Notes: generated by a model from the letters alone, not told the origin. A stretch of 64,000 nucleotides of DNA from an uncultured Gemmatimonadales bacterium (GCA_963695555.1 CAVOGR010000001.1:288001-352000); one strand, 5' to 3'; counted from the stretch's first letter, positions 1-64,000 are shown. Translations and numbers: made by a program.

Positions 1-1357
1 TGAACAGCGGCATGCTGTATCCGAATCGAGTCGGGGACCGTCGACCGCTCTGATAGAGAATCGACGCGTTCCAACCGAGCATTGCCACCGACGCGCTGTC
101 CGCAGTATGACCCCGCAAGTACTGGGCTGCCCGCAGGTCGTCACCAGGGATTCCGAAGTGCGCGTAATAGGCCTCCTTCGTGGTCGAGCCTGTCGCATAC
201 CGGAAGAACTCGAAGACCTCCAGCATTGGATGCGTGGTAACGTGAAAGCACATGACGGCGGCAACAATGACCGTAAAGGACAATCTGGAGGAGCCGGCAA
301 ATTCCACTTTGGCTACCTGCCATACACCGGATGCAACCAACACGGCAATCGGAGGGGACACGATCAGCCAGTGATAGGTGTAGAACCGCCCTTGCACAAT
401 GACGGCGGCGACGCCGATTGCGAGCCAGATCAGGGTCAGGGTCGCCACGCGGATCGTCGTCGTCCTGAGAGTCCACCACCCGAAGACAGCCAACGGAAGC
501 GCAACGGCAATCAGCGTTGCCGCTTGCCCAAAGAGGACTAGACCCTTCAGGCGGCCGGAGAGATTCAGCACACCGTGCAATGAGTAAGCCGACGCGGGAT
601 AGGTGTACAGGGCCTCGATTGCTTGTGGTAGCGCGCCATGGGCCGTGAACCATATCAGGGCGACGAGTGGCAGTAGGGCGGTACCGACCACGGCGGTGGC
701 CGCGTTCCGAAGCGCGTCGTACCGCCGGCCTTCTCGGAAGTCGAGGAATGCCAGGGAGAGCGGGAGGAAGAGAAACACAGCGTATGGTAGCTTGACGAGA
801 GCGCTGGCCCCGATGGCCAGTCCAGCCGCGCCCCACTGATGCCAGGGGCGCGAGTCGCCCTTGAGAGCCAACGGGAACAAGCCAATCGCGAGGAACATGC
901 CCACCCAGCCGTCCGGCTGAGCTGTTTGCCAGTAGGCACCCTCTGCGTACCAAAACGCGTACAGAACGACCGTCCATCGTGCGACGGCTTTCGTGGTGAG
1001 CACGCGCACGAGGCGGAAGAGGGCCGTACAGCACAGGGCGAGCAACAGGATATCCAGAATCCGGATGCCCCACATGTTCCTGCCAAAGATGGTCTGCGCA
1101 AGAGCGAACATGTAATGGGTGAGGGGGCCCTTGATGTCCCACGCGTCCCGGTATGGGAGCCCTCCCTGGGTGATCACGTCTCCTACCCATGCGAAAAGGC
1201 CTTGGTCCCAGCCGAACGGCCAGCTCAGCATCGAGATGAGAACGAGCACCAGCAGGAAAGCGAGGAAGCGAAAGGCCCAGCGTGCGAAACGCGGTGCTGG
1301 GGGGTCGGCGGTGGCCTGGGTACGTGGATCGGATTTGTGCGAGGGAGTCATCGGCAT
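1..1357 (-). CDS. GT-C fold (ArnT/PMT-like) membrane glycosyltransferase, 3' end runs off the window
   Basis: Not in the ORF track in this frame. Manual translation from ATG 1357 gives MPMTPSHKSDPR...RFLAFLLVLVLISMLSWPFGWDQGLFAWVGDVITQGGLPYRDAWDIKGP: a TM helix followed by the DQG..PY.D.WD.KGP loop typical of GT-C enzymes. The same frame reads LYQSGRRSPTRFGY at the left edge. Confidence 0.8.
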   Translation of the reverse strand, partial: MPMTPSHKSDPRTQATADPPAPRFARWAFRFLAFLLVLVLISMLSWPFGWDQGLFAWVGDVITQGGLPYRDAWDIKGPLTHYMFALAQTIFGRNMWGIRILDILLLALCCTALFRLVRVLTTKAVARWTVVLYAFWYAEGAYWQTAQPDGWVGMFLAIGLFPLALKGDSRPWHQWGAAGLAIGASALVKLPYAVFLFLPLSLAFLDFREGRRYDALRNAATAVVGTALLPLVALIWFTAHGALPQAIEALYTYPASAYSLHGVLNLSGRLKGLVLFGQAATLIAVALPLAVFGWWTLRTTTIRVATLTLIWLAIGVAAVIVQGRFYTYHWLIVSPPIAVLVASGVWQVAKVEFAGSSRLSFTVIVAAVMCFHVTTHPMLEVFEFFRYATGSTTKEAYYAHFGIPGDDLRAAQYLRGHTADSASVAMLGWNASILYQSGRRSPTRFGYSMPLF

Positions 1358-1468
1358 AGATCCAGGAAGGACAGTGGAATGTACATGTGATGCCGGATCC
1401 ACGTGCACTATCGTAGGAAGTTATCTATGAATGCTGTCGCCAGCTCTTCGATTGACCAGGTCCGGCCG

Positions 1469-3694
1469 CTACGGTTGAATTGCACCGTCTGGCGGCACCG
1501 TGCCCGGAAGAAAGGGACCGGCCAGGATGCTGACCCGCGTATCGCCATCACGTACGGGACCGATGACCCAGACAGGCCGATCGCTGAAATGGGCGACCAC
1601 CGCCTGACGGTGAGCGTGTCCCGCGTCGAAGGCGTAGATCGTCGCCGAATCTCCCAATGTGCGCGGGTTCAAGTTGAAGGCGCTCTGATAGATCGCCCGG
1701 TCTTGGGCATGCACAAAGACCAGGGCGTGCTCGAATTGATTCCGCTGCGCGAGAAGTCGGATGGCTCCGCCCACGTCACGGTAGCGATAGTATTTCGTAG
1801 CGCTGCGCCAGGGGAGGACAGTGAGTACGGCGCAGAGGCTCGCTGCGACCACGAACACGCCGGTGCGATACATAGGAAGCGGATGATCGCGCCCCGCCCG
1901 TAGGCCAACCGCTTCGGCCCCACGAACAGTCAGCACCACAAGCGGAATGAGTGCCTGGTACCAGTAGCGCGGGCCGAGGTCGGGGCCACCGCTGAACCAA
2001 TAAGCGCTGTGGCCCACGACGACCACAGTCACCAGAAGGATCATCAGCCAATCGGCGCGGCGTCGCTTTAGCAGCGGAAGGGCCACCACCGCCAATAGGA
2101 GCGACCCGCAGGCCCACCCGAAGAGGTCGAAATTGGCCATGAAGAGATTCTTGTTCGCGTTCAACACGACGTCCACGAAGCCGTGGCCGGGAAGCGGGTC
2201 GATGTTGGTCCAGGCAGGAATTCCAATGTGCGGACCGAATCCCAGGCGGTCGACTCCCGGCCCCCAGGTGCGGTCGGTCCACATCATGTGCGGAGCATAC
2301 GAAGGGCTTCCGGTAAGCGCGGCGTTATAGGCGAAGACAATGGCTGCCACGCCAGCCGCCGACACGGCGTACACCAGCATGGAGCGCACACGCGCGCGAG
2401 ATCCGCTCAAACCGACTATCCAGAGCAATGCGACGCTCCCCACCAACATCGCTTCGATCGGGCGCGTCAGAAACAGTGCACCGCTAGCCACGCCCGCCAC
2501 CAGCGCCCATCCGGCCGTGGGACGCCGTCGTTCGAGTTCGACCGCGAGGAGCGTCAAGAGGCCGAAGGCCAAGGCCACGGCATGCCCCATGAACGACGAG
2601 GAAGTGAAAATGAACCACGGAGAGACTCCCAAGAGGCATACCGAGAGGTTGGCAATGCTCCGATCGTACAAGAGGTGGACCACACGATGGGCCACAAGGA
2701 CGGTAAGACCGGCAATTAGTGGATTCACCAGCCACGGGAGGCCCACCAGCGCACCCAGAGCCAGCACGGCCGGCCATCCGGGAAAAGCGTATCCAAACCA
2801 TCTCGGCCCGTCGACAATCGTTTCGGCAACATGGAAAGAAGCCGAGTCAGGCGGAGCCGGGAGAAAGAGCTGCCCGGTGGACAGATACTTGGCCTGGAAC
2901 AGGTACGAGATGCTGTCGTCGATGTGAGGAACGCCCTCCATCACGAACCAGCTCACCAAGGCGGTCACCACCACCACCCATGCCGCGACGCCCCAGGGCA
3001 GGGAGCGATCCCAGGGCCGCAGTTCCTCACGAGTCGCATCCAGTGTCACATGGTGGTCCAGCCACGCGACCGTGCGCCTGAGAGGTTCCGCTGGAGCCAC
3101 GCCGGCGACGAGGAGAAGGTTGAGTAGTCCAATGAGAATGACCCATGCCGCTAAGGCAAATTCTCCGACGGCTCGAGCCGCGCTCTCGGTCGGCACAACG
3201 ATGGCAAACGCGAGGAGCCCGAGGACCCCCAGCGTGAGGAGCAGTCCACGGGGCCCGCTCCCCAGCAACGACCGAGCCACGCTCCGGGCATGAGTGCTGA
3301 CGGTAGGCCATGTCCTGACAGCCAAGACGATGCACACGATCGCTTGGATGGTGAGGATGCCCAGCACGAGCGTCGGGGCCTCGAGCAGGCGGCTCCAGGG
3401 GACGTAGTGTTGGTAGATGGCGTACCGGGGTGCGTCGATCAGCTGGAGCGCGCTGGCCTGGCCGGCGGCCGCGAGTCCTATGAGCGCCGTCATCGATCGC
3501 CACGGGCTCTCCCACATCAGGGCCAGCGCCAACAGCGCCGCACCGCTGACGAGCATCGGCAGGACGGTGGGATCGTAGTCGACGGCAGATGGCAGCGCGC
3601 GCCATCGGGTAACCGCCACCCACAGGCCGATGAGCCCTAGGACGGATAGCCCTCCTCGGTAGAGCCCTGAGAGCGCAGGTCGCCGTGGCGCCAT
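1469..3694 (-). CDS. Polytopic GT-C-like glycosyltransferase (paralog of 18235..20409)
   Basis: 741 aa with many hydrophobic segments; loop motif PHIDDSISYLFQAK, FPGWPAVLALG, GPRYWY. Confidence 0.75.
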   Translation of the reverse strand: MAPRRPALSGLYRGGLSVLGLIGLWVAVTRWRALPSAVDYDPTVLPMLVSGAALLALALMWESPWRSMTALIGLAAAGQASALQLIDAPRYAIYQHYVPWSRLLEAPTLVLGILTIQAIVCIVLAVRTWPTVSTHARSVARSLLGSGPRGLLLTLGVLGLLAFAIVVPTESAARAVGEFALAAWVILIGLLNLLLVAGVAPAEPLRRTVAWLDHHVTLDATREELRPWDRSLPWGVAAWVVVVTALVSWFVMEGVPHIDDSISYLFQAKYLSTGQLFLPAPPDSASFHVAETIVDGPRWFGYAFPGWPAVLALGALVGLPWLVNPLIAGLTVLVAHRVVHLLYDRSIANLSVCLLGVSPWFIFTSSSFMGHAVALAFGLLTLLAVELERRRPTAGWALVAGVASGALFLTRPIEAMLVGSVALLWIVGLSGSRARVRSMLVYAVSAAGVAAIVFAYNAALTGSPSYAPHMMWTDRTWGPGVDRLGFGPHIGIPAWTNIDPLPGHGFVDVVLNANKNLFMANFDLFGWACGSLLLAVVALPLLKRRRADWLMILLVTVVVVGHSAYWFSGGPDLGPRYWYQALIPLVVLTVRGAEAVGLRAGRDHPLPMYRTGVFVVAASLCAVLTVLPWRSATKYYRYRDVGGAIRLLAQRNQFEHALVFVHAQDRAIYQSAFNLNPRTLGDSATIYAFDAGHAHRQAVVAHFSDRPVWVIGPVRDGDTRVSILAGPFLPGTVPPDGAIQP

Positions 3695-3698
3695 CGCT

Positions 3699-5591
3699 CT
3701 ACCTCGAGCCTCCGACTGATACGGGGAACCAGCGCGATCGTTCCGGCCAGAGAAGATCGAGGCTCGTCCGGTAGGTCACCATGAGGGACTCCATGTCGTC
3801 TACGTTAGCGGCCTCGCGTGGGTCAGCCTCGATTTGATACAGCTCTTCCACGCCGTCCCCATTTCTGATGTAGTGGTACGGGGCCTCGACGAGCGCGCTC
3901 ATGATGCCCCTGGTCGAGGGGAACCATTCCGGCTGATTGGGAGCTGGGCGGAGCCCCGCAAGAAGGGGAGATAGGGTGATCACTGAATCCAGGCTGGAGT
4001 CGACTGTTCGCACCAACGAAGAGCCAGGGATAGAAGCGTCCGCGAGGCCGAGTAAGTCCAGCGCCGTTGCCGGGAGATCTCTCAAGCTGACGTATTGATC
4101 GACCACCGCGGCGGAAGGCAGGCGCGGCGGGTAAGTCATGAGCAACGGCACATGTAAAGTCGGAGCATATAGGCTGTTGCCGTGACCGAACAGATCATGC
4201 TCGCCAAACAATTCACCGTGGTCTGATGTCACCATGACGACGGTATTCTGCAGGAGGCCACGGCGCTCGAGTTCCTCGAACAGCCTGCCGAGTTCCGCAT
4301 CCATGTACGCAATCGCCGCCTCGTAGGCACGCTCCTCGGCGTGGCGTTCGATCTCGGACATCGCTCGTTTGCGCGATCGTTCCGCCATGCGCGGGCTGAG
4401 CTGCAGGATGAGGTTCTCGTCCCGTTCAGCGGAACCGCCGAAGACCGTGTCGAACGGCGGGGGAGGGAGAAACGGCTCGTGTGCGTCGTAGTAGTTGAGA
4501 AAGGCAAAAAATGGCCGGGGCGCCCCGTCTCCCACCCAACGCAGGAAGGCGTTGGTGATGTCTGTGGCGGTCTTTCGCCCGAGGATGTCGTGATATCCGA
4601 TGGCTGCGCGGAACGTCGGATTGTTGACGATAATCCGGCCGAGGGAGGAACTCATGACAATTTCGGACAGGGAAAGCGGTATGTCCTCATAGTGGACGAA
4701 TCCCTGCGCGATCCCGGTTTCTATGGTGCAGTACTGCAGATTGGCAACGAATCCGGCGGTGGCGTATCCATGGGCGGCCAGGACTTCGGCGAGGGTCGTG
4801 TGCTCGGCATCCAACGGCGCGGTCCATCCCGCGTTGAGTTCACTTGGGTAGAGGCCGGTGAACATGGTCAGGTGCGAGGGGAGGGTCCACGGTGACGTCG
4901 CGAATGCGTGTCGAAAGAGGACTCCCCGCTGCGCCCAGCGCTCGAGATGAGGTGTGTTGGCCACGGGGTGACCATAGAGCCCGAGGCTCATGGCCCGGAC
5001 AGTGTCGAGCACGATGAGGAGGAGGTTCGGCGCGTCAGCGGTGGCCTGGCCGAGCGCGGAGACCGCACGGCGTTCCCGCACGGCACCCCACCCCATCGCC
5101 CCTATGGCGAGACAAAGCGTACCGACGACGCCCACCCGGACAAGGCGTCGGGCGACGCGCTGGAACCCGGCGATGCGACCCGTCAGTACCCGTGTTGCCT
5201 GGACCGCAATCCCCAGCGCGAGAATCACGATGGCGACGCGATGGAGCGCTGGGAAGAAGAGGAAGAAGAAACTGAAGGCGCTCACGAGCCCGAGCACGAA
5301 TATCGAGACGCGCGGCGTGACCAGTCGTGGACGTACCCGAGCAGCAATGCTGAGCGCGATGCCGAATGGGAGGAGGAACAACACGTAGGAAAGCGGGGTC
5401 ATCCACGTGACATGGATGTTGACGGCAATGAACTCGTGCTGCAGGAACTTTCTTTGCCCGATGACGATGATCTCGGCGATGCCTGTGAGGAACGCAAAGC
5501 ATACGGCCACGAGGATGGGGAATGTCGCCCCCGCGTGGGGTGGGGTGGAACTCTCGACCTCGAGACCCATACGCTGCATAACGGCCTGCAC
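3699..5591 (-). CDS. Membrane-anchored sulfatase-like / alkaline-phosphatase-superfamily protein
   Basis: About 5 N-terminal TM helices, then PNLLLIVLDTVRA, SPWTLPSH..MFTG, FFAFLNYYDAHEP, TSDHGE..GEH...GHG. Confidence 0.85.
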   Translation of the reverse strand: MQAVMQRMGLEVESSTPPHAGATFPILVAVCFAFLTGIAEIIVIGQRKFLQHEFIAVNIHVTWMTPLSYVLFLLPFGIALSIAARVRPRLVTPRVSIFVLGLVSAFSFFFLFFPALHRVAIVILALGIAVQATRVLTGRIAGFQRVARRLVRVGVVGTLCLAIGAMGWGAVRERRAVSALGQATADAPNLLLIVLDTVRAMSLGLYGHPVANTPHLERWAQRGVLFRHAFATSPWTLPSHLTMFTGLYPSELNAGWTAPLDAEHTTLAEVLAAHGYATAGFVANLQYCTIETGIAQGFVHYEDIPLSLSEIVMSSSLGRIIVNNPTFRAAIGYHDILGRKTATDITNAFLRWVGDGAPRPFFAFLNYYDAHEPFLPPPPFDTVFGGSAERDENLILQLSPRMAERSRKRAMSEIERHAEERAYEAAIAYMDAELGRLFEELERRGLLQNTVVMVTSDHGELFGEHDLFGHGNSLYAPTLHVPLLMTYPPRLPSAAVVDQYVSLRDLPATALDLLGLADASIPGSSLVRTVDSSLDSVITLSPLLAGLRPAPNQPEWFPSTRGIMSALVEAPYHYIRNGDGVEELYQIEADPREAANVDDMESLMVTYRTSLDLLWPERSRWFPVSVGGSR

Positions 5592-5593
5592 TC

Positions 5594-6511
5594 CTAGGGT
5601 TTGGCGGTCAGATACCCGGCGGATTCACCCAGGCTCCAGGCGAAGAGCAGCGCCGTGACAATGGGCCACGCTACCGCAAGCCTGCCCAGGGCACGGAGCC
5701 TGACGAGTTGGCCGCGGACAATCCGGAAAAACAAGAGCCCTGGCAGGAACGGTGCCACTATTCCAAATATCAGGCGCCGGGTGAGTGTCATCTCGCGTGC
5801 CCGCGTATAGGCAAAGAGACGCCCCCAGCCAAGCCGCTCGCGAAGAAGGGCCGCCAGCCGAAGCGTGCCGCGCACTTGATCAACCACCAGGTCCGGGTGG
5901 AGATAGAGGATTTCGCCCGCCCGTTGAAGCGCCCAATGCACCGTCGTCTCATGGTATCGAGTGGCCCAGAGTTCCCGCGTCGCGTCGAGCACTCGGCGCT
6001 TGTAGCAGATATTGACGTCGGAAACATACTCTCGCGGTCCCGCTTCAAACGGTAACTGGTACCGGCCGAAATCACAGAAATACACCGCCCAATTCAACAG
6101 CCGGTCGCGTCCATTCTCGATGGCGCCGCCGATCACCGCGTGGGGGAGCCTGGCATGCAGTTCCACAGCCACGCGGGCCCAATTGGGGCGGGGGACTCCA
6201 CGGTCTTCCAGGATGGCGATCAACTCTCCCGTCGCGGCCGCCAGGCCGGTCGCACGCCTCCGGTCAAACAGCTCGTGCTGCCCCGCCGCGCTCGAGTTGT
6301 CGCGCTCGGTCGAGACGGCACCCATCGGGAGGAACAGCACCGACGGGTAGCGCGGAGCCAGGCCCGACACGTCGGCCGTCGCATCGTCATAGGGCACGAT
6401 GACTTCGAGCGTTGGCGGATGGTCCTGCTGCTGGAGAGCGTCGAGGCATCGTTCGAGCGCCTGCCCCCCGTCCACCACGGTGACGACCACCGAGAGGAGA
6501 GGCGTGCTCAC
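5594..6511 (-). CDS. Glycosyltransferase family 2 with C-terminal TM segments
   Basis: LSVVVTVVDG..LERCLDAL N-terminus, GELIAILEDR, hydrophobic C-terminus. Confidence 0.8.
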   Translation of the reverse strand: MSTPLLSVVVTVVDGGQALERCLDALQQQDHPPTLEVIVPYDDATADVSGLAPRYPSVLFLPMGAVSTERDNSSAAGQHELFDRRRATGLAAATGELIAILEDRGVPRPNWARVAVELHARLPHAVIGGAIENGRDRLLNWAVYFCDFGRYQLPFEAGPREYVSDVNICYKRRVLDATRELWATRYHETTVHWALQRAGEILYLHPDLVVDQVRGTLRLAALLRERLGWGRLFAYTRAREMTLTRRLIFGIVAPFLPGLLFFRIVRGQLVRLRALGRLAVAWPIVTALLFAWSLGESAGYLTAKP

Positions 6512-8121
6512 AGCATGACGTCCGCCACCCGAGCCGCATTAGCCATGAGGGTGAACGTCAGGTTCTTTGCGGGTAGAAACGGCAACACGGAGCCATCGAC
6601 GACATAGAGGTTCTCGAAGTCATAGCTCTGGCACGATGGTGAGCATGCCAATGGCGTTGGCCGCGCTGCCATGGGCATTGTGCCGGCGTAGTGAACACTC
6701 GACCCCCGGGGAAGCACCTGCGTCATGCCCGGCGGGACGAAACAGCCGAGTTGTCGAAGTGACTTCCGAAGGGTCCGTTTGACCCGCATGAGGCGCTGAG
6801 TCTCTCCTGGAGGCTCCGAAGCATAGCGAATGACGAGTTCGGTGCGATCGGTACCTTCAATCGGACGGATCGTCACGAAATTGTCTTGACGACGCTCATC
6901 GTGCAACCAGACGTTCGCCACGCCAAGCGCCGCGTGCGCTGTGCGGAACAGTCGACGCGACGCTCGGAGATCGAGCGGGATGTTCTGAATGATAGGATGC
7001 ACGGCACTGGCCTTCAGGGTGGTGATTTGGCCGTGCACGTACGCTCGCGCCTGTTCCGCCCGGATGCCAAGTGCGAGTTGATGGAACTGATAGGTGGCGG
7101 TGTTGACCGGATGGCCTAAGAGGCTGGTATTGACGAAGGGCATCATGATCTGACGGTTGTCCATGAGGCCATGTAGTCGTTCGACCCGCCCAGTCGCTCG
7201 GTAGATAGAATCGAGGATGAGCTTTGAGGTGCAGAGCGTGCCTGCCGCCAAGACAAACCGGTCCGCGGTGAACGTGTGACGCCGACCCTCGTCGAGTGCG
7301 GTTGCGACCAAGGCGGTCATGCGGCCCGACGAATCGTAGCTCAAGTGCTCGGCCAGCATCCCTGGGAGATACCGAAACCCGCTGCGACCCTGCAGTTCAT
7401 CCAAGGTCGTGGATGGCGCGTAGATCGCGTTCCGAGGACACCCCCAGAGACATCGGCCAAGGTAATCGCAGGCCTCCCGTCCTCCGTGGTCCCGGCTCAG
7501 GGTCGCGACCCGCGACCGCCCGAGATAGAAGTCGAGTCGCCGATTCAAGTGCTCCCGGCGCATGGCGTAGCGGTTCAGAAGCCGTTCTGCGTGGGGATCC
7601 AGCTCGAGAGGCTCCTGGTAGTGCGGATCCCAGGGCGAGAACTGGGCGATATCGTCCTGGGCGGCAGAAATTCCGATCCGGCGGGCCACGGTGTGGTAGT
7701 AGCGTTCCAGCGCCGCGTACTCGAAGGGAAAATCGCCGAGGTCGTCGTTGTTGAACGCATACACACCGCCGGTCCATGCCTCGGCCAGGCCACCTCGGGC
7801 GAAGGAAATGAGTGGCTCGAAACCCGTCCCCGTTGCCGCGAATGTCGTTGGAGCGGCGAAGACATACCGCTTACTCGGAGGAAACCCGTAATACTTCGCA
7901 TCGGCGGAGGGATAGACGACGGTCTCGGCGCTGGGGCCAAGGAAGTATGCCACGGGATCGTCCAGCTGTTCCTTGAGCTGGTCGAATGTGGCCGCCGCGA
8001 GGGGCTGAGCCGGTTGGGTGTATCCCACGTCCAGCATCATGACCTCATGGCCCTTGTCGAGTGCCGTGAGGGCAAAGTGAACGCCGCTTGCGCCCGAGCC
8101 GACAACCAGGACCTTAGCCAT
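6508..8121 (-). CDS. GMC-family FAD-dependent oxidoreductase
   Basis: Start moved to ATG 8121 (MAKVLVVGSGASG, FAD-binding GxGxxG); CxxxGxCxxGC Cys cluster; C-terminal HYAGT...NLYVVDGSVLP...N.TFT.MANA.R. Confidence 0.85.
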   Translation of the reverse strand: MAKVLVVGSGASGVHFALTALDKGHEVMMLDVGYTQPAQPLAAATFDQLKEQLDDPVAYFLGPSAETVVYPSADAKYYGFPPSKRYVFAAPTTFAATGTGFEPLISFARGGLAEAWTGGVYAFNNDDLGDFPFEYAALERYYHTVARRIGISAAQDDIAQFSPWDPHYQEPLELDPHAERLLNRYAMRREHLNRRLDFYLGRSRVATLSRDHGGREACDYLGRCLWGCPRNAIYAPSTTLDELQGRSGFRYLPGMLAEHLSYDSSGRMTALVATALDEGRRHTFTADRFVLAAGTLCTSKLILDSIYRATGRVERLHGLMDNRQIMMPFVNTSLLGHPVNTATYQFHQLALGIRAEQARAYVHGQITTLKASAVHPIIQNIPLDLRASRRLFRTAHAALGVANVWLHDERRQDNFVTIRPIEGTDRTELVIRYASEPPGETQRLMRVKRTLRKSLRQLGCFVPPGMTQVLPRGSSVHYAGTMPMAARPTPLACSPSCQSYDFENLYVVDGSVLPFLPAKNLTFTLMANAARVADVML

Positions 8122-8605
8122 TGGATGGTGCCGATTCGGTGCGGCGGTCGGAGCTGCTGAGGGCTCCGAGAAGATGCGCCGGGCCAAACACGAGCATTGC
8201 CACTGGCAGCCGTACTGCGAACCCAAGTCCCAGCACGACGAGGCCGAGAAATACATACAGGCGCTTCGTGTCCTTCGATCCGCCCATGTCCGAATGAAAG
8301 GAAGGACTGCTCTCGAGTATGGCGGCAAGCAGCACGAGCTTCTGCCTGAGAGGCCCGCTCTGCCGGAAGATGCGGGCATAGGTGTCCGCTATCCACGCCG
8401 GCAACACGCCTCGGCGCGCCACCTTCAACAAGAGTGCATCAATGGGAAGGTTTTCCGCTCCGTTCAGATAGGGAATGACACGATGACCTTGGTGATACTT
8501 GTCCACGACATAGTCGCTTGGCGCCCGGGACAGGAGATACCGGGTGAACGTGTTGGCCTCCCGACGGAGCGGCTCTGCCGAGGGTGTGCGGGTTGACAGG
8601 GTCAC
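8114..8605 (-). CDS. Hypothetical protein with C-terminal TM segment
   Basis: 163 aa; overlaps both neighbours by 4-8 bp, consistent with translational coupling. Confidence 0.65.
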   Translation of the reverse strand: MTLSTRTPSAEPLRREANTFTRYLLSRAPSDYVVDKYHQGHRVIPYLNGAENLPIDALLLKVARRGVLPAWIADTYARIFRQSGPLRQKLVLLAAILESSPSFHSDMGGSKDTKRLYVFLGLVVLGLGFAVRLPVAMLVFGPAHLLGALSSSDRRTESAPSNG

Positions 8606-9535
8606 GTTGATCGCTTGACGACGTCGAGCATTCCATCGATTGCCGTCATGTGCGGTCGGACTCTGTCGACCAGCGGATGCCGGTCCGCAGTACTATCGTT
8701 GGCGAATGCGGCGAGCTGGCCGGCGCTGAACGGCAAGAGTGGCAGCAGAACCGGCTCGACCGCCCCAACCAGGGTGCGGAGCAAGCCGAGCGGAAGGTGT
8801 AGAAGACCGCCGGACCGGCCTCGCACACGCGCCCGGATCCGGTCGAGCAAGTCGCCAAAGCTCAACCTGCTTGGTCCTCCTGCCTCGATAATATCTCCGT
8901 CCCATGACGCCTGGCTCGACGTCTCCACCAGAATCTCGGCTACATCATCGACATCGATTGGTTGCACCAAGACCTTGCCAGGTCCAAACACGATGCCGAC
9001 TGGGCCTTTGACCAGCTTGATGAGCCCGCGAAGCACCGGGCTTTCTGCGCCGAATACCAGTGTCGGCCGGACGATGACCCAGGCGGGTCCGGCGGCCTTG
9101 ACGATGTGCTCGGCCTCCAATTTGGATTCCGCGTAAGCATAATGACGTCGATCTGGAAATTTGGCGGCGATGCTGCTGACGTACACGATGCGGGCTGTTC
9201 CAGCATGCGCGGCATGCTCCACCAGCGAGCGTGTCCCCTCGACATTGACCCTGGTGAACACCTCGGGGCGCTCCTTGCCCGTTGCCGCCGCGAGATGGAC
9301 GATGGTCTGCGGCGTCAGCCAAGGCCGCGTGGTAGGAGGCCGGGTCGGTGAGGTCGCCGCTGAGGTACCTCCAGCCGGGTTGCAGGGGAACGCCGGCAGC
9401 GATCCGCTCCGGGCGTCGGGAGAGACACGTGACCGCCCGGGCGGGGCCGCGCGCAAGCCGCCGGAGCAGGCTCTGGCCCAAAAACCCGCTCGCTCCCGTG
9501 ATGAAGAGCGAGGTGTTGGGTGCCGACTCCGTCAT
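8602..9535 (-). pseudogene. NAD-dependent epimerase/dehydratase (extended SDR) split by a +1 frameshift near 9311 (possibly a sequencing error)
   Basis: N-terminus FITGASGFLG...GDLTD...ALADA is in one frame; TIVHLAA...NVEGT...VYVSS...YAESK is in another. The frames join at GCT GAC GCC g CAG ACC ATC. Confidence 0.8.
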
Positions 9536-9550
9536 GTCATCGCAAGGCGA

Positions 9551-10345
9551 CTACGCGACCGTGCGCTTGGACGGCACGCCTCGGGCCACGGTCCGAGGGA
9601 AGATGCTGGTGCGAATGAGCATCCAGCGCAGGCGAAGCACGCCTTTGATGTCTTCCCAGGCTGTGCGAGCGATCTTCACTCGGCTATCGTCGTCCTCGAT
9701 CCATTCGACCGGTATGTCCTTGACGCGGTACCCCTGCTTCTCGGCCAGGACGAGGAGTTCGGTATCGAAGAACCACGACTCGTCCTTGATCTGGGGGATG
9801 ATCTCGTTCACCGCCCGCCGGCTGACCGCCTTGAAGCCGCATTGGGCGTCACTGAACGAGGTCCAGAGCACCGCCTTGATCAGGAGGTTGTAGGTCCGCG
9901 AAATGAACTCCCGGGAGGAACTGCGCGTGGTGCGCGAGGCTTTCATGAGCCGGGATCCAGTCGCGACGTCGTATCCCTCCTCGAGAATCGCGCCGATGAG
10001 CTTGGGGAATGCCGGCAGTTCGGTCGAGAGGTCGACATCGGTGTAACACACAACGTCCGCGTCGCTCTGGGTCCACGCGTACCGGAGTGCCCGGCCCCGC
10101 CCGCGTTGGGTGAGGTGGAGGAATCGGACATCGTCGAACTGATCGGCGAGCCGGCGGCCAACCGCATCAGTGCCGTCGGTCGAGCCGTTGTCGACGATCA
10201 AGACCCGCCAGTCGTACGGAAGATGATCTCGGAGGAAGGTGCGTACCGTCTGGACGCTCTTCTCGAGAACGTGCGCCTCGTTCAAGACGGGGATAACGAT
10301 GTCGGCGCGCGAGCGCGCTGTGCGTTTGGTTGAGTCTTGTGTCAT
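9551..10345 (-). CDS. GT2 polyprenol-phosphate glycosyltransferase (DPM1/ALG5-like)
   Basis: IVIPVLNEA, IVDNGSTDGT, YTDVDLS, SDAQCGFK, WFFDTELL. ATG 10345 has GAGGGAG upstream; alternative start 10465. Confidence 0.85.
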   Translation of the reverse strand: MTQDSTKRTARSRADIVIPVLNEAHVLEKSVQTVRTFLRDHLPYDWRVLIVDNGSTDGTDAVGRRLADQFDDVRFLHLTQRGRGRALRYAWTQSDADVVCYTDVDLSTELPAFPKLIGAILEEGYDVATGSRLMKASRTTRSSSREFISRTYNLLIKAVLWTSFSDAQCGFKAVSRRAVNEIIPQIKDESWFFDTELLVLAEKQGYRVKDIPVEWIEDDDSRVKIARTAWEDIKGVLRLRWMLIRTSIFPRTVARGVPSKRTVA

Positions 10346-10464
10346 GCGGTGACTCACTCCCTCGGTCGGACGTTGTGGCGGCGTGGCCCACTGTTGTGGA
10401 TTCGCGACACGGAAGTGGCCCCGTTCGGTTCCTGCCGGTGGTTGTCCGTCAGTCGAACTAGACA

Positions 10465-10489
10465 TAACATATTATGGATCAATAGGTTA
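10465..10489. promoter_or_regulatory. 25-bp dyad element (IHF-like double site)
   Basis: TAA-CATA-TTA-TGGAT-CAA-TAGG-TTA. Confidence 0.5.
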
Positions 10490-10534
10490 CACAACTCTGA
10501 CTCACGGTTGGACCTCTCCGCTCCCCCGGGAAAG

Positions 10535-10551
10535 AGCAATATCAGTACCAG
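10535..10551 (-). promoter_or_regulatory. Putative sigma-54 -24/-12 promoter
   Basis: CTGGTACTGATATTGCT, GG-N10-GC with TTGCT, in the gap upstream of the GT2/epimerase/GMC block. Confidence 0.65.
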
Positions 10552-10562
10552 TCTTCGGTAGG

Positions 10563-12077
10563 TTAGGGGCTCGGATGGGGCCTTGCCGATGTCCGGCCGA
10601 CCCTCCAAATGGCAAGAACCGCGAGGCCCCCGAGCCCGAGCAGCAGGAATGGGGCAATGCCCGCGGCCGGGCTCTCAGCGTAGCTCGTTGAGGCTCGGGA
10701 AAGGGTGGTCAAGGCTGGCAGCTGAATCCCCTGGGACACGATGGTCTCGAGCACTCCCATGATGCTGCGATCTGGATAGGGCACGCGCACTATCGCCATG
10801 GCCCAGGCCAGCGCGAAGGAGCCTATCCCCACGGGCCAACTGATCCAGCGCGGCAGCCGGATCAATACGGCAATCGTGAGCAGCGTAAGCAACGGAACCA
10901 CCGGGATCACATAGCGAATACCCGTGATGTACTGCAGTTGGGTGTACTGCACCGCACTGAAGAACACGAGATAGGACAGCGCTATTCCGAAGAGCGTCAC
11001 GGTCTCCCGCCATGGGATGATGCTGATGCCCTTGATATTGAGCCATGGGGCGAAGAGGGCGAGCGACAGCGCCGGGGCGGTGATGAAGAGGCCGAAACGC
11101 GGATCGAGCAGGAGCGTCCAAAACAGCTCTTCCTGTGGGCCGGTGACACCTTGGTATCCGAGATTGCTCCATTCAACCGGAGGCATGTGGTGCTGCGGGG
11201 GATAGAACGGAGTGCCGAAGGCCGACCACTGATAGAACCAGAGGAGCAGGATGGGACCCACCGCCCCGAGGCTGTACCAGGCAGCGGCTTTGAGGCCCGT
11301 GGTCCAATCCTCGCGATGACAGTATCGCCACACGGCATAGAGCCCACACAGTCCGACTGCGAGCGCCCCGCTGTAGTCGCAGAGGAGGGCCATCCCGGCG
11401 CAGAGCCCACCCCACACCAGCCGCGTGCGTGTCCCGAGGCGGAACTGCTGTCCCGGATTCCACAACAGAGCGAACGCCACGAAGCCGAAGATCGCAACGG
11501 CCAGATTCTGATTCAGATATCCGGTTCGAAAGAAGATCGGGGTGCCCAACGCATAGAACAGCGCACCGGCGAGCGAGGGAGCGGACCGCAAGCCAGTGCC
11601 AAGAAGTACACGGTACATGATCACTGCGCCGAAGGCGCTGAGCGGCGCCATGAAGAGCACCACCGTGATGAGGCCTACGAGGCCGAACTTGATGTCCAGC
11701 CCCCGCTTCCTCACCTCCTGATAGAACCGCACGCGGGCCGGGCGAAGATCCTGAAAGCGAGCGCGTGCCGTGTCCCCCTCGGCCGACCGGGCAGCCACGA
11801 CCCTCCGGACGATGGGATCGGTAATGGGGCGCAGGAGGAAATAGGGAATGGCGGCCATCATGGAAATGCCGGGGTTCGCTCCGTGATAGGCATGTCCGTC
11901 CGGGAGTTGAAAGATGTCCGGATGTAACCCGTAGTACTCGTCGAGGCGGAAGCTTCCCTGCTCGGCGATGCTGACGACCAGGTAATGCTCTCGGGCGAAA
12001 TCCGTCGCAACATGCAGGCTGAAGATCACCCAACACGTCAGGAACAGACGGATCGCAATCCCTCGTGCAGGCATCAT
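10563..12077 (-). CDS. Polytopic membrane protein, probable GT-C fold
   Basis: 504 aa, about 11 TM segments; first loop TDFAREHY...LDEYYGLHPD; GLFITAP and GIRYVIP motifs. Confidence 0.65.
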   Translation of the reverse strand: MMPARGIAIRLFLTCWVIFSLHVATDFAREHYLVVSIAEQGSFRLDEYYGLHPDIFQLPDGHAYHGANPGISMMAAIPYFLLRPITDPIVRRVVAARSAEGDTARARFQDLRPARVRFYQEVRKRGLDIKFGLVGLITVVLFMAPLSAFGAVIMYRVLLGTGLRSAPSLAGALFYALGTPIFFRTGYLNQNLAVAIFGFVAFALLWNPGQQFRLGTRTRLVWGGLCAGMALLCDYSGALAVGLCGLYAVWRYCHREDWTTGLKAAAWYSLGAVGPILLLWFYQWSAFGTPFYPPQHHMPPVEWSNLGYQGVTGPQEELFWTLLLDPRFGLFITAPALSLALFAPWLNIKGISIIPWRETVTLFGIALSYLVFFSAVQYTQLQYITGIRYVIPVVPLLTLLTIAVLIRLPRWISWPVGIGSFALAWAMAIVRVPYPDRSIMGVLETIVSQGIQLPALTTLSRASTSYAESPAAGIAPFLLLGLGGLAVLAIWRVGRTSARPHPSP

Positions 12078-13129
12078 GGGCTCTGATGCGCCTCGAGGCT
12101 TACAGCCTTGCCCGAGGCAGTGCTCCGGTACACCGCGTCGGCGATTTCCACGGCGCGAAGCCCGGCGACTCCATCCGCCAGCGGGACACGGTTATCTCCG
12201 CCGAGGAGCTTCACGAAATCCCGAAGCTCGTCCTGGAACGAGATGAGCGCGGTAGAAGTCCAGCTCTTGAGCTTCTCGCGTAGGATGATCTCCGGGTACA
12301 GCTTGATCTGGCGCTTTCGAGGCCCTCCGGGCTTCTCCTGGGTGATCAGGAGATTGAACATCGGAGCGTAGTACCCACGCACCATGCCACGGTCACCATA
12401 GGCTTCCACATGGAAGCGGTACCCCTTCCATTCGGTCCATGTCGCCTGATACACGGCAGGAATGCCCGCGGGGCTCTTGAGGACGGCGATGGCATTGTCC
12501 TCCGAGCCCACGATCTTCCAGATATTATTGCTCGCAAACCCGTAGACCTCGGTTATGTCGCCGAGTAGGTATCGAGCCAGGTCCGTCATATGGATACCGA
12601 CGTCCATCATGGCCCCACCGCCGGAATCCGGAGCCCGATATTGCCAGTCGGCGCGGAAATTGGCGAGACCGTCATGCCCGCCGAAGATGCGGAGGTGGTC
12701 GAGTATCCCGATGCGGCCCTCATCAATGGCCTGCTTCAGGAACTTGATGCAGGGGTAGTACCGGTGGTTGAACCCCACGGCGAGGTGTGCGCCGGTTCCG
12801 GCCGCCGCCGTCAGCATGCGACGGCACGACGCAGTAGAGTTTCCCAATGGCTTTTCGCACAGCACGTGTTTTCCGGCGCTCAGTGCGGCCGTGACCTGTT
12901 CCGCATGGTCTGGCAGCGGACTGGACACGATCACCGCATCGACCGGGGTCTCGAGCAACTGCCGGTAATCCCGGAAGACCTTGGCCTGGGTCCCGCGGGC
13001 TGCGCGTTCCGCGTGCTCGGGCTTCGGATCTGCCACGGCGATCAGTGCGGTATCCGGATTGTCCCGGATGCTCTGTGCGCGAAGCGTGCCGATGATTCCT
13101 GCGCCAATGACACCGAATTGTATAGTCAC
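12074..13129 (-). CDS. Gfo/Idh/MocA family oxidoreductase
   Basis: FGVIGAGIIG, GKHVLCEKP, GGGAMMDVGIH. Confidence 0.92.
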   Translation of the reverse strand: MTIQFGVIGAGIIGTLRAQSIRDNPDTALIAVADPKPEHAERAARGTQAKVFRDYRQLLETPVDAVIVSSPLPDHAEQVTAALSAGKHVLCEKPLGNSTASCRRMLTAAAGTGAHLAVGFNHRYYPCIKFLKQAIDEGRIGILDHLRIFGGHDGLANFRADWQYRAPDSGGGAMMDVGIHMTDLARYLLGDITEVYGFASNNIWKIVGSEDNAIAVLKSPAGIPAVYQATWTEWKGYRFHVEAYGDRGMVRGYYAPMFNLLITQEKPGGPRKRQIKLYPEIILREKLKSWTSTALISFQDELRDFVKLLGGDNRVPLADGVAGLRAVEIADAVYRSTASGKAVSLEAHQSP

Positions 13130-13148
13130 CGCTGCTCCTCCGGTCCAG

Positions 13149-14573
13149 TCAATCCTCTACCACGTGAGTGGCAAAGGTTTCGCGATACCTCTTCCACGAC
13201 GATTGATCGAATCCTGCAGGTCCCAGACAGTCAGCGGCCGCGTACGCCATGGCCAGGGCATGGTGGGTGTTGTCATGGGCAAAGAGGCCCTGACGGCCAT
13301 AGCTCAGCATGTTGGGTAACGACGACGCCCACTGATCGAGGGTCTCGAAGGCGCGCTCATAGCCGGTCACGTAGATCGGGTATGCCTGTTGCAACCGCCT
13401 CACATGAACCCGCGTCGGCGGTGCGGGAAGCGGAATGCCCGCCCGGTCCAGATCGACCGCGATGAGATTCCCGAGGCTCGCTTCGTCCATGGCCCAGCAC
13501 TCGTCGGTGACGGCGCAGGGGAGTTCCGCGCACAACGTCGTCTTCCCGTGCGGCTCCTCGAGCGCGGCGTAGTTCTTGGGCTCCGACATCCGCGTCATGC
13601 GGGTCTCGACCCCGGGGAAATAGTGGGCGTCGAATTCGGTGAATCGGTCGACCGGGAGCTCGAGATAGACCAGAATCATCGCGCGGAACCGAAGCGCGGC
13701 TGCCGCCTCCGCGACAGGGCGCGGCGCCGGTGGACTCATTGCGCGAGCCAAGACGGGAATCGGGATGGTCGACCAGAGGTAATCGGCGTTGACCGTTTGG
13801 ACCTCGCCGTCCCGGCCTGCTTCCACCACCCACCCCTCGCCCGAGCCGCTTCGTCGGGTGAGCTTGGTGACCGGGTGTCCGAAGCGAAACGTGGCGCCTA
13901 GGTCGCGCGCAACAGTGGCGTACGCCTCCGAGATCTGACCGTACCCGTGGCGCGGGTAGTAAAACCGGCCGCTTCCCGGCGGCTTGAAGCCCGGCACGGC
14001 GTTCATCACCTTCCGAATGAGTTTGCCGAAGGAGCCGGCCGACACGCGGCGGCGGGCCTGGATGGCGGACAATTCCTCTGGATCGCACCCCCAGATCTTG
14101 CGGGCGTAGGGGAAATAGAAGTCGTGACAAATGGTGGGGCCGAGGTTCGCCAGCAACACGCCGGCAAAGGTGTCCTCGGTATCGACCGACTGTCGGAGCA
14201 GCTTTCGGACGGCATCGCGCGCCGTTCCGAGGGCGAAGCCAGGGTCCAGTCGCAGCACGAGGTCGATAGGGGTGAGTGGAAAGTGGATCCACTTTCCCCG
14301 CAGGCGAATCCGGCCGTGACGCGGCCGATCCAAGAGATCTTCACCCAGTAGCCGGCGAATGTCGGCCAAGATGGTTGGATCACATGCCGGGTGGAGCCGA
14401 TGGCTGCCGTAATCCAGTCGCTGGCCGCCAGCTTCGAAGCTGGCGGCATTGCCGCCGACCACGGCATGCTGCTCGAGAACTGTGACGCGAGCCTTGGCAA
14501 GACGGCGGAGTTGATAGGCTGCTCCGACTCCGGCCGGCCCGGCGCCGAGGATGACCACATGGGGTTCAGCCAT
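13149..14573 (-). CDS. FAD-dependent oxidoreductase (protoporphyrinogen-oxidase / UDP-galactopyranose-mutase-like family of glycan loci)
   Basis: VVILGAGPAG, VGGNAAS, DYGSHRLH, KIWG, AYP.Y, GRQGLF.HDN.HH. Confidence 0.8.
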   Translation of the reverse strand: MAEPHVVILGAGPAGVGAAYQLRRLAKARVTVLEQHAVVGGNAASFEAGGQRLDYGSHRLHPACDPTILADIRRLLGEDLLDRPRHGRIRLRGKWIHFPLTPIDLVLRLDPGFALGTARDAVRKLLRQSVDTEDTFAGVLLANLGPTICHDFYFPYARKIWGCDPEELSAIQARRRVSAGSFGKLIRKVMNAVPGFKPPGSGRFYYPRHGYGQISEAYATVARDLGATFRFGHPVTKLTRRSGSGEGWVVEAGRDGEVQTVNADYLWSTIPIPVLARAMSPPAPRPVAEAAAALRFRAMILVYLELPVDRFTEFDAHYFPGVETRMTRMSEPKNYAALEEPHGKTTLCAELPCAVTDECWAMDEASLGNLIAVDLDRAGIPLPAPPTRVHVRRLQQAYPIYVTGYERAFETLDQWASSLPNMLSYGRQGLFAHDNTHHALAMAYAAADCLGPAGFDQSSWKRYRETFATHVVED

Positions 14574-15534
14574 GTGAGGAAACCTTAGCCGAACGCCACA
14601 CCGACTCGCTCACGCCCGCCTCAGAGCCTGACCTACGGAGCACCAACCACAGCAGCCCCCCGAGGAGCCCGCCCGCAATCAGCACGGACTGCCACACCAA
14701 CGAAGCGGCAACACCCACCGACGGTCGAACGCCAAAGGGGACCAGCAAGGCGGCGAGCGTGGCCTCCCGGACCGCGAGCCCGCCGAGGCTGATCGGGAGC
14801 AGGCTAACGACTTTGGCCAGCGGCCAGACGAGGAACCACACCGCAAGCGGGACTCGGATGCCGACGCCCGCGCCGAGCGCGGCGTTGAGCAGCACGAACC
14901 CGCCCTGGATCGTCAGGGAGAGGGCGAGGATGGTGATGGCGGTTCCGGGCCGGCGCGAGATCCGGCGGATCGCGACCATGCTCCGGGCGACATGGCGTCG
15001 GACCTTCTTGGGCCATTTCGCGAGCGGCCGGCGCAGCGCCAAGGGCAAGGCGATGACGGTCACCAACACCCCGATCACACCGGCGAGGCCAAGGAGTTGC
15101 GCCCAGAGCCCTGGGAGGGCGGTGCGGGCGGTGAGTGCACCGGCGGCGACCAACAGGCTTAGGGCGACGACATCGCTCAGTCTATCGACCACGCCACCCC
15201 ACACGGCGGCCTCGGGACGCCGTGTCGCCTTGGCGGCGAGCGCCGCTCGAAGCACGTCGCCGCCGACGATGCTCGGCAGACACAGATTGGCGAAGAGTCC
15301 GGCCGCATAACACTTGGCTCCATCGAGCGCGCCAAGCCCGCCTCGCCCGGCGTTCACCGCGAACCGCCACTTGAACACACCGATCGCGTGCCCGAGGACG
15401 AACCCACCGAGAACACCGAGCCAGAGCGGGGCCGAGAGGCTCGCGAATGCCGTCCGCAGCTCGTGCCACGGCAGAACGACGAGCAGGACCGCGAGTAACC
15501 CCGCGCTCAACGCAACGCGGTGCCACAGTTTCAT
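14566..15534 (-). CDS. Lysylphosphatidylglycerol-synthase TM-domain (UPF0104) flippase-like protein
   Basis: FANLCLPSIVGGDVLRA, DRLSD, LPISLGGLAVREA. Confidence 0.85.
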   Translation of the reverse strand: MKLWHRVALSAGLLAVLLVVLPWHELRTAFASLSAPLWLGVLGGFVLGHAIGVFKWRFAVNAGRGGLGALDGAKCYAAGLFANLCLPSIVGGDVLRAALAAKATRRPEAAVWGGVVDRLSDVVALSLLVAAGALTARTALPGLWAQLLGLAGVIGVLVTVIALPLALRRPLAKWPKKVRRHVARSMVAIRRISRRPGTAITILALSLTIQGGFVLLNAALGAGVGIRVPLAVWFLVWPLAKVVSLLPISLGGLAVREATLAALLVPFGVRPSVGVAASLVWQSVLIAGGLLGGLLWLVLRRSGSEAGVSESVWRSAKVSSHG

Positions 15535-16454
15535 CGGTGCATCGCGATCCGCGCGTTTTGGTCTGCCAGAAGCCCGACCGACCAGACGAGCAGCGCACCG
15601 AGCAGGGCGAGCACCGCGCTCTCGGACAGGTTGTCCCTGGTGACATCGAAGGCGAACTTGGCCAGGCCGGCCAGCGCGAGGATGCCACCCAATGGCAGGA
15701 ACACCCGCAGCGGATTGAAGAAGACAATGGTCCGGAGGATGAGCAGCGTGAAGTCGTACGCGTGCCGGGGCCGGATTTTGGACTTCCCGAGCCGGGGGTG
15801 GTAGTTGATCTGATGATAGGCCACCGGGTGCCCGTTACAGGCGGCTGCCAAGGTGATCGTGGTCGTGAACGAGAACCCGTCGGGCAGGAGATGTGCGTAC
15901 CGCTGGACCAGAGACTTTCGCATGAGCCGGAGCCCCGAGTTGATGTCCGGCAGTCGTTCTCCTGCCAGGTAACTGGCCAGCCAGCGCAAGAACCACTTCG
16001 CTGGGCGGCGCACCAGCGGGATCTTGACGTGTTGCCCGGTCCGGGCTCCTACCACCATTTCGTGTGACGGGGCAAGCTCGAGCAGGGCGGGGATCGCGGC
16101 GGCCGGATAGGTGCCGTCCGCATCGGTAATGAGAATCCATTCGTGCCGGGCCGCCTCCACACCCAACTTGAGCGTCGCCCCGTAGCCGCGATTCCGAGCC
16201 CGGCGGAGCACCCGGACCCCCGTGGTGGCCGCGGCCTCGGCGGTGCCGTCGGTCGACCCGTCGTCAACTACGAGAATCTCGTAGGACCACCCGGTGTCTT
16301 GCAGTGCCTGCTCGACTTCCCGGACCCCATCGGCCACATGACCGGCCTCGTTGAAGGCTGGAATGATGACCGAGACCGCCCGCTTCAAGTTTTCGAGGCT
16401 GGTATCGCTGACTTCTTCGATCCTGCTCGGAGCGGGAGAGCCTACGTGTGTCAT
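15531..16454 (-). CDS. GT2 polyprenol-phosphate glycosyltransferase with 2 C-terminal TM helices
   Basis: [44 protein letters not shown] 16454 overlaps the upstream TGA. Confidence 0.85.
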   Translation of the reverse strand: MTHVGSPAPSRIEEVSDTSLENLKRAVSVIIPAFNEAGHVADGVREVEQALQDTGWSYEILVVDDGSTDGTAEAAATTGVRVLRRARNRGYGATLKLGVEAARHEWILITDADGTYPAAAIPALLELAPSHEMVVGARTGQHVKIPLVRRPAKWFLRWLASYLAGERLPDINSGLRLMRKSLVQRYAHLLPDGFSFTTTITLAAACNGHPVAYHQINYHPRLGKSKIRPRHAYDFTLLILRTIVFFNPLRVFLPLGGILALAGLAKFAFDVTRDNLSESAVLALLGALLVWSVGLLADQNARIAMHR

Positions 16455-18115
16455 CGCGTCACCATTACAACGACGGACCCGCCCCCAATTGTACCGGGGA
16501 ACACGGCCGCCGTGTCGTATGAGGTTTGGAGATGATACCAAATGTCCGGTTGAACGGCCGACAAGCGGACAGGGAAAGTATACAGCACCCACGTCCGCGT
16601 GTGACTCTGCTCGATGGTGCGAAGGGCCTCAATGCTCGCGACGGAGTCCCAGCTTCGGTTCAGGAAGTCCCGGTACGGGTAATTCGTCAAATCGACAGTC
16701 ACGACCGCATCATTGCTTCCCATGGAGGTCTCGACCAGCTCTGCGGCCCCGGCGAAATCCTGTTTTGGTCCCCATGCCCGCGGCACGGTGAGTGCGCTCA
16801 GCAGAGCGACGGTACTCGCGAGACCCGTTGCGACAGCACGGGCGCGGGCAGGCACGAGGGCGTCGCTGATAGCGAAGATACCGCGGATCGCTATGAGCAC
16901 GCCGAATCCTGCCGAGAAGAAGAAAAGCCGCGGCCACAGATTATGAGCAAGCATCACTGCCGCTGCTGCGGTGAGAACCGCCGGCAGCACCATGAGGACG
17001 GCAACCGGTGGGCTCCGGCGCCAGAAGCTCACCCAACCGCTCGCGGCCACCACCAACCCCATCACGAGGATGATCGGCCCCCCGGGGAACCCCGTGCTCA
17101 GCCCACGGAGCGACTCGGTCAGAAGCCAGATGGGGTTTTGCCATTGGGTGGCATGGCTCGGGCCTCCAGATCCCAACAGCGTCCCGGCCAGCTGGGGCAA
17201 CACCAGCGCGTACAAGGTCAGGGAGAAGCTCCCGGCGCAGGCGAGCGCCCACAGTGTGGGCAGGACGGCGGCGCGGGTTGCCTCGCGGCGATTGTGCCAG
17301 ACGAGAACCATCCAGATGACGGCGTGAGCTGCAACCACGAGGACTGCCGTCAAGTGGACGTAGATGGCCAGCGCCATGCTCAGTCCATACCAGAGGATGG
17401 CTCTCCACGTTGGCTGTGCGGTGGACACGAGCCTGAGAAACGCGGCGGTTCCCACCAGTGTGCCCAACAGGAGTCCGGTGTACCCTCGGGCATTTTGGGA
17501 GAACCAGACATGGTGGTAAGAGACCGTGAGGAGTGCAGTGGCCAGGAAGGCCTCCCGCTGCGAGGTGACCCGGCGACCGAATTCGAAGAGGGCCCAGATG
17601 CTCAACACGCCGAGGACGGCGGCCGGTAGACGAAGCGCGAAGGCGCCTTCCCCGAACGTCATCACGGACAGTTTCGCGAGCAACGAGTAGAACAGGTGGT
17701 TGTTCTGGCTATCGTAGGTCGAGATGATGTGGCTCAGTGGATACCGGACGTAGTCAACCAGGGTCTGAATCTCGTCGAACCACAGCCCGCCCCCGAGGTG
17801 GGAGAGACGGAGCAGAGCGGCGACGAGCAGGGTGATTCCCAGGGCAAGCTGCCAGACCGGTTCCCTGGGCGAGCGGGCAATCGGAAGGGGCGTGGCCAAG
17901 GGGCGTTCGACCGAGTGCCAGGGCCCGGTCCGCCAGGCGGCGAGCGCCAGGAGGGCTAGGGTCAGGAGGATTCCCTTGAGCAACCAGACGCCGGTGATCA
18001 GCGTGCCCTCGACGACGCCCGACCCGCCTGCCAACAGCGCGGCCAAGCCGCGGACTGGGAGGGTCAGCGCGACTAAGGCCGAGACGAGGGCGAGACTGAT
18101 CGCAAATGGTTTCAT
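16451..18115 (-). CDS. GT-C fold glycosyltransferase (PMT_2/GT39/GT83-like)
   Basis: LRL..LGGGLWFDEI.T, NNHLFYSLL, LRLPA, SQNARGY. Confidence 0.85.
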   Translation of the reverse strand: MKPFAISLALVSALVALTLPVRGLAALLAGGSGVVEGTLITGVWLLKGILLTLALLALAAWRTGPWHSVERPLATPLPIARSPREPVWQLALGITLLVAALLRLSHLGGGLWFDEIQTLVDYVRYPLSHIISTYDSQNNHLFYSLLAKLSVMTFGEGAFALRLPAAVLGVLSIWALFEFGRRVTSQREAFLATALLTVSYHHVWFSQNARGYTGLLLGTLVGTAAFLRLVSTAQPTWRAILWYGLSMALAIYVHLTAVLVVAAHAVIWMVLVWHNRREATRAAVLPTLWALACAGSFSLTLYALVLPQLAGTLLGSGGPSHATQWQNPIWLLTESLRGLSTGFPGGPIILVMGLVVAASGWVSFWRRSPPVAVLMVLPAVLTAAAAVMLAHNLWPRLFFFSAGFGVLIAIRGIFAISDALVPARARAVATGLASTVALLSALTVPRAWGPKQDFAGAAELVETSMGSNDAVVTVDLTNYPYRDFLNRSWDSVASIEALRTIEQSHTRTWVLYTFPVRLSAVQPDIWYHLQTSYDTAAVFPGTIGGGSVVVMVTR

Positions 18116-18127
18116 ATCTGGGAGTTA
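18103..18127. promoter_or_regulatory. 25-bp dyad element, weaker copy overlapping the predicted start codon
   Basis: CAA-ATGG-TTT-CATAT-CTG-GGAG-TTA. Confidence 0.3.
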
Positions 18128-18151
18128 GGGAGCCATGACGGGCCAAGTCTC

Positions 18152-18168
18152 AGCAATGTCCGTTCCAC
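18152..18168 (-). promoter_or_regulatory. Putative sigma-54 -24/-12 promoter
   Basis: GTGGAACGGACATTGCT, close to the TGGCACG-N4-TTGCW consensus, 37 bp upstream of ATG 18115. Confidence 0.65.
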
Positions 18169-18234
18169 CGCTCTGACCACGCGCTGTGCCGGTCCATGGA
18201 AGGAGAAGTTGTGGCGCAATCGCAACGGTCAAGG

Positions 18235-20409
18235 CTACGGCCTTGGCGAAAACGGCTCGAGCTCCCCGGCGCGGACCGGGCCTTGGATCACCCGATAGCC
18301 TCCGCCGGTCCTGCTTGGACCTTCAACCAGCCAAATCGGCCGGTTGGCGTAGTGGGCGAGAATCGAGTCGCGCACTTCCGGCGTCCTGTCCCAGGCATAG
18401 ACAGGGCCGTCCGCTTCCCAGTCGAGGGAGTTATACACCGCGGCGGAATGGTAGTCGGGATGGCGTTTTCCTTGGATGAGCACCAGGCTCCGCCCGAACC
18501 CTGCCTCCCGGGCCAGATGGGTAATGCCCGGCCTCATGCCCCGGTAGTGGTGGTACTTGTCGATCGCGCGCCAGGGGACAAATGTCACCAGCGCCATAGC
18601 GGAGAGGGTGAGTACGCCAAGGACGACTCGCCGCTCTGCGAACCGGGCTTGAACGAGGTCCGCGAGAATGATGGCCCCTCGCGCCGTGAGTCCAACGCAC
18701 GGAACGAGGATCAGGTACCAGTAGCGGGCGCCAAAATCCGGACCGCCGCTGAACCAATAGAAACTGTGGATTCCGACCACTGCCAAGGCACTGGTCAGGA
18801 GGAGGTGGTCGCTTCGGTTCATGCGTCTGGAAAACACCGCCAGCAGGACGAGTAGCAACGACCCTGTGGCCCATCCAAACAACTCGACGTTGGTTGCGAA
18901 GAGGTTGAAGTTGGCGTTTACCACCACGTCGACGACCCCGTGTCCGGGTAACGGGTCTAGCCCGCTCCATCCGACACCGCGTTCGGGTCCGAAACCGAGG
19001 GCATTGGTCTTCGGGCCATAGAAGGCGTCAAAGTACTCCATGACTGGGAATACTCGCGCCACTCCGGTGAGGGCCTGGTTGTACCACAGGTTCACCAGCC
19101 CTCCGCCGGCTGCTGCTGCGATCATGCCGGTAATGGCGCCGATCGAGAGTCGCTTGCCTCCGAGACCGATGCTCCAAAGGCCCAGCAGTGCCGCCACGAC
19201 GAGCGCATCGAGTGGTCGAACCAGGCTGATGACGCCCATTGCCCCACCTGCAAGCCAGGCCCACCTGGCGTGGCCGGATGCTCGGCAAGCCTGGACACCG
19301 AGGGCCGCGGTGAGGGCGCATGTCAGGGTGAATTGGTGGGCCATGAAGCTCATGGCCAGGAACAAGCTCCAGGGGGAGCAGGCCAGGAGTACCGCTCCCA
19401 TGCGGGCGGTTCTCCGGTCGTACAAGCGGCCAAGAAGGACGTAGGCGAGCACCACGTTGAGCGCGGCCAAGAGGGGATTGACGATCCAGGGCGCTCCCAT
19501 GCGGACGCCCAACGCCAAGATCGCCGGCCAGCCGGGCGGGAATACCGAGTAGACCTTGTCGGCCCCGAAATAGAGCAGATCGACGCTGAATCCCCCCAGC
19601 ACCGGGGGAGGCGGCAGCCAGAGCATTCCCGCGGCGAAGGTGCGGGCCTGGATCAGGTATGCCACTTCGTCCGGCACGTGGGGGTGGCGCTGATAGGAGA
19701 GAAGGGTGAGGGCCAGGCTCACGACCAAGGTGAATGCGGCGGCCAGGAGGACGAACCGATCGACGCGGGCGCGCCCGTCCTCGGGCGTGACATGGTCGAG
19801 CCCGAGTTGGCCGAGACTGGCAAGACGCCCGGATTCGAGCGCGGGGCCGGGAATGGCCCAGACCGCGAGGAGGATCGTTCCCAGAGCAAGGGCCTGGGCG
19901 TATGTAGCAAGTACGAGCTCGGTCACGGTGGTCGTTATCGATCGCGACACGGTCGCGCTGGCGAGCGCGACGAGCATGCCGATGGCGACGACTCGCCAGG
20001 GCCGGAATGAGCGGCCGATCCAGGTGCGGATCGGAGGCCAGCGCCGGGCGATGCCAACCACGACCAGGACGGTCTGTAGGCCCAACCATCCGCTGAGGAG
20101 CGCGTTCGGGCCCGAGGGGAGTTGGCCCAGGGGGACGAAATGCTGGTAGGCAACGTTGGGCCCCGCGCGGATGAGCTGGAGCGTGACGGCCTGGCCGACG
20201 ATCGCAACCGCGAGCCAGAGTCCGGCTTTTCGGAGGTACCCGGCCCACGTCAGCGCGGCGGCGCCCAGCGCCGCGGCGAGGGCGAAGGCCAGGTTTACCT
20301 GGGGGACCAGAGCGTTCTCGGCGTCCCTGAATCGAGGATCGAGAAGGGCCCACGCCAGGGTGAGGACGGCGGCGGTCCAGAAGAGCCACTTGGGAAGTAC
20401 TGGCCTCAT
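18235..20409 (-). CDS. Polytopic GT-C-like glycosyltransferase (paralog of 1469..3694)
   Basis: Start moved to ATG 20409 (MRPVLPKW); PHVPDEVAYLIQAR, FPPGWPAILALG, GARYWY. Confidence 0.8.
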   Translation of the reverse strand: MRPVLPKWLFWTAAVLTLAWALLDPRFRDAENALVPQVNLAFALAAALGAAALTWAGYLRKAGLWLAVAIVGQAVTLQLIRAGPNVAYQHFVPLGQLPSGPNALLSGWLGLQTVLVVVGIARRWPPIRTWIGRSFRPWRVVAIGMLVALASATVSRSITTTVTELVLATYAQALALGTILLAVWAIPGPALESGRLASLGQLGLDHVTPEDGRARVDRFVLLAAAFTLVVSLALTLLSYQRHPHVPDEVAYLIQARTFAAGMLWLPPPPVLGGFSVDLLYFGADKVYSVFPPGWPAILALGVRMGAPWIVNPLLAALNVVLAYVLLGRLYDRRTARMGAVLLACSPWSLFLAMSFMAHQFTLTCALTAALGVQACRASGHARWAWLAGGAMGVISLVRPLDALVVAALLGLWSIGLGGKRLSIGAITGMIAAAAGGGLVNLWYNQALTGVARVFPVMEYFDAFYGPKTNALGFGPERGVGWSGLDPLPGHGVVDVVVNANFNLFATNVELFGWATGSLLLVLLAVFSRRMNRSDHLLLTSALAVVGIHSFYWFSGGPDFGARYWYLILVPCVGLTARGAIILADLVQARFAERRVVLGVLTLSAMALVTFVPWRAIDKYHHYRGMRPGITHLAREAGFGRSLVLIQGKRHPDYHSAAVYNSLDWEADGPVYAWDRTPEVRDSILAHYANRPIWLVEGPSRTGGGYRVIQGPVRAGELEPFSPRP

Positions 20410-20432
20410 GGAAGCATCACCGCGTGTTGTGC

Positions 20433-20843
20433 TCAGGCCGTCGGGTCGCGGTTCGTGGACCGCGTTCCTGTCGCCTGGACAGCATTCACCGCATCGTCTC
20501 GAGCCTCCGGAGTCCCTCTGGTCGCATCCTGGATAGCCAGGCTTCGGATGATCTCGGTCACATCGGAGTTCAGCTTGCGGTACTTGTGGTAGAAATAGAC
20601 CACGGAGGCCAGGAACGAGAGCGCAATCAAGTACGAGACGAGGTCGGCTCCACGGCCGATCCCGAAGAACCGCGCAATGGTGTTGGTGAGGTCCGGCTGG
20701 GCGATGGTGATTCCGGCCGCGAGCCACAGGACCATGGAGAGCGCGGCGACCCAGCGGTGACCGTCTCTCCGTAGGAACCGCACGCCACTTCGGAGGAAGA
20801 GCAGTGCCGCAATGGGCACCGCGATCAACTGGAACATGGTCAT
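20433..20843 (-). CDS. DUF2304-like small membrane protein
   Basis: 3 TM helices, A..FGIGRGADLV.Y, C-terminal LNSDVTEIIRSLAI; ATGA overlap with the upstream GT2. Confidence 0.75.
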   Translation of the reverse strand: MTMFQLIAVPIAALLFLRSGVRFLRRDGHRWVAALSMVLWLAAGITIAQPDLTNTIARFFGIGRGADLVSYLIALSFLASVVYFYHKYRKLNSDVTEIIRSLAIQDATRGTPEARDDAVNAVQATGTRSTNRDPTA

Positions 20844-21541
20844 GGTTTGAGCCTCTCCATCAAGACCTGGGCGGCGATGCGCAGCGCATTCCAGGATGAC
20901 TGGCCCTTGGCGAGGGTCTGGGCTGAGTATCGGATGGTGACGGGGACTTCCCGATAGCGCCACCGGTGCTGGGCTATTTGGTCGAGGATCTCCGAGGCGT
21001 GCGCCATGCGATCCATGGAGATGCGAAGCGACCCGGCTGCTTCTCGACTGAACGCGCGGATGCCGTTGTGCACGTCGGTCACCCGGATTCTGGAAACGAG
21101 GCGGGTAAAGACGATCCCCGCTTTCAGCACCAGCCGTCGTCCGAGCGGCATGTTGTGAGTGTGCCCGAGAAATCGCGAACCCAGCGTCACGTCACAATCA
21201 CCGCTGAGGATCGGCGCAGCCATGGCTTCGATGTCTTCAGGGTCGTGCTGACCATCCGAATCGAAGGTGACGATAACGTCGGCCCCGCGGAGCAACGCGA
21301 AGGTAATCCCGGTCTGCAGGGCAGCGCCTTGGCCACGATTGATCCGATGGCGGAGGAGCATGATCTGGGCGCGGGCAAGAGCCTGGGCGGTCCCGTCGCT
21401 GGATCCATCATCGACGACGATGATGTGCTCGTAGGTTGAGCGGAGCCGATCGATAACTGCTCGGATGGAGGTTGCCTCGTTGAAGGCCGGGACCACGATG
21501 AAGACCCGCGGTCGCTGCGCCACGGGCGAATCATCCGTCAT
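20840..21541 (-). CDS. GT2 DPM1-like polyprenol-phosphate glycosyltransferase
   Basis: VVPAFNEA, VDDGSSDGT, NRGQGAALQTG, FDSDGQH, GSRF, TDVHNGIRA. Confidence 0.9.
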   Translation of the reverse strand: MTDDSPVAQRPRVFIVVPAFNEATSIRAVIDRLRSTYEHIIVVDDGSSDGTAQALARAQIMLLRHRINRGQGAALQTGITFALLRGADVIVTFDSDGQHDPEDIEAMAAPILSGDCDVTLGSRFLGHTHNMPLGRRLVLKAGIVFTRLVSRIRVTDVHNGIRAFSREAAGSLRISMDRMAHASEILDQIAQHRWRYREVPVTIRYSAQTLAKGQSSWNALRIAAQVLMERLKP

Positions 21542-23133
21542 TCGCGCTCCAGATCTAAGGGTCCCGCCGCCGGGATGCGGGTCGGATGGTCGGTCCGGAA
21601 CACGACGATCTCAGCCACATAGTTCCGCGACCGATTGCCGATCAGGCGGTCCGTCAGCCTGTACTCCGGCATCACATAGCCCTCGGGAAAGCGAGCGACC
21701 TCACGATAGTCCGAGGGGCCGCGAAAGACCGCCTGCATCGAGTCGACCCACGCCTGGCCGAAGCTGTCGAAGATATTGCGAGAGTCCCTCGGATAGCTGT
21801 TCGGCCGTCCCATACCGCTCAGATAGTGGTTGGCGTCCTTCATGTCGATGACGAGAATGGCCGGCTTTCCCTTGATGGGATACCGGACGTATTCGTAGTC
21901 CGGTAGACCGGCACCCCGCCACCAGATCGTGGTGCCGGAAGGCACGTTGTTCAGAATCCATGTCGCGGCATCGTTGCGGGGGTCCGCAATGAAGACCCGC
22001 TCGCCGTCGAACACGAATGCGGCGAGGTAGAGAAAGAACGGCACCATCAGGAAGGCCGGATGGACGCCGCGCTTCTTCAGTTGATCTCCCAATCTCATCA
22101 GACTCCACCCTGCTGCGATGGCGAACCATGGAATGAAGGTCAGCAGATGGCGTGGGAAATGATCGAGCTTGAAGGCGACAAAGTAGCCGTGGACCAGGAG
22201 TGGCAGAACGGCGACCAGGAGGATCGGGGGGAGTCGCAACCGGTTCTCGCGAGCCAATGCCCGTCGCGCGAGCAGGAGCCCACCGACGAGGCCGAGGATC
22301 GTGACCGGGAGGCTCACCACGCTCGGCAGTTCGACGAAGTAGAGCAGGATGCCTGAGAGGCGATTGTAGACATAGGGATCGCCAATCCCCGTCTTCAGCG
22401 TCACGTAGAGGTCGTGGGGACTGTACGCGCCGAAGTTGATAATGGCCACGCCCGCGACGAAGAACACCGCGGACCGGGCCATTCTCGCGACTCGCGGACG
22501 ACGGAGCAGCAGGATGAGCCCCAAGGTCGGCAAGCCGGCCACGACCAATTTCATCCCGAACGCGACCCCCATCGCGAAGGCGGCCCAGCCCAGGTAGTCG
22601 CGCCGGTCGCCGGGGTCCCGGCCGAGCTCGCGCAAGAGCAAATAGAGCCCGAGCAGGAGCCAGAAGAGGCCCGCCACGTCGGAGACGAAGAAGTGGCTTT
22701 GGGTCACATGGAGGCCACCCAGCGCCATGATGAGCCCGGCTGCCCAGCCGACGCGCCTGTCGTGGAAGAAGAGATTGGTGATGAGCACCACCACAATGAT
22801 CGTGGCCGCTCCGAAGACCACACTCACCAGACGACCCGCGAGAATGACCGTTCGCTTGTACGGCCACTCGCCACCCTTGATATCGAGTTTTCGCACGGCG
22901 AGGGCCGGCACCGCGACCATGGCCGCGAGCCCCTTGGGGTAGGGATGGGGGGTCCAGGTTCCGAAGGTGGAGGGGTCCAGGAGCAGCTTGGTATTGGTCC
23001 AGTGGGTGAACTCGTCTGGGTGGTGGGACTGCCATCCGCCCGGAAAATTCGATCCCCAGTAGACGCCGGGCAGTCGCGCGGCGAGGCCGAGGATGACCAG
23101 GCCTGCGAGAATGAGAATGGTATGTCGTCTCAT
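21538..23133 (-). CDS. GT-C fold glycosyltransferase (PMT-like)
   Basis: TM1-ARL-...HHPDE loop, GRLVSVVFG, QSHF..SD, FPRHLL; soluble C-terminal domain. Confidence 0.8.
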   Translation of the reverse strand: MRRHTILILAGLVILGLAARLPGVYWGSNFPGGWQSHHPDEFTHWTNTKLLLDPSTFGTWTPHPYPKGLAAMVAVPALAVRKLDIKGGEWPYKRTVILAGRLVSVVFGAATIIVVVLITNLFFHDRRVGWAAGLIMALGGLHVTQSHFFVSDVAGLFWLLLGLYLLLRELGRDPGDRRDYLGWAAFAMGVAFGMKLVVAGLPTLGLILLLRRPRVARMARSAVFFVAGVAIINFGAYSPHDLYVTLKTGIGDPYVYNRLSGILLYFVELPSVVSLPVTILGLVGGLLLARRALARENRLRLPPILLVAVLPLLVHGYFVAFKLDHFPRHLLTFIPWFAIAAGWSLMRLGDQLKKRGVHPAFLMVPFFLYLAAFVFDGERVFIADPRNDAATWILNNVPSGTTIWWRGAGLPDYEYVRYPIKGKPAILVIDMKDANHYLSGMGRPNSYPRDSRNIFDSFGQAWVDSMQAVFRGPSDYREVARFPEGYVMPEYRLTDRLIGNRSRNYVAEIVVFRTDHPTRIPAAGPLDLERE

Positions 23134-23178
23134 GGCCCAGCACTCCGGCGTCGGGTGTACGTTATGCCGCTCCTTGGC

Positions 23179-25377
23179 CTATCGTGTCGCAGCGTGGAGG
23201 CTCTCTGAGGAAGACGATGTGCGGATTGCGCTTCGAACACAAGAGAGTGGTGGATCCGATAGCATCCCACCGTCGGCTGGAACGGCCATGGTGTTCAGCA
23301 TGTCCTCGAGGCATTCGCGGACGTGCGGCAGTTCTCGTCGGCCCGCCTCGGTCTGGCTGATGTCGACCCGCTCCCACGGGTCGGTCACGACGTTGTAAAG
23401 CTCTTCCTGGTCGTCCCCGGTCTGGATGTAGTGGAGGTTGTCGAGGACTAACGATTTCAGCGGTCCCTGACTGATAGGTTCCCAGGGAGCCGTCCATTTA
23501 TTGGGATTGACCGACGACAGGATCTGGCTCTGGTGAGAGACGGTGTCGGACCAGTAGCGGGACAGCGATGCACCCGGGAATGGTGAGGCCGTTTCTACGT
23601 TGGCGAATTCCATTACGGTTGCGGGGATATCACGAAGACTAACCGGCGTTTGAATGCGCCTGTTCATGGGAATGTGGGACCCGTACACCATGATGAGTGG
23701 AGTGCGGAGCAGCGGAAGATACAGGCTGTTTCCGTGTCCCATGAGACGACTGTCTCGCTCGCCGAATTGCTCGCCATGGTCGGACGTTAGGATAATCAAG
23801 GTATTCGCTAGGAGGCCTTGCGCTCTGAGATTGTTCAGCAGTGCACCAATCTGAGCATCCAGATAATCGAGAGTATTGTCGTATGAGTTCGTCAATTCCT
23901 GGAGTTCTTGGGGCGAGTAGCCCTCGGGCCGCGACAACCAATAGAGATCTTCGGATTGAGAAAGTCTCGACTCCCATGTCTTTGGTGGGAGATAGGGATC
24001 GTGGCTGTCGAAGTAGTTCAAGAACGCGAAGAAGGGCCTGTTCTGGCTCCGCGCCAGCCAATGGAGAAAGCTGGTGTTGACATCTTCTGCCGACCGTCGT
24101 GCCAGGTCCTGGTGGTTTCGAAAGAGCCGTCTGATCGGCGCCGCCAACCTTCGTGCCAGCCACGAATTGCGAACCAACATCCCGAGAGATATCGGATAAT
24201 CGTCGTACCGGACGAAGCCGCGTGCTAACCCCGTCTCACGTGCTGCATAGTAATAGTTTGCGACAAAGCCAGCTGTTGCATACCCGCGCTCTGCGAGGAC
24301 CTCGGCAAGAGTTGGGAAGGCTCCATTGAGTGGGATCATCCAATCGGCCGACAACTCGTGCGGGTGACGTCCGGTAAGGATGCTGGCGTGTGACGGTAAT
24401 GTCCACGCCGAGGGCGCGATGGCCATCTCGAATGTCACACCTGTGCTCGCGAGCTCCTCGAGGAACGGTGTTGTCGGTCGGGCATAGCCGTAAAGGCTCA
24501 TGTTGCTAGCTCGGACCGTGTCGAGTATTAGGAGGAGAATATTTGGGGCACCGGATGCATGTGCCGGGAGGCGCCGGAGTGCTCGCCATTCGGCGACTTC
24601 TTTGTAGAGACTCATCCCGGCCGCAAGGAGAAAGACGCCTCCAGCCAGCCAACCTGTCGAGAACCGAACGAGACGACGGAATTGGACCGACCGCGAGTTC
24701 GTTAAGCGTGTGGCGCTTATAGCCATGCCGAGTGCGAGAATAAGAACGGAGTAGTTATGGAGCCCGAGTTTGGGGAGCCGTAGGAGGGTGTAAGAAGCTG
24801 CAAACACAAAGAGAAGGACTGCGTAGCCTTGGTGAACCGCGCCGCGCCATCGAACAGCGAGCAGGACCGCCAGGCCACCCAACAGGAAGAGTGTCGCCAT
24901 GGTGATCGGCGCCATCCACAACACGTAGGGCGAATAGGCTCGCGAGGGCGGATTTGCCACAGTCCACCGAGCGTAGACAAAGATCCCCTCGAGAAGTCCC
25001 GCCATCCCACCGAGCCAGGCCGTCATACGGAGGAATTCGGTGCCTCTCAGCGGTATGCGTGTGAGCCATCGGTGGGATTCCAGCGCCTTGGCAACGAGGA
25101 GATGTCGGGCTCGCAGGATGGGATAGAGGAGAACCCCGGCGATTCCCAGAGCAAGCGTTACCGTATTGGCGACACGTCTCCAATGCTCCAAGTACTGATC
25201 GAGGCTGCGTGTCGACTGGCCCGTGATGATGTCATTCAGGACGCCGAGGCTCCGGCCGTGGTAGGAAGCGTCGATGAGGGAGGGCACGACCCAACGCGCG
25301 ATACAAAGCCATGCCAGAATGAGGACCGCAAGACACAGCACGAATACTAGGGTAAAACGCCGTGACCCCTGGCTCAC
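23179..25377 (-). CDS. Membrane-anchored sulfatase-like / alkaline-phosphatase-superfamily protein
   Basis: About 7 TM helices, then PNILLLILDTVRA, SAWTLPSHASILTG, FFAFLNYFDSHDPY, TSDHGEQFGE, GHGNSLY. Confidence 0.85.
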   Translation of the reverse strand: MSQGSRRFTLVFVLCLAVLILAWLCIARWVVPSLIDASYHGRSLGVLNDIITGQSTRSLDQYLEHWRRVANTVTLALGIAGVLLYPILRARHLLVAKALESHRWLTRIPLRGTEFLRMTAWLGGMAGLLEGIFVYARWTVANPPSRAYSPYVLWMAPITMATLFLLGGLAVLLAVRWRGAVHQGYAVLLFVFAASYTLLRLPKLGLHNYSVLILALGMAISATRLTNSRSVQFRRLVRFSTGWLAGGVFLLAAGMSLYKEVAEWRALRRLPAHASGAPNILLLILDTVRASNMSLYGYARPTTPFLEELASTGVTFEMAIAPSAWTLPSHASILTGRHPHELSADWMIPLNGAFPTLAEVLAERGYATAGFVANYYYAARETGLARGFVRYDDYPISLGMLVRNSWLARRLAAPIRRLFRNHQDLARRSAEDVNTSFLHWLARSQNRPFFAFLNYFDSHDPYLPPKTWESRLSQSEDLYWLSRPEGYSPQELQELTNSYDNTLDYLDAQIGALLNNLRAQGLLANTLIILTSDHGEQFGERDSRLMGHGNSLYLPLLRTPLIMVYGSHIPMNRRIQTPVSLRDIPATVMEFANVETASPFPGASLSRYWSDTVSHQSQILSSVNPNKWTAPWEPISQGPLKSLVLDNLHYIQTGDDQEELYNVVTDPWERVDISQTEAGRRELPHVRECLEDMLNTMAVPADGGMLSDPPLSCVRSAIRTSSSSESLHAATR

Positions 25378-26852
25378 TGGGTGTCGTGTCCAGTTTCGAG
25401 TGGAGGTCCATTCAGCGGACCTGCCTCATCATGGGCGGCCCCGTCCCCGGGTGGCGTCGCCGAGTTAGGAGAGCCACTGCAGAGGACGGCGACGATCAAG
25501 AACGGCAGATACCACTCCACGTAGCTTCCCGCCGCGTGCGTTTTCCAGAGCTGCACCCCGGCCGTGAGCGCCGCCGTGAGTCCCGCCAGTTGCGCCACGG
25601 ACCGACCCCGGGCCAGGAAGAATGCTGCCAGACAGCAGGCAGCGTATACCAGGAACGACGGCTTGAGCAGGGAGGATGTTCCCCACAGCGGGACTTGCCA
25701 GAAGGACGCGAGACCCGGGTGGGTGCCCCAAAACCCGAACGCGCTGGCGCCGTATTGGCGGAGCCCGACACCCTCTTGATGTTCGAGGGTGCTCTGGAGG
25801 AACATGGAGATGGCGTTAGTCCCTTCGGGCGCCGGGGTGAACGCAATGACCAGGATGGCGATCGCAAGGCCGGTTCCCACGAATCCGGCGGCAAACCGCA
25901 TGGCCCCTTCCTTCCGCCACACCCGCCACCCCAACCAGGCGGGGAACACGAAGAGCGGGAAGAAGAGCACGCCGACCGCGGCAGCGAGGAGTACCCCGGA
26001 GAGCACGGGTCGCTTCCAGAACATGAACGCCAAGAGCAGCACCGAGACCGGGGCGATGTGGGAGATGAAGGCAAGCCCGCCGACGACAAACTCGTCCCCG
26101 CCAAGGCCCATCACATATGGGCTTGCGGCATAGAGCCCGACGGCGCCCCACCCAACTGCCGGACTCCGGAGATCCCGGACAATGGCGAATAGTGCTCCCA
26201 GCCCCAAGAGGAAGAACGCAAAACAGGTGAGCTGTGTCGCCGCGATCTTCGGGCGGACATAACCCGGGTCCATCGGGTCGGCGTCCGCCGGATTGGATTT
26301 CGTGCCCAGGAGCCACTGGGCAGGAAGGTGGGACGCGTAGAGCAGTGGGCCGTACGTAGCGGCGGCCCCATATCCCGGGGCAGTGGGGCCCTGGAGCTTG
26401 AGATCGCCGTATGGAAGCACTCCCGTTTCCGCCCAGCGGCGGGCACCGAGGTTGGTGTAGTATCCGGCGTCATCGGGCCTGCGTCCGAAGACGACGACGG
26501 TATTGAGGAGGATGATGAGACCGACCAGGGTGCGCAGGCCACGGAGCGGTAGATTCGGGGTCCACTCGAGGGTACTGCCGCGAAGGGCCAGCGCCACGCC
26601 CCAGATCGCATAGCCCGCGGTGGTCAGGTAAATGGCGGTGAAGCCCACCGCTGCGAATCGGCCATCCGACGCATTACCCCACCTGATGACCTCCAGTAGC
26701 AAGACGGCCTGAACCAGGAGCGCCGCAAGAACGAGGTTCCTTCTTGAGAGCGGCGCGTCGAGGTCACCCATGACAACAAAGGCCACGATTGCACCGATCC
26801 AAAAGGCACCGGCGGGATTGGGAACAAAGAACTGGAGGGCGGCCTCGAGCAC
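25374..26852 (-). CDS. Polytopic membrane protein, probable GT-C (GT87-like)
   Basis: PDDAGYY loop, G.LPYGD, YGPLLY, YVEWYLP. GTG 26852 chosen because GGAG lies upstream. Confidence 0.65.
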   Translation of the reverse strand: MLEAALQFFVPNPAGAFWIGAIVAFVVMGDLDAPLSRRNLVLAALLVQAVLLLEVIRWGNASDGRFAAVGFTAIYLTTAGYAIWGVALALRGSTLEWTPNLPLRGLRTLVGLIILLNTVVVFGRRPDDAGYYTNLGARRWAETGVLPYGDLKLQGPTAPGYGAAATYGPLLYASHLPAQWLLGTKSNPADADPMDPGYVRPKIAATQLTCFAFFLLGLGALFAIVRDLRSPAVGWGAVGLYAASPYVMGLGGDEFVVGGLAFISHIAPVSVLLLAFMFWKRPVLSGVLLAAAVGVLFFPLFVFPAWLGWRVWRKEGAMRFAAGFVGTGLAIAILVIAFTPAPEGTNAISMFLQSTLEHQEGVGLRQYGASAFGFWGTHPGLASFWQVPLWGTSSLLKPSFLVYAACCLAAFFLARGRSVAQLAGLTAALTAGVQLWKTHAAGSYVEWYLPFLIVAVLCSGSPNSATPPGDGAAHDEAGPLNGPPLETGHDTQ

Positions 26853-26939
26853 ATAATCTCCAACGGTAGGCAGTAGGCGGTTCTGGCGTGCTATGTATTC
26901 GGCGCAGGCGACTTTTCGTCGCACGAGGCCCACTGTGCT

Positions 26940-26956
26940 AGCAGGAACCGTGCCCA
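26940..26956 (-). promoter_or_regulatory. Putative sigma-54 -24/-12 promoter
   Basis: TGGGCACGGTTCCTGCT (GGCACG-N4-CTGCT) in the intergenic gap. Confidence 0.6.
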
Positions 26957-26969
26957 GCCTGGTCCGGGC

Positions 26970-28973
26970 TCAGAAGAGGCGCCAGAGGCCGCGCACCTTC
27001 CCCAGGTCTATTGTATAGCGACCGGCTCGAACTCCCAAAACACTGGACATCTCTTCGCGCGGGATCTCATAGACTCGGCTGCGGTAGTCCGTCCGACTCG
27101 GGCTCGACCGATCGCGTTCCCATTGTGCCAGATCTCTGACATACGCCGCCCCGTCGTCATTCTCAGCGATCTTCGAGAATCCGGGAGGCGGCGCTGACCA
27201 CGGTGGTTGGATGACATAGTTCGTGGCAGCTCCACGCCCTATGCTCTGCTCGGCATAATATACGAGCTCGATGCCCGCGACGAGTTCCGCGGCTGGATCG
27301 GCTACGTCCCAGTCGAGAGGAAACAACGCGGCGAGGAGGTTCCGCCCCTCGTACGATCTTCGGTGCGCTGCAAAATCCTTGCTGCCATAGTCGCCAATGC
27401 GATAGGCCATCGTGCTGCCGATCCGTCGCACGGTCCGATCGATCTCGAAGTGTCTCGGCAGCGATAGCATGAGAGCAATAAGGCCTGCTGCCAGGGTAGC
27501 GCCGATCAGCCACGGGCGACGGTGCTGCATGAGGGCAACGCGCCAGAAGACGATGACAGGGAGCATCATGACCGGCGCGAAGTGGTGGAGATTGGTGAAT
27601 GCCGGGAAGTAGAAAACGAGGAAGTATCCGAGTGTGGCCAGGGAGAGCGACCTGGCGATCCGGTCTTGCCGGCGGACGGCGAAGAGCGCCGCTACGGGAA
27701 GAATGCCTCCAGCGACGACCACCCAGATGACGCGGTGCCAATCATCGACGCGGATGTAGCGGAACCGATCCAAGATGGTGTCGGCGGCGTAGCCCGGTTG
27801 GGCCCCAGCCAGCGATGGGTACAGCATCTCATACCCGACATACACGAGGCCCCAGAGTCCGATGGTCGCAACAAAGAGGCCCGCGGTCCTGCGCCGCCGC
27901 TCGGGCACGACGAGGAAGACGCCGAGTCCCAAGAGGGCGATGAAGAGCAGACCAGTGGGCCGGGCCAGGTAGGACAGCACCGCAAATCCGACGAACCACC
28001 ACGGCTCGTCGGACCACAAGAAGTACGCAGCCCCGACCATCAGCGTGACGGTGAGCGTCTCAAAGGCCCCGGGAGACGAGGCATCGGCGAAATACGAACT
28101 GTAACTTGCACTGTAGCACAACGCGACAACGAAGATTGCCAAGGCAAGAACAATCAAAGCTTCTTCGAAGCGACCGAGGCGTCGCGGTGATCGTAATTCG
28201 ATCAACGCCACGAGGCTGGCGAACAACACCGGAAGATAAAGGATGATCGGCAACCTCGCGGCTGCCTCGATGGGTCCGAACAACATGACGAACCAGTGAA
28301 TCGGGTAGGCCATGGGCAGCATGCCGATGCCGAGGCCCACGAGTCCGCTCTTGGTCAAAAAGCGCGGGAGGACGGTCCAGGAGAGTGACCGGCCGATCTC
28401 GATCGCTTCGAAGCCATCAGGGCTGAGATCCTGCCAGAAGAGGATCGGGAGGAGGACGGCGACAGTGACCACCACGAGGGCGGCCATCCACCCGAGGCGA
28501 CGGTGCGTGATACCGTCGCTCGCGGGCCATCGGAGCTTGCCCGGACGGCGGAGGCGGGTAACCAGGACTCCCCAGGCAACGACCGCGGCACCGATGATGA
28601 GCGCCAGGAAGGTGCCTGGATCGATGGGGCGCGGGAAGAATGTCTTGGCGAGCGCGGTGGTGACGAAGTGGACCGCCAGCGAGACCCCAAGTCCCTTGAC
28701 GACCACGGCCTCGAGGCGTTCATCCCGGCCCTGGGCGAGCACTAAGAATATGCCCGGCAGCATAAGGACAGTCACCGCAGTGAGGCAGGCAAGGGGAAGC
28801 AGCAGATAGAGCAGCGCGGCGTGGCCCGGCACGAAATACGGATTCGCCGGGAGTGCGCCGGGATACAAGTCACGAACCGCCGCCGGGATACCCCGGGTCA
28901 GCAATACGCCCAGCACACTCGCCCCGAGGAACACCCCGGTGAAGACCCCTCGCCGCCTCTCGAGGGACCCCAT
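26970..28973 (-). CDS. Polytopic membrane protein, probable GT-C-like
   Basis: More than 12 TM segments, WQDLSPDGFE acidic loop, AARLP, ARPTG. ATG 28973 has GAGG upstream; alternative start 28994. Confidence 0.6.
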   Translation of the reverse strand: MGSLERRRGVFTGVFLGASVLGVLLTRGIPAAVRDLYPGALPANPYFVPGHAALLYLLLPLACLTAVTVLMLPGIFLVLAQGRDERLEAVVVKGLGVSLAVHFVTTALAKTFFPRPIDPGTFLALIIGAAVVAWGVLVTRLRRPGKLRWPASDGITHRRLGWMAALVVVTVAVLLPILFWQDLSPDGFEAIEIGRSLSWTVLPRFLTKSGLVGLGIGMLPMAYPIHWFVMLFGPIEAAARLPIILYLPVLFASLVALIELRSPRRLGRFEEALIVLALAIFVVALCYSASYSSYFADASSPGAFETLTVTLMVGAAYFLWSDEPWWFVGFAVLSYLARPTGLLFIALLGLGVFLVVPERRRRTAGLFVATIGLWGLVYVGYEMLYPSLAGAQPGYAADTILDRFRYIRVDDWHRVIWVVVAGGILPVAALFAVRRQDRIARSLSLATLGYFLVFYFPAFTNLHHFAPVMMLPVIVFWRVALMQHRRPWLIGATLAAGLIALMLSLPRHFEIDRTVRRIGSTMAYRIGDYGSKDFAAHRRSYEGRNLLAALFPLDWDVADPAAELVAGIELVYYAEQSIGRGAATNYVIQPPWSAPPPGFSKIAENDDGAAYVRDLAQWERDRSSPSRTDYRSRVYEIPREEMSSVLGVRAGRYTIDLGKVRGLWRLF

Positions 28974-29036
28974 TACCGAGGCCTCATATGGCATCCCATT
29001 GCGGCGGCGGCCCGAAGACCCTCGCCCCCGTGTAGG

Positions 29037-29055
29037 GCGGCATCGATATTGCCAC
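29037..29055. promoter_or_regulatory. Overlapping bidirectional sigma-54-like element
   Basis: Plus strand GCGGCATCGATATTGCC and minus strand GTGGCAATATCGATGCC are both GG-N10-GC; lies between divergent genes. Confidence 0.5.
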
Positions 29056-29177
29056 AGATGTTGCCGTTTGATTGCACACTTGGGCGTGAAGGAGCCATGT
29101 TTCCATTGAGGTAAGAGTCCGTGCCCGCGGGCGGTCGTGCTTTCGTCGCGTCCTCACTCTATTCGTCACTCGCTGCG

Positions 29178-29906
29178 ATGACCAATACTCTGTTACTCTC
29201 CGTTGTCATCCCCGTCTACAACGAGGAGGACTCCGTTTGCGAGCTCATCGCTCGTGTCCTCAGGGCGCCTCTGCCGGACGGGGTTCGTCTGGAAGTTGTG
29301 GTCGTGGACGACGGCTCCACCGACGCGACACGCGACAAGCTCGCCAGCTACCATGATCATGACGTGGTACGCGTCTTCCTCGCTCCACAAAACATGGGCA
29401 AGGGCGCCGCCCTGCGGCGCGGGTTCCAGGAAGCCCGTGGCGACCTGATTCTGATTCAGGATGCGGATCTCGAGTATGACCCCCGTGAATACCGAAGGCT
29501 TCTCACCCCCGTACTCGACGGCAACGCGGACGTGGTCTATGGCTCGCGCTTCATGGGGGGCGATTCGCATCGCGTGCTGTTCTTCTGGCATTATCTGGGC
29601 AACCGATTCCTTACACTGGTTTCCAATGCCTTCACCAATCTCAACCTCACCGACATGGAGACCTGCTACAAGCTGTTCCGCTCCGACGTTCTCCGTCAGA
29701 TCACGATTCAAGAGGATCGATTTGGGTTCGAGCCCGAGATCACCGCCAAGGTCGCCCGCCTCGGGGCCCGCATCTACGAGGTGGGCATCAGCTACGCGGG
29801 CCGCACCTACGCCGAAGGGAAGAAGATCGGCTGGCGAGACGGCGTCCGTGCGCTCTGGTGCATCCTCAAGTACAACCTCTTTGTCAGGACTCGACCGGTC
29901 GGTTGA
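29178..29906 (+). CDS. GT2 DPM1-like polyprenol-phosphate glycosyltransferase
   Basis: [57 protein letters not shown]. Confidence 0.92.
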
Positions 29907-29961
29907 CCATGCCGGATGAGGCAGCCGTCGGCCCGTCTCGCGCGACACAGGGAACTGCCTT

Positions 29962-30627
29962 GTGGTAACTGACTGGCTCATGACCCTCCGGCAAGCCCTA
30001 CCTAAGGCCGCGATTCTGGTGCGGCACATGCAGCCGTCGCTCGCACTTCCGGACGTGGGCGCCATCGAACCGGCGCTGTTGGAGTCGCTCGGCATCGAGG
30101 CAGTCATCTGGGACGTCGATGGAACCTTGATGCCGCGCCATGGCCGCGAGGTGGCGGAGCCGTTCCGCTCGTCATTCCGGCGTCTCGTTCTGGCCCCACG
30201 ACTCCGGCACGCCATCCTCTCGAACGCCGATGAATCACGGTACCGGGAACTGGGCACCATGTTCCCAGACATTCCAATTGTGCGCGCCTACGCGACCGCC
30301 AACGGCGTCGTGGGAAGGATTCTCCTTCGGGGGTCCGAGTCGTGGGACCCCAGGGCACTGCCAGCCACCGCGATAGCTACTGCCCGCGCGTTCCGAAAGC
30401 CGAGCACCGAACTCATCGCCGTTGCCCTCAAGGCGCTCAATGCCGATTCCCGCGAGAAGGTCCTCATGGTGGGAGACCAGTACCTGACCGACATTGCCGG
30501 AGCGAATCTCGCCGGTATTCGCTCCCTCAAGGTTCCCACCTACGCACCGGCCAGCTTTCCGGCGTCCGTCCGGATCCTACAGGCCTCCGAGCGGTTGTTG
30601 TACCGGGCCACCCATCTTCGACCATAG
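29962..30627 (+). CDS. HAD-superfamily IIIA phosphatase (YqeG-like)
   Basis: IWDVDGTL (motif I), ILSNA (II), RKP (III), MVGDQYLTDIAGAN (IV). Confidence 0.8.
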   Translation: MVTDWLMTLRQALPKAAILVRHMQPSLALPDVGAIEPALLESLGIEAVIWDVDGTLMPRHGREVAEPFRSSFRRLVLAPRLRHAILSNADESRYRELGTMFPDIPIVRAYATANGVVGRILLRGSESWDPRALPATAIATARAFRKPSTELIAVALKALNADSREKVLMVGDQYLTDIAGANLAGIRSLKVPTYAPASFPASVRILQASERLLYRATHLRP

Positions 30628-30712
30628 TAGCGACTCGCCCGCCTGTGGAGCGCGGCGTCGGTGAATGCCCTGGCATTGAGATGTGCGTTGGGGGCAAGTC
30701 GATGGGAAGGGG

Positions 30713-31510
30713 CTACCAGCCACCACGTCGGAAGAGGATGACCGGAATGGTCTTGAGCATGATCCGCAGATCCTCCGCGAAGCCGCGACGCGAAATGTAC
30801 TCCAAGTCAAACTCGACTTTTCTGCGGACGTCGTCCATGCTCGAGTCGTACGACTGATTGATCTGGGCGAGTCCGGTAATGCCGGGCCGCGTCCGTTGGC
30901 GCCCGGAGTAGTTTTGGATCTTGCCTCGCATGTCCGCAAAGATCGCCGGCCGTTCCGGCCGCGGCCCTACGATATTCATGTCGCCGCGGATGACGTTGAA
31001 CAGCTGCGGCAGCTCGTCGAGCCGGAATTGCCGGAGCACGCGCCCGACCGACGTGACCCGCGGGTCGTCCTCTTGCGCCCACACCGCGCCGGATCCCCGC
31101 TCAGCATTGACCTGCATAGTGCGGAATTTGTAGATGCGGAACGGGGCGCCGCCGAGATCGCGCACCCGCTTCTTCTCGTATTCGTCTCCGCCTTCCTCAC
31201 GACTTCCACTCCGGCGGTCCATGCCGATCCGGGCCTGTCGGTAAAGGACGGGGCCCGGTGAGGTGAGCTTGATGGCGATGGCAATGACGACGAGCAGCGG
31301 CGCGGTCAGGAGCAGGCCCAGCGTCGCGACGGCGATGTTGATCGCCCGCTGGAGCTTCCCGTCTGCTGTGGCGACTGGCGCCGGCTGCTCACTCTGGGGA
31401 GCGGCTGCTCCATCCCGGGCATTCGCACCCGGAATCACGTCTGGCTTGCTCGGCCGGTTTCTGCGACGATCCGAGTACCTCGTCCGGTCCTCAGGAATTG
31501 TGGTATCCAT
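30713..31510 (-). CDS. Priming phosphoglycosyl transferase (bacterial sugar transferase, WcaJ/PglC-type catalytic domain)
   Basis: SPGPVLYRQ.R.G, IYKFRTM, DDPRVT.VGR.LR..RLDELPQL.N..RGDM..VGPRPERP. Confidence 0.93.
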   Translation of the reverse strand: MDTTIPEDRTRYSDRRRNRPSKPDVIPGANARDGAAAPQSEQPAPVATADGKLQRAINIAVATLGLLLTAPLLVVIAIAIKLTSPGPVLYRQARIGMDRRSGSREEGGDEYEKKRVRDLGGAPFRIYKFRTMQVNAERGSGAVWAQEDDPRVTSVGRVLRQFRLDELPQLFNVIRGDMNIVGPRPERPAIFADMRGKIQNYSGRQRTRPGITGLAQINQSYDSSMDDVRRKVEFDLEYISRRGFAEDLRIMLKTIPVILFRRGGW

Positions 31511-31518
31511 AGGTTAGG

Positions 31519-32259
31519 TCAAAACACCCGCGAAAGGACCCATAGCAAGGTGAGCGGCGCTGTAACCAGGACCATGACCCCTTGAACGGAGCTTGTGAAA
31601 TTCGACTTGTCGCCCACGTTGATCTCATCACCGCCCTGAATGTTCAGGCGGTCGAGCGTGGTTCCGTATGTCAGAGCAGCCTGAGTCTCATTGCGATTCA
31701 GGAACTCCGACGACTGCCGGCGAACCGTAATCTTCTTGGTGTCCGCGGTGGACACGGGTCCACCGGCGGCCATGATGACGTCACTCAGGAGCGTCTGGGC
31801 AGGAAGGGCGTAATACCCTGGCCGTCCCACGGCTCCGAGAATGGCCACGCGAATCATTGCGACGGCCTCCACCGTGGGTTCTCGGAGATACTTGCCGAGC
31901 TCCGCCGTGAGGTAGTCTTGTACCTCCGAGCGCAGGACGCCGTGGAGTGAGATGTCAGGGATGTTCGGCAGGGTAATGGTGCGCCCTTCCTTGACCGTGA
32001 AGGTATCGGTAAGGGTCGGGTCCTGAAGCACAATGAGCGCGATGCGGTCGCCGACTTGGAAGTCGCCGTTCGCCAACCGGTCCTGAAGCATCAACCGCTC
32101 GGCTGGGTCGAGATTGGAACCTGATCGAGCGAGCAGATCTTCGAGTTCGGCCCGCGTTGTCTGGGCCCGCCGAGCGTCTGGATTGCCCTGAGCCTCCAAC
32201 GCAACGCTGAAGCCGGTCAGCAGGACGAGGGCCACCAAGGTCACCTTCGCAACTTGCAT
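31519..32259 (-). CDS. wza: Polysaccharide export protein (Poly_export/SLBB, Wza-like)
   Basis: Signal peptide, GDRI.L, G.I.LP.I, ILGAVGRPG.Y, AAGG, GDEI, hydrophobic C-terminal helix. ATG 32259 has GAGG upstream. Confidence 0.8.
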   Translation of the reverse strand: MQVAKVTLVALVLLTGFSVALEAQGNPDARRAQTTRAELEDLLARSGSNLDPAERLMLQDRLANGDFQVGDRIALIVLQDPTLTDTFTVKEGRTITLPNIPDISLHGVLRSEVQDYLTAELGKYLREPTVEAVAMIRVAILGAVGRPGYYALPAQTLLSDVIMAAGGPVSTADTKKITVRRQSSEFLNRNETQAALTYGTTLDRLNIQGGDEINVGDKSNFTSSVQGVMVLVTAPLTLLWVLSRVF

Positions 32260-32381
32260 TACTTCACACCTCATCCGGGGGCTGGTATCGGGGCCGAGCA
32301 GGCGCTGGCACCGATCTCAATCGAGTGAAGATCCACCACAGGGCCAGCCGCCCACCCATAACGCCAATTAGGGGTATGAGC

Positions 32382-32398
32382 TGCAAAATACCTGCCAG
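32382..32398 (-). promoter_or_regulatory. Putative sigma-54 -24/-12 promoter of wza and the priming transferase
   Basis: CTGGCAGGTATTTTGCA, near-consensus. Confidence 0.75.
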
Positions 32399-32463
32399 AC
32401 GCAACTTCGGAAGGCCCTGCGCGGCATGAGACGGTCGTGACACGGCCACGATCGAGGCCCGGA

Positions 32464-32682
32464 TCAGTGTGCCGGCCGTCTCCAGTCCGGGGAGAACAAT
32501 GGCGCAGGGGTCTCTCCCAAACCGAAGCTCCGGAGCCGGGCCAGGAAGCCGGTACGAGCATCATTGGCGCACCCATATTCGATAGGCTCGCCGCACCGGT
32601 CGCACCGAATGTCGGGGGCCACGGGATCGGGCTCGTCGGAGGGCTGTCCGCCATTGGATGTATCACATTGGAGACAGAGCAT
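32464..32682 (-). CDS. Possible small zinc-ribbon protein
   Basis: MLCLQC...RCDRCGEPI, two CxxC pairs, filling an otherwise empty 850-bp gap; alternative start GTG 32724. Confidence 0.4.
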   Translation of the reverse strand: MLCLQCDTSNGGQPSDEPDPVAPDIRCDRCGEPIEYGCANDARTGFLARLRSFGLGETPAPLFSPDWRRPAH

Positions 32683-32806
32683 GAGGGCTACCTGCGCTGG
32701 GGACCGTTGGCTCGGGTCGAGCACTCCTGTCCATACTCATCATCAAAAGCGTTGCCGTTCTCGCGGTCCGGCAGACCAGGGACTGCGCAGGGCGATGAAT
32801 TGACGC

Positions 32807-32831
32807 TAAGTTACTGTCAAATAGCAGATTA
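32807..32831. promoter_or_regulatory. 25-bp dyad element
   Basis: TAA-GTTA-CTG-TCAAA-TAG-CAGA-TTA; overlaps a TTGAC-N11-GTCAA inverted repeat (32800-32820). Confidence 0.45.
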
Positions 32832-33021
32832 CTGAGGTTCCCATCCTCGACGTCGCCCCCGGCTCGAGAGGGCGATGTGGCTGCGGAGCCACATCAGCTC
32901 GGCTCATCTCCGCCACATGATGCCCTTGCGAACCCGACATCCGAGCTGTGGACTGCCCCGGTCTTTCTGTTGCGGTGCCGCATCGCCCCGCGCCACTGGA
33001 CATCTTGCGCCCAACCCCGCA

Positions 33022-33046
33022 TAAGTTCTTCCTTGGAATGCGATTA
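33022..33046. promoter_or_regulatory. 25-bp dyad element
   Basis: TAA-GTTC-TTC-CTTGG-AAT-GCGA-TTA. Confidence 0.4.
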
Positions 33047-33114
33047 CCTGGCAGCTACGGCCACCGCGGTCGGTCGCCACGGGATCGCACGACTCCTGCA
33101 CGGTGAAGCCAGCC

Positions 33115-34116
33115 ATGACCTACGATGACAACGCCGGAGCCAGGGCGATCGACCTGCCCGCCCAGCGTCCGCCTCGTGAGACGACCGAGACGCGCCCGCC
33201 ACTTGTACTGATCGCTAACGACCAGGAATGGTCCTCCCGATCGCTCGAGAGCATCCTCGCCCCGGAAGGGTATGCGGTGCTCCGCGCCTATACCGGGCTC
33301 CAGGCACTCGAGCGGGCCCGCACGGCTCAGCCCGATCTGGTGATCATCGAGGCGCAGCTGCCCGATATCTCAGGCTTCGAGGTCTGCCGGACCCTGCGCG
33401 ACGACCCCAGGTTCTGCGCCACGATCCCGGTGATCATCACCACCGCCGGTCCGTCCGGACGCGCTCAGCGGCTCGAGGCCCACCGCGCGGGCGCTTGGGA
33501 GTTCCTTGGCCAGCCGCTGGATGGTGAGTCGCTGCTCCTGAAACTGCACACGTTCCTCCAGGCGAAGCGCGAGGTCGACATTCTGCGCGACCAGAGCTTG
33601 TTGGATCATGATACGGGCCTCTACAACATGCGCGGTCTGGCCCATCGGGCTCGTGAGATCGGATCTGAAGCGTATCGTCACCACCACCCGTTAGCCTGTG
33701 TGGTGTTCTCACCCGAGCCGGCCTACCCCAAGGAGCACGAGGGGACTGAGGACTACGCCGCGGTGGTGGCGGAGGCCGTCGGAAATGTCATGCGTGAACG
33801 CGGTCGGACGTCCGATGCGATCGGCCGGCTTGGGCCAAGGGAGTTTGCGGTGATTGCTCCGGCGACCGACTCGGAGGGCGTGCTTCGGCTGGTCGATCGT
33901 TTGGGTGAGATCATCGAGGCCGCGCCCTTACCTGCGCAGGAGTTGGTCCGCATTCGTCTGCGAGCCGGCTATTCGGTTGTGCCCGACTTTGCGGAGGCCG
34001 CGCTCGACCCGGTGGAGCTCCTCCTTCGGGCCACGACTGCCCTCCGCCGGGTCCTGGGTGAGCCGGAGACTGCCGCTGGACGTGTGGTGCGGGCGTTCGA
34101 AGGCCCTGTCTACTAG
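33115..34116 (+). CDS. Response regulator: atypical receiver plus degenerate GGDEF domain
   Basis: REC fold (VLIANDQ...PDLVIIEAQLPDISG.EVCR), D..TGLYN.RG, RTSD..GRLGPREF. Confidence 0.85.
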   Translation: MTYDDNAGARAIDLPAQRPPRETTETRPPLVLIANDQEWSSRSLESILAPEGYAVLRAYTGLQALERARTAQPDLVIIEAQLPDISGFEVCRTLRDDPRFCATIPVIITTAGPSGRAQRLEAHRAGAWEFLGQPLDGESLLLKLHTFLQAKREVDILRDQSLLDHDTGLYNMRGLAHRAREIGSEAYRHHHPLACVVFSPEPAYPKEHEGTEDYAAVVAEAVGNVMRERGRTSDAIGRLGPREFAVIAPATDSEGVLRLVDRLGEIIEAAPLPAQELVRIRLRAGYSVVPDFAEAALDPVELLLRATTALRRVLGEPETAAGRVVRAFEGPVY

Positions 34117-34132
34117 GATCACACCGAACCGA

Positions 34133-34175
34133 GCAACGCAAAGGCCCTCCCGCTCCGGGAGGGCCTTTGCGTTGC
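34133..34175. terminator. Long perfect hairpin between convergent genes (probable bidirectional terminator)
   Basis: GCAACGCAAAGGCCCTCCCG-CTC-CGGGAGGGCCTTTGCGTTGC, 20-bp stem. Confidence 0.8.
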
Positions 34176-34198
34176 GGCCTCGGTCTCATCGACCCGGC

Positions 34199-36613
34199 TC
34201 ACGGATCATAGCCGGTACTTTCGTCAGTGCCGTTTCCATGGCCCATCGGCAATTGACCGACTACCTCGTCGTCCGCGGTGTAGCCGTAAACGTACGAGTA
34301 GTACCGGTAGGTGCCGTGCTGCGTCTGGATGTCGTTGAGGACCGCGCCGAGCATCCGGATCGGGAGGCGGTCCATCAGGCGCAGCTTAGCCTCCGCCATC
34401 TGGCGATCGGTTTCGCCGGAGCGGAGGACCAGGAGCATGTGTCCCGTGGCGGTCCCGAGCACGAAGGGGTCGATGCCGGCGCCCAAGGGCGGGCTGTCCA
34501 CCACGATGGCGTTGAAGCGTGATTTCACTTCGGCCATGAGTTCCGTCATCGGTGGTGAGCCCAACATCTCGGGGCCTCGGTGGCGCCGGGTCCCACATGG
34601 AAGCACGGTGAGGCCGCGGTGCGTCGTCGGCTTCAGCACCTCGTCCAGCGTGGCTTCCTGGGTCAGGAAGTCCAACAGGCCGGGCTGGCGGTTGAGGCCG
34701 AACATGCGATGCAGCTCGCCCCGCCGAATGTCGCCGTCGAGCAACAGGGTCTTATAGCCGGCCTCGGCAAACGACAAGGCGAGGTTGGCTGAGACGAGCG
34801 ACTTACCGTCCCCGGGGCCGGGACTCGATACTGTGAGCAAGACCGGCCCTGCCGCGCCGTAGGAGTGAGCCAGGTTGAGCCGGATGGTCCGGAACGCCTC
34901 CACCACCTGAGACGCCTCTTCGGTGTCCCGCTTGCCCACCTTCACCTTTCGGATGGCGGGGATCGCACCCAGAATGGTCAGCCCCAGGTCGCGGGTCACT
35001 TGGTCGGGATAACGCACGCGCCGGTCCAAGCGGTCGAGGATGAGAGCGAGGAGAATGCCTGCCCCGAGGCTCCCGAGAAATCCGAGGAGCCAGATCTGCG
35101 GCGCCGTGTTGCTGGTTGGGCGAGCCCGTCCCGCCGCATCGAGCAGGCTCACATCCGGGATCGTGCTGGCGAGGGCGAACTTGGTCTGCTCGTAGTTGTT
35201 TTGCAGTTGCTGAAACAAGACTTCCGCCGAGTTCTTCTCACGCGTGAGCCGCTGCTCGGTGATTGTCCGGCTGGGGATCTGCTGCAGCTCACGGGATGCC
35301 GTTCCTAGTTGCTCTTCGAGGGCCTGTTCCTGGATACCGATCTCGGCGATGAGCCCCTGCGCCAATTGCGGGATCGTCCGGGTACGTAGCGACTGGATCT
35401 TCTGCTTCCGATCCTGCACTAATCGGTGGTCCTCGGTGTAGACGAAGAGGTCGGTGCGAAGCTGCGCCTCCTCGGCCGCCAATTGCTGGAGGGCACTGCT
35501 CAGCTCGGGTGACGTCTGGACCTTCGGGATTGCCTGGAAGGCTTCAATGGTGGTCGAGGTCGTGGCTGTACGGGCGAGGGCGCCCTCGAGGGCTCTCCGG
35601 TCCTGTTGGAGCGCGTCCAGCGCCAGCCGTTGCTGGAAGTAGTTGGTCATGACGGTCGGCTGGGTCGACGCGAGGCCAGCGGCCACCGGGACGCCTTCAT
35701 TCGGCAGTGTGATGGTCCGGACCCGGAAATTCTCGAGGGCGTTCTCCTTTTGCCGGAGATCGGCTCCTGCCAGATCGACCTGCTCTTCCAGTGCATCGAG
35801 CTGTGCCGTCAGCTTCCTGGTCTTCTGCTCGGCCGCGACCGAGACGAACTGATCGACCACCGCATTGAGCGTCGTGGTAACCTGCTGGGGATCCTTACCC
35901 GTGTACGAAATGGTGAGGAAGTTCCCGCCTCCCGTGAGGCGAGGTGCCAAATGCGGTACGATCGCGGCCGCGGCCGCGCGCACGGTCGTGACGCTGAATG
36001 AGATGGTCCGGCCATCCTTTAGTACCGCTGGAGCGGGGGTCCAAACAAACCCGACGGACCTGCCGATCGAGTCACCCGGTGTCCCGGTTTCCACCGCGGT
36101 GGCTCCGCTCCGGAGAACGTACTGCCGTCCGTCCGGGGTCAGCGTGAGCGCGTACTCCCCGGGAGTGTACGGCTCGCGCAAGTCGAAGGTCTCGAAGACG
36201 GCCGAATCGGCCGGCGCGGTCTTGAGGTAGAGCTTGGCCTTGAGCGCTGCCGAGTCGAGCACAACCCACGTGTTGAGAAGTTCGGACCACGCCTCCTCAT
36301 CCAGCAGCTCGCGCGCCCGGATCGGGCCGCGCTGTCCCGGATTGGGCTCAATCCAAATCTTTGCGGTGGTTGAATAGTCCGGTCTGATGAATCGGCTTCC
36401 GAACACGCCGCCTACGGTGCCGAGCACGGTCAGGCCGAGGATCATCCACTTGTAGCGCCGAAGTGCCGCGAGGTACCGGCCCCAATCGATGCCGAACTCC
36501 TCCTCGGCGTAGGGTGCTGGTGGCGCGAGGGTGGCCTGGACAGTCGGCGCAACCTCCGGGACCCCGATTGGGCGCCCGATATCGGGGAGATTGGGGTTGG
36601 GGCTGTCAGCCAT
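34199..36613 (-). CDS. wzc: Polysaccharide co-polymerase / BY-kinase (Wzc)
   Basis: Wzz-type N-terminus, coiled coil, TM2, EAFRTIRLNL, Walker A SPGPGDGKS, DGDIRR, VDSPP, Tyr tail YRYYSYVYGY. Confidence 0.95.
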   Translation of the reverse strand: MADSPNPNLPDIGRPIGVPEVAPTVQATLAPPAPYAEEEFGIDWGRYLAALRRYKWMILGLTVLGTVGGVFGSRFIRPDYSTTAKIWIEPNPGQRGPIRARELLDEEAWSELLNTWVVLDSAALKAKLYLKTAPADSAVFETFDLREPYTPGEYALTLTPDGRQYVLRSGATAVETGTPGDSIGRSVGFVWTPAPAVLKDGRTISFSVTTVRAAAAAIVPHLAPRLTGGGNFLTISYTGKDPQQVTTTLNAVVDQFVSVAAEQKTRKLTAQLDALEEQVDLAGADLRQKENALENFRVRTITLPNEGVPVAAGLASTQPTVMTNYFQQRLALDALQQDRRALEGALARTATTSTTIEAFQAIPKVQTSPELSSALQQLAAEEAQLRTDLFVYTEDHRLVQDRKQKIQSLRTRTIPQLAQGLIAEIGIQEQALEEQLGTASRELQQIPSRTITEQRLTREKNSAEVLFQQLQNNYEQTKFALASTIPDVSLLDAAGRARPTSNTAPQIWLLGFLGSLGAGILLALILDRLDRRVRYPDQVTRDLGLTILGAIPAIRKVKVGKRDTEEASQVVEAFRTIRLNLAHSYGAAGPVLLTVSSPGPGDGKSLVSANLALSFAEAGYKTLLLDGDIRRGELHRMFGLNRQPGLLDFLTQEATLDEVLKPTTHRGLTVLPCGTRRHRGPEMLGSPPMTELMAEVKSRFNAIVVDSPPLGAGIDPFVLGTATGHMLLVLRSGETDRQMAEAKLRLMDRLPIRMLGAVLNDIQTQHGTYRYYSYVYGYTADDEVVGQLPMGHGNGTDESTGYDP

Positions 36614-36689
36614 CCAGTGAACTCCGAGCGATGTGCGGGCTCGAGCGGCCCAGATGCCGCCCTAATCATGGAAAGTTATGTTCCCCTTC

Positions 36690-36706
36690 AGCAAAAGGAA
36701 TACCGC
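36690..36706 (-). promoter_or_regulatory. Putative sigma-54 -24/-12 promoter of wzc
   Basis: GCGGTATTCCTTTTGCT, 77 bp upstream of ATG 36613. Confidence 0.6.
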
Positions 36707-36770
36707 GCGGGGCTCCCACGCCCCTCGAATCGCCCATTAGGCGGCCTAGTCGACCAGCGCTACATTTGAT

Positions 36771-36786
36771 TGTGATTGTTGTCACA
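36771..36786. promoter_or_regulatory. Palindromic operator TGTGA-N6-TCACA (CRP-box / TGT-N10-ACA enhancer-like)
   Basis: TGTGA-TTGTTG-TCACA in the divergent wzc/activator gap. Confidence 0.6.
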
Positions 36787-36919
36787 GCACGACAGTACTG
36801 TTGCCCCTACCATGCAGGAGATCGTTGCGCCGGCCACACGAAATTGCCTGCCCAGCGCGGCAGGGCTGTCGTGTCAGCGAGACTGAGCGCCGCAGCGATC
36901 GGGGCTGGCAACTTGAACG

Positions 36920-36944
36920 TATCATGCTGGATAACAAGGAGTTA
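36920..36944. promoter_or_regulatory. 25-bp dyad element overlapping the activator RBS
   Basis: TAT-CATG-CTG-GATAA-CAA-GGAG-TTA. Confidence 0.4.
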
Positions 36945-36950
36945 CGAAGG

Positions 36951-38465
36951 ATGGAACGCTCAATCGCCGATTCCTCGACCCCCTCGGGCGCTTCAGCGCC
37001 GTCCGATCCGTTCTCGATCCCGGCCGAGGTGAAGGCGGGCATCAGGATCCTCGTCGTGGATGACGAGCGGACGCTCAGAGAAAGCTGCTCGACCGTGCTC
37101 CAGATGGAGGGGTACAACGTTACGACCATCGGGCGGGGATCTGAGGCGCTCGATACGGTCAAGCGCCGCCAGTTCGACATTATCTTGGTCGACCTCTATA
37201 TGTCTCAGGTGTCCGGGATGGACATCCTCAGCGCCGCGCTCAAGGCCCACAAGGACACAATCGTCGTCGTCATGACCGGGAATCCCAGCGTCACGAGCAG
37301 CATCGAGGCGCTGCGGGCCGGGGCGTGGGATTACCTGCCGAAGCCGTTCTCGGCCACCCATCTACAGGTTTTGATCGGGCGGGCCTCCCACGCCGTCATG
37401 GTGGCCCGTGAGACCAACGAACTCCGAACGCAGCTGAAGCAGCAGCATGGGCACAGTGAGAAGTTCACCTTGATCGGAATCTCGGCGCCGTTCCGGCAGG
37501 CTGTGGAACTGGCACGAAAAGTTGCCGGCACCGACGCCTCGGTCTTGATCTCCGGGGAAAGCGGCACCGGGAAGGAAGTGATCGCTCAGTATATCCATCA
37601 CAACAGCAGGCGGTCGAGCCGAACCATCGTGCCGATCAACTGTGCCGCCTTGCCGGAACCCTTGCTCGAGTCGGAGATGTTCGGCCACCGGAAGGGGTCC
37701 TTCACGGGCGCTGACCGGGATAAGGCCGGGTTGCTCGAGATGGCGAGCGGCGGCACGCTGTTCTTGGACGAACTGACGGAGATGTCCCTCCCGCTCCAAG
37801 CCAAGCTACTCCGGGTCATCCAAGACGGCGTGGTGCGACGGGTCGGGAGCGAGCAGCAAGATGCCGTCGTTGACGTGCGGTTCATCTCCGCGACCAATCG
37901 AGATCCCCAGGAGGCCGTGGCCTCCGGCGCTTTGCGCGAGGATCTCTACTACCGCTTGCGAGTGGTCCCGATCAAGCTCCCGCCCCTGCGGAAGCGTCTC
38001 GAAGACATTCCACTGCTGGCCAATCACTTCCTCACCTATTATTGGCAGCGGCATCGCCAGATGGGAGATCGTGTTCCTCGGCTCAGCGAGGGCAGCATTT
38101 CCTTCCTGCGGTCCCGCCCTTGGCGGGGGAACGTGCGCGAGCTCCAAAACGTGATCGAGCATGTTGCGGTCTTGGCGGAACCGGATCAGGCCATTGAGCC
38201 CAAGGACATCCCCATTTACGACGATGGCGGGGACTGGTCGCCCGAGAGCGGGACGGCGCTTGTGAGTATGGACGAAGCCTTCCATCTTGCCAAAGAGCGC
38301 ATCATCAGCCAGTTCGAGCGGGAATATCTGTCACGTCTGGTAGGTCGTGCGGGAGGCAACATGTCCAAGGCGGCGCGACTGGCCGGCATCGATAGGACCA
38401 CGCTGTATCGTCTCATGGACAAGCACAGCTTCCAGCGCAACGCAGCGTCGGATTCCGATGCGTGA
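36951..38465 (+). CDS. Sigma-54-dependent response regulator (NtrC family: REC-AAA+-Fis HTH)
   Basis: ILVVDDE, GESGTGKE, ESEMFGH.KGSFTGA, LFLDE, WRGNVREL.N, GN.SKAARLAGIDRTTLYR. ATG 36951 has AAGGAG upstream. Confidence 0.95.
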   Translation: MERSIADSSTPSGASAPSDPFSIPAEVKAGIRILVVDDERTLRESCSTVLQMEGYNVTTIGRGSEALDTVKRRQFDIILVDLYMSQVSGMDILSAALKAHKDTIVVVMTGNPSVTSSIEALRAGAWDYLPKPFSATHLQVLIGRASHAVMVARETNELRTQLKQQHGHSEKFTLIGISAPFRQAVELARKVAGTDASVLISGESGTGKEVIAQYIHHNSRRSSRTIVPINCAALPEPLLESEMFGHRKGSFTGADRDKAGLLEMASGGTLFLDELTEMSLPLQAKLLRVIQDGVVRRVGSEQQDAVVDVRFISATNRDPQEAVASGALREDLYYRLRVVPIKLPPLRKRLEDIPLLANHFLTYYWQRHRQMGDRVPRLSEGSISFLRSRPWRGNVRELQNVIEHVAVLAEPDQAIEPKDIPIYDDGGDWSPESGTALVSMDEAFHLAKERIISQFEREYLSRLVGRAGGNMSKAARLAGIDRTTLYRLMDKHSFQRNAASDSDA

Positions 38466-39631
38466 TCCCTGACCAGCCCGTGACCGGTCATATCACGGAT
38501 GACCGACGGCGGGGCTCGGGGCGCCGCGTCCAGCCGCCCGACACCCAGAAGGTGCGGGAGGCGGGTGAAATCTGCCCGGAACTCTGGAGCGCCCTGGAGC
38601 TTGCGGGGGACGAAGTCCGGCACGAGTGGCAGGTGCTCTCGCGAGACGCGGTGTCGGCCGAGGAAGTCGGCGGGCACATCACCGCGTTGCTGGCCGCCGT
38701 GCGCGCTCTGGTCGAAGGCTCTGAGACTACCGCGCCATCACTTCCCAAGACTCCCCTGGCCCGGCGGGTCCTGCAGCTCCTCCGCCGCCGACTACTCGCA
38801 CTCGTCGCCGGCCTCGAGCCGATTCCCGATGCGAGTCAGATCCTCGGGCTCCTCCGGGGCATCGAGACGCTCCAGACGCGGATCGAGGCCGACTGGTCCC
38901 AGCATTTGGCAGAGCGGTTGGCCGGGCCGGACGGGCTCGAGTTGGTCGTCGAGGTCGCGCACGATCTGCGCTCTCCGCTCACGTCCATTCTGTTTCTGGC
39001 CGAGACGCTGCAGCGGGGTCGCAGCGGGAGTGTCTCCGAGATTCAGGAGCGGCAGCTCGGGCTGATCTACAGCGCGGCATTCGGATTGAGCGCCATGGCG
39101 AGCGATGTGATGGAGCTGGCCCGCGGCGGCGACCGCCTGGTCGACCTGGACCCCATTCCGTTCTCGATTGCGGATATTCTCGAGTCCGTGCGGGACATCG
39201 TCCAGCCCATCGCGGAGGAGAAAGGATTAACGGTCCGCGTCGCATCGCCCGACGATGACTTTCGGGTCGGCCATCCGGTGGCCCTGAGCCGGGTCCTGCT
39301 CAACCTGACGACCAATGCGCTCAAGTTCACTGACGAAGGATTCGTCGAGGTGCACGCCGTCGCCCGCGACGACACCACGGTCGAATATTCGGTGCGCGAC
39401 ACGGGCCGCGGCATCCCACCCCATGCCATGCGTACCCTCTTCGAGCCGTTCCGCCGCCGCCAGCAGCCCGGCAACTACGCCTTCTCCGGCTCCGGCCTGG
39501 GTCTCTCGATTTGCCGCAAGCTCGTTGAGGCCATGGGGTCCGAGCTGCTGGTCGATACGGTCCTCGGGGAGGGCACTCGGTTCTATTTCAGCCTCGTGCT
39601 TCCCCATGCCGAGCACGCGCCTCCGGCCTAG
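38462..39631 (+). CDS. Cytoplasmic sensor histidine kinase
   Basis: H box VAHDLRSPL, N box NL.TNALKFT, G1 DTGRGI, G2 GSGLGL; no TM; GTGA overlap with the regulator. Confidence 0.93.
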   Translation: MIPDQPVTGHITDDRRRGSGRRVQPPDTQKVREAGEICPELWSALELAGDEVRHEWQVLSRDAVSAEEVGGHITALLAAVRALVEGSETTAPSLPKTPLARRVLQLLRRRLLALVAGLEPIPDASQILGLLRGIETLQTRIEADWSQHLAERLAGPDGLELVVEVAHDLRSPLTSILFLAETLQRGRSGSVSEIQERQLGLIYSAAFGLSAMASDVMELARGGDRLVDLDPIPFSIADILESVRDIVQPIAEEKGLTVRVASPDDDFRVGHPVALSRVLLNLTTNALKFTDEGFVEVHAVARDDTTVEYSVRDTGRGIPPHAMRTLFEPFRRRQQPGNYAFSGSGLGLSICRKLVEAMGSELLVDTVLGEGTRFYFSLVLPHAEHAPPA

Positions 39632-39703
39632 ATCGGTGCCGGACCCCCGGCACCGCGGCCCCGGCTACCCGCGCAGCCCTTTTGCTCCCTATATTGCTAG
39701 GCT

Positions 39704-41295
39704 GTGACCAGGACATTGAGGGGGATATTGGGCGCTCACCACCTAGCCAGCCTATTCGAGGAACTCGTCTCCCGGCACCCCGATCGCGACCTAGCGGTCT
39801 TTGGCGACCGGCGATTGACCTTCGGTCAAGCCCACACGCGGGTCAACGCCCTCGCCGGTTCGTTCTCGGATCTCGGGGTGGCGCCCGGTGACCGGATCGC
39901 GGTGCAGCTGCCCAACTGGCCGGAGTGGATCCTCACCCTCCTCGCCGCCGCCCGGCTGGATGCGACCCTGGTCCCGCTCGACCCGTCGCAGGGCTTTCAC
40001 GACCTCCAGTACCAGCTTCGGCACAGTGACGCGAGGGCCGTCGTGATACCTGCCGCCTTTGGCGGGGTCGACTACCTCGAGGTGTTCGACGAACTGTTGG
40101 ATCGCTTGCCGGCCCTCCGCTGCCTGGCGGTGGTGGGGGCGGAGCTTTGGACCGACGATCGGATTTATCGATTCGACGAGCTCACGCGGAAGGGTCGGGC
40201 TTCGGCACTCGCCGCGCCGCTCGGCGATCCGGCCGAGACGCCGTTGGCCGTCTTCTACACCTCCGGAACGACGGGAAAGCCGAAGGGCGTGGTGTTGTCA
40301 CACCGGAACATCATCGATAATGCCATGCAGACGGGACGGGCGTTGGGCATGGGAGATGGGGAGCGAGTCTTGGCCGCCCTGCCATTCTTCCATTCGTTCG
40401 GCGCTTCGGTCTTGGTCGGTGCCGTTGCTCACGGGGCCACGGTGGTGCTGCAAGAGCGGTTCGAGGCGGCCGCCGCCCTCGACCTCCTCGAACGCGAGCG
40501 CGTCACCTTTCTGCACGGCGTCCCGACCATGTTCCAGCTGCTCATGCGGGAGCCGACCTTCCCCTCGCGCGACCTCTCGGCGCTTCGGGGCGGTGTCGTT
40601 GGCGGCAGCCCGGTTCCTGCGGATCTGGTCCGTCGGATCCGGGCTTGGTGCAACGTCGAGATCGCCTACGGCCTCACGGAGACCGGTCCGACCGTGAGCC
40701 TCACGCGCCCGGACGATCCGGAACAGAAGCGGAGTTCTACAGTTGGGCGGCCGCTGCCGGATGTCCTGGTGCGGGTCGCTGACATGACGAGCGGGGCGCT
40801 TCACGACGGGGAATCGGTCGGCGAACTCGCTGTCACCGGCCCCAACGTGATGCTCGGCTACCTCCGCATGCCGGGAGAGACCAAGAAGGCCTTCACGCCG
40901 GACGGATTCCTCCTCACGGGCGACCTCGCCTCGCTCGATGAAGACGGGTTCATCCACCTGCTCGGCCGACGGACGGAGCTGGTGTTCCGGGGCGGGCACG
41001 GCGTCCCCCCGCGGGAGGTCGAGGATATCCTCCAGCTGCACCAAGGGGTGGGCGATGCCTGTGTCGTGGGTATTCCCCACGAGGTGCTGGGGGAACTGAT
41101 CTGTGCGTGTATCCTCCCCATTGAGGGCGCCGTCATGACCGCCGACGAACTCAAAGACTTTTGTCGCGAATATCTCGCAGACCACAAGATCCCAGATCTG
41201 GTGCGTTTTTCGACGCCTTCCCCACGAGTGGGGGCGGCACCGTCCAACGCCAAGAACTCGCCCAGATCGTCAGCTTGGAGCTCAGCACGACGTGA
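39704..41295 (+). CDS. AMP-dependent acyl-CoA synthetase, with a probable -1 frameshift at the T5 run 41206-41210
   Basis: [22 protein letters not shown]. Adding one T gives [31 protein letters not shown] with its stop at 41293-41295, overlapping the next GTG. Confidence 0.85.
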
Positions 41296-42860
41296 CGCAA
41301 CCTACTGCTCGACCAGTCCGGGGTACCGTCCCGATGACGCACGCCCCCAATGCGGCCCTCCTGATCGATTTTGACAACGTGACGTTGGGTATCCGTTCCG
41401 ATCTCACCAAGGAACTCCGCACCCTGCTGAATAGTGAGATCATCAAGGGCAAAGTAGCCGTGCAGCGGGCCTACGCCGATTGGCGCCGATACCCGCAGTA
41501 CATCGTGCCCTTATCCGAATCGTCGATCGACCTCATCTTCGCGCCGGCCTTCGGCCCGAACAAGAAGAACGCCACGGACATCCGGCTCGCCGTGGATGCC
41601 ATAGAGCTCGTGTTTACCCGGTCTGAGATTGGAACGTTCATTCTCCTCTCGGGCGACAGCGACTTCTCGACCCTGGTCATCAAGCTCAAGGAATACGGCA
41701 AGTACGTGATCGGCGTCGGAATTCGTGAATCCGCCAGCGACCTGCTGATTCAGAATTGTGACGAGTACTACTCCTATTCCGACCTCGCCGGGTTGACCAA
41801 AGAATCAGAGCCGTCGTCCATCCAACGCGACCCGTGGGAAGTGGTGCGGGAAGCCATCGCGAGAATGACCGAACACGGCGACGTGATGCGTTCGGACCGG
41901 CTCAAACAAGTCATGCAGCAAATCGACCCCAACTTCGACGAGCGGAACTTCGGGTTCAATCGCTTCAGCAAGTTCGTGATCGAGGCCGGCAACAAGGGCG
42001 CCCTCCGACTGACCAAACTGGACAACGGCCAATTCGAGGTCGGCCCCATGGAGGCGCTCCCGACGGTCAAGGCCGCCGCTGCGCCCGGAACCGAAGATGG
42101 TGCCCGGCGCAGCCGGCGTGGGGGCCGTGGTCGGGGCGGCAAATCGGCGAAGAAGAAAACTGCGGCAGCGCCGACGAAAGGCGCCGGCGCACCAACCACT
42201 CCGCCGCCTTCGGGACATCGGCTCAGCCTGGCCAAGGCATTCGACCTCCTGCGCCACGCGCTCGATGAAATGGACCTCCCCGCTCCAGCTGCCGCCCTCC
42301 GTCTCCGTATGGCAACGCTCCATGGCCGAGAAGATCAGTTGCTCGAGGAAGGTCGATTTCAGCGGCTGCTCCGCCAGGCGCATGATGCGCACGTAGCGGA
42401 GGTGCTCAAGCTCGAGGACGGGACCTACGAAGTGAACCGGCTCGGCGACGTGGTCCGCGGAACGGCACCAGCGGCGCGAGCCCCGCAGAAGGCAGGCGCG
42501 AAGGCGCCCAGCACCGAGCCGCCCGTCCAGCCAGAGGCTGAGGAACGGGAGAAGGTCAACGGCAGACGGGCGGGGCTCAGATTCCGCCGTGGGTCCCGAA
42601 CACCGGCACGGAAGGAAGAGATCGCAATGGTCGGGGTCGTGACGGCCGATGACTCCGGTTCGGCCAAGACCAAGCCGAAGGAAACCGCCGCCGGGACAAA
42701 GTCCTCGAAGGCAGCCAAGAAGCGGAAACGGTCGCCCCGAAAGAAGACTGCCAGCGGGGCCAAGAAGAAGACGACGCGCAAGCGAGCGAATTCCGGAGCG
42801 GCTGCGAAGGCTTCGAAACAGACGGAAAGACCACCGGCCTCGCCAGACCCTTCCGCGTGA
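41292..42860 (+). CDS. NYN/LabA (DUF88) domain protein with OST-HTH/LOTUS-like domain and Lys-rich tail
   Basis: [53 protein letters not shown]. Confidence 0.88.
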
Positions 42861-43486
42861 GTACCCGGCTCGACCCGGACTTCTTCCTGCGGCCGGCCAA
42901 CCTCGTGGCCGCGGATCTCATCGGCACGCTCATCACATCGACGATGGCGGGCACGACCACGGTCGGCCGGATCGTCGAGACGGAAGCATACCTCGGCCAC
43001 CGTGATCCAGCCTCGCACGGCTACCGATTTCGCCGGCATGCGGGCAATGAGTCTCTCTATGCCGCGCCAGGCACGTGGTACGTGTACCGCTCCTACGGCA
43101 TTCACTGGTGTGCCAACCTGGTGTGCTCGGACACCGAGGGTGACGGGTCCGCCGTGCTCATTCGAGCGCTGGAACCTCTCCGCGGGCTTCGGGCCATGCG
43201 CCGCCGCCGCGGGACGCAGGTCGACACCGCCCTCTGCTCCGGGCCGGGAAAGCTCACTCAGGCTCTGGGGATAACCCGCGCGCTCGACGGGAGACCAATA
43301 GCAAGCGCGCCGGTCACGGTCGAGGTGGACTCGACCAGAGAACCGGCGCGCATTGCGGTGACGCCGCGCATCGGGATCACCAAAGCGGCTGACTGGCCCC
43401 TTCGATTTGCGCTCGAAGGGTCGCGCTGGCTATCGCGACGGGCTAGTGGCCGCTCCGTGTCCCCTCTCGTGACCCACCCAGGCTAA
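42857..43486 (+). CDS. mpg: DNA-3-methyladenine glycosylase (MPG/AAG family)
   Basis: GRIVETEAYLG..DPASH, YVY.SYG.HWC.N, AVLIRALEP, GPGKLTQALGI, PRIGI. Confidence 0.95.
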   Translation: MSTRLDPDFFLRPANLVAADLIGTLITSTMAGTTTVGRIVETEAYLGHRDPASHGYRFRRHAGNESLYAAPGTWYVYRSYGIHWCANLVCSDTEGDGSAVLIRALEPLRGLRAMRRRRGTQVDTALCSGPGKLTQALGITRALDGRPIASAPVTVEVDSTREPARIAVTPRIGITKAADWPLRFALEGSRWLSRRASGRSVSPLVTHPG

Positions 43487-44096
43487 ACCGCAGTCCGCCC
43501 GAGAAGGTGTGCGTCGGGCCCTTGATCAGCTTTTCCTCGCCCGGACGGGTGGTGATCTGGTACATGCCAAAGGCCGCCACCCCACCGACGCGGAACTGAA
43601 GCCCCCCGACGAACGTCCCGAACCCGAAGCTGCCGAAATCCTCGGCAATGGCCTTGGCCAGATCGGGGTCGGCCGCTCCGATGGGGAAGGGGTTATGCAA
43701 GTGCATGAACCCGAACCCGACCCCGAAGAACGGGGTCACCGCCGAGCGGAACGGATAGCCAATAATAACCGCGCTGTATTTCCGGATGTCGTTGAAACCG
43801 ACCTGTTGCACACCCGCCGGGGCGGTGGCGTCGGTGTAGGCCGCGCGTTCATCCGATCCAAACCCCTCCTCGACCGAGAGGAGGAGACCCGTGCGCTTGG
43901 CGGTAATGAGCATGTGCCCGCCGGCCATCGGGATCCCACCTTGGGTTTGGGCGTCCGTCTCGTAGACCGTCACGCCCCCATGAGCCCCAACGAACCACTG
44001 GAAGGTTCCGGAGCTTCCATCCTGGCCCGCCAAAGACGTCGTTCCCAGGAGCGCCCCGAGCGCGAGCGCCAAAAGACTGCGGGAAAGGATACGCAT
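43443..44096 (-). CDS. Exported protein, probable small outer-membrane beta-barrel
   Basis: Signal peptide MRILSRSLLALALGALLG, amphipathic strands (TPFFGVGFG, GGLQF, SGGLRFSL); GGAGG RBS. Confidence 0.65.
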   Translation of the reverse strand: MRILSRSLLALALGALLGTTSLAGQDGSSGTFQWFVGAHGGVTVYETDAQTQGGIPMAGGHMLITAKRTGLLLSVEEGFGSDERAAYTDATAPAGVQQVGFNDIRKYSAVIIGYPFRSAVTPFFGVGFGFMHLHNPFPIGAADPDLAKAIAEDFGSFGFGTFVGGLQFRVGGVAAFGMYQITTRPGEEKLIKGPTHTFSGGLRFSLGGSREGTRSGH

Positions 44097-44208
44097 CACT
44101 GTGCCTCCGTAGGGTTGTGGCAGTGAATTACGGGGACGCCGGCCCGTTGCGGGGCATTCCTCGACCTTCCCGCAGCGACCCGCTGGTCCTGTGACCCCCC
44201 CGGCCAGT

Positions 44209-44225
44209 AGCAAATCTCTTGCCCG
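44209..44225 (-). promoter_or_regulatory. Putative sigma-54 -24/-12 promoter
   Basis: CGGGCAAGAGATTTGCT upstream of the beta-barrel gene. Confidence 0.55.
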
Positions 44226-44416
44226 GGGGCTGGATTGCGCATGGTTCCGGGGCCCCAGACCCGCATTAGCAACGAAACCAGCCTCCCTGATGGGCGGAAA
44301 CAGGGTTTGACCTCGCAAATTCGAGGTCACAGCCTGGCGATGGGCCGGGGGCCGTTGCATTTGGCAAGGCCGCCCTGCCAAGGGCAATCGTCCCTATCGC
44401 TTGCGAAATACAGCAC

Positions 44417-45616
44417 TTAGATCACGTCGAGACGCTGGCCGACTCGCTGGAATGCGTCGAGCGCCTGGTCGAGGTCCTCTTTGGTGTGGGCCGCGGATAT
44501 TTGGCAGCGGACCCGCGCCTCTCCCTTTGGCACCACTGGGTAGCCGAACCCGGTCACGAACACCCCGGCATCGAGCAGCATGTCGCTCATCTGGATGGCC
44601 TTTGCCGTGTCGCCCAGAATGACCGGAATGATCGGTGTCTCGCCTGGCAGCGGCGAAAAGCCCAACGACTGGAGACCTTCGCGGAAATAGCGAGTGCTCG
44701 CCATGAGCTGGGCGACGCGTTCGGGGTGGCGCTCGAGGAACTCCACGCTCGCGAGGGCACTCGCTGCCACCGTCGGCGGCAGCGCGTTTGAAAAGAGCTG
44801 CGGTCGCGCCCGTTGCGTGAGGTAGTCGCACACGGTCGCCGACGCGGCAACGAAACCGCCGGCGGCACCGCCCAGGGCCTTGCCCAGGGTGGAGGTAATG
44901 ATGTCCACTTCTCCCAGCATGCCGAAGTGCTCGGCGGTGCCGCGTCCGTGAGTTCCCAATACGCCGGTCGCGTGTGAATCGTCAACCATCAGGAGCGCGT
45001 CGTGCGCCCGACAGAGTTCCGCGAGGCCTGGAAGGTTGGCTATCGCGCCCTCCATCGAGAATACACCGTCGGTTATGACCAACTTGATCTTTCGGTCGCG
45101 CGCCGCCTCCAGCTTTGCTTTGAGGTCGTCGAGATTGCCATGATCGTAAACGACCGCGTCGCACTTGGCGATGGACTTGGCTAGCCGGATGGCATCGATG
45201 ATCGAGGCATGATTGAGCTGGTCGCTCAGAATGATGTCGTCGGGACCGAGGATGGTGGCCGGGAGCGCCTCATTGGCGTTCCAGCAGCTGACGAAGCTCA
45301 GGCTGGCTTCCGTTCCCACCAGGCGTGCGCAGGCTCGTTCGAGGTCTCGGTGGACGGTGAACGTGCCACAAATGAACCGAACCGATGCGGTCCCCGCGCC
45401 GAACCGGTCCAGGGCCGCCTTGCCGGCTTCCACGACCTCGGGCTCCGCGCTCAATCCGAGGTAGTTGTTGGACGACAGGATGATGACCTCTCCCCGGCCG
45501 TCCATCGTGACCCGGGGGGCCTGCGGGCCGTCGAGATAATTGAGCCGTTTGTAGACGCCGTCTCGTTTGAACCCCTGGATATCCGCGTCCAGTCGTTGGT
45601 CCAGGCTCCTGTTCAT
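44417..45616 (-). CDS. kbl: Glycine C-acetyltransferase (2-amino-3-ketobutyrate CoA ligase)
   Basis: SSNNYLGL, SVRFICGT, LNHASIID, DGVFSM, DDSHATG, TLGKALGG, QRARP.LFSN; directly downstream of tdh. Confidence 0.93.
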   Translation of the reverse strand: MNRSLDQRLDADIQGFKRDGVYKRLNYLDGPQAPRVTMDGRGEVIILSSNNYLGLSAEPEVVEAGKAALDRFGAGTASVRFICGTFTVHRDLERACARLVGTEASLSFVSCWNANEALPATILGPDDIILSDQLNHASIIDAIRLAKSIAKCDAVVYDHGNLDDLKAKLEAARDRKIKLVITDGVFSMEGAIANLPGLAELCRAHDALLMVDDSHATGVLGTHGRGTAEHFGMLGEVDIITSTLGKALGGAAGGFVAASATVCDYLTQRARPQLFSNALPPTVAASALASVEFLERHPERVAQLMASTRYFREGLQSLGFSPLPGETPIIPVILGDTAKAIQMSDMLLDAGVFVTGFGYPVVPKGEARVRCQISAAHTKEDLDQALDAFQRVGQRLDVI

Positions 45617-46653
45617 CCGCCGATCTCCAGTATGACCTTCCCCGCTTTTCCGGCCTTGATTACCTGAATTGCGTCCGCGAAGCGTTCCAGCGGGAAGCGG
45701 TGGGTGATCACCGGGAGCGGATCCAGCAGCCCGCCGCGGAGGAACCGCTGCATCTGATGCCAGGTCTGGTACATTCGCCGGCCGGTGACCCCGTACAGGG
45801 TCAATCCCTTGAAAATGATGTCCCGCGCGAAATCGACTTCGGTGGTCTGCGACGGGGTTCCGAGGAGGTTGACGCGGCCGCCTAGCCGGGCGACGGCAAA
45901 GGCTTGGGCGTGACCGCTCGGGTGCCCGCTCATTTCGCACACCACGTCCACTCCTTCCCCGTCGGTCAGCTCGAGGATTCGCGCGGTGACGTCGTCCGAC
46001 CCGGCGTTGAGCGTGCAATGGGCGCCCATGGTACGCGCGATTTCGAGGCGACGCTCGATGATGTCACTGGCGATGACGAGCGATGCGCCGGCCGCTCGCG
46101 CCACGCCAACCGCAAAACAGCCGATGGGGCCGCAGCCAAGGATGAACACCGTGCGTGCCGTGACGTCCGTCTCGAACACGGTATGGAAGGCGTTGCCCAT
46201 TGGGTCCATGATCGCGCCGATCTCGGTCGGAATGCCCTGGAGCTTCATGACGTTGGACTCGGGCATGGCGATGTAATCGGCAAAGGCGCCGTCACGATCG
46301 ACCCCAATGATTTGGGTCCGGCGGCACAGGTGAGCGCTCCCGGTGCGGCATTGAAGGCAGTGTCCGCACACGATATGGCCCTCGGCCGTGACCGGGTCGC
46401 CCACCGCCAGGACCCCCGTCGCCTCCGCCTCCGGGCCCAGCTGCGTGATCACACCGGCGAATTCGTGTCCGATAATGACCGGCGGCTTGAGGCGCCGGCT
46501 CGCCCAGGCATCCCAATTCCAGATGTGCAGGTCGGTGCCGCACAAGCCGGCATGATGCACGCGGATGAGGACATCGTTTGGGCCGCATGCCGGCTGAGGC
46601 GCATCCTTCAGCTCCATGCCGGGTCCAGCCTTGGCCTTTACGAGGGCTCGCAT
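45613..46653 (-). CDS. tdh: L-threonine 3-dehydrogenase
   Basis: CGTDLHI.NWD.W, GHEF.G, EGHIVCG.C..C, DPMGNA.HT, EMSG, G.TGR.MY.TW. Confidence 0.93.
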   Translation of the reverse strand: MRALVKAKAGPGMELKDAPQPACGPNDVLIRVHHAGLCGTDLHIWNWDAWASRRLKPPVIIGHEFAGVITQLGPEAEATGVLAVGDPVTAEGHIVCGHCLQCRTGSAHLCRRTQIIGVDRDGAFADYIAMPESNVMKLQGIPTEIGAIMDPMGNAFHTVFETDVTARTVFILGCGPIGCFAVGVARAAGASLVIASDIIERRLEIARTMGAHCTLNAGSDDVTARILELTDGEGVDVVCEMSGHPSGHAQAFAVARLGGRVNLLGTPSQTTEVDFARDIIFKGLTLYGVTGRRMYQTWHQMQRFLRGGLLDPLPVITHRFPLERFADAIQVIKAGKAGKVILEIGG

Positions 46654-46684
46654 GTTCCTCCGATGAATGCTCTACGGGGCGCCG

Positions 46685-47482
46685 CTACTGGATTGCCCGT
46701 GCCAGTCCTCCGTCGATGCTCAGCGCCGTGCCCGTGATGTAGCGCGCCCGCTCCGAGACCAAGAAAGCCGCCGCCCAGGCCAACTCCTCCGGCTTCCCAA
46801 CGCGACCCAGCGGTACGGATCGGGCCATTTCGTTCAGCACCTCATCTCGCGGCCGGTCCTGGGCACGGCTACGCGCCTCCGCCAAGGTCACCAGGCGCTC
46901 CGTTTCAATGTAGCCCGGGCACAAGGTGTTCACCGTGACGCCGTGTGCCGCGACCTCGTCCGCGAGGCTCTTTGCGAACCCGAGCACCCCGGCGCGTGCC
47001 GTGGTCGAGAGTATCAACCCAGCTACGGGTTGTTTGGCGGCGACCGAGGTCATGCAGAGAATGCGACCCCACCTCCGGGCGATCATCAGCTCGATCGCTG
47101 CGCGACATAGCTGCACCGTGGACAGGAGGTTGAGCCGCAGCGCGTCGAGCCACGCCTCGCCCGGGAGGTCGCGTGCCGTGCCCGGAACCGGTCCGCCCGC
47201 ATTACACACTAAGATATCGACGGAGCCGAATTGCTGCGCAGCTCGCCGCACCAGGTCTTCCGCCTGCTCCGCCACCGACACGTCCGCGACGAGCCGAGCC
47301 GCCGGGGCCGCCCCATCTCGCGCCAGCGCGGCCTCCGCGGCCGCCAGCCGCTCGTCGTCGCGGCCATTGATGACCACGCGCGCGCCCTCGAGGGCGAGCG
47401 CCTTCGCGATGGCTTTTCCCAGCCCGCTAGAGCTGCCACAGACGAGGGCGACCTTGTCCGTGAGGCCGAGGTCCATCGTCAT
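46685..47482 (-). CDS. SDR family oxidoreductase
   Basis: ALVCGSSSGLG, LVCNAGGP, VN.LCPG, PLGR.G.PEE, YITG....DGG. Confidence 0.9.
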   Translation of the reverse strand: MTMDLGLTDKVALVCGSSSGLGKAIAKALALEGARVVINGRDDERLAAAEAALARDGAAPAARLVADVSVAEQAEDLVRRAAQQFGSVDILVCNAGGPVPGTARDLPGEAWLDALRLNLLSTVQLCRAAIELMIARRWGRILCMTSVAAKQPVAGLILSTTARAGVLGFAKSLADEVAAHGVTVNTLCPGYIETERLVTLAEARSRAQDRPRDEVLNEMARSVPLGRVGKPEELAWAAAFLVSERARYITGTALSIDGGLARAIQ

Positions 47483-47562
47483 CGACCCCGGCAGGGGCGG
47501 TCCGGAGAGATGGTCATGATCGTGTGGACGCGGTGTCGGGGTGCCGAAGCCGCATCGTGACC

Positions 47563-50505
47563 TCAGCGATCGGTCCCGACCGGGACCGCCTCCACGCGGA
47601 CCGCGCTGACCTTGAACGAAGCGATCTTGGCGTACGGGTCGAGCTTGGGGTTCGTCAACAAGTTGGCGGCCGCTTCACGGAAATGCATGGGGACGAATAT
47701 CTGTCCCGGCGCTTGGCGCTCCGACAGCCGAGCCCCGATTACGATCGAGCCGCGACGCGAGGTGATCCGGACTGTGTCCCCATCCGCTACGCCGAGAGCC
47801 GCCGCATCGGCTGGGTGAATTTCCACCACCGGTACGGGCTCCCGGGCATCCAGACCCTCAGAGCGTCGGGTCATGGTGCCGGTATGCCAGTGATACATCT
47901 GCCGCCCGGTACCCATGACGAACGGGAACTCCTCATCCGGCAGTTCGCTCGGCGGCAAGGCCTCGACCGGGACGAAGCTGGCACGCCCGTCCGCAGTCGG
48001 GAAGCCGTCGGCAAACAGGAAGGGGGTCCCGGGCGAGTCCTCGTCGGGAACAGGGTACTGGAGCCCGCCGTGACGCGTGATCCCGGCGTAGGTCACGCCG
48101 CGCCACGATGGCGTCACCTGCGCGATCTCCCGCATCACGTCCTCGGCGGTGGTGAACTGAGTCGGCAAGCCCAGGCGGTTGCTCAGATCCACCAGGATAT
48201 CGAGATCGCGTCGGCAGAGTCCCGGCGGGTCCAATCCGGGCTCGCTCAACTGGATCCGGCGCTCCGTATTCACGAAGGTGCCTTGTTTCTCGGCAAACGA
48301 CGACCCCGGGAGCACCACGTCGGCCCAGCGGGCGGTTTCGGTGAGAAAGAGGTCGTGAACCGCCAGGAATTCGAGGCCGCGCACCCAGTGTTCGGCATGC
48401 GAGATGTCGGGATCGGACATCACGGGGTTCTCGCCCATGATGTAGAGTCCACGCACCGGGCTCCCATCCTTGGGCAGTTCCGTGACCATGAACCCCTCCT
48501 CGAGCGACAAGGCCTCTTCCGGGACCCCCCACACGCGCGCGTAGTCGGCCCGGTGCGCCGGATCCTTGACCGAGCGATAGTCGGTATACACGAAGGGGAT
48601 GGCCCCCATGTCGCTCGCGCCCTGCACGTTGTTCTGGCCGCGGATCGGGAACATGGCCGCTCCCCAGCGGCCGATCATGCCTGTGGCCAAGATCAGGTTG
48701 AGCAGCGCCGCCACGATGTCCGTGCCTGTCGAATGTTGCGTCAGCCCCATGGCCCACAGGGTCGACGTGTTGGGGCCCGACGCGTACAACTCCGCTGCCT
48801 GGCCGATCAGGTGGTGGGGAATGCCGGTCAGCTTGGACCCGACCTCCAGGGTGTAGGGGGCCACGGCCGCCGCGACTGCGTCGAATTCCCGGGTCCGTTC
48901 GGCGATGAATGCCTGGTTCACCAGCCCGTGCTGGATGATGTGATTCAGCAACGTGTTGAACAGCGCCACGTCCGTTCCCGGCCGCAGCTGCAGGTGGATG
49001 TCGGCCATGGCCGCGAGCTCCGTCCGGCGCACGTCGGCCACGATCAGCCGGGCTCCACGGGTGACCGCTCGCTTGATGAGGGCACCGAACACGGGGTGTG
49101 ATTCCGTGGTGTTGGCCCCGGCAATGAAGATGACGTCACAAGCCTCCTCGATTTCGCGCATCGAGCCGGACGCCGCGGCGGTACTCATGGCGCGGTTCAT
49201 GGCTGAGACCGACGTCGAGTGACACAGCCGGGTACAGTGGTCGACGCTGTTGGTTCCCAAACCCGCCCGGACCATCCGCATGAAGACGTAATTGTCCTCA
49301 TTGGTGCATTTGGCCGAGGACAGTGCGGCGAGGGCGTTCGGCCCGTGCGCGCCCTTGATCCGGAGGAGTTCCTGCGCGGTGAGGCTCAGGGCCTCGTCCC
49401 AGGTGGCTTCGCGGAACGCGCTGAACCACGCGGCCGGAGTCGAGGCCTGGTCCCGGATATCGCTTTCGGGTGCGGTGCGTCGTCCTGTCTGGGGCGGTTT
49501 CCCCGTGCTTCGGAACGGCGGACGTGGCTTTCCCTCTCGCCCTAACTCTTCGATCGTGTGCCACGGGCCTTCCCGATAGCGCGGCGTGGCTCCGGTCCAG
49601 CGCCAGGCGCTCCCGTCATGCACCCAGCCCTTGCGGATGAGCGGAGTCTTGAGCCGGTCCCGATGTTGTCCGAAGTCGTATCCGAAGCGCCCTTTGACAC
49701 AGGTGGAGCCCTGGTTGGGGGTGGCCTCCTCGATCCACGGCGAGGTGACCCGCATGAGCTGTCCCTGCTTGACGTGGAGGTCGATCTGGCATCCGACCCC
49801 GCAGTAGGGGCAGACCGACCGGGCGACCGTGTCTGGGGCGAGCAGCGCCTGGCGGCCGAATCGCCGACTGGGCATGAACTCGAAAATGGCGTCCGTGGGG
49901 CATACTCGGACGCACTCACCGCACCAGGTACACCCGGCGTGATCGGGATTTCCGTCCCCGCCCACGATGATCTGGGCGGCGGGCCCCCGCTCGGACACGT
50001 CGAGCACGCCGACTTCCTGGATGTCCTCACAGGCTCGGACACACCGGGTACAGAGGATGCACCGGCTCATGTCGTGCTGGATCATGATGTCGCCGGGCCG
50101 CTCGTCTCCCGTGCGGAGTGGCAGGACCCGACGGTCCGGAATCGGGACCTGGTACTCCACCACGTATCGCTCGAACTCGTTTTCCGGTTGGGCTCGTCCG
50201 CCGTTGGCCAGGTGGTCTCCAGGGTAGCGCTGGAGCAGGAAATTGAGAACGGAGCGGCGGCTGGCGATTGCGGCCGGACTGTCGGTCTCCACCGTCATGC
50301 CGTCGGTCGCCGGCGTGGCGCACGCGGCGATGAGCTTCGGCTCGCCCTGGACGCTCACCAGGCAGATTCGGCAGTTGCCGACCGTTGGGAGCTTGGGGTA
50401 CCAGCAAAGCGTGGGGATACGGATATCGGCGGAGCGGGCGGCATCCAGGATGCTGGCACCGGGTGTGAAAGCGATCTGCTGTCGGTTGATTGTCAGTGTC
50501 CCCAT
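47563..50505 (-). CDS. fdhF: Molybdo-bisPGD formate dehydrogenase alpha subunit (Cys type) with N-terminal Fe-S domains
   Basis: IPTLC...CRIC ([2Fe-2S]), CILCTRCVRAC and CTWCGECVRVCP, CPYCGVGC..C.KG.F, DHCTRLCHS, RGQNNVQGA.D; alternative start 50568. Confidence 0.88.
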   Translation of the reverse strand: MGTLTINRQQIAFTPGASILDAARSADIRIPTLCWYPKLPTVGNCRICLVSVQGEPKLIAACATPATDGMTVETDSPAAIASRRSVLNFLLQRYPGDHLANGGRAQPENEFERYVVEYQVPIPDRRVLPLRTGDERPGDIMIQHDMSRCILCTRCVRACEDIQEVGVLDVSERGPAAQIIVGGDGNPDHAGCTWCGECVRVCPTDAIFEFMPSRRFGRQALLAPDTVARSVCPYCGVGCQIDLHVKQGQLMRVTSPWIEEATPNQGSTCVKGRFGYDFGQHRDRLKTPLIRKGWVHDGSAWRWTGATPRYREGPWHTIEELGREGKPRPPFRSTGKPPQTGRRTAPESDIRDQASTPAAWFSAFREATWDEALSLTAQELLRIKGAHGPNALAALSSAKCTNEDNYVFMRMVRAGLGTNSVDHCTRLCHSTSVSAMNRAMSTAAASGSMREIEEACDVIFIAGANTTESHPVFGALIKRAVTRGARLIVADVRRTELAAMADIHLQLRPGTDVALFNTLLNHIIQHGLVNQAFIAERTREFDAVAAAVAPYTLEVGSKLTGIPHHLIGQAAELYASGPNTSTLWAMGLTQHSTGTDIVAALLNLILATGMIGRWGAAMFPIRGQNNVQGASDMGAIPFVYTDYRSVKDPAHRADYARVWGVPEEALSLEEGFMVTELPKDGSPVRGLYIMGENPVMSDPDISHAEHWVRGLEFLAVHDLFLTETARWADVVLPGSSFAEKQGTFVNTERRIQLSEPGLDPPGLCRRDLDILVDLSNRLGLPTQFTTAEDVMREIAQVTPSWRGVTYAGITRHGGLQYPVPDEDSPGTPFLFADGFPTADGRASFVPVEALPPSELPDEEFPFVMGTGRQMYHWHTGTMTRRSEGLDAREPVPVVEIHPADAAALGVADGDTVRITSRRGSIVIGARLSERQAPGQIFVPMHFREAAANLLTNPKLDPYAKIASFKVSAVRVEAVPVGTDR

Positions 50506-51054
50506 GCGTCCGCCGAAGAGGGGTTTCGTGTCGAGAATAGAGCCCTTTCTGGCGGCAGGCAAGGGCACTCACGCGATGCGGCTACAACGATCCGATGTCA
50601 TGCATGACTGGGCGATGCATTGCGATTTGCATGACTCACAGGGTAACTCGCGACATGAATTGGACGCACAGCCGCGGTTGTCGGAGTCGGACGCAACGAA
50701 ACGAATATTGCCTAGGGTATTGCGCGAAACGAAAAAGTTTCGATTTTGTACATGGACGCAGTACGTGCCCGTGATCGATTTCGGATCCCGTGGGGCACGA
50801 TGCTCGGTTCGGCGATAGGACAGCAGCGCAAACTTCGACTGAAAGATCACGCGCTCTGAATCACTAGCTGAACGTCGAGGATCAGGTGCCCAGTCGATCA
50901 TGCTTTGCCTTGCGGCGAGTGCGGATCAGCCGCCCCGAATTTCCCGGTCATCGATGTGATGGACGGGGAAGTGCGGGAGTGACATCGCTCCCCATGCAGG
51001 CCCGTCCGGTCATAGTGTCCGCGACGGTTTGTACTCCAATTGGAGGAGGCAAAG

Positions 51055-51165
51055 ATGGCAGCTCGTAAGAAGGCGAAGAAGGCTAGGAAGCCAGCGAAGC
51101 GTAAGAAGAAGGCGACCAAGAAGGCGACCAAGAAGCGGAGACGGAAGGCCGCCAAGAAGAAGTAA
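51055..51165 (+). CDS. 36-aa Lys/Arg/Ala-rich histone-H1/protamine-like peptide
   Basis: MAARKKAKKARKPAKRKKKATKKATKKRRRKAAKKK*; GGAGGAGG RBS at 51042-51049; hairpin immediately downstream; below the ORF-track length cutoff. Confidence 0.85.
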   Translation: MAARKKAKKARKPAKRKKKATKKATKKRRRKAAKKK

Positions 51166-51185
51166 CTTGCCTTCTGAGATGCAAC

Positions 51186-51208
51186 GGGGCCGGCCAGCTG
51201 CCGGCCCC
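51186..51208 (+). terminator. GC-rich hairpin after the basic peptide gene
   Basis: GGGGCCGGC-CAGCT-GCCGGCCCC, with only a weak U-tract. Confidence 0.55.
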
Positions 51209-51248
51209 ATGCATTTCCCCCCCCTCCCCCCCATCCCAGAAAACGACA

Positions 51249-51271
51249 GAGGCCCCTCGAACGGGGGCCTC
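51249..51271 (-). terminator. Hairpin after the 56-aa ORF
   Basis: GAGGCCCC-N7-GGGGCCTC, followed on the minus strand by TGTCGTTTT. Confidence 0.55.
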
Positions 51272-51298
51272 GTGGCGTTCGAACGGGGGGTCCCGTCG

Positions 51299-51469
51299 CT
51301 ACGGGTGGCGCGCCACCGGCACCCGCTCGTGCCAATGATCCCCCGCCGCCCCATCCTCATCCCAAGCCCAGAGGAAGGCCCACGAGCGAATGGGTCGCGC
51401 CGCGCCCTGGCGCAGGCGGACAATGATTCCGACGGGCTCATCGAGAACGGGAAGGGGAACACTCGTCAC
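51299..51469 (-). CDS. 56-aa hypothetical protein
   Basis: GTG start with AAGAGG upstream; MTSVPLPVLDEPVGIIVRLRQGAARPIRSWAFLWAWDEDGAAGDHWHERVPVARHP*; sigma-54-like promoter upstream and hairpin downstream. Confidence 0.6.
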   Translation of the reverse strand: MTSVPLPVLDEPVGIIVRLRQGAARPIRSWAFLWAWDEDGAAGDHWHERVPVARHP

Positions 51470-51543
51470 GGCAACCTCTTAGGCGGAAATCTCAAGGGCA
51501 ACCAGGTCCAGCGGGGAACACCCGGCTCTTCCTATATAAGGAA

Positions 51544-51560
51544 CGCAGAAGGCATGCCGT
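51544..51560 (-). promoter_or_regulatory. Putative sigma-54 -24/-12 promoter
   Basis: ACGGCATGCCTTCTGCG. Confidence 0.5.
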
Positions 51561-51575
51561 AGCGTTGGTATTGTC

Positions 51576-51600
51576 TAAATTATTTAGTAGCAACAACTTA
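51576..51600. promoter_or_regulatory. 25-bp dyad element just upstream of a sigma-54 element
   Basis: TAA-ATTA-TTT-AGTAG-CAA-CAAC-TTA. Confidence 0.55.
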
Positions 51601-51627
51601 GATGGGCACACTCCAACTGGGAGTGTG

Positions 51628-52479
51628 TTAGATCGACACAGACGCGTCCTCGTCGTGTGTGTCTGATTGACGCAGCGGCTTCTGGAGTATCAGGCTCCCG
51701 GTCCGCCGGCCGGCCGGGTGGGTTCGATGGGCATGCCAGCCCTCGTAGTTCCCGCGCAAGGCCTGGGGCGAGAGGCCTGTCTTCGAGCCGATCAGTACGT
51801 GGACGCCGTTGGTGTTGGTCCGGTTCTGCAGCTCGCCAATGAGCTCTGCCCGGGTCGGCGGGCCCACCTCCTCGAGTCCGCTGGTGTCGATGGCCACCAC
51901 ATTCAGCCCCTTGGTCTCAGGAAGCCACGCGCCAAGCTGGACGACGAAGGTAACCAGCGAGCCGGTCAGGGACTCGCCGACGGCTCGGTTTTCGACCCGC
52001 TCGACACTGGCCAAATCGAGGGCGAGAAAGGTGACGGCCACCTCGTGGGCGGCCAGCAAGAAGGTGAGCGGCTCGGTCACGGCGCCGATGAGCAGGGCGG
52101 TGTCGCCGGGTTCCAGCCGCGGCAGCAGAGATGTCACCGGATCGGCGGGGTCGATGCCCCAGTGAGTCGGCTCCCGCTGAGCCTCCCGGAGCGCCACGTA
52201 GTGGCGGCGCCACTTGGGGTAGCTAGGAAGTGAGAGTCGCTTGATGATCATGCGGTCCACCGAGTCCAGCAGCAGCACCTCGGTGAGGACGAACTGTCCC
52301 TCGGCCCCGGCGGCCAGCTCGGCGACAGCCTCATCCCCCAGGCGCAGGAGCTCCGTCCTGGTGAAGGAGTCCTTGTAGGCCTCGACTCGCTCCAGGATGT
52401 ACTCCTGGTACAGCTGCTTGAGCGAAGGGCTGTGGCGCCGTCGCTGGCGGCGCTGCTGGGCCTGGACCAGGGTCAGCAT
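51628..52479 (-). CDS. Hypothetical protein (helical N-terminus, Rossmann/methyltransferase-like C-terminus)
   Basis: 283 aa; start overlaps the CDF stop; ALLIGA...FLAL D...GVHVL pattern. Confidence 0.7.
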   Translation of the reverse strand: MLTLVQAQQRRQRRRHSPSLKQLYQEYILERVEAYKDSFTRTELLRLGDEAVAELAAGAEGQFVLTEVLLLDSVDRMIIKRLSLPSYPKWRRHYVALREAQREPTHWGIDPADPVTSLLPRLEPGDTALLIGAVTEPLTFLLAAHEVAVTFLALDLASVERVENRAVGESLTGSLVTFVVQLGAWLPETKGLNVVAIDTSGLEEVGPPTRAELIGELQNRTNTNGVHVLIGSKTGLSPQALRGNYEGWHAHRTHPAGRRTGSLILQKPLRQSDTHDEDASVSI

Positions 52480-53342
52480 GGCTCGACGTGCACCAGGATC
52501 TCGTGTAGGTCCAAGGTGGTGCGGAGCCGCTGCTCCACCACATCGGCGATCTCGTGCGCCGTCGCGACACTCTCCGACCCATCCACCGTGATCGTGAGCT
52601 CGGCAAATCGCTTGGCCGCCGCGACTCTCGAGCGAATGTCGTACGCATCACGCACTCCGGGAATCTGTGTCGCCGCGCGGCGAATCGCCGCTCCATCCAC
52701 CGCGGCCTGGTCGACCAGGCTCGGAATCACGCGTCCCACGACTTGGACTCCGATTCGCACGACCATCGCCGAGACCACGATGGCCAAAACCGGATCCGCC
52801 CAGGTCAGGCCGAGGGTGGCAAGGGCCAACCCGATGATCACCGCGATGGTGATGAACACGTCGGCCCGGGTATGCGCCGCGTCCGCGAGCAGGATCTCGC
52901 TCTGGAGCCGCTGCCCCGCACGGGTCTCGTACCACACGACCCCGATGTTGACCAGCAGGGTCGCGACGAGTAAGCCCGCCATCAGCGGGGACAGGACCGG
53001 CGCTGAGGTGCCCTGCCACAACCGCGTAATGGCACCTTGGAGCAGCTCGAAGAGGGTGACCGAGAGGAAGACCACGACGATGAGGGCTCCCAGCGTTTCG
53101 AACTTGCCGTGTCCGTACGGGTGATCGTCGTCCGGCGCCTTGGCGGCGAAGCGAACGACGATCATGCCAAAGAGGTTGTTCACGGCATCTACCGAGGAGT
53201 GAACGGCGTCTCCGAAGACGGCGAGCGAGTTTGCCGAGAGTCCTACTGAGATTTTGATGACAACGACCGCCAGATTGGCAAGCAGAATCCCACCGAGTAC
53301 CCGGCGGACCTGCCGAGCGCGAGCGGCCTCACCGATACTCAT
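52473..53342 (-). CDS. Cation diffusion facilitator (FieF-like) transporter
   Basis: SLA..GDAVHS..D, PD.DHPYGHGK.E, ADAAH.R.D, W.DP, AHEIAD, VHVEP. Confidence 0.93.
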   Translation of the reverse strand: MSIGEAARARQVRRVLGGILLANLAVVVIKISVGLSANSLAVFGDAVHSSVDAVNNLFGMIVVRFAAKAPDDDHPYGHGKFETLGALIVVVFLSVTLFELLQGAITRLWQGTSAPVLSPLMAGLLVATLLVNIGVVWYETRAGQRLQSEILLADAAHTRADVFITIAVIIGLALATLGLTWADPVLAIVVSAMVVRIGVQVVGRVIPSLVDQAAVDGAAIRRAATQIPGVRDAYDIRSRVAAAKRFAELTITVDGSESVATAHEIADVVEQRLRTTLDLHEILVHVEPC

Positions 53343-53530
53343 GGTGCAAACTGATACAGGCCCGACAGGCTGTCAACGGGACTGCGAGCCGGCGCGCGAT
53401 CCCCAGCTGGCACGCACTGAGTGTCTGTTGCCCCCACCTGGGCCTCGGAGCATGTTAGGTTGCCTGCACGTTAATCGGATGGCTTGCCTGTTCAAAGCAC
53501 AAGAGACCGAACTCCGGTTGGATTGGCAAT

Positions 53531-54868
53531 ATGAAAGGTGCTCCGTGCTGGCCGCTGCTTGTTTGGGTGCTCGTTGTTCCTGGCTCACTCGAGGCGCAGG
53601 AACCGGCCGCCGTGCCTGACCGGGTCGAAGTCGCCCGATCGGTCGTTCAAGCGCTCGCCGACCGGGACTTCACGGCCGTTGTCGAGCGATTCGACTCCAC
53701 CATGCGTCAAGCAATGTCCCGAGCGCAGTTGGCCGAGAGCTGGGATGCCCTGCTCGGCCAGGTCGGCGCGTTCGACGCCCAGGGCGAGGCAACCTCGGAC
53801 CGCGTGCAGGGCTTCGACCGGGTCACGGTTGCCGCGACATTCGCCCGAGGTTCGATCGACCTCCGGGTGGTCTTCAACCGGGCCGGCCAAGTATCCGGAC
53901 TCTGGTTCACCCCGCACACACCCGCCCCATCATCCTCGCCGCCCCCATACGCCGACACGGGGGCGTTCCGCGAGGTCGCCGTGACCGTAGGGCAGGGCGA
54001 CCTCATCCTCCCGGGCACGCTGTCGCTGCCGACATCCGCTGGCGGACATCCGGCCGTGGTGCTCGTTCACGGCTCAGGTCCGCACGACCGCAACGAGACC
54101 ATTGGCCCCAACCAGCCGTTCAGGGATCTCGCATGGGGATTAGCCTCCCGCGGTATTGCCGTACTTCGCTACGAGAAACGCACCAGGATGTATGCGTCCC
54201 GGATTGCGGCGGCTCCGAACGGCTTCACCCTCCGAGAGGAAAGTGAGGATGATGCGCTCGCGGCCGTTACCCTGCTCCGGACGACACCGGGAATCGATAG
54301 CTCCCGCATCTTCGTGCTCGGCCACAGTCTCGGTGGCATGCTCGCTCCCAGGATTGCAACACGGGATCCCGGCATTGCCGGGGTGATCATCCTGGCCGGC
54401 TCAACCCGCCCGCTCGACGAGATCTTGCTGGCCCAGATCGACTACATCGCGAGGCTGGACGACTCGGTTTCCAGCGAGGAAGAGCAGCGCATTATCGCTA
54501 TCCGAGAGGGTCTCGCGGCCGTCGCGGAACTGACCGCCGCCGACACGTCGTCGCCGACCTTGCTGCTCGGCGCCCCGCCGAGTTATTGGCTCGACCTCCG
54601 AGCATACCACCCTACCGAAACGGCGCGAACTCTTGCCAAGCCAATGCTCGTCCTGCAGGGCGGCCGAGACTACCAGGTCACCATGGACGATTTGCAGGGA
54701 TGGGAGACGGCGTTGTCCGGTCGCAGTGACGTCCGGTTCAGGGTGTTTCCGGACCTGAATCACCTCTTCATCACCGGACAGGGCAGGCCGACTCCCACCG
54801 AGTACCAGATCCCGGGCCATGTGGCCCACGAGGTCATCGAGGAAATCGCGGCCTGGATCCATCCGTGA
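53531..54868 (+). CDS. Exported alpha/beta hydrolase with N-terminal DUF3887-like domain
   Basis: Signal peptide, VHGSGPHDRNE, GHSLGG, QGGRDYQV, LNHLF. Confidence 0.88.
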   Translation: MKGAPCWPLLVWVLVVPGSLEAQEPAAVPDRVEVARSVVQALADRDFTAVVERFDSTMRQAMSRAQLAESWDALLGQVGAFDAQGEATSDRVQGFDRVTVAATFARGSIDLRVVFNRAGQVSGLWFTPHTPAPSSSPPPYADTGAFREVAVTVGQGDLILPGTLSLPTSAGGHPAVVLVHGSGPHDRNETIGPNQPFRDLAWGLASRGIAVLRYEKRTRMYASRIAAAPNGFTLREESEDDALAAVTLLRTTPGIDSSRIFVLGHSLGGMLAPRIATRDPGIAGVIILAGSTRPLDEILLAQIDYIARLDDSVSSEEEQRIIAIREGLAAVAELTAADTSSPTLLLGAPPSYWLDLRAYHPTETARTLAKPMLVLQGGRDYQVTMDDLQGWETALSGRSDVRFRVFPDLNHLFITGQGRPTPTEYQIPGHVAHEVIEEIAAWIHP

Positions 54869-55500
54869 GCGGTGTGCCACCGCGTCTGGCCGACGCGCTT
54901 CGCCTGATGCTCGTGACCGATGACCGATTGCTCGGAGACCGCGACCTGGCCATGATCTGCCGCGCCGCAGAGGCGGGGGGCGTAACCAGCATCCAGGTCC
55001 GGTTGAAGCTCCTGGAATCCCGCCACATGCTGGCGCAGGTGCGTGCCGTGATGAACGCGGTTCGGATCCCTGTCTTCGTGAATGACCGGCTCGATGTAGC
55101 CATGGCCGCCGGGGCCGCCGGCGTCCACCTTGGTCCGGGCGATCTTCCCGTGTCTTTGGCGTGTCGGATAGTGCAGGTGGGATTCTGGATTGGTGCGTCG
55201 GTGGGCACGGAGGTCGAGGTACCGGGTGGAGCGGCGGCCGACTACTGGGGCATCGGACCTGTGCGGAGAACGTCCACAAAGTCCGATGCCGGCGGCGCGA
55301 TCGGTGTCTCGGGATTCGAGCGTCTCTGCCGGTCGAGCAGTCCACACCAACCCTGTGTGGCCATCGGAGGGATTCGGCCCGAGGATATGGCTCCTTTGCT
55401 CGAAGCCGGCGCCGCGGGCATCGCCGTTGGGTCGGGCATTCTCGCGTCCGACGATGTCCAAGCCGCCGCAGCCAGGTACCGCGGCGCACTCCCCTCCTGA
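54865..55500 (+). CDS. thiE: Thiamine-phosphate synthase
   Basis: Q.RLK, VNDRLDVA, GVHLG..D, IGAS, GPV..TSTK.D, VAIGGI. Confidence 0.9.
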   Translation: MSGVPPRLADALRLMLVTDDRLLGDRDLAMICRAAEAGGVTSIQVRLKLLESRHMLAQVRAVMNAVRIPVFVNDRLDVAMAAGAAGVHLGPGDLPVSLACRIVQVGFWIGASVGTEVEVPGGAAADYWGIGPVRRTSTKSDAGGAIGVSGFERLCRSSSPHQPCVAIGGIRPEDMAPLLEAGAAGIAVGSGILASDDVQAAAARYRGALPS

Positions 55501-55513
55501 ACCACCCCGTGTG

Positions 55514-56524
55514 CTAAGGCGCCCTCTCGTCGGCGCCCCCTCGGATCCGGGCGATGGCAGCAAGATGCTGGCGGTAGGTCCGGCTGAAGACGTGGCTTCC
55601 GTCGCCACGCGCGACGAAGAAGTAGTAGGGAACCGATGCTGGGTAGAGCGTGGCTTCCAGGCTCCCGAGGCTCGGCGAAGCGATGGGTCCGGGGGGGAGG
55701 CCCTCATGGAGGTAGGTGTTGTAGGGGGAAGGGAACTGGTAGTCCCGGAGTAGCAGGCGGGGCTTGCGCTCCCCCGTCGCGAGCTGAATGGCGTACTGGA
55801 CCGTCGGGTCGGCTTGAAGACGCATGCCGCGCCGCAAGCGGTTGTGATACGCGGCAGACACCAGCGGGCCCTCGCCTCGTTTGACGACCTCACCCTGGAC
55901 AATCGATGCGAGAATCACCACATCGTGTCGCGTCATCCGCATCGTGTCGAGACGCGCGTTCCACGCCGGCTGCCAGGTCGTGAGGAAGTTGTCGGCCATG
56001 ACCCGGACCACCTGCCTCGCCGTCGATCCGGCCGCGACGGTGTACGTTTCGGGGAAGAGGTAGCCCTCGAAGGAGCCGCCCTCCAGGCCCAGGGCGCGGA
56101 GCAGGGAAGTGTCGCGAGCGGCCGCCGTGAACGAGTCGGTCGGGATATCCAACATTGCCGCCGCCAGCTCTGCCACGTCGGGAATGGTGAGGCCTTCCGG
56201 CACGGTGAACCGCACCAGAACCACGCGCCCCTCCGCCAGCGTGTTGAGCACCTGGGTCGAGGAGCTGGCTCGCGGGAATTCATAGACCCCCGCCTGGATC
56301 GTCCGGTCCATGCGGCGCGCCCGGGCCAAGAGCTTGAACCAGGTTGGGTATTTTACGATTCCGTGGGCGACGAGCGAGTCCGTGATCGTCGCGAAGCTCG
56401 CCCCGGCCGGGATGACCACCCGTTCGAGCGCTGCAGGATGCATCGACTCCTGGCCGCAGGCCATGGCGACGATTGCCGCAAGCAACCCAGCCCGCGCCGT
56501 GCGGGCCCAGTCTCGCGGTCTCAT
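55514..56524 (-). CDS. mltG: Endolytic transglycosylase
   Basis: TVPEGLT, EGYLFPETY, LASIV..E, NRL..GM.LQADPT, SPYNTY...GLPPGPI; ATG 56524. Confidence 0.93.
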   Translation of the reverse strand: MRPRDWARTARAGLLAAIVAMACGQESMHPAALERVVIPAGASFATITDSLVAHGIVKYPTWFKLLARARRMDRTIQAGVYEFPRASSSTQVLNTLAEGRVVLVRFTVPEGLTIPDVAELAAAMLDIPTDSFTAAARDTSLLRALGLEGGSFEGYLFPETYTVAAGSTARQVVRVMADNFLTTWQPAWNARLDTMRMTRHDVVILASIVQGEVVKRGEGPLVSAAYHNRLRRGMRLQADPTVQYAIQLATGERKPRLLLRDYQFPSPYNTYLHEGLPPGPIASPSLGSLEATLYPASVPYYFFVARGDGSHVFSRTYRQHLAAIARIRGGADERAP

Positions 56525-56964
56525 TGGGCCGCTCCGCGGCTTGCGAGGAAGTGCTGCAGCAGGACGGCCGCGGCCAGGGCATCGACGTCGCCGCGGCGGC
56601 CGCGGATTTTGCCCCCCTGCTCTCGGATGGCTCCCAGGGCCCGTGCCGTGCTCATGCGCTCGTCCCAGAAGGCGACGGGAAGAGAGGTCAACTCGCCGAG
56701 CTTCCGTCCCAGCTCCCGGATCGCTTGGGTCGTGTCGGTCTCCGTCCCTTCCGACGACAGCGGGAGGCCAAGGAGTACCCCGAGTGGCCGGTGCGTTTCG
56801 ATCAGGTCGATCAGGCGCTTGAGGGGGAACCGCTTCCCGGTGCGACGGGTCAGCGTGGTCAGCGGCGAGGCGAGCGTTTGCAACTCGTCCGTGAGCGCGA
56901 GGCCGATGCGCTGCGTTCCCCAATCGATGGCGAGTAGGCGGCCGTGCGTCGGGAGATCGGTCAC
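56521..56964 (-). CDS. ruvX: Holliday-junction-resolvase-like / pre-16S rRNA nuclease (YqgF)
   Basis: LAIDWG..RIGLA..D, GLP, WDERMST, VDALAA...LQ. Confidence 0.93.
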   Translation of the reverse strand: MTDLPTHGRLLAIDWGTQRIGLALTDELQTLASPLTTLTRRTGKRFPLKRLIDLIETHRPLGVLLGLPLSSEGTETDTTQAIRELGRKLGELTSLPVAFWDERMSTARALGAIREQGGKIRGRRGDVDALAAAVLLQHFLASRGAAQ

Positions 56965-57006
56965 GGTGTGCTGTGGTGGGCCCGGAGGACGGCCGGTGCC
57001 GGCGCC

Positions 57007-58254
57007 CTATTGGGCCATGGTGGCGAAGAACTCTTTGTTTGTCTTGGTGCGTTTCAACCGCTCCAGCAGGAACTCGAGGGCCTCGACCGGGGGCATGTCC
57101 GCCAGGAAGTTCCGCAGTAAGTAGATCCGGTTCAACTCGTCCTTGTCCATCAGCAGTTCTTCCTTCCGGGTCGACGTCCGCTGGATATCGATAGCGGGAT
57201 AGATACGCCGGTCGGCCAGGCGGCGATCCAGGACGAGTTCCATATTGCCGGTTCCCTTGAATTCCTCGAAGATCACCTCATCCATGCGGCTCCCGGTATC
57301 GATCAGCGCCGTTGCGATGATCGTCAGGCTGCCGCCGCCGTCGATGTTTCGCGCGGCGCCGAAGAATCGCTTGGGCTTCTGCAGCGCGTTCGCGTCGACA
57401 CCGCCCGACAGGATCTTTCCCGAATGGGGAACGACCACGTTATGGGCGCGCGCCAACCGGGTGATGGAATCGAGCAGGATCACCACATCCCGCCCATGCT
57501 CCACTAGCCGCTTCGCCTTCTCAATCACCATGTCGGCAACCTGGACGTGACGGTCAGCCGGTTCATCGAACGTCGAGGCGATGACCTCGGCCTTGACGTT
57601 CTCCTCCATGTCCGTCACTTCCTCCGGACGCTCATCGATCAGGAGCACGATCAGCACGATCTCCGGGTGGTTCGCAGAGATGGCATTGGCCAGCTTCTGG
57701 AGCAGGATGGTCTTGCCCGCTTTGGGCGGAGCCACGATGAGGCCGCGCTGGCCATTGCCGATCGGCGACAACAAATCGACGATCCGCATCGACAGGTCCG
57801 GTTCGGGCGTCTCCAGCCGAATCCGTTTGTCCGGGTACCGTGGGCGTAGGTTATCGAACGCAATGCGCTGCTTGGTTAATTCAGGGTCCTCGAAGTTGAC
57901 CTTCTCGACCTTGAGGAGGGCGAGATAGCGCTCCCCCTCCTTGGGCGGACGCACCTGGCCCATGACCGTATCGCCGGTTCGCAGGTCGAATCGTTTGATT
58001 TGGCTTGGCGAGACGTAGATGTCGTCCGGACCGTACAGGTAGTTCCAGTCAGGGCTGCGGAGAAACCCGTAGCCTTCCGGGAGGATTTCGAGCACACCCT
58101 CCCCCCGAATGACGGTGTCCTCCTCAAGCAACGTCTGCTCGATTTGGAAGATGAGGTCTTGTTTGCGGAGGCCCGAGAAGTTGGTGAGATTCAACTGCCG
58201 TGCCAGCGCATGCAGCTCCGAAACGGATTTCTGCTTGAGCTCAGCAATGTCCAC
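57007..58254 (-). CDS. rho: Transcription termination factor Rho
   Basis: [57 protein letters not shown]. Confidence 0.98.
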
Positions 58255-58515
58255 GCGACATACTCCATGAATGCAGCCGCGCTGATCGTCTCAGCGGATG
58301 CGAAGGAAAGGGATGAGAAAGCGCCGGATAAGGTTCAGTCGGTTGTATGCTGTATGGCGACGGGTCCGGCGGAGTGCCGGGTCGGATCGGGTACCGTTGT
58401 CGGGGAGTGCGTGAGGATTGAGGCTTTTCAAGGTACCGGAGAGTTGGGGAGCCGTCAAGCAAGCTGCCCGTACCCGGGGGCCTGGCGGGCCAGGCGGTGC
58501 TCCCTAAATATTGCG

Positions 58516-58540
58516 TAAGTTCCTTTCCCTATTATCTTTG
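58516..58540. promoter_or_regulatory. 25-bp dyad element, weak copy
   Basis: TAA-GTTC-CTT-TCCCT-ATT-ATCT-TTG in the rho divergent gap. Confidence 0.3.
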
Positions 58541-58609
58541 CAGAAACCAACCGCTGGCCAGGCGTGGGTCGCTCTCGGCGCGAGCCGGCGTGGCCCCGGA
58601 GGGACGTCG

Positions 58610-58894
58610 ATGACCGCTCCATCGCTTCGCTCGCTTCCCAGGGAATCGCACGACCCGGTTGTCTTCCAGCTGCCCCCCATCCGCTATGATGGTCAAACCA
58701 TCCACCTCCACCTCTCCATCCGGCGCTCGGACGACGGCACCTGGCGAGGCAGAATGCGGTTCTTCCGCGATGAAGTGAGCCCTCCGCGTGAAACGGCGGA
58801 GATCTTTCGCGGCGCGTCGGAGCAGGAGATGTGGGAGTCCGTCAACCACCTTCGCGAGCACCACCTGCGCGATCTGTTCCGCTCGCTCGGCTGA
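58610..58894 (+). CDS. 94-aa hypothetical protein
   Basis: ATG 58610 with GGAGG; DGTWRGRMRF...ETAEIF...LRDLFRSL. Confidence 0.7.
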   Translation: MTAPSLRSLPRESHDPVVFQLPPIRYDGQTIHLHLSIRRSDDGTWRGRMRFFRDEVSPPRETAEIFRGASEQEMWESVNHLREHHLRDLFRSLG

Positions 58895-58916
58895 CACGGG
58901 CCGCACTCGGCCACCA

Positions 58917-60761
58917 TTACGCACCTCTGGCTGAAGCCGAATCTCCACGAAGCACGATCGATCCGTCTCGGCGCCCGTACACGGTATCCTTGAGTTCCCT
59001 GAGGTACCGTGCGCCGTTCGCGAGGTAGGCCACGAGGAGAAGGAGGCTTGCTCCGCTCACCCCAAGTCGAAGTCCCAGGCCCCACCCGCCGGCCGAAATG
59101 AACCCCTCGATTGCGCCCGCCACGAGAAGCAGCACCGTGGCAGCTCCGACCATGCGCACCGCCAGGCGGCCATTGAGCACCAAGGCCTCGCTCCGGCTCA
59201 CCCGTCCTGGTGCCACCAGCGACTTCCCGAGCAGGAACCCCGCAGCCCCCGCAACCCAGATGGCGAACAGCTCCAATACGCCGTGGCCCACGATGAATTC
59301 GATGAGGTAGCCCAGCAGGCCGACATTGGCGAAGTGCCCGCTTATCGTCCCGATCGCGAGACCATTGAACGCGAGAAGCACCAGCGATCCCACGCCCAGG
59401 AAGACACCACCGGCGAAGCACATGAAGGCGATGCGGACATTGTTGCTGATAATGAACGTGGCAACGTAGGGACGGACCCGCGGATCGGCCTCGAAGTACT
59501 TGGCACCCTCCTGCGCCCGACCGGCTCCCGCTTCGGCCCGCTGGAGGATCTGATCCGGCAGGAGTTGGACCGCCAAGTCCGGGCGCTCGCGTATGAACGT
59601 GTAGCCGGCCGCCGCGGGGACGGTGAACAACAGGAAACCGGCCAGTACATAGCGCCAGGCATGCACCACGCTGGCCGGGCATTCGCGAGCGAAGACCGTC
59701 CACACGCGGCGCAGGGTCTTGCGCTCGTCGCGGTACAGCAAATTGTGACCGGCGCTGACGGACCGCTCCAGGCCGCCGATCACCGCGGGCGAGGCTCCAT
59801 AGGTGCGCGCGCGCGCAAGGTCGGCGGCCATCTCGCGATATCGCGCGGCGAACTCCAGGAGTGTATTGGCGTCGAAGCCGTTCAACCCGTCCCGCCGGGC
59901 CACGGCGAGCTGCGCGTCGAACTCGGCCCATCGCTCCCGTTTCCGGGCTGCGAATTGTTCCCCAACAGCTCCGCGCGACCGGACCGCGCCGCGGCTGGCC
60001 AATCGCCCGCGCCGGCGGGCAAGCTCTTGGGTAAAGAGGGTTTGGAGCGCCGCCTGCCCGCCGGACGCGACCTCGGGTGCTCGATCCGAGAGCCGCGCGG
60101 CCAGTTGTCCGGCCAACCTGGCGCGCACGCCGGCCTCCAGGCCGGTGGCCCGGTCGAGAAAGTGGCGGAGGAGGACGAACTCTTCATCGCTGAGTTCCGG
60201 AGCCCCCAGGTCGGCGCCGGCCTCGGCGGATGGGGCAAGCGCGTCCGCCGGTTTTGCCTCATACGGGCGATCCCGCACCACGATACTGCCGGCAACGAGA
60301 TCGCCGAGTCGCTTCCCTTGCGGGTGAAACGCGACGAAGAGGGCGCCGACCAGATAGGATGGGGGCGGGAACAGGTCCGCGATGCGGAGCAGGTTCCGCA
60401 CCACGGCCCCGCCGACCGAAAGCGGATGGCCGGTGCCTTGCACGACCCGGATCCCGACGAAGCGCTTTCCCGGTGTTTGCCCGCGGCCGAATCCTTCGTA
60501 GGCGATGAAATACCCAAACGTAGACCCAAACAGAATGAGAACGGTCAAGGCTCCTAACCATGTGCCGCCGCCCGTCATCGACCCGATCAAGTTCGAGAGC
60601 AGCACGACCGCGATGATCCAGACGAGCACAATGAACGAGTCGATGAGTGCCGCCAGCGCACGCGAGCCGAGTCCCGCGACCTCGAGATCGAGGACGACGT
60701 TTTCGGGGGTCTCGACTCGGACGCGCCGCCGGAGGTCCCGGGCGCCCGATTGATTGGCCAT
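58917..60761 (-). CDS. RDD-family domain fused to SpoIIM (stage II sporulation M) membrane domain
   Basis: ETPENV...AGLGSRALA..ID, GQTPGKR..GIRV, KRLGDLVAG; NN.RIAF, HGVLEL, AGAIEGF. Confidence 0.88.
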   Translation of the reverse strand: MANQSGARDLRRRVRVETPENVVLDLEVAGLGSRALAALIDSFIVLVWIIAVVLLSNLIGSMTGGGTWLGALTVLILFGSTFGYFIAYEGFGRGQTPGKRFVGIRVVQGTGHPLSVGGAVVRNLLRIADLFPPPSYLVGALFVAFHPQGKRLGDLVAGSIVVRDRPYEAKPADALAPSAEAGADLGAPELSDEEFVLLRHFLDRATGLEAGVRARLAGQLAARLSDRAPEVASGGQAALQTLFTQELARRRGRLASRGAVRSRGAVGEQFAARKRERWAEFDAQLAVARRDGLNGFDANTLLEFAARYREMAADLARARTYGASPAVIGGLERSVSAGHNLLYRDERKTLRRVWTVFARECPASVVHAWRYVLAGFLLFTVPAAAGYTFIRERPDLAVQLLPDQILQRAEAGAGRAQEGAKYFEADPRVRPYVATFIISNNVRIAFMCFAGGVFLGVGSLVLLAFNGLAIGTISGHFANVGLLGYLIEFIVGHGVLELFAIWVAGAAGFLLGKSLVAPGRVSRSEALVLNGRLAVRMVGAATVLLLVAGAIEGFISAGGWGLGLRLGVSGASLLLLVAYLANGARYLRELKDTVYGRRDGSIVLRGDSASARGA

Positions 60762-60888
60762 GTTCGATTCTAGCTCTGCGGTGCGGCTGGGAGCAATCTC
60801 ACGAGTGCCCTCGCGGTTCGATCGACGCCGTGACATCTTGCGGGACGACTCCACGGCTTCTTTCCCAGGATCCGGAGCAGTGCCTTCC

Positions 60889-61689
60889 ATGCTCATGCCA
60901 GACCTGCGACCCCTATCGATCGGGGAAATCCTGGATGCGACGTTTGCGATCTACCGTCGTCAGTTTCCGCAGCTTTTTACCATTGCGACCGTGAGTCTGG
61001 CGGTGCCCTACGCGCTCAATGCCTATGTGATGGGGCGTCTCGGCGTCGCCGACTCTCCGGAAGACCTTATGCGCTTGGGTGGCTGGTTGCTGCTCTCAAT
61101 GCTCTTGTTTGCCGTATTCCAGGCCGTGGCAACGGCGGCAACCGTCCATGTCGTGTCCGACGGCTACTTGGGGCGCACGCTGACCGCCGGCGAGGCCCTG
61201 CGCCGCACCGGCCCGGCAGTTGGAGGGCTCATTCTCGTCTGGCTGTCAGTGTCGCTCGTCGTTTTTCTCGGCTTCCTCTTCCTTGTGATTCCGGGCATCA
61301 TCCTCGCTCTGGGACTCGCGTTCTCGACCCAGGCCCTGGTGCTGGAGCGCGTCTCGCCCTTCAATGCTATGCGCCGCTCATGGATGCTCGCCAAGGGGTC
61401 CAAAGGCAAGATCCTGCTCCTCATGATCACGGTCGCTGTCATTCTCTTCGTCGCCCTCATCGGCAGCATGGTCGCGCTCATGATCGTCTCCCTCCTGGTC
61501 TTCGGGTCCCCCGAGCCGGGAGCACTCCGCCCGGGACTCACGACGGTGATCGATGTGTTGACCCTCATCATCCAGCTTCTGGTATTCCCGCTCCTTCCCT
61601 GCCTCCTGACCGTCACGTACTACGATTTGAGAGTCCGGCGGGAAGGGTTCGACCTCGAAGTACTCGCCGCGGCAGTCCAGGGCGCCTAG
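60889..61689 (+). CDS. Integral membrane protein (glycerophosphodiester phosphodiesterase membrane-domain-like)
   Basis: LRPLSIGEILD, A.RRSW.L.KG, YYDLRVRREGFDL. Confidence 0.8.
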   Translation: MLMPDLRPLSIGEILDATFAIYRRQFPQLFTIATVSLAVPYALNAYVMGRLGVADSPEDLMRLGGWLLLSMLLFAVFQAVATAATVHVVSDGYLGRTLTAGEALRRTGPAVGGLILVWLSVSLVVFLGFLFLVIPGIILALGLAFSTQALVLERVSPFNAMRRSWMLAKGSKGKILLLMITVAVILFVALIGSMVALMIVSLLVFGSPEPGALRPGLTTVIDVLTLIIQLLVFPLLPCLLTVTYYDLRVRREGFDLEVLAAAVQGA

Positions 61690-61698
61690 AGAGGCTCC

Positions 61699-62343
61699 GT
61701 GATGATGCCCGCACTCGCGCCCCCGGGCGGTGGAGCCCCGATTCCCCGTGACTCGCTCCGCGCAGTGCTGGATTCAGTGTTCGCCGGGCCCGCCTATGAC
61801 TGGACGCCACGGATCGATCCGCTGCAGTGGCTCGCACGCGGCTGGAACCTCTTGACGGGGTGGCTTGCCGCGTTTCGGGACGGGAACCCGGTTCTGTACC
61901 AGTGGTTTCTGCTCGGGCTCGTCGCGCTTCTCGTCGCGATCATCATCCACGCTGGCTGGACCCTCATGCAGACCATCCGCCCCAGAGGCCGGCCGGTCGA
62001 TTATCTGGCGACCCAGCCGACGCCTGAATCGCACGATGCGGCGTGGTATCGTCGGTATGCGGATCAGTATGCGGCCGAAGGACAGTATGCCGCGGCCGTC
62101 CAAGCTGGCTGGCATGCACTGGTGCTGGACCTCGATGCGCGCGGTCTGGTTCGCTATCGTCAGGCCAAGACGCCAGGCGAGTACCCGTTTGAGTCGGCGC
62201 TGGATCCGGACGACCGCGATCGGCTGCGACATTTGGTGGAGGAGCTCTATCGTTTCGTCTTTGGCCGCGAGCGCTGCACCAGAGAGGAATATCTTGCCTG
62301 GCAGTCGCGTGCCACTGGAGAATGGCGTGCAGCTTCGACCTGA
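61699..62343 (+). CDS. DUF4129-like membrane protein
   Basis: One TM segment, A..G.YAAAV, KTPGEY, Y...FG; standard position in MoxR loci. Confidence 0.7.
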   Translation: MMMPALAPPGGGAPIPRDSLRAVLDSVFAGPAYDWTPRIDPLQWLARGWNLLTGWLAAFRDGNPVLYQWFLLGLVALLVAIIIHAGWTLMQTIRPRGRPVDYLATQPTPESHDAAWYRRYADQYAAEGQYAAAVQAGWHALVLDLDARGLVRYRQAKTPGEYPFESALDPDDRDRLRHLVEELYRFVFGRERCTREEYLAWQSRATGEWRAAST

Positions 62344-63535
62344 CCTGAGCCTGGGCATCGGCATCCTGCTGACGCTCATCTTGATCGTGGCTCTGACAGG
62401 AGCTCCCCGGCGCCACGAAGCCGGCGACGTCGACCAGCGCCGATCGACCTACCTGAGCGGGCCGTGGGGTGCCCGCGGGCTGAGCGAGGCGCTCGAGCGG
62501 GTTGGTCTTCGGGTGGAGCGCCACCGGCGCCGGCTCGCCCTCCTCGTCGCGCCAAGCGACGCAGGTCGATCCGTGGTCGCCGTGCTCGAACCTTCCCGGG
62601 CCCTGGATGTCTGGGATGGGGCTGCCCTGCTCGAGGTCGACCGGCAGGGCCTCGATGTGCTGCTCGCCGGCCCGTCGGCCAACGCCGCCATGCGGTGCTT
62701 CGGCTACGTGGCTCAGCCCCGCTCGGACTCGGTTGCCGCCCGCCCGGCTGGGGTACCAGCGCGAGCCCCCATCTGGGTCACCGCGGTCCTGGCCCGTACG
62801 GGGGAGGCGATGGTCGTCGATTCGTCCAGTGTCGCCGACCTGGGAGTTGCACAGTGCGAGGTACCGAAGCCCGACCGCGTCGACACGCTCCTGGTCACGG
62901 AGGGAGGCCGGGCGGCTGCGTTACAGTTCCACTTCGCTTCCGGGCGGATCGTCACTCTGATCGCCGATGGGGGCGTGTTCGGGAATCGGAAGATGCGTGA
63001 CACCGAGGCCGGGATCTTCGCGATGGAACAATTCGCCGGGCGGTACTCGACGGCGATATTCGACGAATACCATCAGGGGTTTGGGCAGGGCGGCTCGCTG
63101 TCCAAGGCCGTCGTCGCGTGGAGCCTCGAATCGCCGTGGGGCTGGGCCGCATGGCAACTCGCGGCCGTCGGACTGCTCGCGTTGCTCGCGAGCGGCATTC
63201 GCTTTGGTCCGGTGACGACGCTGCTTCGCCGCGAACGGCGTTCGCCGCTCGAACACGTGCGGGCGCTCGCCACCGCGCTTGCGGCTGCCCGCGGCCAAGC
63301 GACGGCGGTCAGGTTGATCGTGCGGGGGCTCGAGCGCAGACTCTCCCGGATAGGCCGCGGCGCCGATCCCGATCCGACGGCCTGGCTCGCGGCCCTCGCC
63401 CCGAACCTGCACACTTCAAAAGGCCGGTCCGCTCTGGAGCGGCTCACTCAACTCACCCGTGGCCCGGAACGCGACGATGCCGTGTTGACGGCCGCTCATG
63501 CCGTGGAGGACGTGTGGGAGGATCTGAAACCGTGA
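62327..63535 (+). CDS. DUF4350-like membrane protein
   Basis: GTG 62327; N-terminal TM, RSTY...P.G.RGL.E.L, FDEYHQG, TM then RFGP, EHV.ALA. Confidence 0.75.
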
Positions 63536-64000
63536 ATGGTCCCGATATCCCAGCCCAGGCGGAGCGGGCCCGGGACATCGTACGCCGCCTGAATCACGTC
63601 GTGCTCGGGCAGGAAGCCGTGGTGCACGATGCCCTGGCTGCGCTGATCGCCCGTGGACACGTGTTGCTCGAAGGAGTCCCGGGCACGGCGAAGACGCTCT
63701 TGGTCCGCACCCTGAGTGTGGCCCTCGACCTCGAGTTTCGTCGCATTCAGTTCACGCCGGACCTGATGCCGTCGGACATCACCGGCATCAACTTTCTCGC
63801 GGCCGAAGGGAAGTTCTCGTTTCGGCCGGGTCCCCTCTTTGCGGATCTCATCCTCGCTGACGAGATCAATCGCGCTCCGGCCAAGACCCAGGCCGCCCTG
63901 CTCGAGGCCATGCAGGAACGGAGCGTCACCGTGGACGGGGTCTCCCATGCCCTGTCGGCGTCCTTCACGGTCTTCGCGACCCAGAACCCCATCGAGTTCG
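63532..64000 (+). CDS. MoxR-family AAA+ ATPase, partial
   Basis: Manual translation: [57 protein letters not shown]. Confidence 0.95.

Follow-up and report, generated by a model that had tools for sequence, protein, structure and literature searches.

Does the array of GT-C-like glycosyltransferases next to wzc and wza in an uncultured Gemmatimonadales bacterium (GCA_963695555.1 CAVOGR010000001.1:288001-352000; 64,000 nt, hereafter the window) replace the classical route of surface-polysaccharide assembly, or does it act on the product of that route? The original prediction, made from the window, described a locus built on GT-C enzymes fed by several lipid-linked donors. All the components it listed are present within positions 1-36613, nearly all on the minus strand, i.e. 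eight GT-C-like proteins, four DPM1-like GT2s plus one other GT2, a DUF2304 protein, a UPF0104 protein, four oxidoreductases, two sulfatase-like proteins, a priming phosphoglycosyl transferase (PGT), Wza and Wzc. Its diderm host is likewise backed by the presence of LpxB (lipid A synthesis).

Extent and gene content of the cluster

The window covers the right-hand part (right third) of a surface-polysaccharide gene cluster of ~95 kb in this Gemmatimonadales-like bacterium, spanning C1:229.5k to 324.6k (contig C1 of genome G000, which is 87 % complete) and continuing ~58 kb to the left of the window. As noted in the original prediction, a scan of the main window ORFs turned up no GT4, Wzx or ABC exporter. 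The reason lies in where the window ends: 6 GT4, 2 Wzx (profiles PF01943/PF13440) and a Wzy/O-ligase-like gene (C1:233301-234527; PF04932 67 bits) lie in the left flank of the same cluster, 7-58 kb away. The Wzx/Wzy-dependent EPS/capsule set is complete in the cluster, comprising a PGT (30713..31510; PF02397 1e-59), cytoplasmic glycosyltransferases, Wzx, Wzy (a call based on PF04932, a model common to ligases), a short Wza/OPX protein (31519..32274; PF02563, PF10531) and the single Wzc of the genome (34199..36613; co-polymerase/tyrosine kinase, TIGR01007 above cut-off). With these genes in one cluster, the idea that GT-C enzymes stand in place of the classical route is not supported.

The right border of the locus is formed by a conserved sigma-54 response regulator and histidine kinase (36801..39631, plus strand), while a receiver-GGDEF-like regulator (33103..34116, plus strand) is conserved next to wzc across the order. 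To the left of the first window gene come cysD, cysC, cysQ, cysN and a third sulfatase-like gene; besides these genes for PAPS synthesis, the flank encodes a ninth GT-C-like protein, a UDP-sugar dehydrogenase, lyase-like and hydrolase-like proteins and a UbiA protein of the DPPR-synthase type (above cut-off), a predicted polyprenyl-phosphoribose synthase. A classical PF13469 sulfotransferase is encoded in the same cluster.

The genes of the array, on the minus strand unless stated otherwise, abut from position 26849 down to 1 (gaps of -8 to 119 bp). GT-C A (1..1408, truncated at the window edge; full-length gene C1:287741-289408, 555 aa; PMT_2 family, PF13231 53.3 bits, cut-off 26.1) is followed by GT-C B (1469..3694; 12 predicted TM, PF13231 28.2 bits, homologues in 23/41 relatives), a 5-TM AlkP-superfamily (sulfatase-fold) protein (3699..5591; PF00884 3e-47), the non-DPM1 GT2 with two C-terminal TM helices (5594..6511; PF00535 28.7 bits), a sugar-dehydrogenase-like GMC FAD oxidoreductase (6508..8121; PF05199, best PDB match an FAD glucose dehydrogenase, 7e-13), a 163-aa protein without Pfam family whose place between the SDR and GMC genes is conserved (8114..8605), and an extended SDR/NAD epimerase (8602..9535), which has a frameshift near 9309-9332 in this assembly and is a single ORF in G002. 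Next lie DPM1-like GT2 a (9551..10465; PF00535 7e-26; NCBIfam PgfS/ArnC/AglJ matches all below cut-off), a predicted polyprenyl-P-sugar synthase, then GT-C C (10563..12077), a Gfo/Idh/MocA sugar dehydrogenase (12074..13129; profile match) and a PRK07208-like FAD flavoprotein (13149..14573), a candidate NDP-pyranose mutase (best PDB match the eukaryotic UDP-galactopyranose mutase 4dsg, 6e-10; NF005547 below cut-off).

Predicted lipid-P-sugar synthase, candidate flippase and GT-C, the parts that define three/four-component systems, are encoded together: the UPF0104/LPG_synthase_TM protein (14566..15534; PF03706 105.6 bits; TIGR00374 33.7 bits, below cut-off), a candidate lipid-P-sugar flippase, adjoins DPM1/AglJ-like GT2 b (15531..16454; 2 TM, profile matches) and GT-C D (16451..18115; PF13231 43 bits), an arrangement kept in G002, G004, G029 and G071. 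After GT-C E (18235..20412), the DUF2304 protein (20433..20843; PF10066 55.6 bits), which we take to be a GacJ/Rv3632-like activator, adjoins the PpgS/GacI-like DPM1-like GT2 c (20840..21541; NF058614 PpgS 213 bits, cut-off 370) and GT-C F (21538..23133; PF02366 36.7 bits, PF13231 29.6 bits). A second membrane sulfatase-fold protein (23179..25377; profile and motif), absent from this position in G002, precedes GT-C G (25374..26849), GT-C H (26970..28994), DPM1-like GT2 d (29121..29906, plus strand; PF00535 7e-35) and a YqeG/PGP-phosphatase-like HAD protein (29962..30627, plus strand; profile matches). None of the GT2s reaches an NCBIfam cut-off, and the donor sugars are therefore unspecified by profile.

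Identity of the polytopic membrane proteins

Profile searches, AlphaFold models and structural searches support all eight polytopic window proteins as GT-C enzymes of the lipid-P-sugar type (subclass A) rather than Wzy or Wzx, in line with the original prediction. Four do so by PMT/PMT_2 matches above the Pfam cut-off, one by paralogy, i.e. GT-C E (phmmer E 6e-117 to B), whose PF13231 match of 22.3 bits, the fifth among the eight, is below cut-off, two by predicted fold and one by its homologues only. The fold assignments concern GT-C G and H, both from families without Pfam match. The AF2 model of G (pLDDT 93.8) matches ArnT with a VIA Z of 19.1 (rmsd 3.6, 274 aligned) and GPI-MT-I with a Z of 19.0; that of H (pLDDT 94.6) matches ArnT with a VIA Z of 22.8 (rmsd 4.1, 370 aligned). 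The structural matches of both comprise ArnT, ALG, PMT, AglB and Aft/Emb, and such lipid-sugar GT-C enzymes fill ranks 1-20 in both wide searches, the similarity to ArnT being at fold level only (12-14 % identity). GT-C C, without a Pfam match of its own, is the weakest assignment and a probable GT-C through its homologues, with PF02366 in 5 of 120 listed homologues and PMT/PMT_2 in 11-44 % of members among its Atlas neighbours.

Alignments contain an invariant acidic residue (D127 in G, D193 in H and E30, within an invariant R29-E30, in C), which models and hydropathy place in the first external loop, where an acidic residue is a conserved feature of GT-C subclass A. Wzy proteins often lack a PF04932 match, and the lack of such a match in any of the eight is weak evidence by itself against a Wzy or O-antigen ligase identity; it is the positive subclass A matches that carry the case. 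The same subclass includes GT66, which takes lipid-PP donors (PMC10920833, Table 1). Mutual similarity among these diverse proteins is slight, only B and E matching each other, and at least three of the families (C, G and H) are GT-C families for which no Pfam model exists.

Conservation of the array at the wzc locus

The GT-C C family, used as a marker of the module, occurs in 23/201 genomes of the phylum, compared with wzc in 35/41 relatives, and the array is therefore accessory. Of 21 other genomes carrying both genes, 11 have GT-C C on the contig of wzc and no more than 60 kb downstream of it, while four well-assembled (10-20 contigs) and six fragmented genomes have it on a separate contig; in 11/15 decidable Gemmatimonadales cases the module is inside the wzc locus. 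The same cassettes recur, shuffled, in the wzc loci of G002, G006, G029, G071, G140, G206, G123 and G114, with content and order varying freely. The proximity of the array to wzc is therefore not fortuitous, as far as comparative sequence data go. The original prediction had counted an ordinary GT4-rich Wzx/Wzy module in the flank, merely neighboured by these genes, as evidence against itself; that module exists, but the linkage of the array to wzc is conserved.

The picture is different across phyla. Only 4 of 62 GT-C H family loci, several of them from Chloroflexota, have a wzc, wza or PGT homologue within 10 kb, which indicates that the GT-C module can travel without the Wzc/Wza exporter; another GT-C is nearby in 28 of these loci and a sulfatase-like gene in 24.

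Decoration of an exported polysaccharide

On balance, we lean towards the reading that an ordinary Wzx/Wzy-Wzc-Wza pathway is combined with an accessory array of nine GT-C-like proteins, which would decorate its polysaccharide in the periplasm with predicted polyprenyl-P-sugars. The part of the original prediction that foresaw heavy decoration of a polymer from several lipid-linked donors thus stands, given several donor synthases and the conserved link to wzc. Gene content, membership of the GT-C fold class and a conserved place for the array downstream of wzc are established, and from these we infer the following course. PGT, GT4/GT2 enzymes, Wzx and the Wzy-like protein would build and polymerize an Und-PP-linked backbone for export via Wzc/Wza, while the four DPM1-like GT2s (one with its DUF2304 activator) and the UbiA-type phosphoribose synthase would charge polyprenyl phosphate with different sugars, possibly including furanoses from mutase-like flavoproteins, remodelled by the oxidoreductases. 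These lipid-P-sugars may be flipped by UPF0104 and one Wzx, the flippase candidates present, GtrA (PF04138) not having been found in G000 (87 % complete). The GT-Cs would then attach side chains to an acceptor that, judging by gene position and linkage only, would be the Wzy/Wza polysaccharide, and probably extend them, since nine transferases exceed the need of single-sugar branches. Finally, the 5-TM sulfatase-fold proteins may add an anionic group.

The array is best read as a greatly expanded three/four-component system resembling Gtr and GacI-L. GtrABC, GacI/J/K/L with GacH and the lactococcal Csd/Wps systems, as outlined in PMC9574508, share a GT-A synthase, a DUF2304-type activator, a flippase (Wzx-type in the case of GacK), a GT-C and, as with the LtaS-family transferase GacH, a membrane enzyme of the AlkP superfamily, all in a cluster with the genes of a polysaccharide pathway. 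In contrast, one diderm wzc/wza locus here holds nine GT-Cs and at least five donor synthases, and its AlkP enzymes belong to a sulfatase-like family tied to PAPS genes and are not demonstrated GroP transferases. The pentofuranose systems (PPPRS, flippase and GT136), for which side-chain addition by a UbiA-fed GT-C has been demonstrated (PMC11127046), and mycobacterial DPPR/Aft/Emb likewise combine a UbiA phosphoribose synthase, an SDR epimerase and several GT-Cs. Here, however, UbiA is not fused to a HAD domain, a search of G000 (87 % complete) gave no DprE1-type gene, phosphoribose is one donor route among many, and EPS/capsule, not O-antigen, is the probable product. A likeness to exosortase/EpsH-type EPS loci shows in XrtA-associated models for GT4 and O-ligase, which give the best matches, though below cut-off. 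In the accounts consulted, characterized periplasmic glycosylation systems use one or few GT-Cs; with nine in a wzc/wza locus, conserved as cassettes in roughly one in ten of the Gemmatimonadota sampled, the array would extend extracytoplasmic glycan building to the exported polysaccharides of a little-studied phylum.

Alternative explanations

An alternative that we regard as unlikely is an archaeal agl-like role, in which the array adds sugars and sulfate to envelope proteins (e.g. exosortase substrates) or membrane glycolipids and is co-located with the EPS genes because both contribute to one surface layer. The AglJ-like GT2, UPF0104, Wzx-type flippase, GT-C and sulfatase-fold parts do resemble the make-up of haloarchaeal clusters. 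At E<=1e-15 the sulfatase domain matches 14 plasmid records, every one of them haloarchaeal, and in the three inspected it lies among glycosyltransferase genes. The five PMT/PMT_2 matches point the same way, but PMT_2 is a broad model that includes ArnT-like enzymes. Exosortase and EpsI sit at this locus in many relatives, directly between PGT and array in G006, G019, G071, G140 and G206. However, G000 (87 % complete) yielded neither, whether searched by profile or with the relatives' proteins, and neither was found in the four other genomes of its genus; moreover, many relatives in which the search for the sulfatase-like marker found nothing have exosortase all the same.

A second polymer, free-standing like mycobacterial arabinan/LAM, independent of the Wzy product and made by the GT-Cs wholly from lipid-monophosphate sugars, is improbable; this was the strong form of the original prediction. 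The diversity of nine GT-Cs, the number of donor synthases and the recurrence of the module across phyla without nearby wzc would fit, but cassettes free to vary between relatives are unlike a fixed assembly line, a second export or anchoring system was not found, and the module mostly lies within the wzc locus. Modification of LPS (O-antigen or lipid A), as by Gtr, GT136 or ArnT/EptA, seems very unlikely: despite LpxB, ArnT as top structural match, a Wzy_C family that includes O-antigen ligases and sulfatase-like proteins with the TM-plus-AlkP layout of EptA and weak EptA matches, the array sits in a wzc/wza locus, resembles ArnT at fold level only, and the strongest PMT_2 match of the genome lies outside the cluster (C1:735193). 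Hardly credible, finally, is a wzc locus that merely serves as insertion hotspot for unrelated glycan genes. The region downstream of PGT is highly variable across relatives, and GT-C C is kept elsewhere in the four well-assembled genomes, yet the same cassettes recur at wzc in two families and many genera, and they co-occur, with 18/23 GT-C C carriers also having the sulfatase-like family.

Sulfatase-fold proteins and PAPS genes

All three sulfatase-like copies of the cluster carry the motif WTLPSH. The C/S-x-P-x-R motif of S1 formylglycine sulfatases is not present, Thr and His replacing Cys/Ser and Arg in the PDB alignment. Transferases of the LtaS/EptA/GacH type have about five N-terminal TMs, an external AlkP domain and a Thr nucleophile; the window proteins combine ~5 TM, an AlkP domain and Thr, with EptA models far below cut-off and sulfatases as best PDB matches. 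APS kinase is found in 29/36 carriers of the sulfatase-like family versus 63/165 other genomes, and within the order in 18/21 versus 33/120, in 12 of those 18 within 10 kb of the sulfatase-like gene, although these counts overstate significance as kin are not independent. The only cysD/C/N copies of G000 sit in this cluster, and sulfite reductase and a separate CysH were not found in this genome (87 % complete). The original account contained no link to PAPS synthesis.

Since the Thr-nucleophile proteins track PAPS genes, glycan sulfation is suggested, for which haloarchaeal Agl30/Agl31, sulfatase/AlkP-fold proteins of an N-glycosylation cluster shown to sulfate glycans (PMC11980604), offer a precedent. 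Agl30, however, is predicted to have a single TM and Agl31 to be a cytosolic protein, whereas the window proteins have ~5 TMs and a domain predicted to be periplasmic by a crude charge-bias count, away from cytoplasmic PAPS. The PF13469 sulfotransferase, which counts against this role, could itself account for the PAPS genes; the synechan (xss) cluster similarly joins Wzx/Wzy EPS genes with a classical sulfotransferase, GT-C arrays and sulfatase-fold enzymes not being among the genes set out there (PMC8205485). The anionic group might be a sulfate, while a phospho-substituent, as added by GacH, and hydrolytic editing are each rather unlikely.

It is tempting, if doubtful, to go further and envisage a mobile cross-phylum module, in which a GT-C relay assembles branched side chains for an exported polysaccharide wholly outside the cytoplasm. 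A new Thr-nucleophile sulfatase-fold class would sulfate them in the periplasm, drawing on a membrane-borne carrier that obtains its sulfate from PAPS. Relay and sulfation would then be a bacterial counterpart of Golgi-style glycan maturation. A WT.PSH motif is found in two of three checked haloarchaeal relatives of the window proteins. In any case, the window proteins are concrete candidates for a sulfotransferase of sulfatase fold in bacteria, an activity demonstrated, in the accounts consulted, only for haloarchaeal Agl30/31.

Identity of the membrane proteins

All components listed in the original prediction were present in the window and, as it had also stated, a scan of the main window ORFs revealed no GT4, Wzx or ABC exporter. 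Its assignment of the eight polytopic proteins to the GT-C class was borne out by Pfam profiles for four (PMT or PMT_2 cut-offs exceeded), paralogy for one, i.e. GT-C E (18235–20412), a paralogue of GT-C B (1469–3694; E 6e-117), predicted fold for two and homologues for one. The two assigned by fold were GT-C G (25374–26849; pLDDT 93.8), whose model resembled ArnT (Z 19.1, rmsd 3.6, 274 aligned) and GPI mannosyltransferase I (Z 19.0), and GT-C H (26970–28994; pLDDT 94.6), which resembled ArnT with a Z of 22.8 (rmsd 4.1, 370 aligned). GT-C-fold enzymes filled ranks 1–20 in wide structure searches with both models, with Z values of about 5–6 below them, while Foldseek placed GT-C enzymes in the top rows for both, none at E≤0.001.

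The weakest assignment of the eight is that of GT-C C (10563–12077). PF02366 was found in 5/120 of its homologues among the matches listed (the 11 homologues rescanned were hand-picked, four of them for bearing PF02366), its Atlas neighbours carried PMT/PMT_2 in 11–44 % of members, and the family alignment, searched as a profile against the PDB, gave no match. A Wzy or Wzx identity of the eight proteins was rejected on the GT-C profile and structure matches. These matches fall in GT-C subclass A, which Meitil et al. tabulate apart from the Wzy/ligase clans (PMC10920833); WaaL/RodA-type structures were absent from the structure matches listed, which alone excludes nothing. A GT-C H paralogue (40 % identity) stands alone outside the cluster, at positions 159140–161143 of the host contig C1, with an epimerase as its sole cluster-like neighbour.

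The minus-strand genes are contiguous and abutting from 26849 to base 1. They include GT2 c (20840–21541), a predicted lipid-phosphate-sugar synthase adjoining the DUF2304 protein, which we take to be related by family to GacJ. An SDR, a 163-aa protein and a GMC oxidase (6508–9535) form a conserved trio; the top PDB match of the GMC oxidase was FAD glucose dehydrogenase, and by analogy with DprE1/E2 the SDR and GMC oxidase could be an oxidise-reduce epimerising pair. The ORF at 29193–30272 (minus strand) was rejected as an antisense shadow of two plus-strand genes, and a promoter/terminator scan of 28800–37000 gave signal at chance level. Further right, an NYN/LOTUS protein (41292–42860) and an RDD-SpoIIM fusion adjoining a MoxR-type AAA gene (58917–63999) bear no relation to the glycan cluster.

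The cluster beyond the window

The window spans C1:288001–352000, and the cluster extends about 58 kb to its left, to C1:229.5k. This flank holds two Wzx, six GT4s, a Wzy_C protein and further GT2s, so the proposal that GT-C enzymes stand in place of a classical Wzx/Wzy pathway is not supported. Given these genes and one wzc in the host genome, an ordinary Wzx/Wzy route shares the sole wzc. Also found were cysD, cysC, cysQ, cysN and a third sulfatase-like gene, a UbiA protein exceeding the decaprenyl-phosphate phosphoribosyltransferase cut-off, a second PRK07208 flavoprotein, a UDP-sugar dehydrogenase, asnB, a heparinase-like gene, a PF13469 sulfotransferase, and a ninth GT-C-like gene with 30 % identity to a protein of the related genome G029 that matches PMT_2.

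Frameshifts split the SDR gene (8602–9535), asnB (C1:246698–248733) and cysD (C1:286683–287533). Because the related genome G002 keeps SDR and cysD unbroken while other genes are split there, this suggests assembly indels rather than pseudogenes. The cluster also encodes a GINT1-N (glucosamine inositolphosphorylceramide transferase N-terminal) protein (C1:257358–258998), with a counterpart in the G029 locus, and three tandem secreted/lipoprotein paralogues with Ig-like N-termini (C1:272551–278433). The almost identical C-terminal domains of the latter, of about 420 aa, look glycoside-hydrolase-like and gave only a weak PDB match (xylanase, E 0.11); homologues occur in 6/62 GT-C H loci.

Conservation and spread

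Named homologues and related loci were mainly from Gemmatimonadales/Gemmatimonadota. While wzc was found in 35/41 relatives, the GT-C C family, our marker of the array, was present in 23/201 phylum genomes, and 21 of the 22 other carriers had wzc. Among these 21, GT-C C lay within 60 kb downstream of wzc on the same contig in 11, off its contig in four (assemblies of 10–20 contigs) and split from it in six (80–270 contigs). Therefore, the predicted linkage of the array to wzc is conserved, but the array itself is accessory. GT-C genes were seen in 8/16 wzc loci from other genera, several of them partial; the GT-C-less loci (G023, G025, G027, G031 and others) were read in part, and absence refers to the stretch read.

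Four cassettes recur in shuffled order between the relatives' loci, i.e. GT-C D (16451–18115)/GT2 b (15531–16454)/UPF0104/mutase-like/GT-C C/GT2 a (9551–10465)/SDR/GMC; sulfatase-like/GT-C B or E/epimerase/GT2; GT2/epimerase/two GT4/mutase-like/GT-C; and sulfatase-like/cys genes. The 62 GT-C H family loci, a tally omitting a near-identical locus of the same genus (L082) and the host's own paralogue, came from Gemmatimonadota, Chloroflexota (which are monoderm), Planctomycetota, Acidobacteriota and others, with another GT-C within 10 kb in 28 and a sulfatase-like gene in 24. As wzc/wza/PGT homologues lay within 10 kb in just four of the 62, the module is mobile and not everywhere tied to the Wzc/Wza exporter. 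A histidine kinase, a sigma-54 regulator, wzc and a receiver-GGDEF-like gene (33103–39631) form a core kept across the order; exosortase/EpsI often come next in relatives, and the host's genus apparently has neither.

Possible role of the array

From the observed gene content, fold class and wzc linkage of the array we infer its donors, the flippase roles and the acceptor, and on balance we lean towards a division of labour: the Wzx/Wzy pathway would make a polysaccharide backbone, which the array would decorate in the periplasm from several polyprenyl-phosphate-sugars, including side-chain extension and anionic substitution. Archaeal-style glycosylation of proteins or lipids by the array is unlikely; an exosortase stands before the array in several relatives, but none was found in the host genome, and a PEP-CTERM family search was uninformative, as no control gave a match. 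A free-standing polymer built by the GT-C enzymes is quite improbable, even though the module also occurs away from wzc. LPS modification by the array is less probable still, although LpxB is encoded in the host genome, and a chance neighbourhood of array and wzc locus is hardly credible given the conserved linkage.

Decoration by the array would follow the same way of working as that described for the multi-component Gtr and GacI-L/H systems (PMC9574508) and the pentofuranose systems (PMC11127046), from which the array differs in scale, in its wzc/wza-locus setting and in its tie to PAPS. The latter source also mentions multi-GT-C systems of a more elaborate kind, whose significance is unknown. 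In Actinoplanes, Wzx/Wzy and GtrA-type clusters that lie apart have been described (PMC13390465). No account of this module in Gemmatimonadota was found in the open literature.

Sulfatase-like proteins and sulfate activation

In all three cluster copies of the sulfatase-like protein, WTLPSH replaces the formylglycine motif, and the domain follows about five TMs. A periplasmic domain is weakly favoured by the Lys+Arg counts of the loops, which averaged 2.5, 2.1, 2.6, 0.9, 3.1 and 3.0 across 14 homologues with five TMs. LtaS/EptA membrane transferases have about five N-terminal TMs, an external AlkP domain and a Thr nucleophile.

APS kinase was present in 29/36 carriers of the sulfatase-like gene versus 63/165 non-carriers, and within the order in 18/21 versus 33/120, both descriptive counts since kin are not independent; of these 18, 12 have it no more than 10 kb from a listed sulfatase-like gene and 16 no more than 40 kb away. 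The host's sulfate-activation genes were found in the glycan cluster only, and no sulfite reductase was found in its genome. All 14 plasmid records matching the sulfatase-like domain at E≤1e-15 were haloarchaeal, and the three opened had it among glycosyltransferase genes. Halobacterium Agl30 and Agl31 are glycan sulfotransferases with a sulfatase fold (PMC11980604).

Against PAPS-linked sulfation by the sulfatase-like proteins of the glycan cluster speak the classical sulfotransferase in the same cluster, an enzyme type also used by the synechan cluster (PMC8205485), and a predicted topology that would keep the domain away from PAPS; in addition, a nearby PGP-phosphatase-like HAD fits GacH-like glycerol-phosphate transfer instead. 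Two more membrane WTLPSH genes lie elsewhere in the host genome, at C1:448251–450434, with GT4 homologues nearby, and C2:439985–441793, and tandem runs of at least six sulfatase-like paralogues occur in some relatives (G140:C3:1883–1899k and G019:C197:20–31k).
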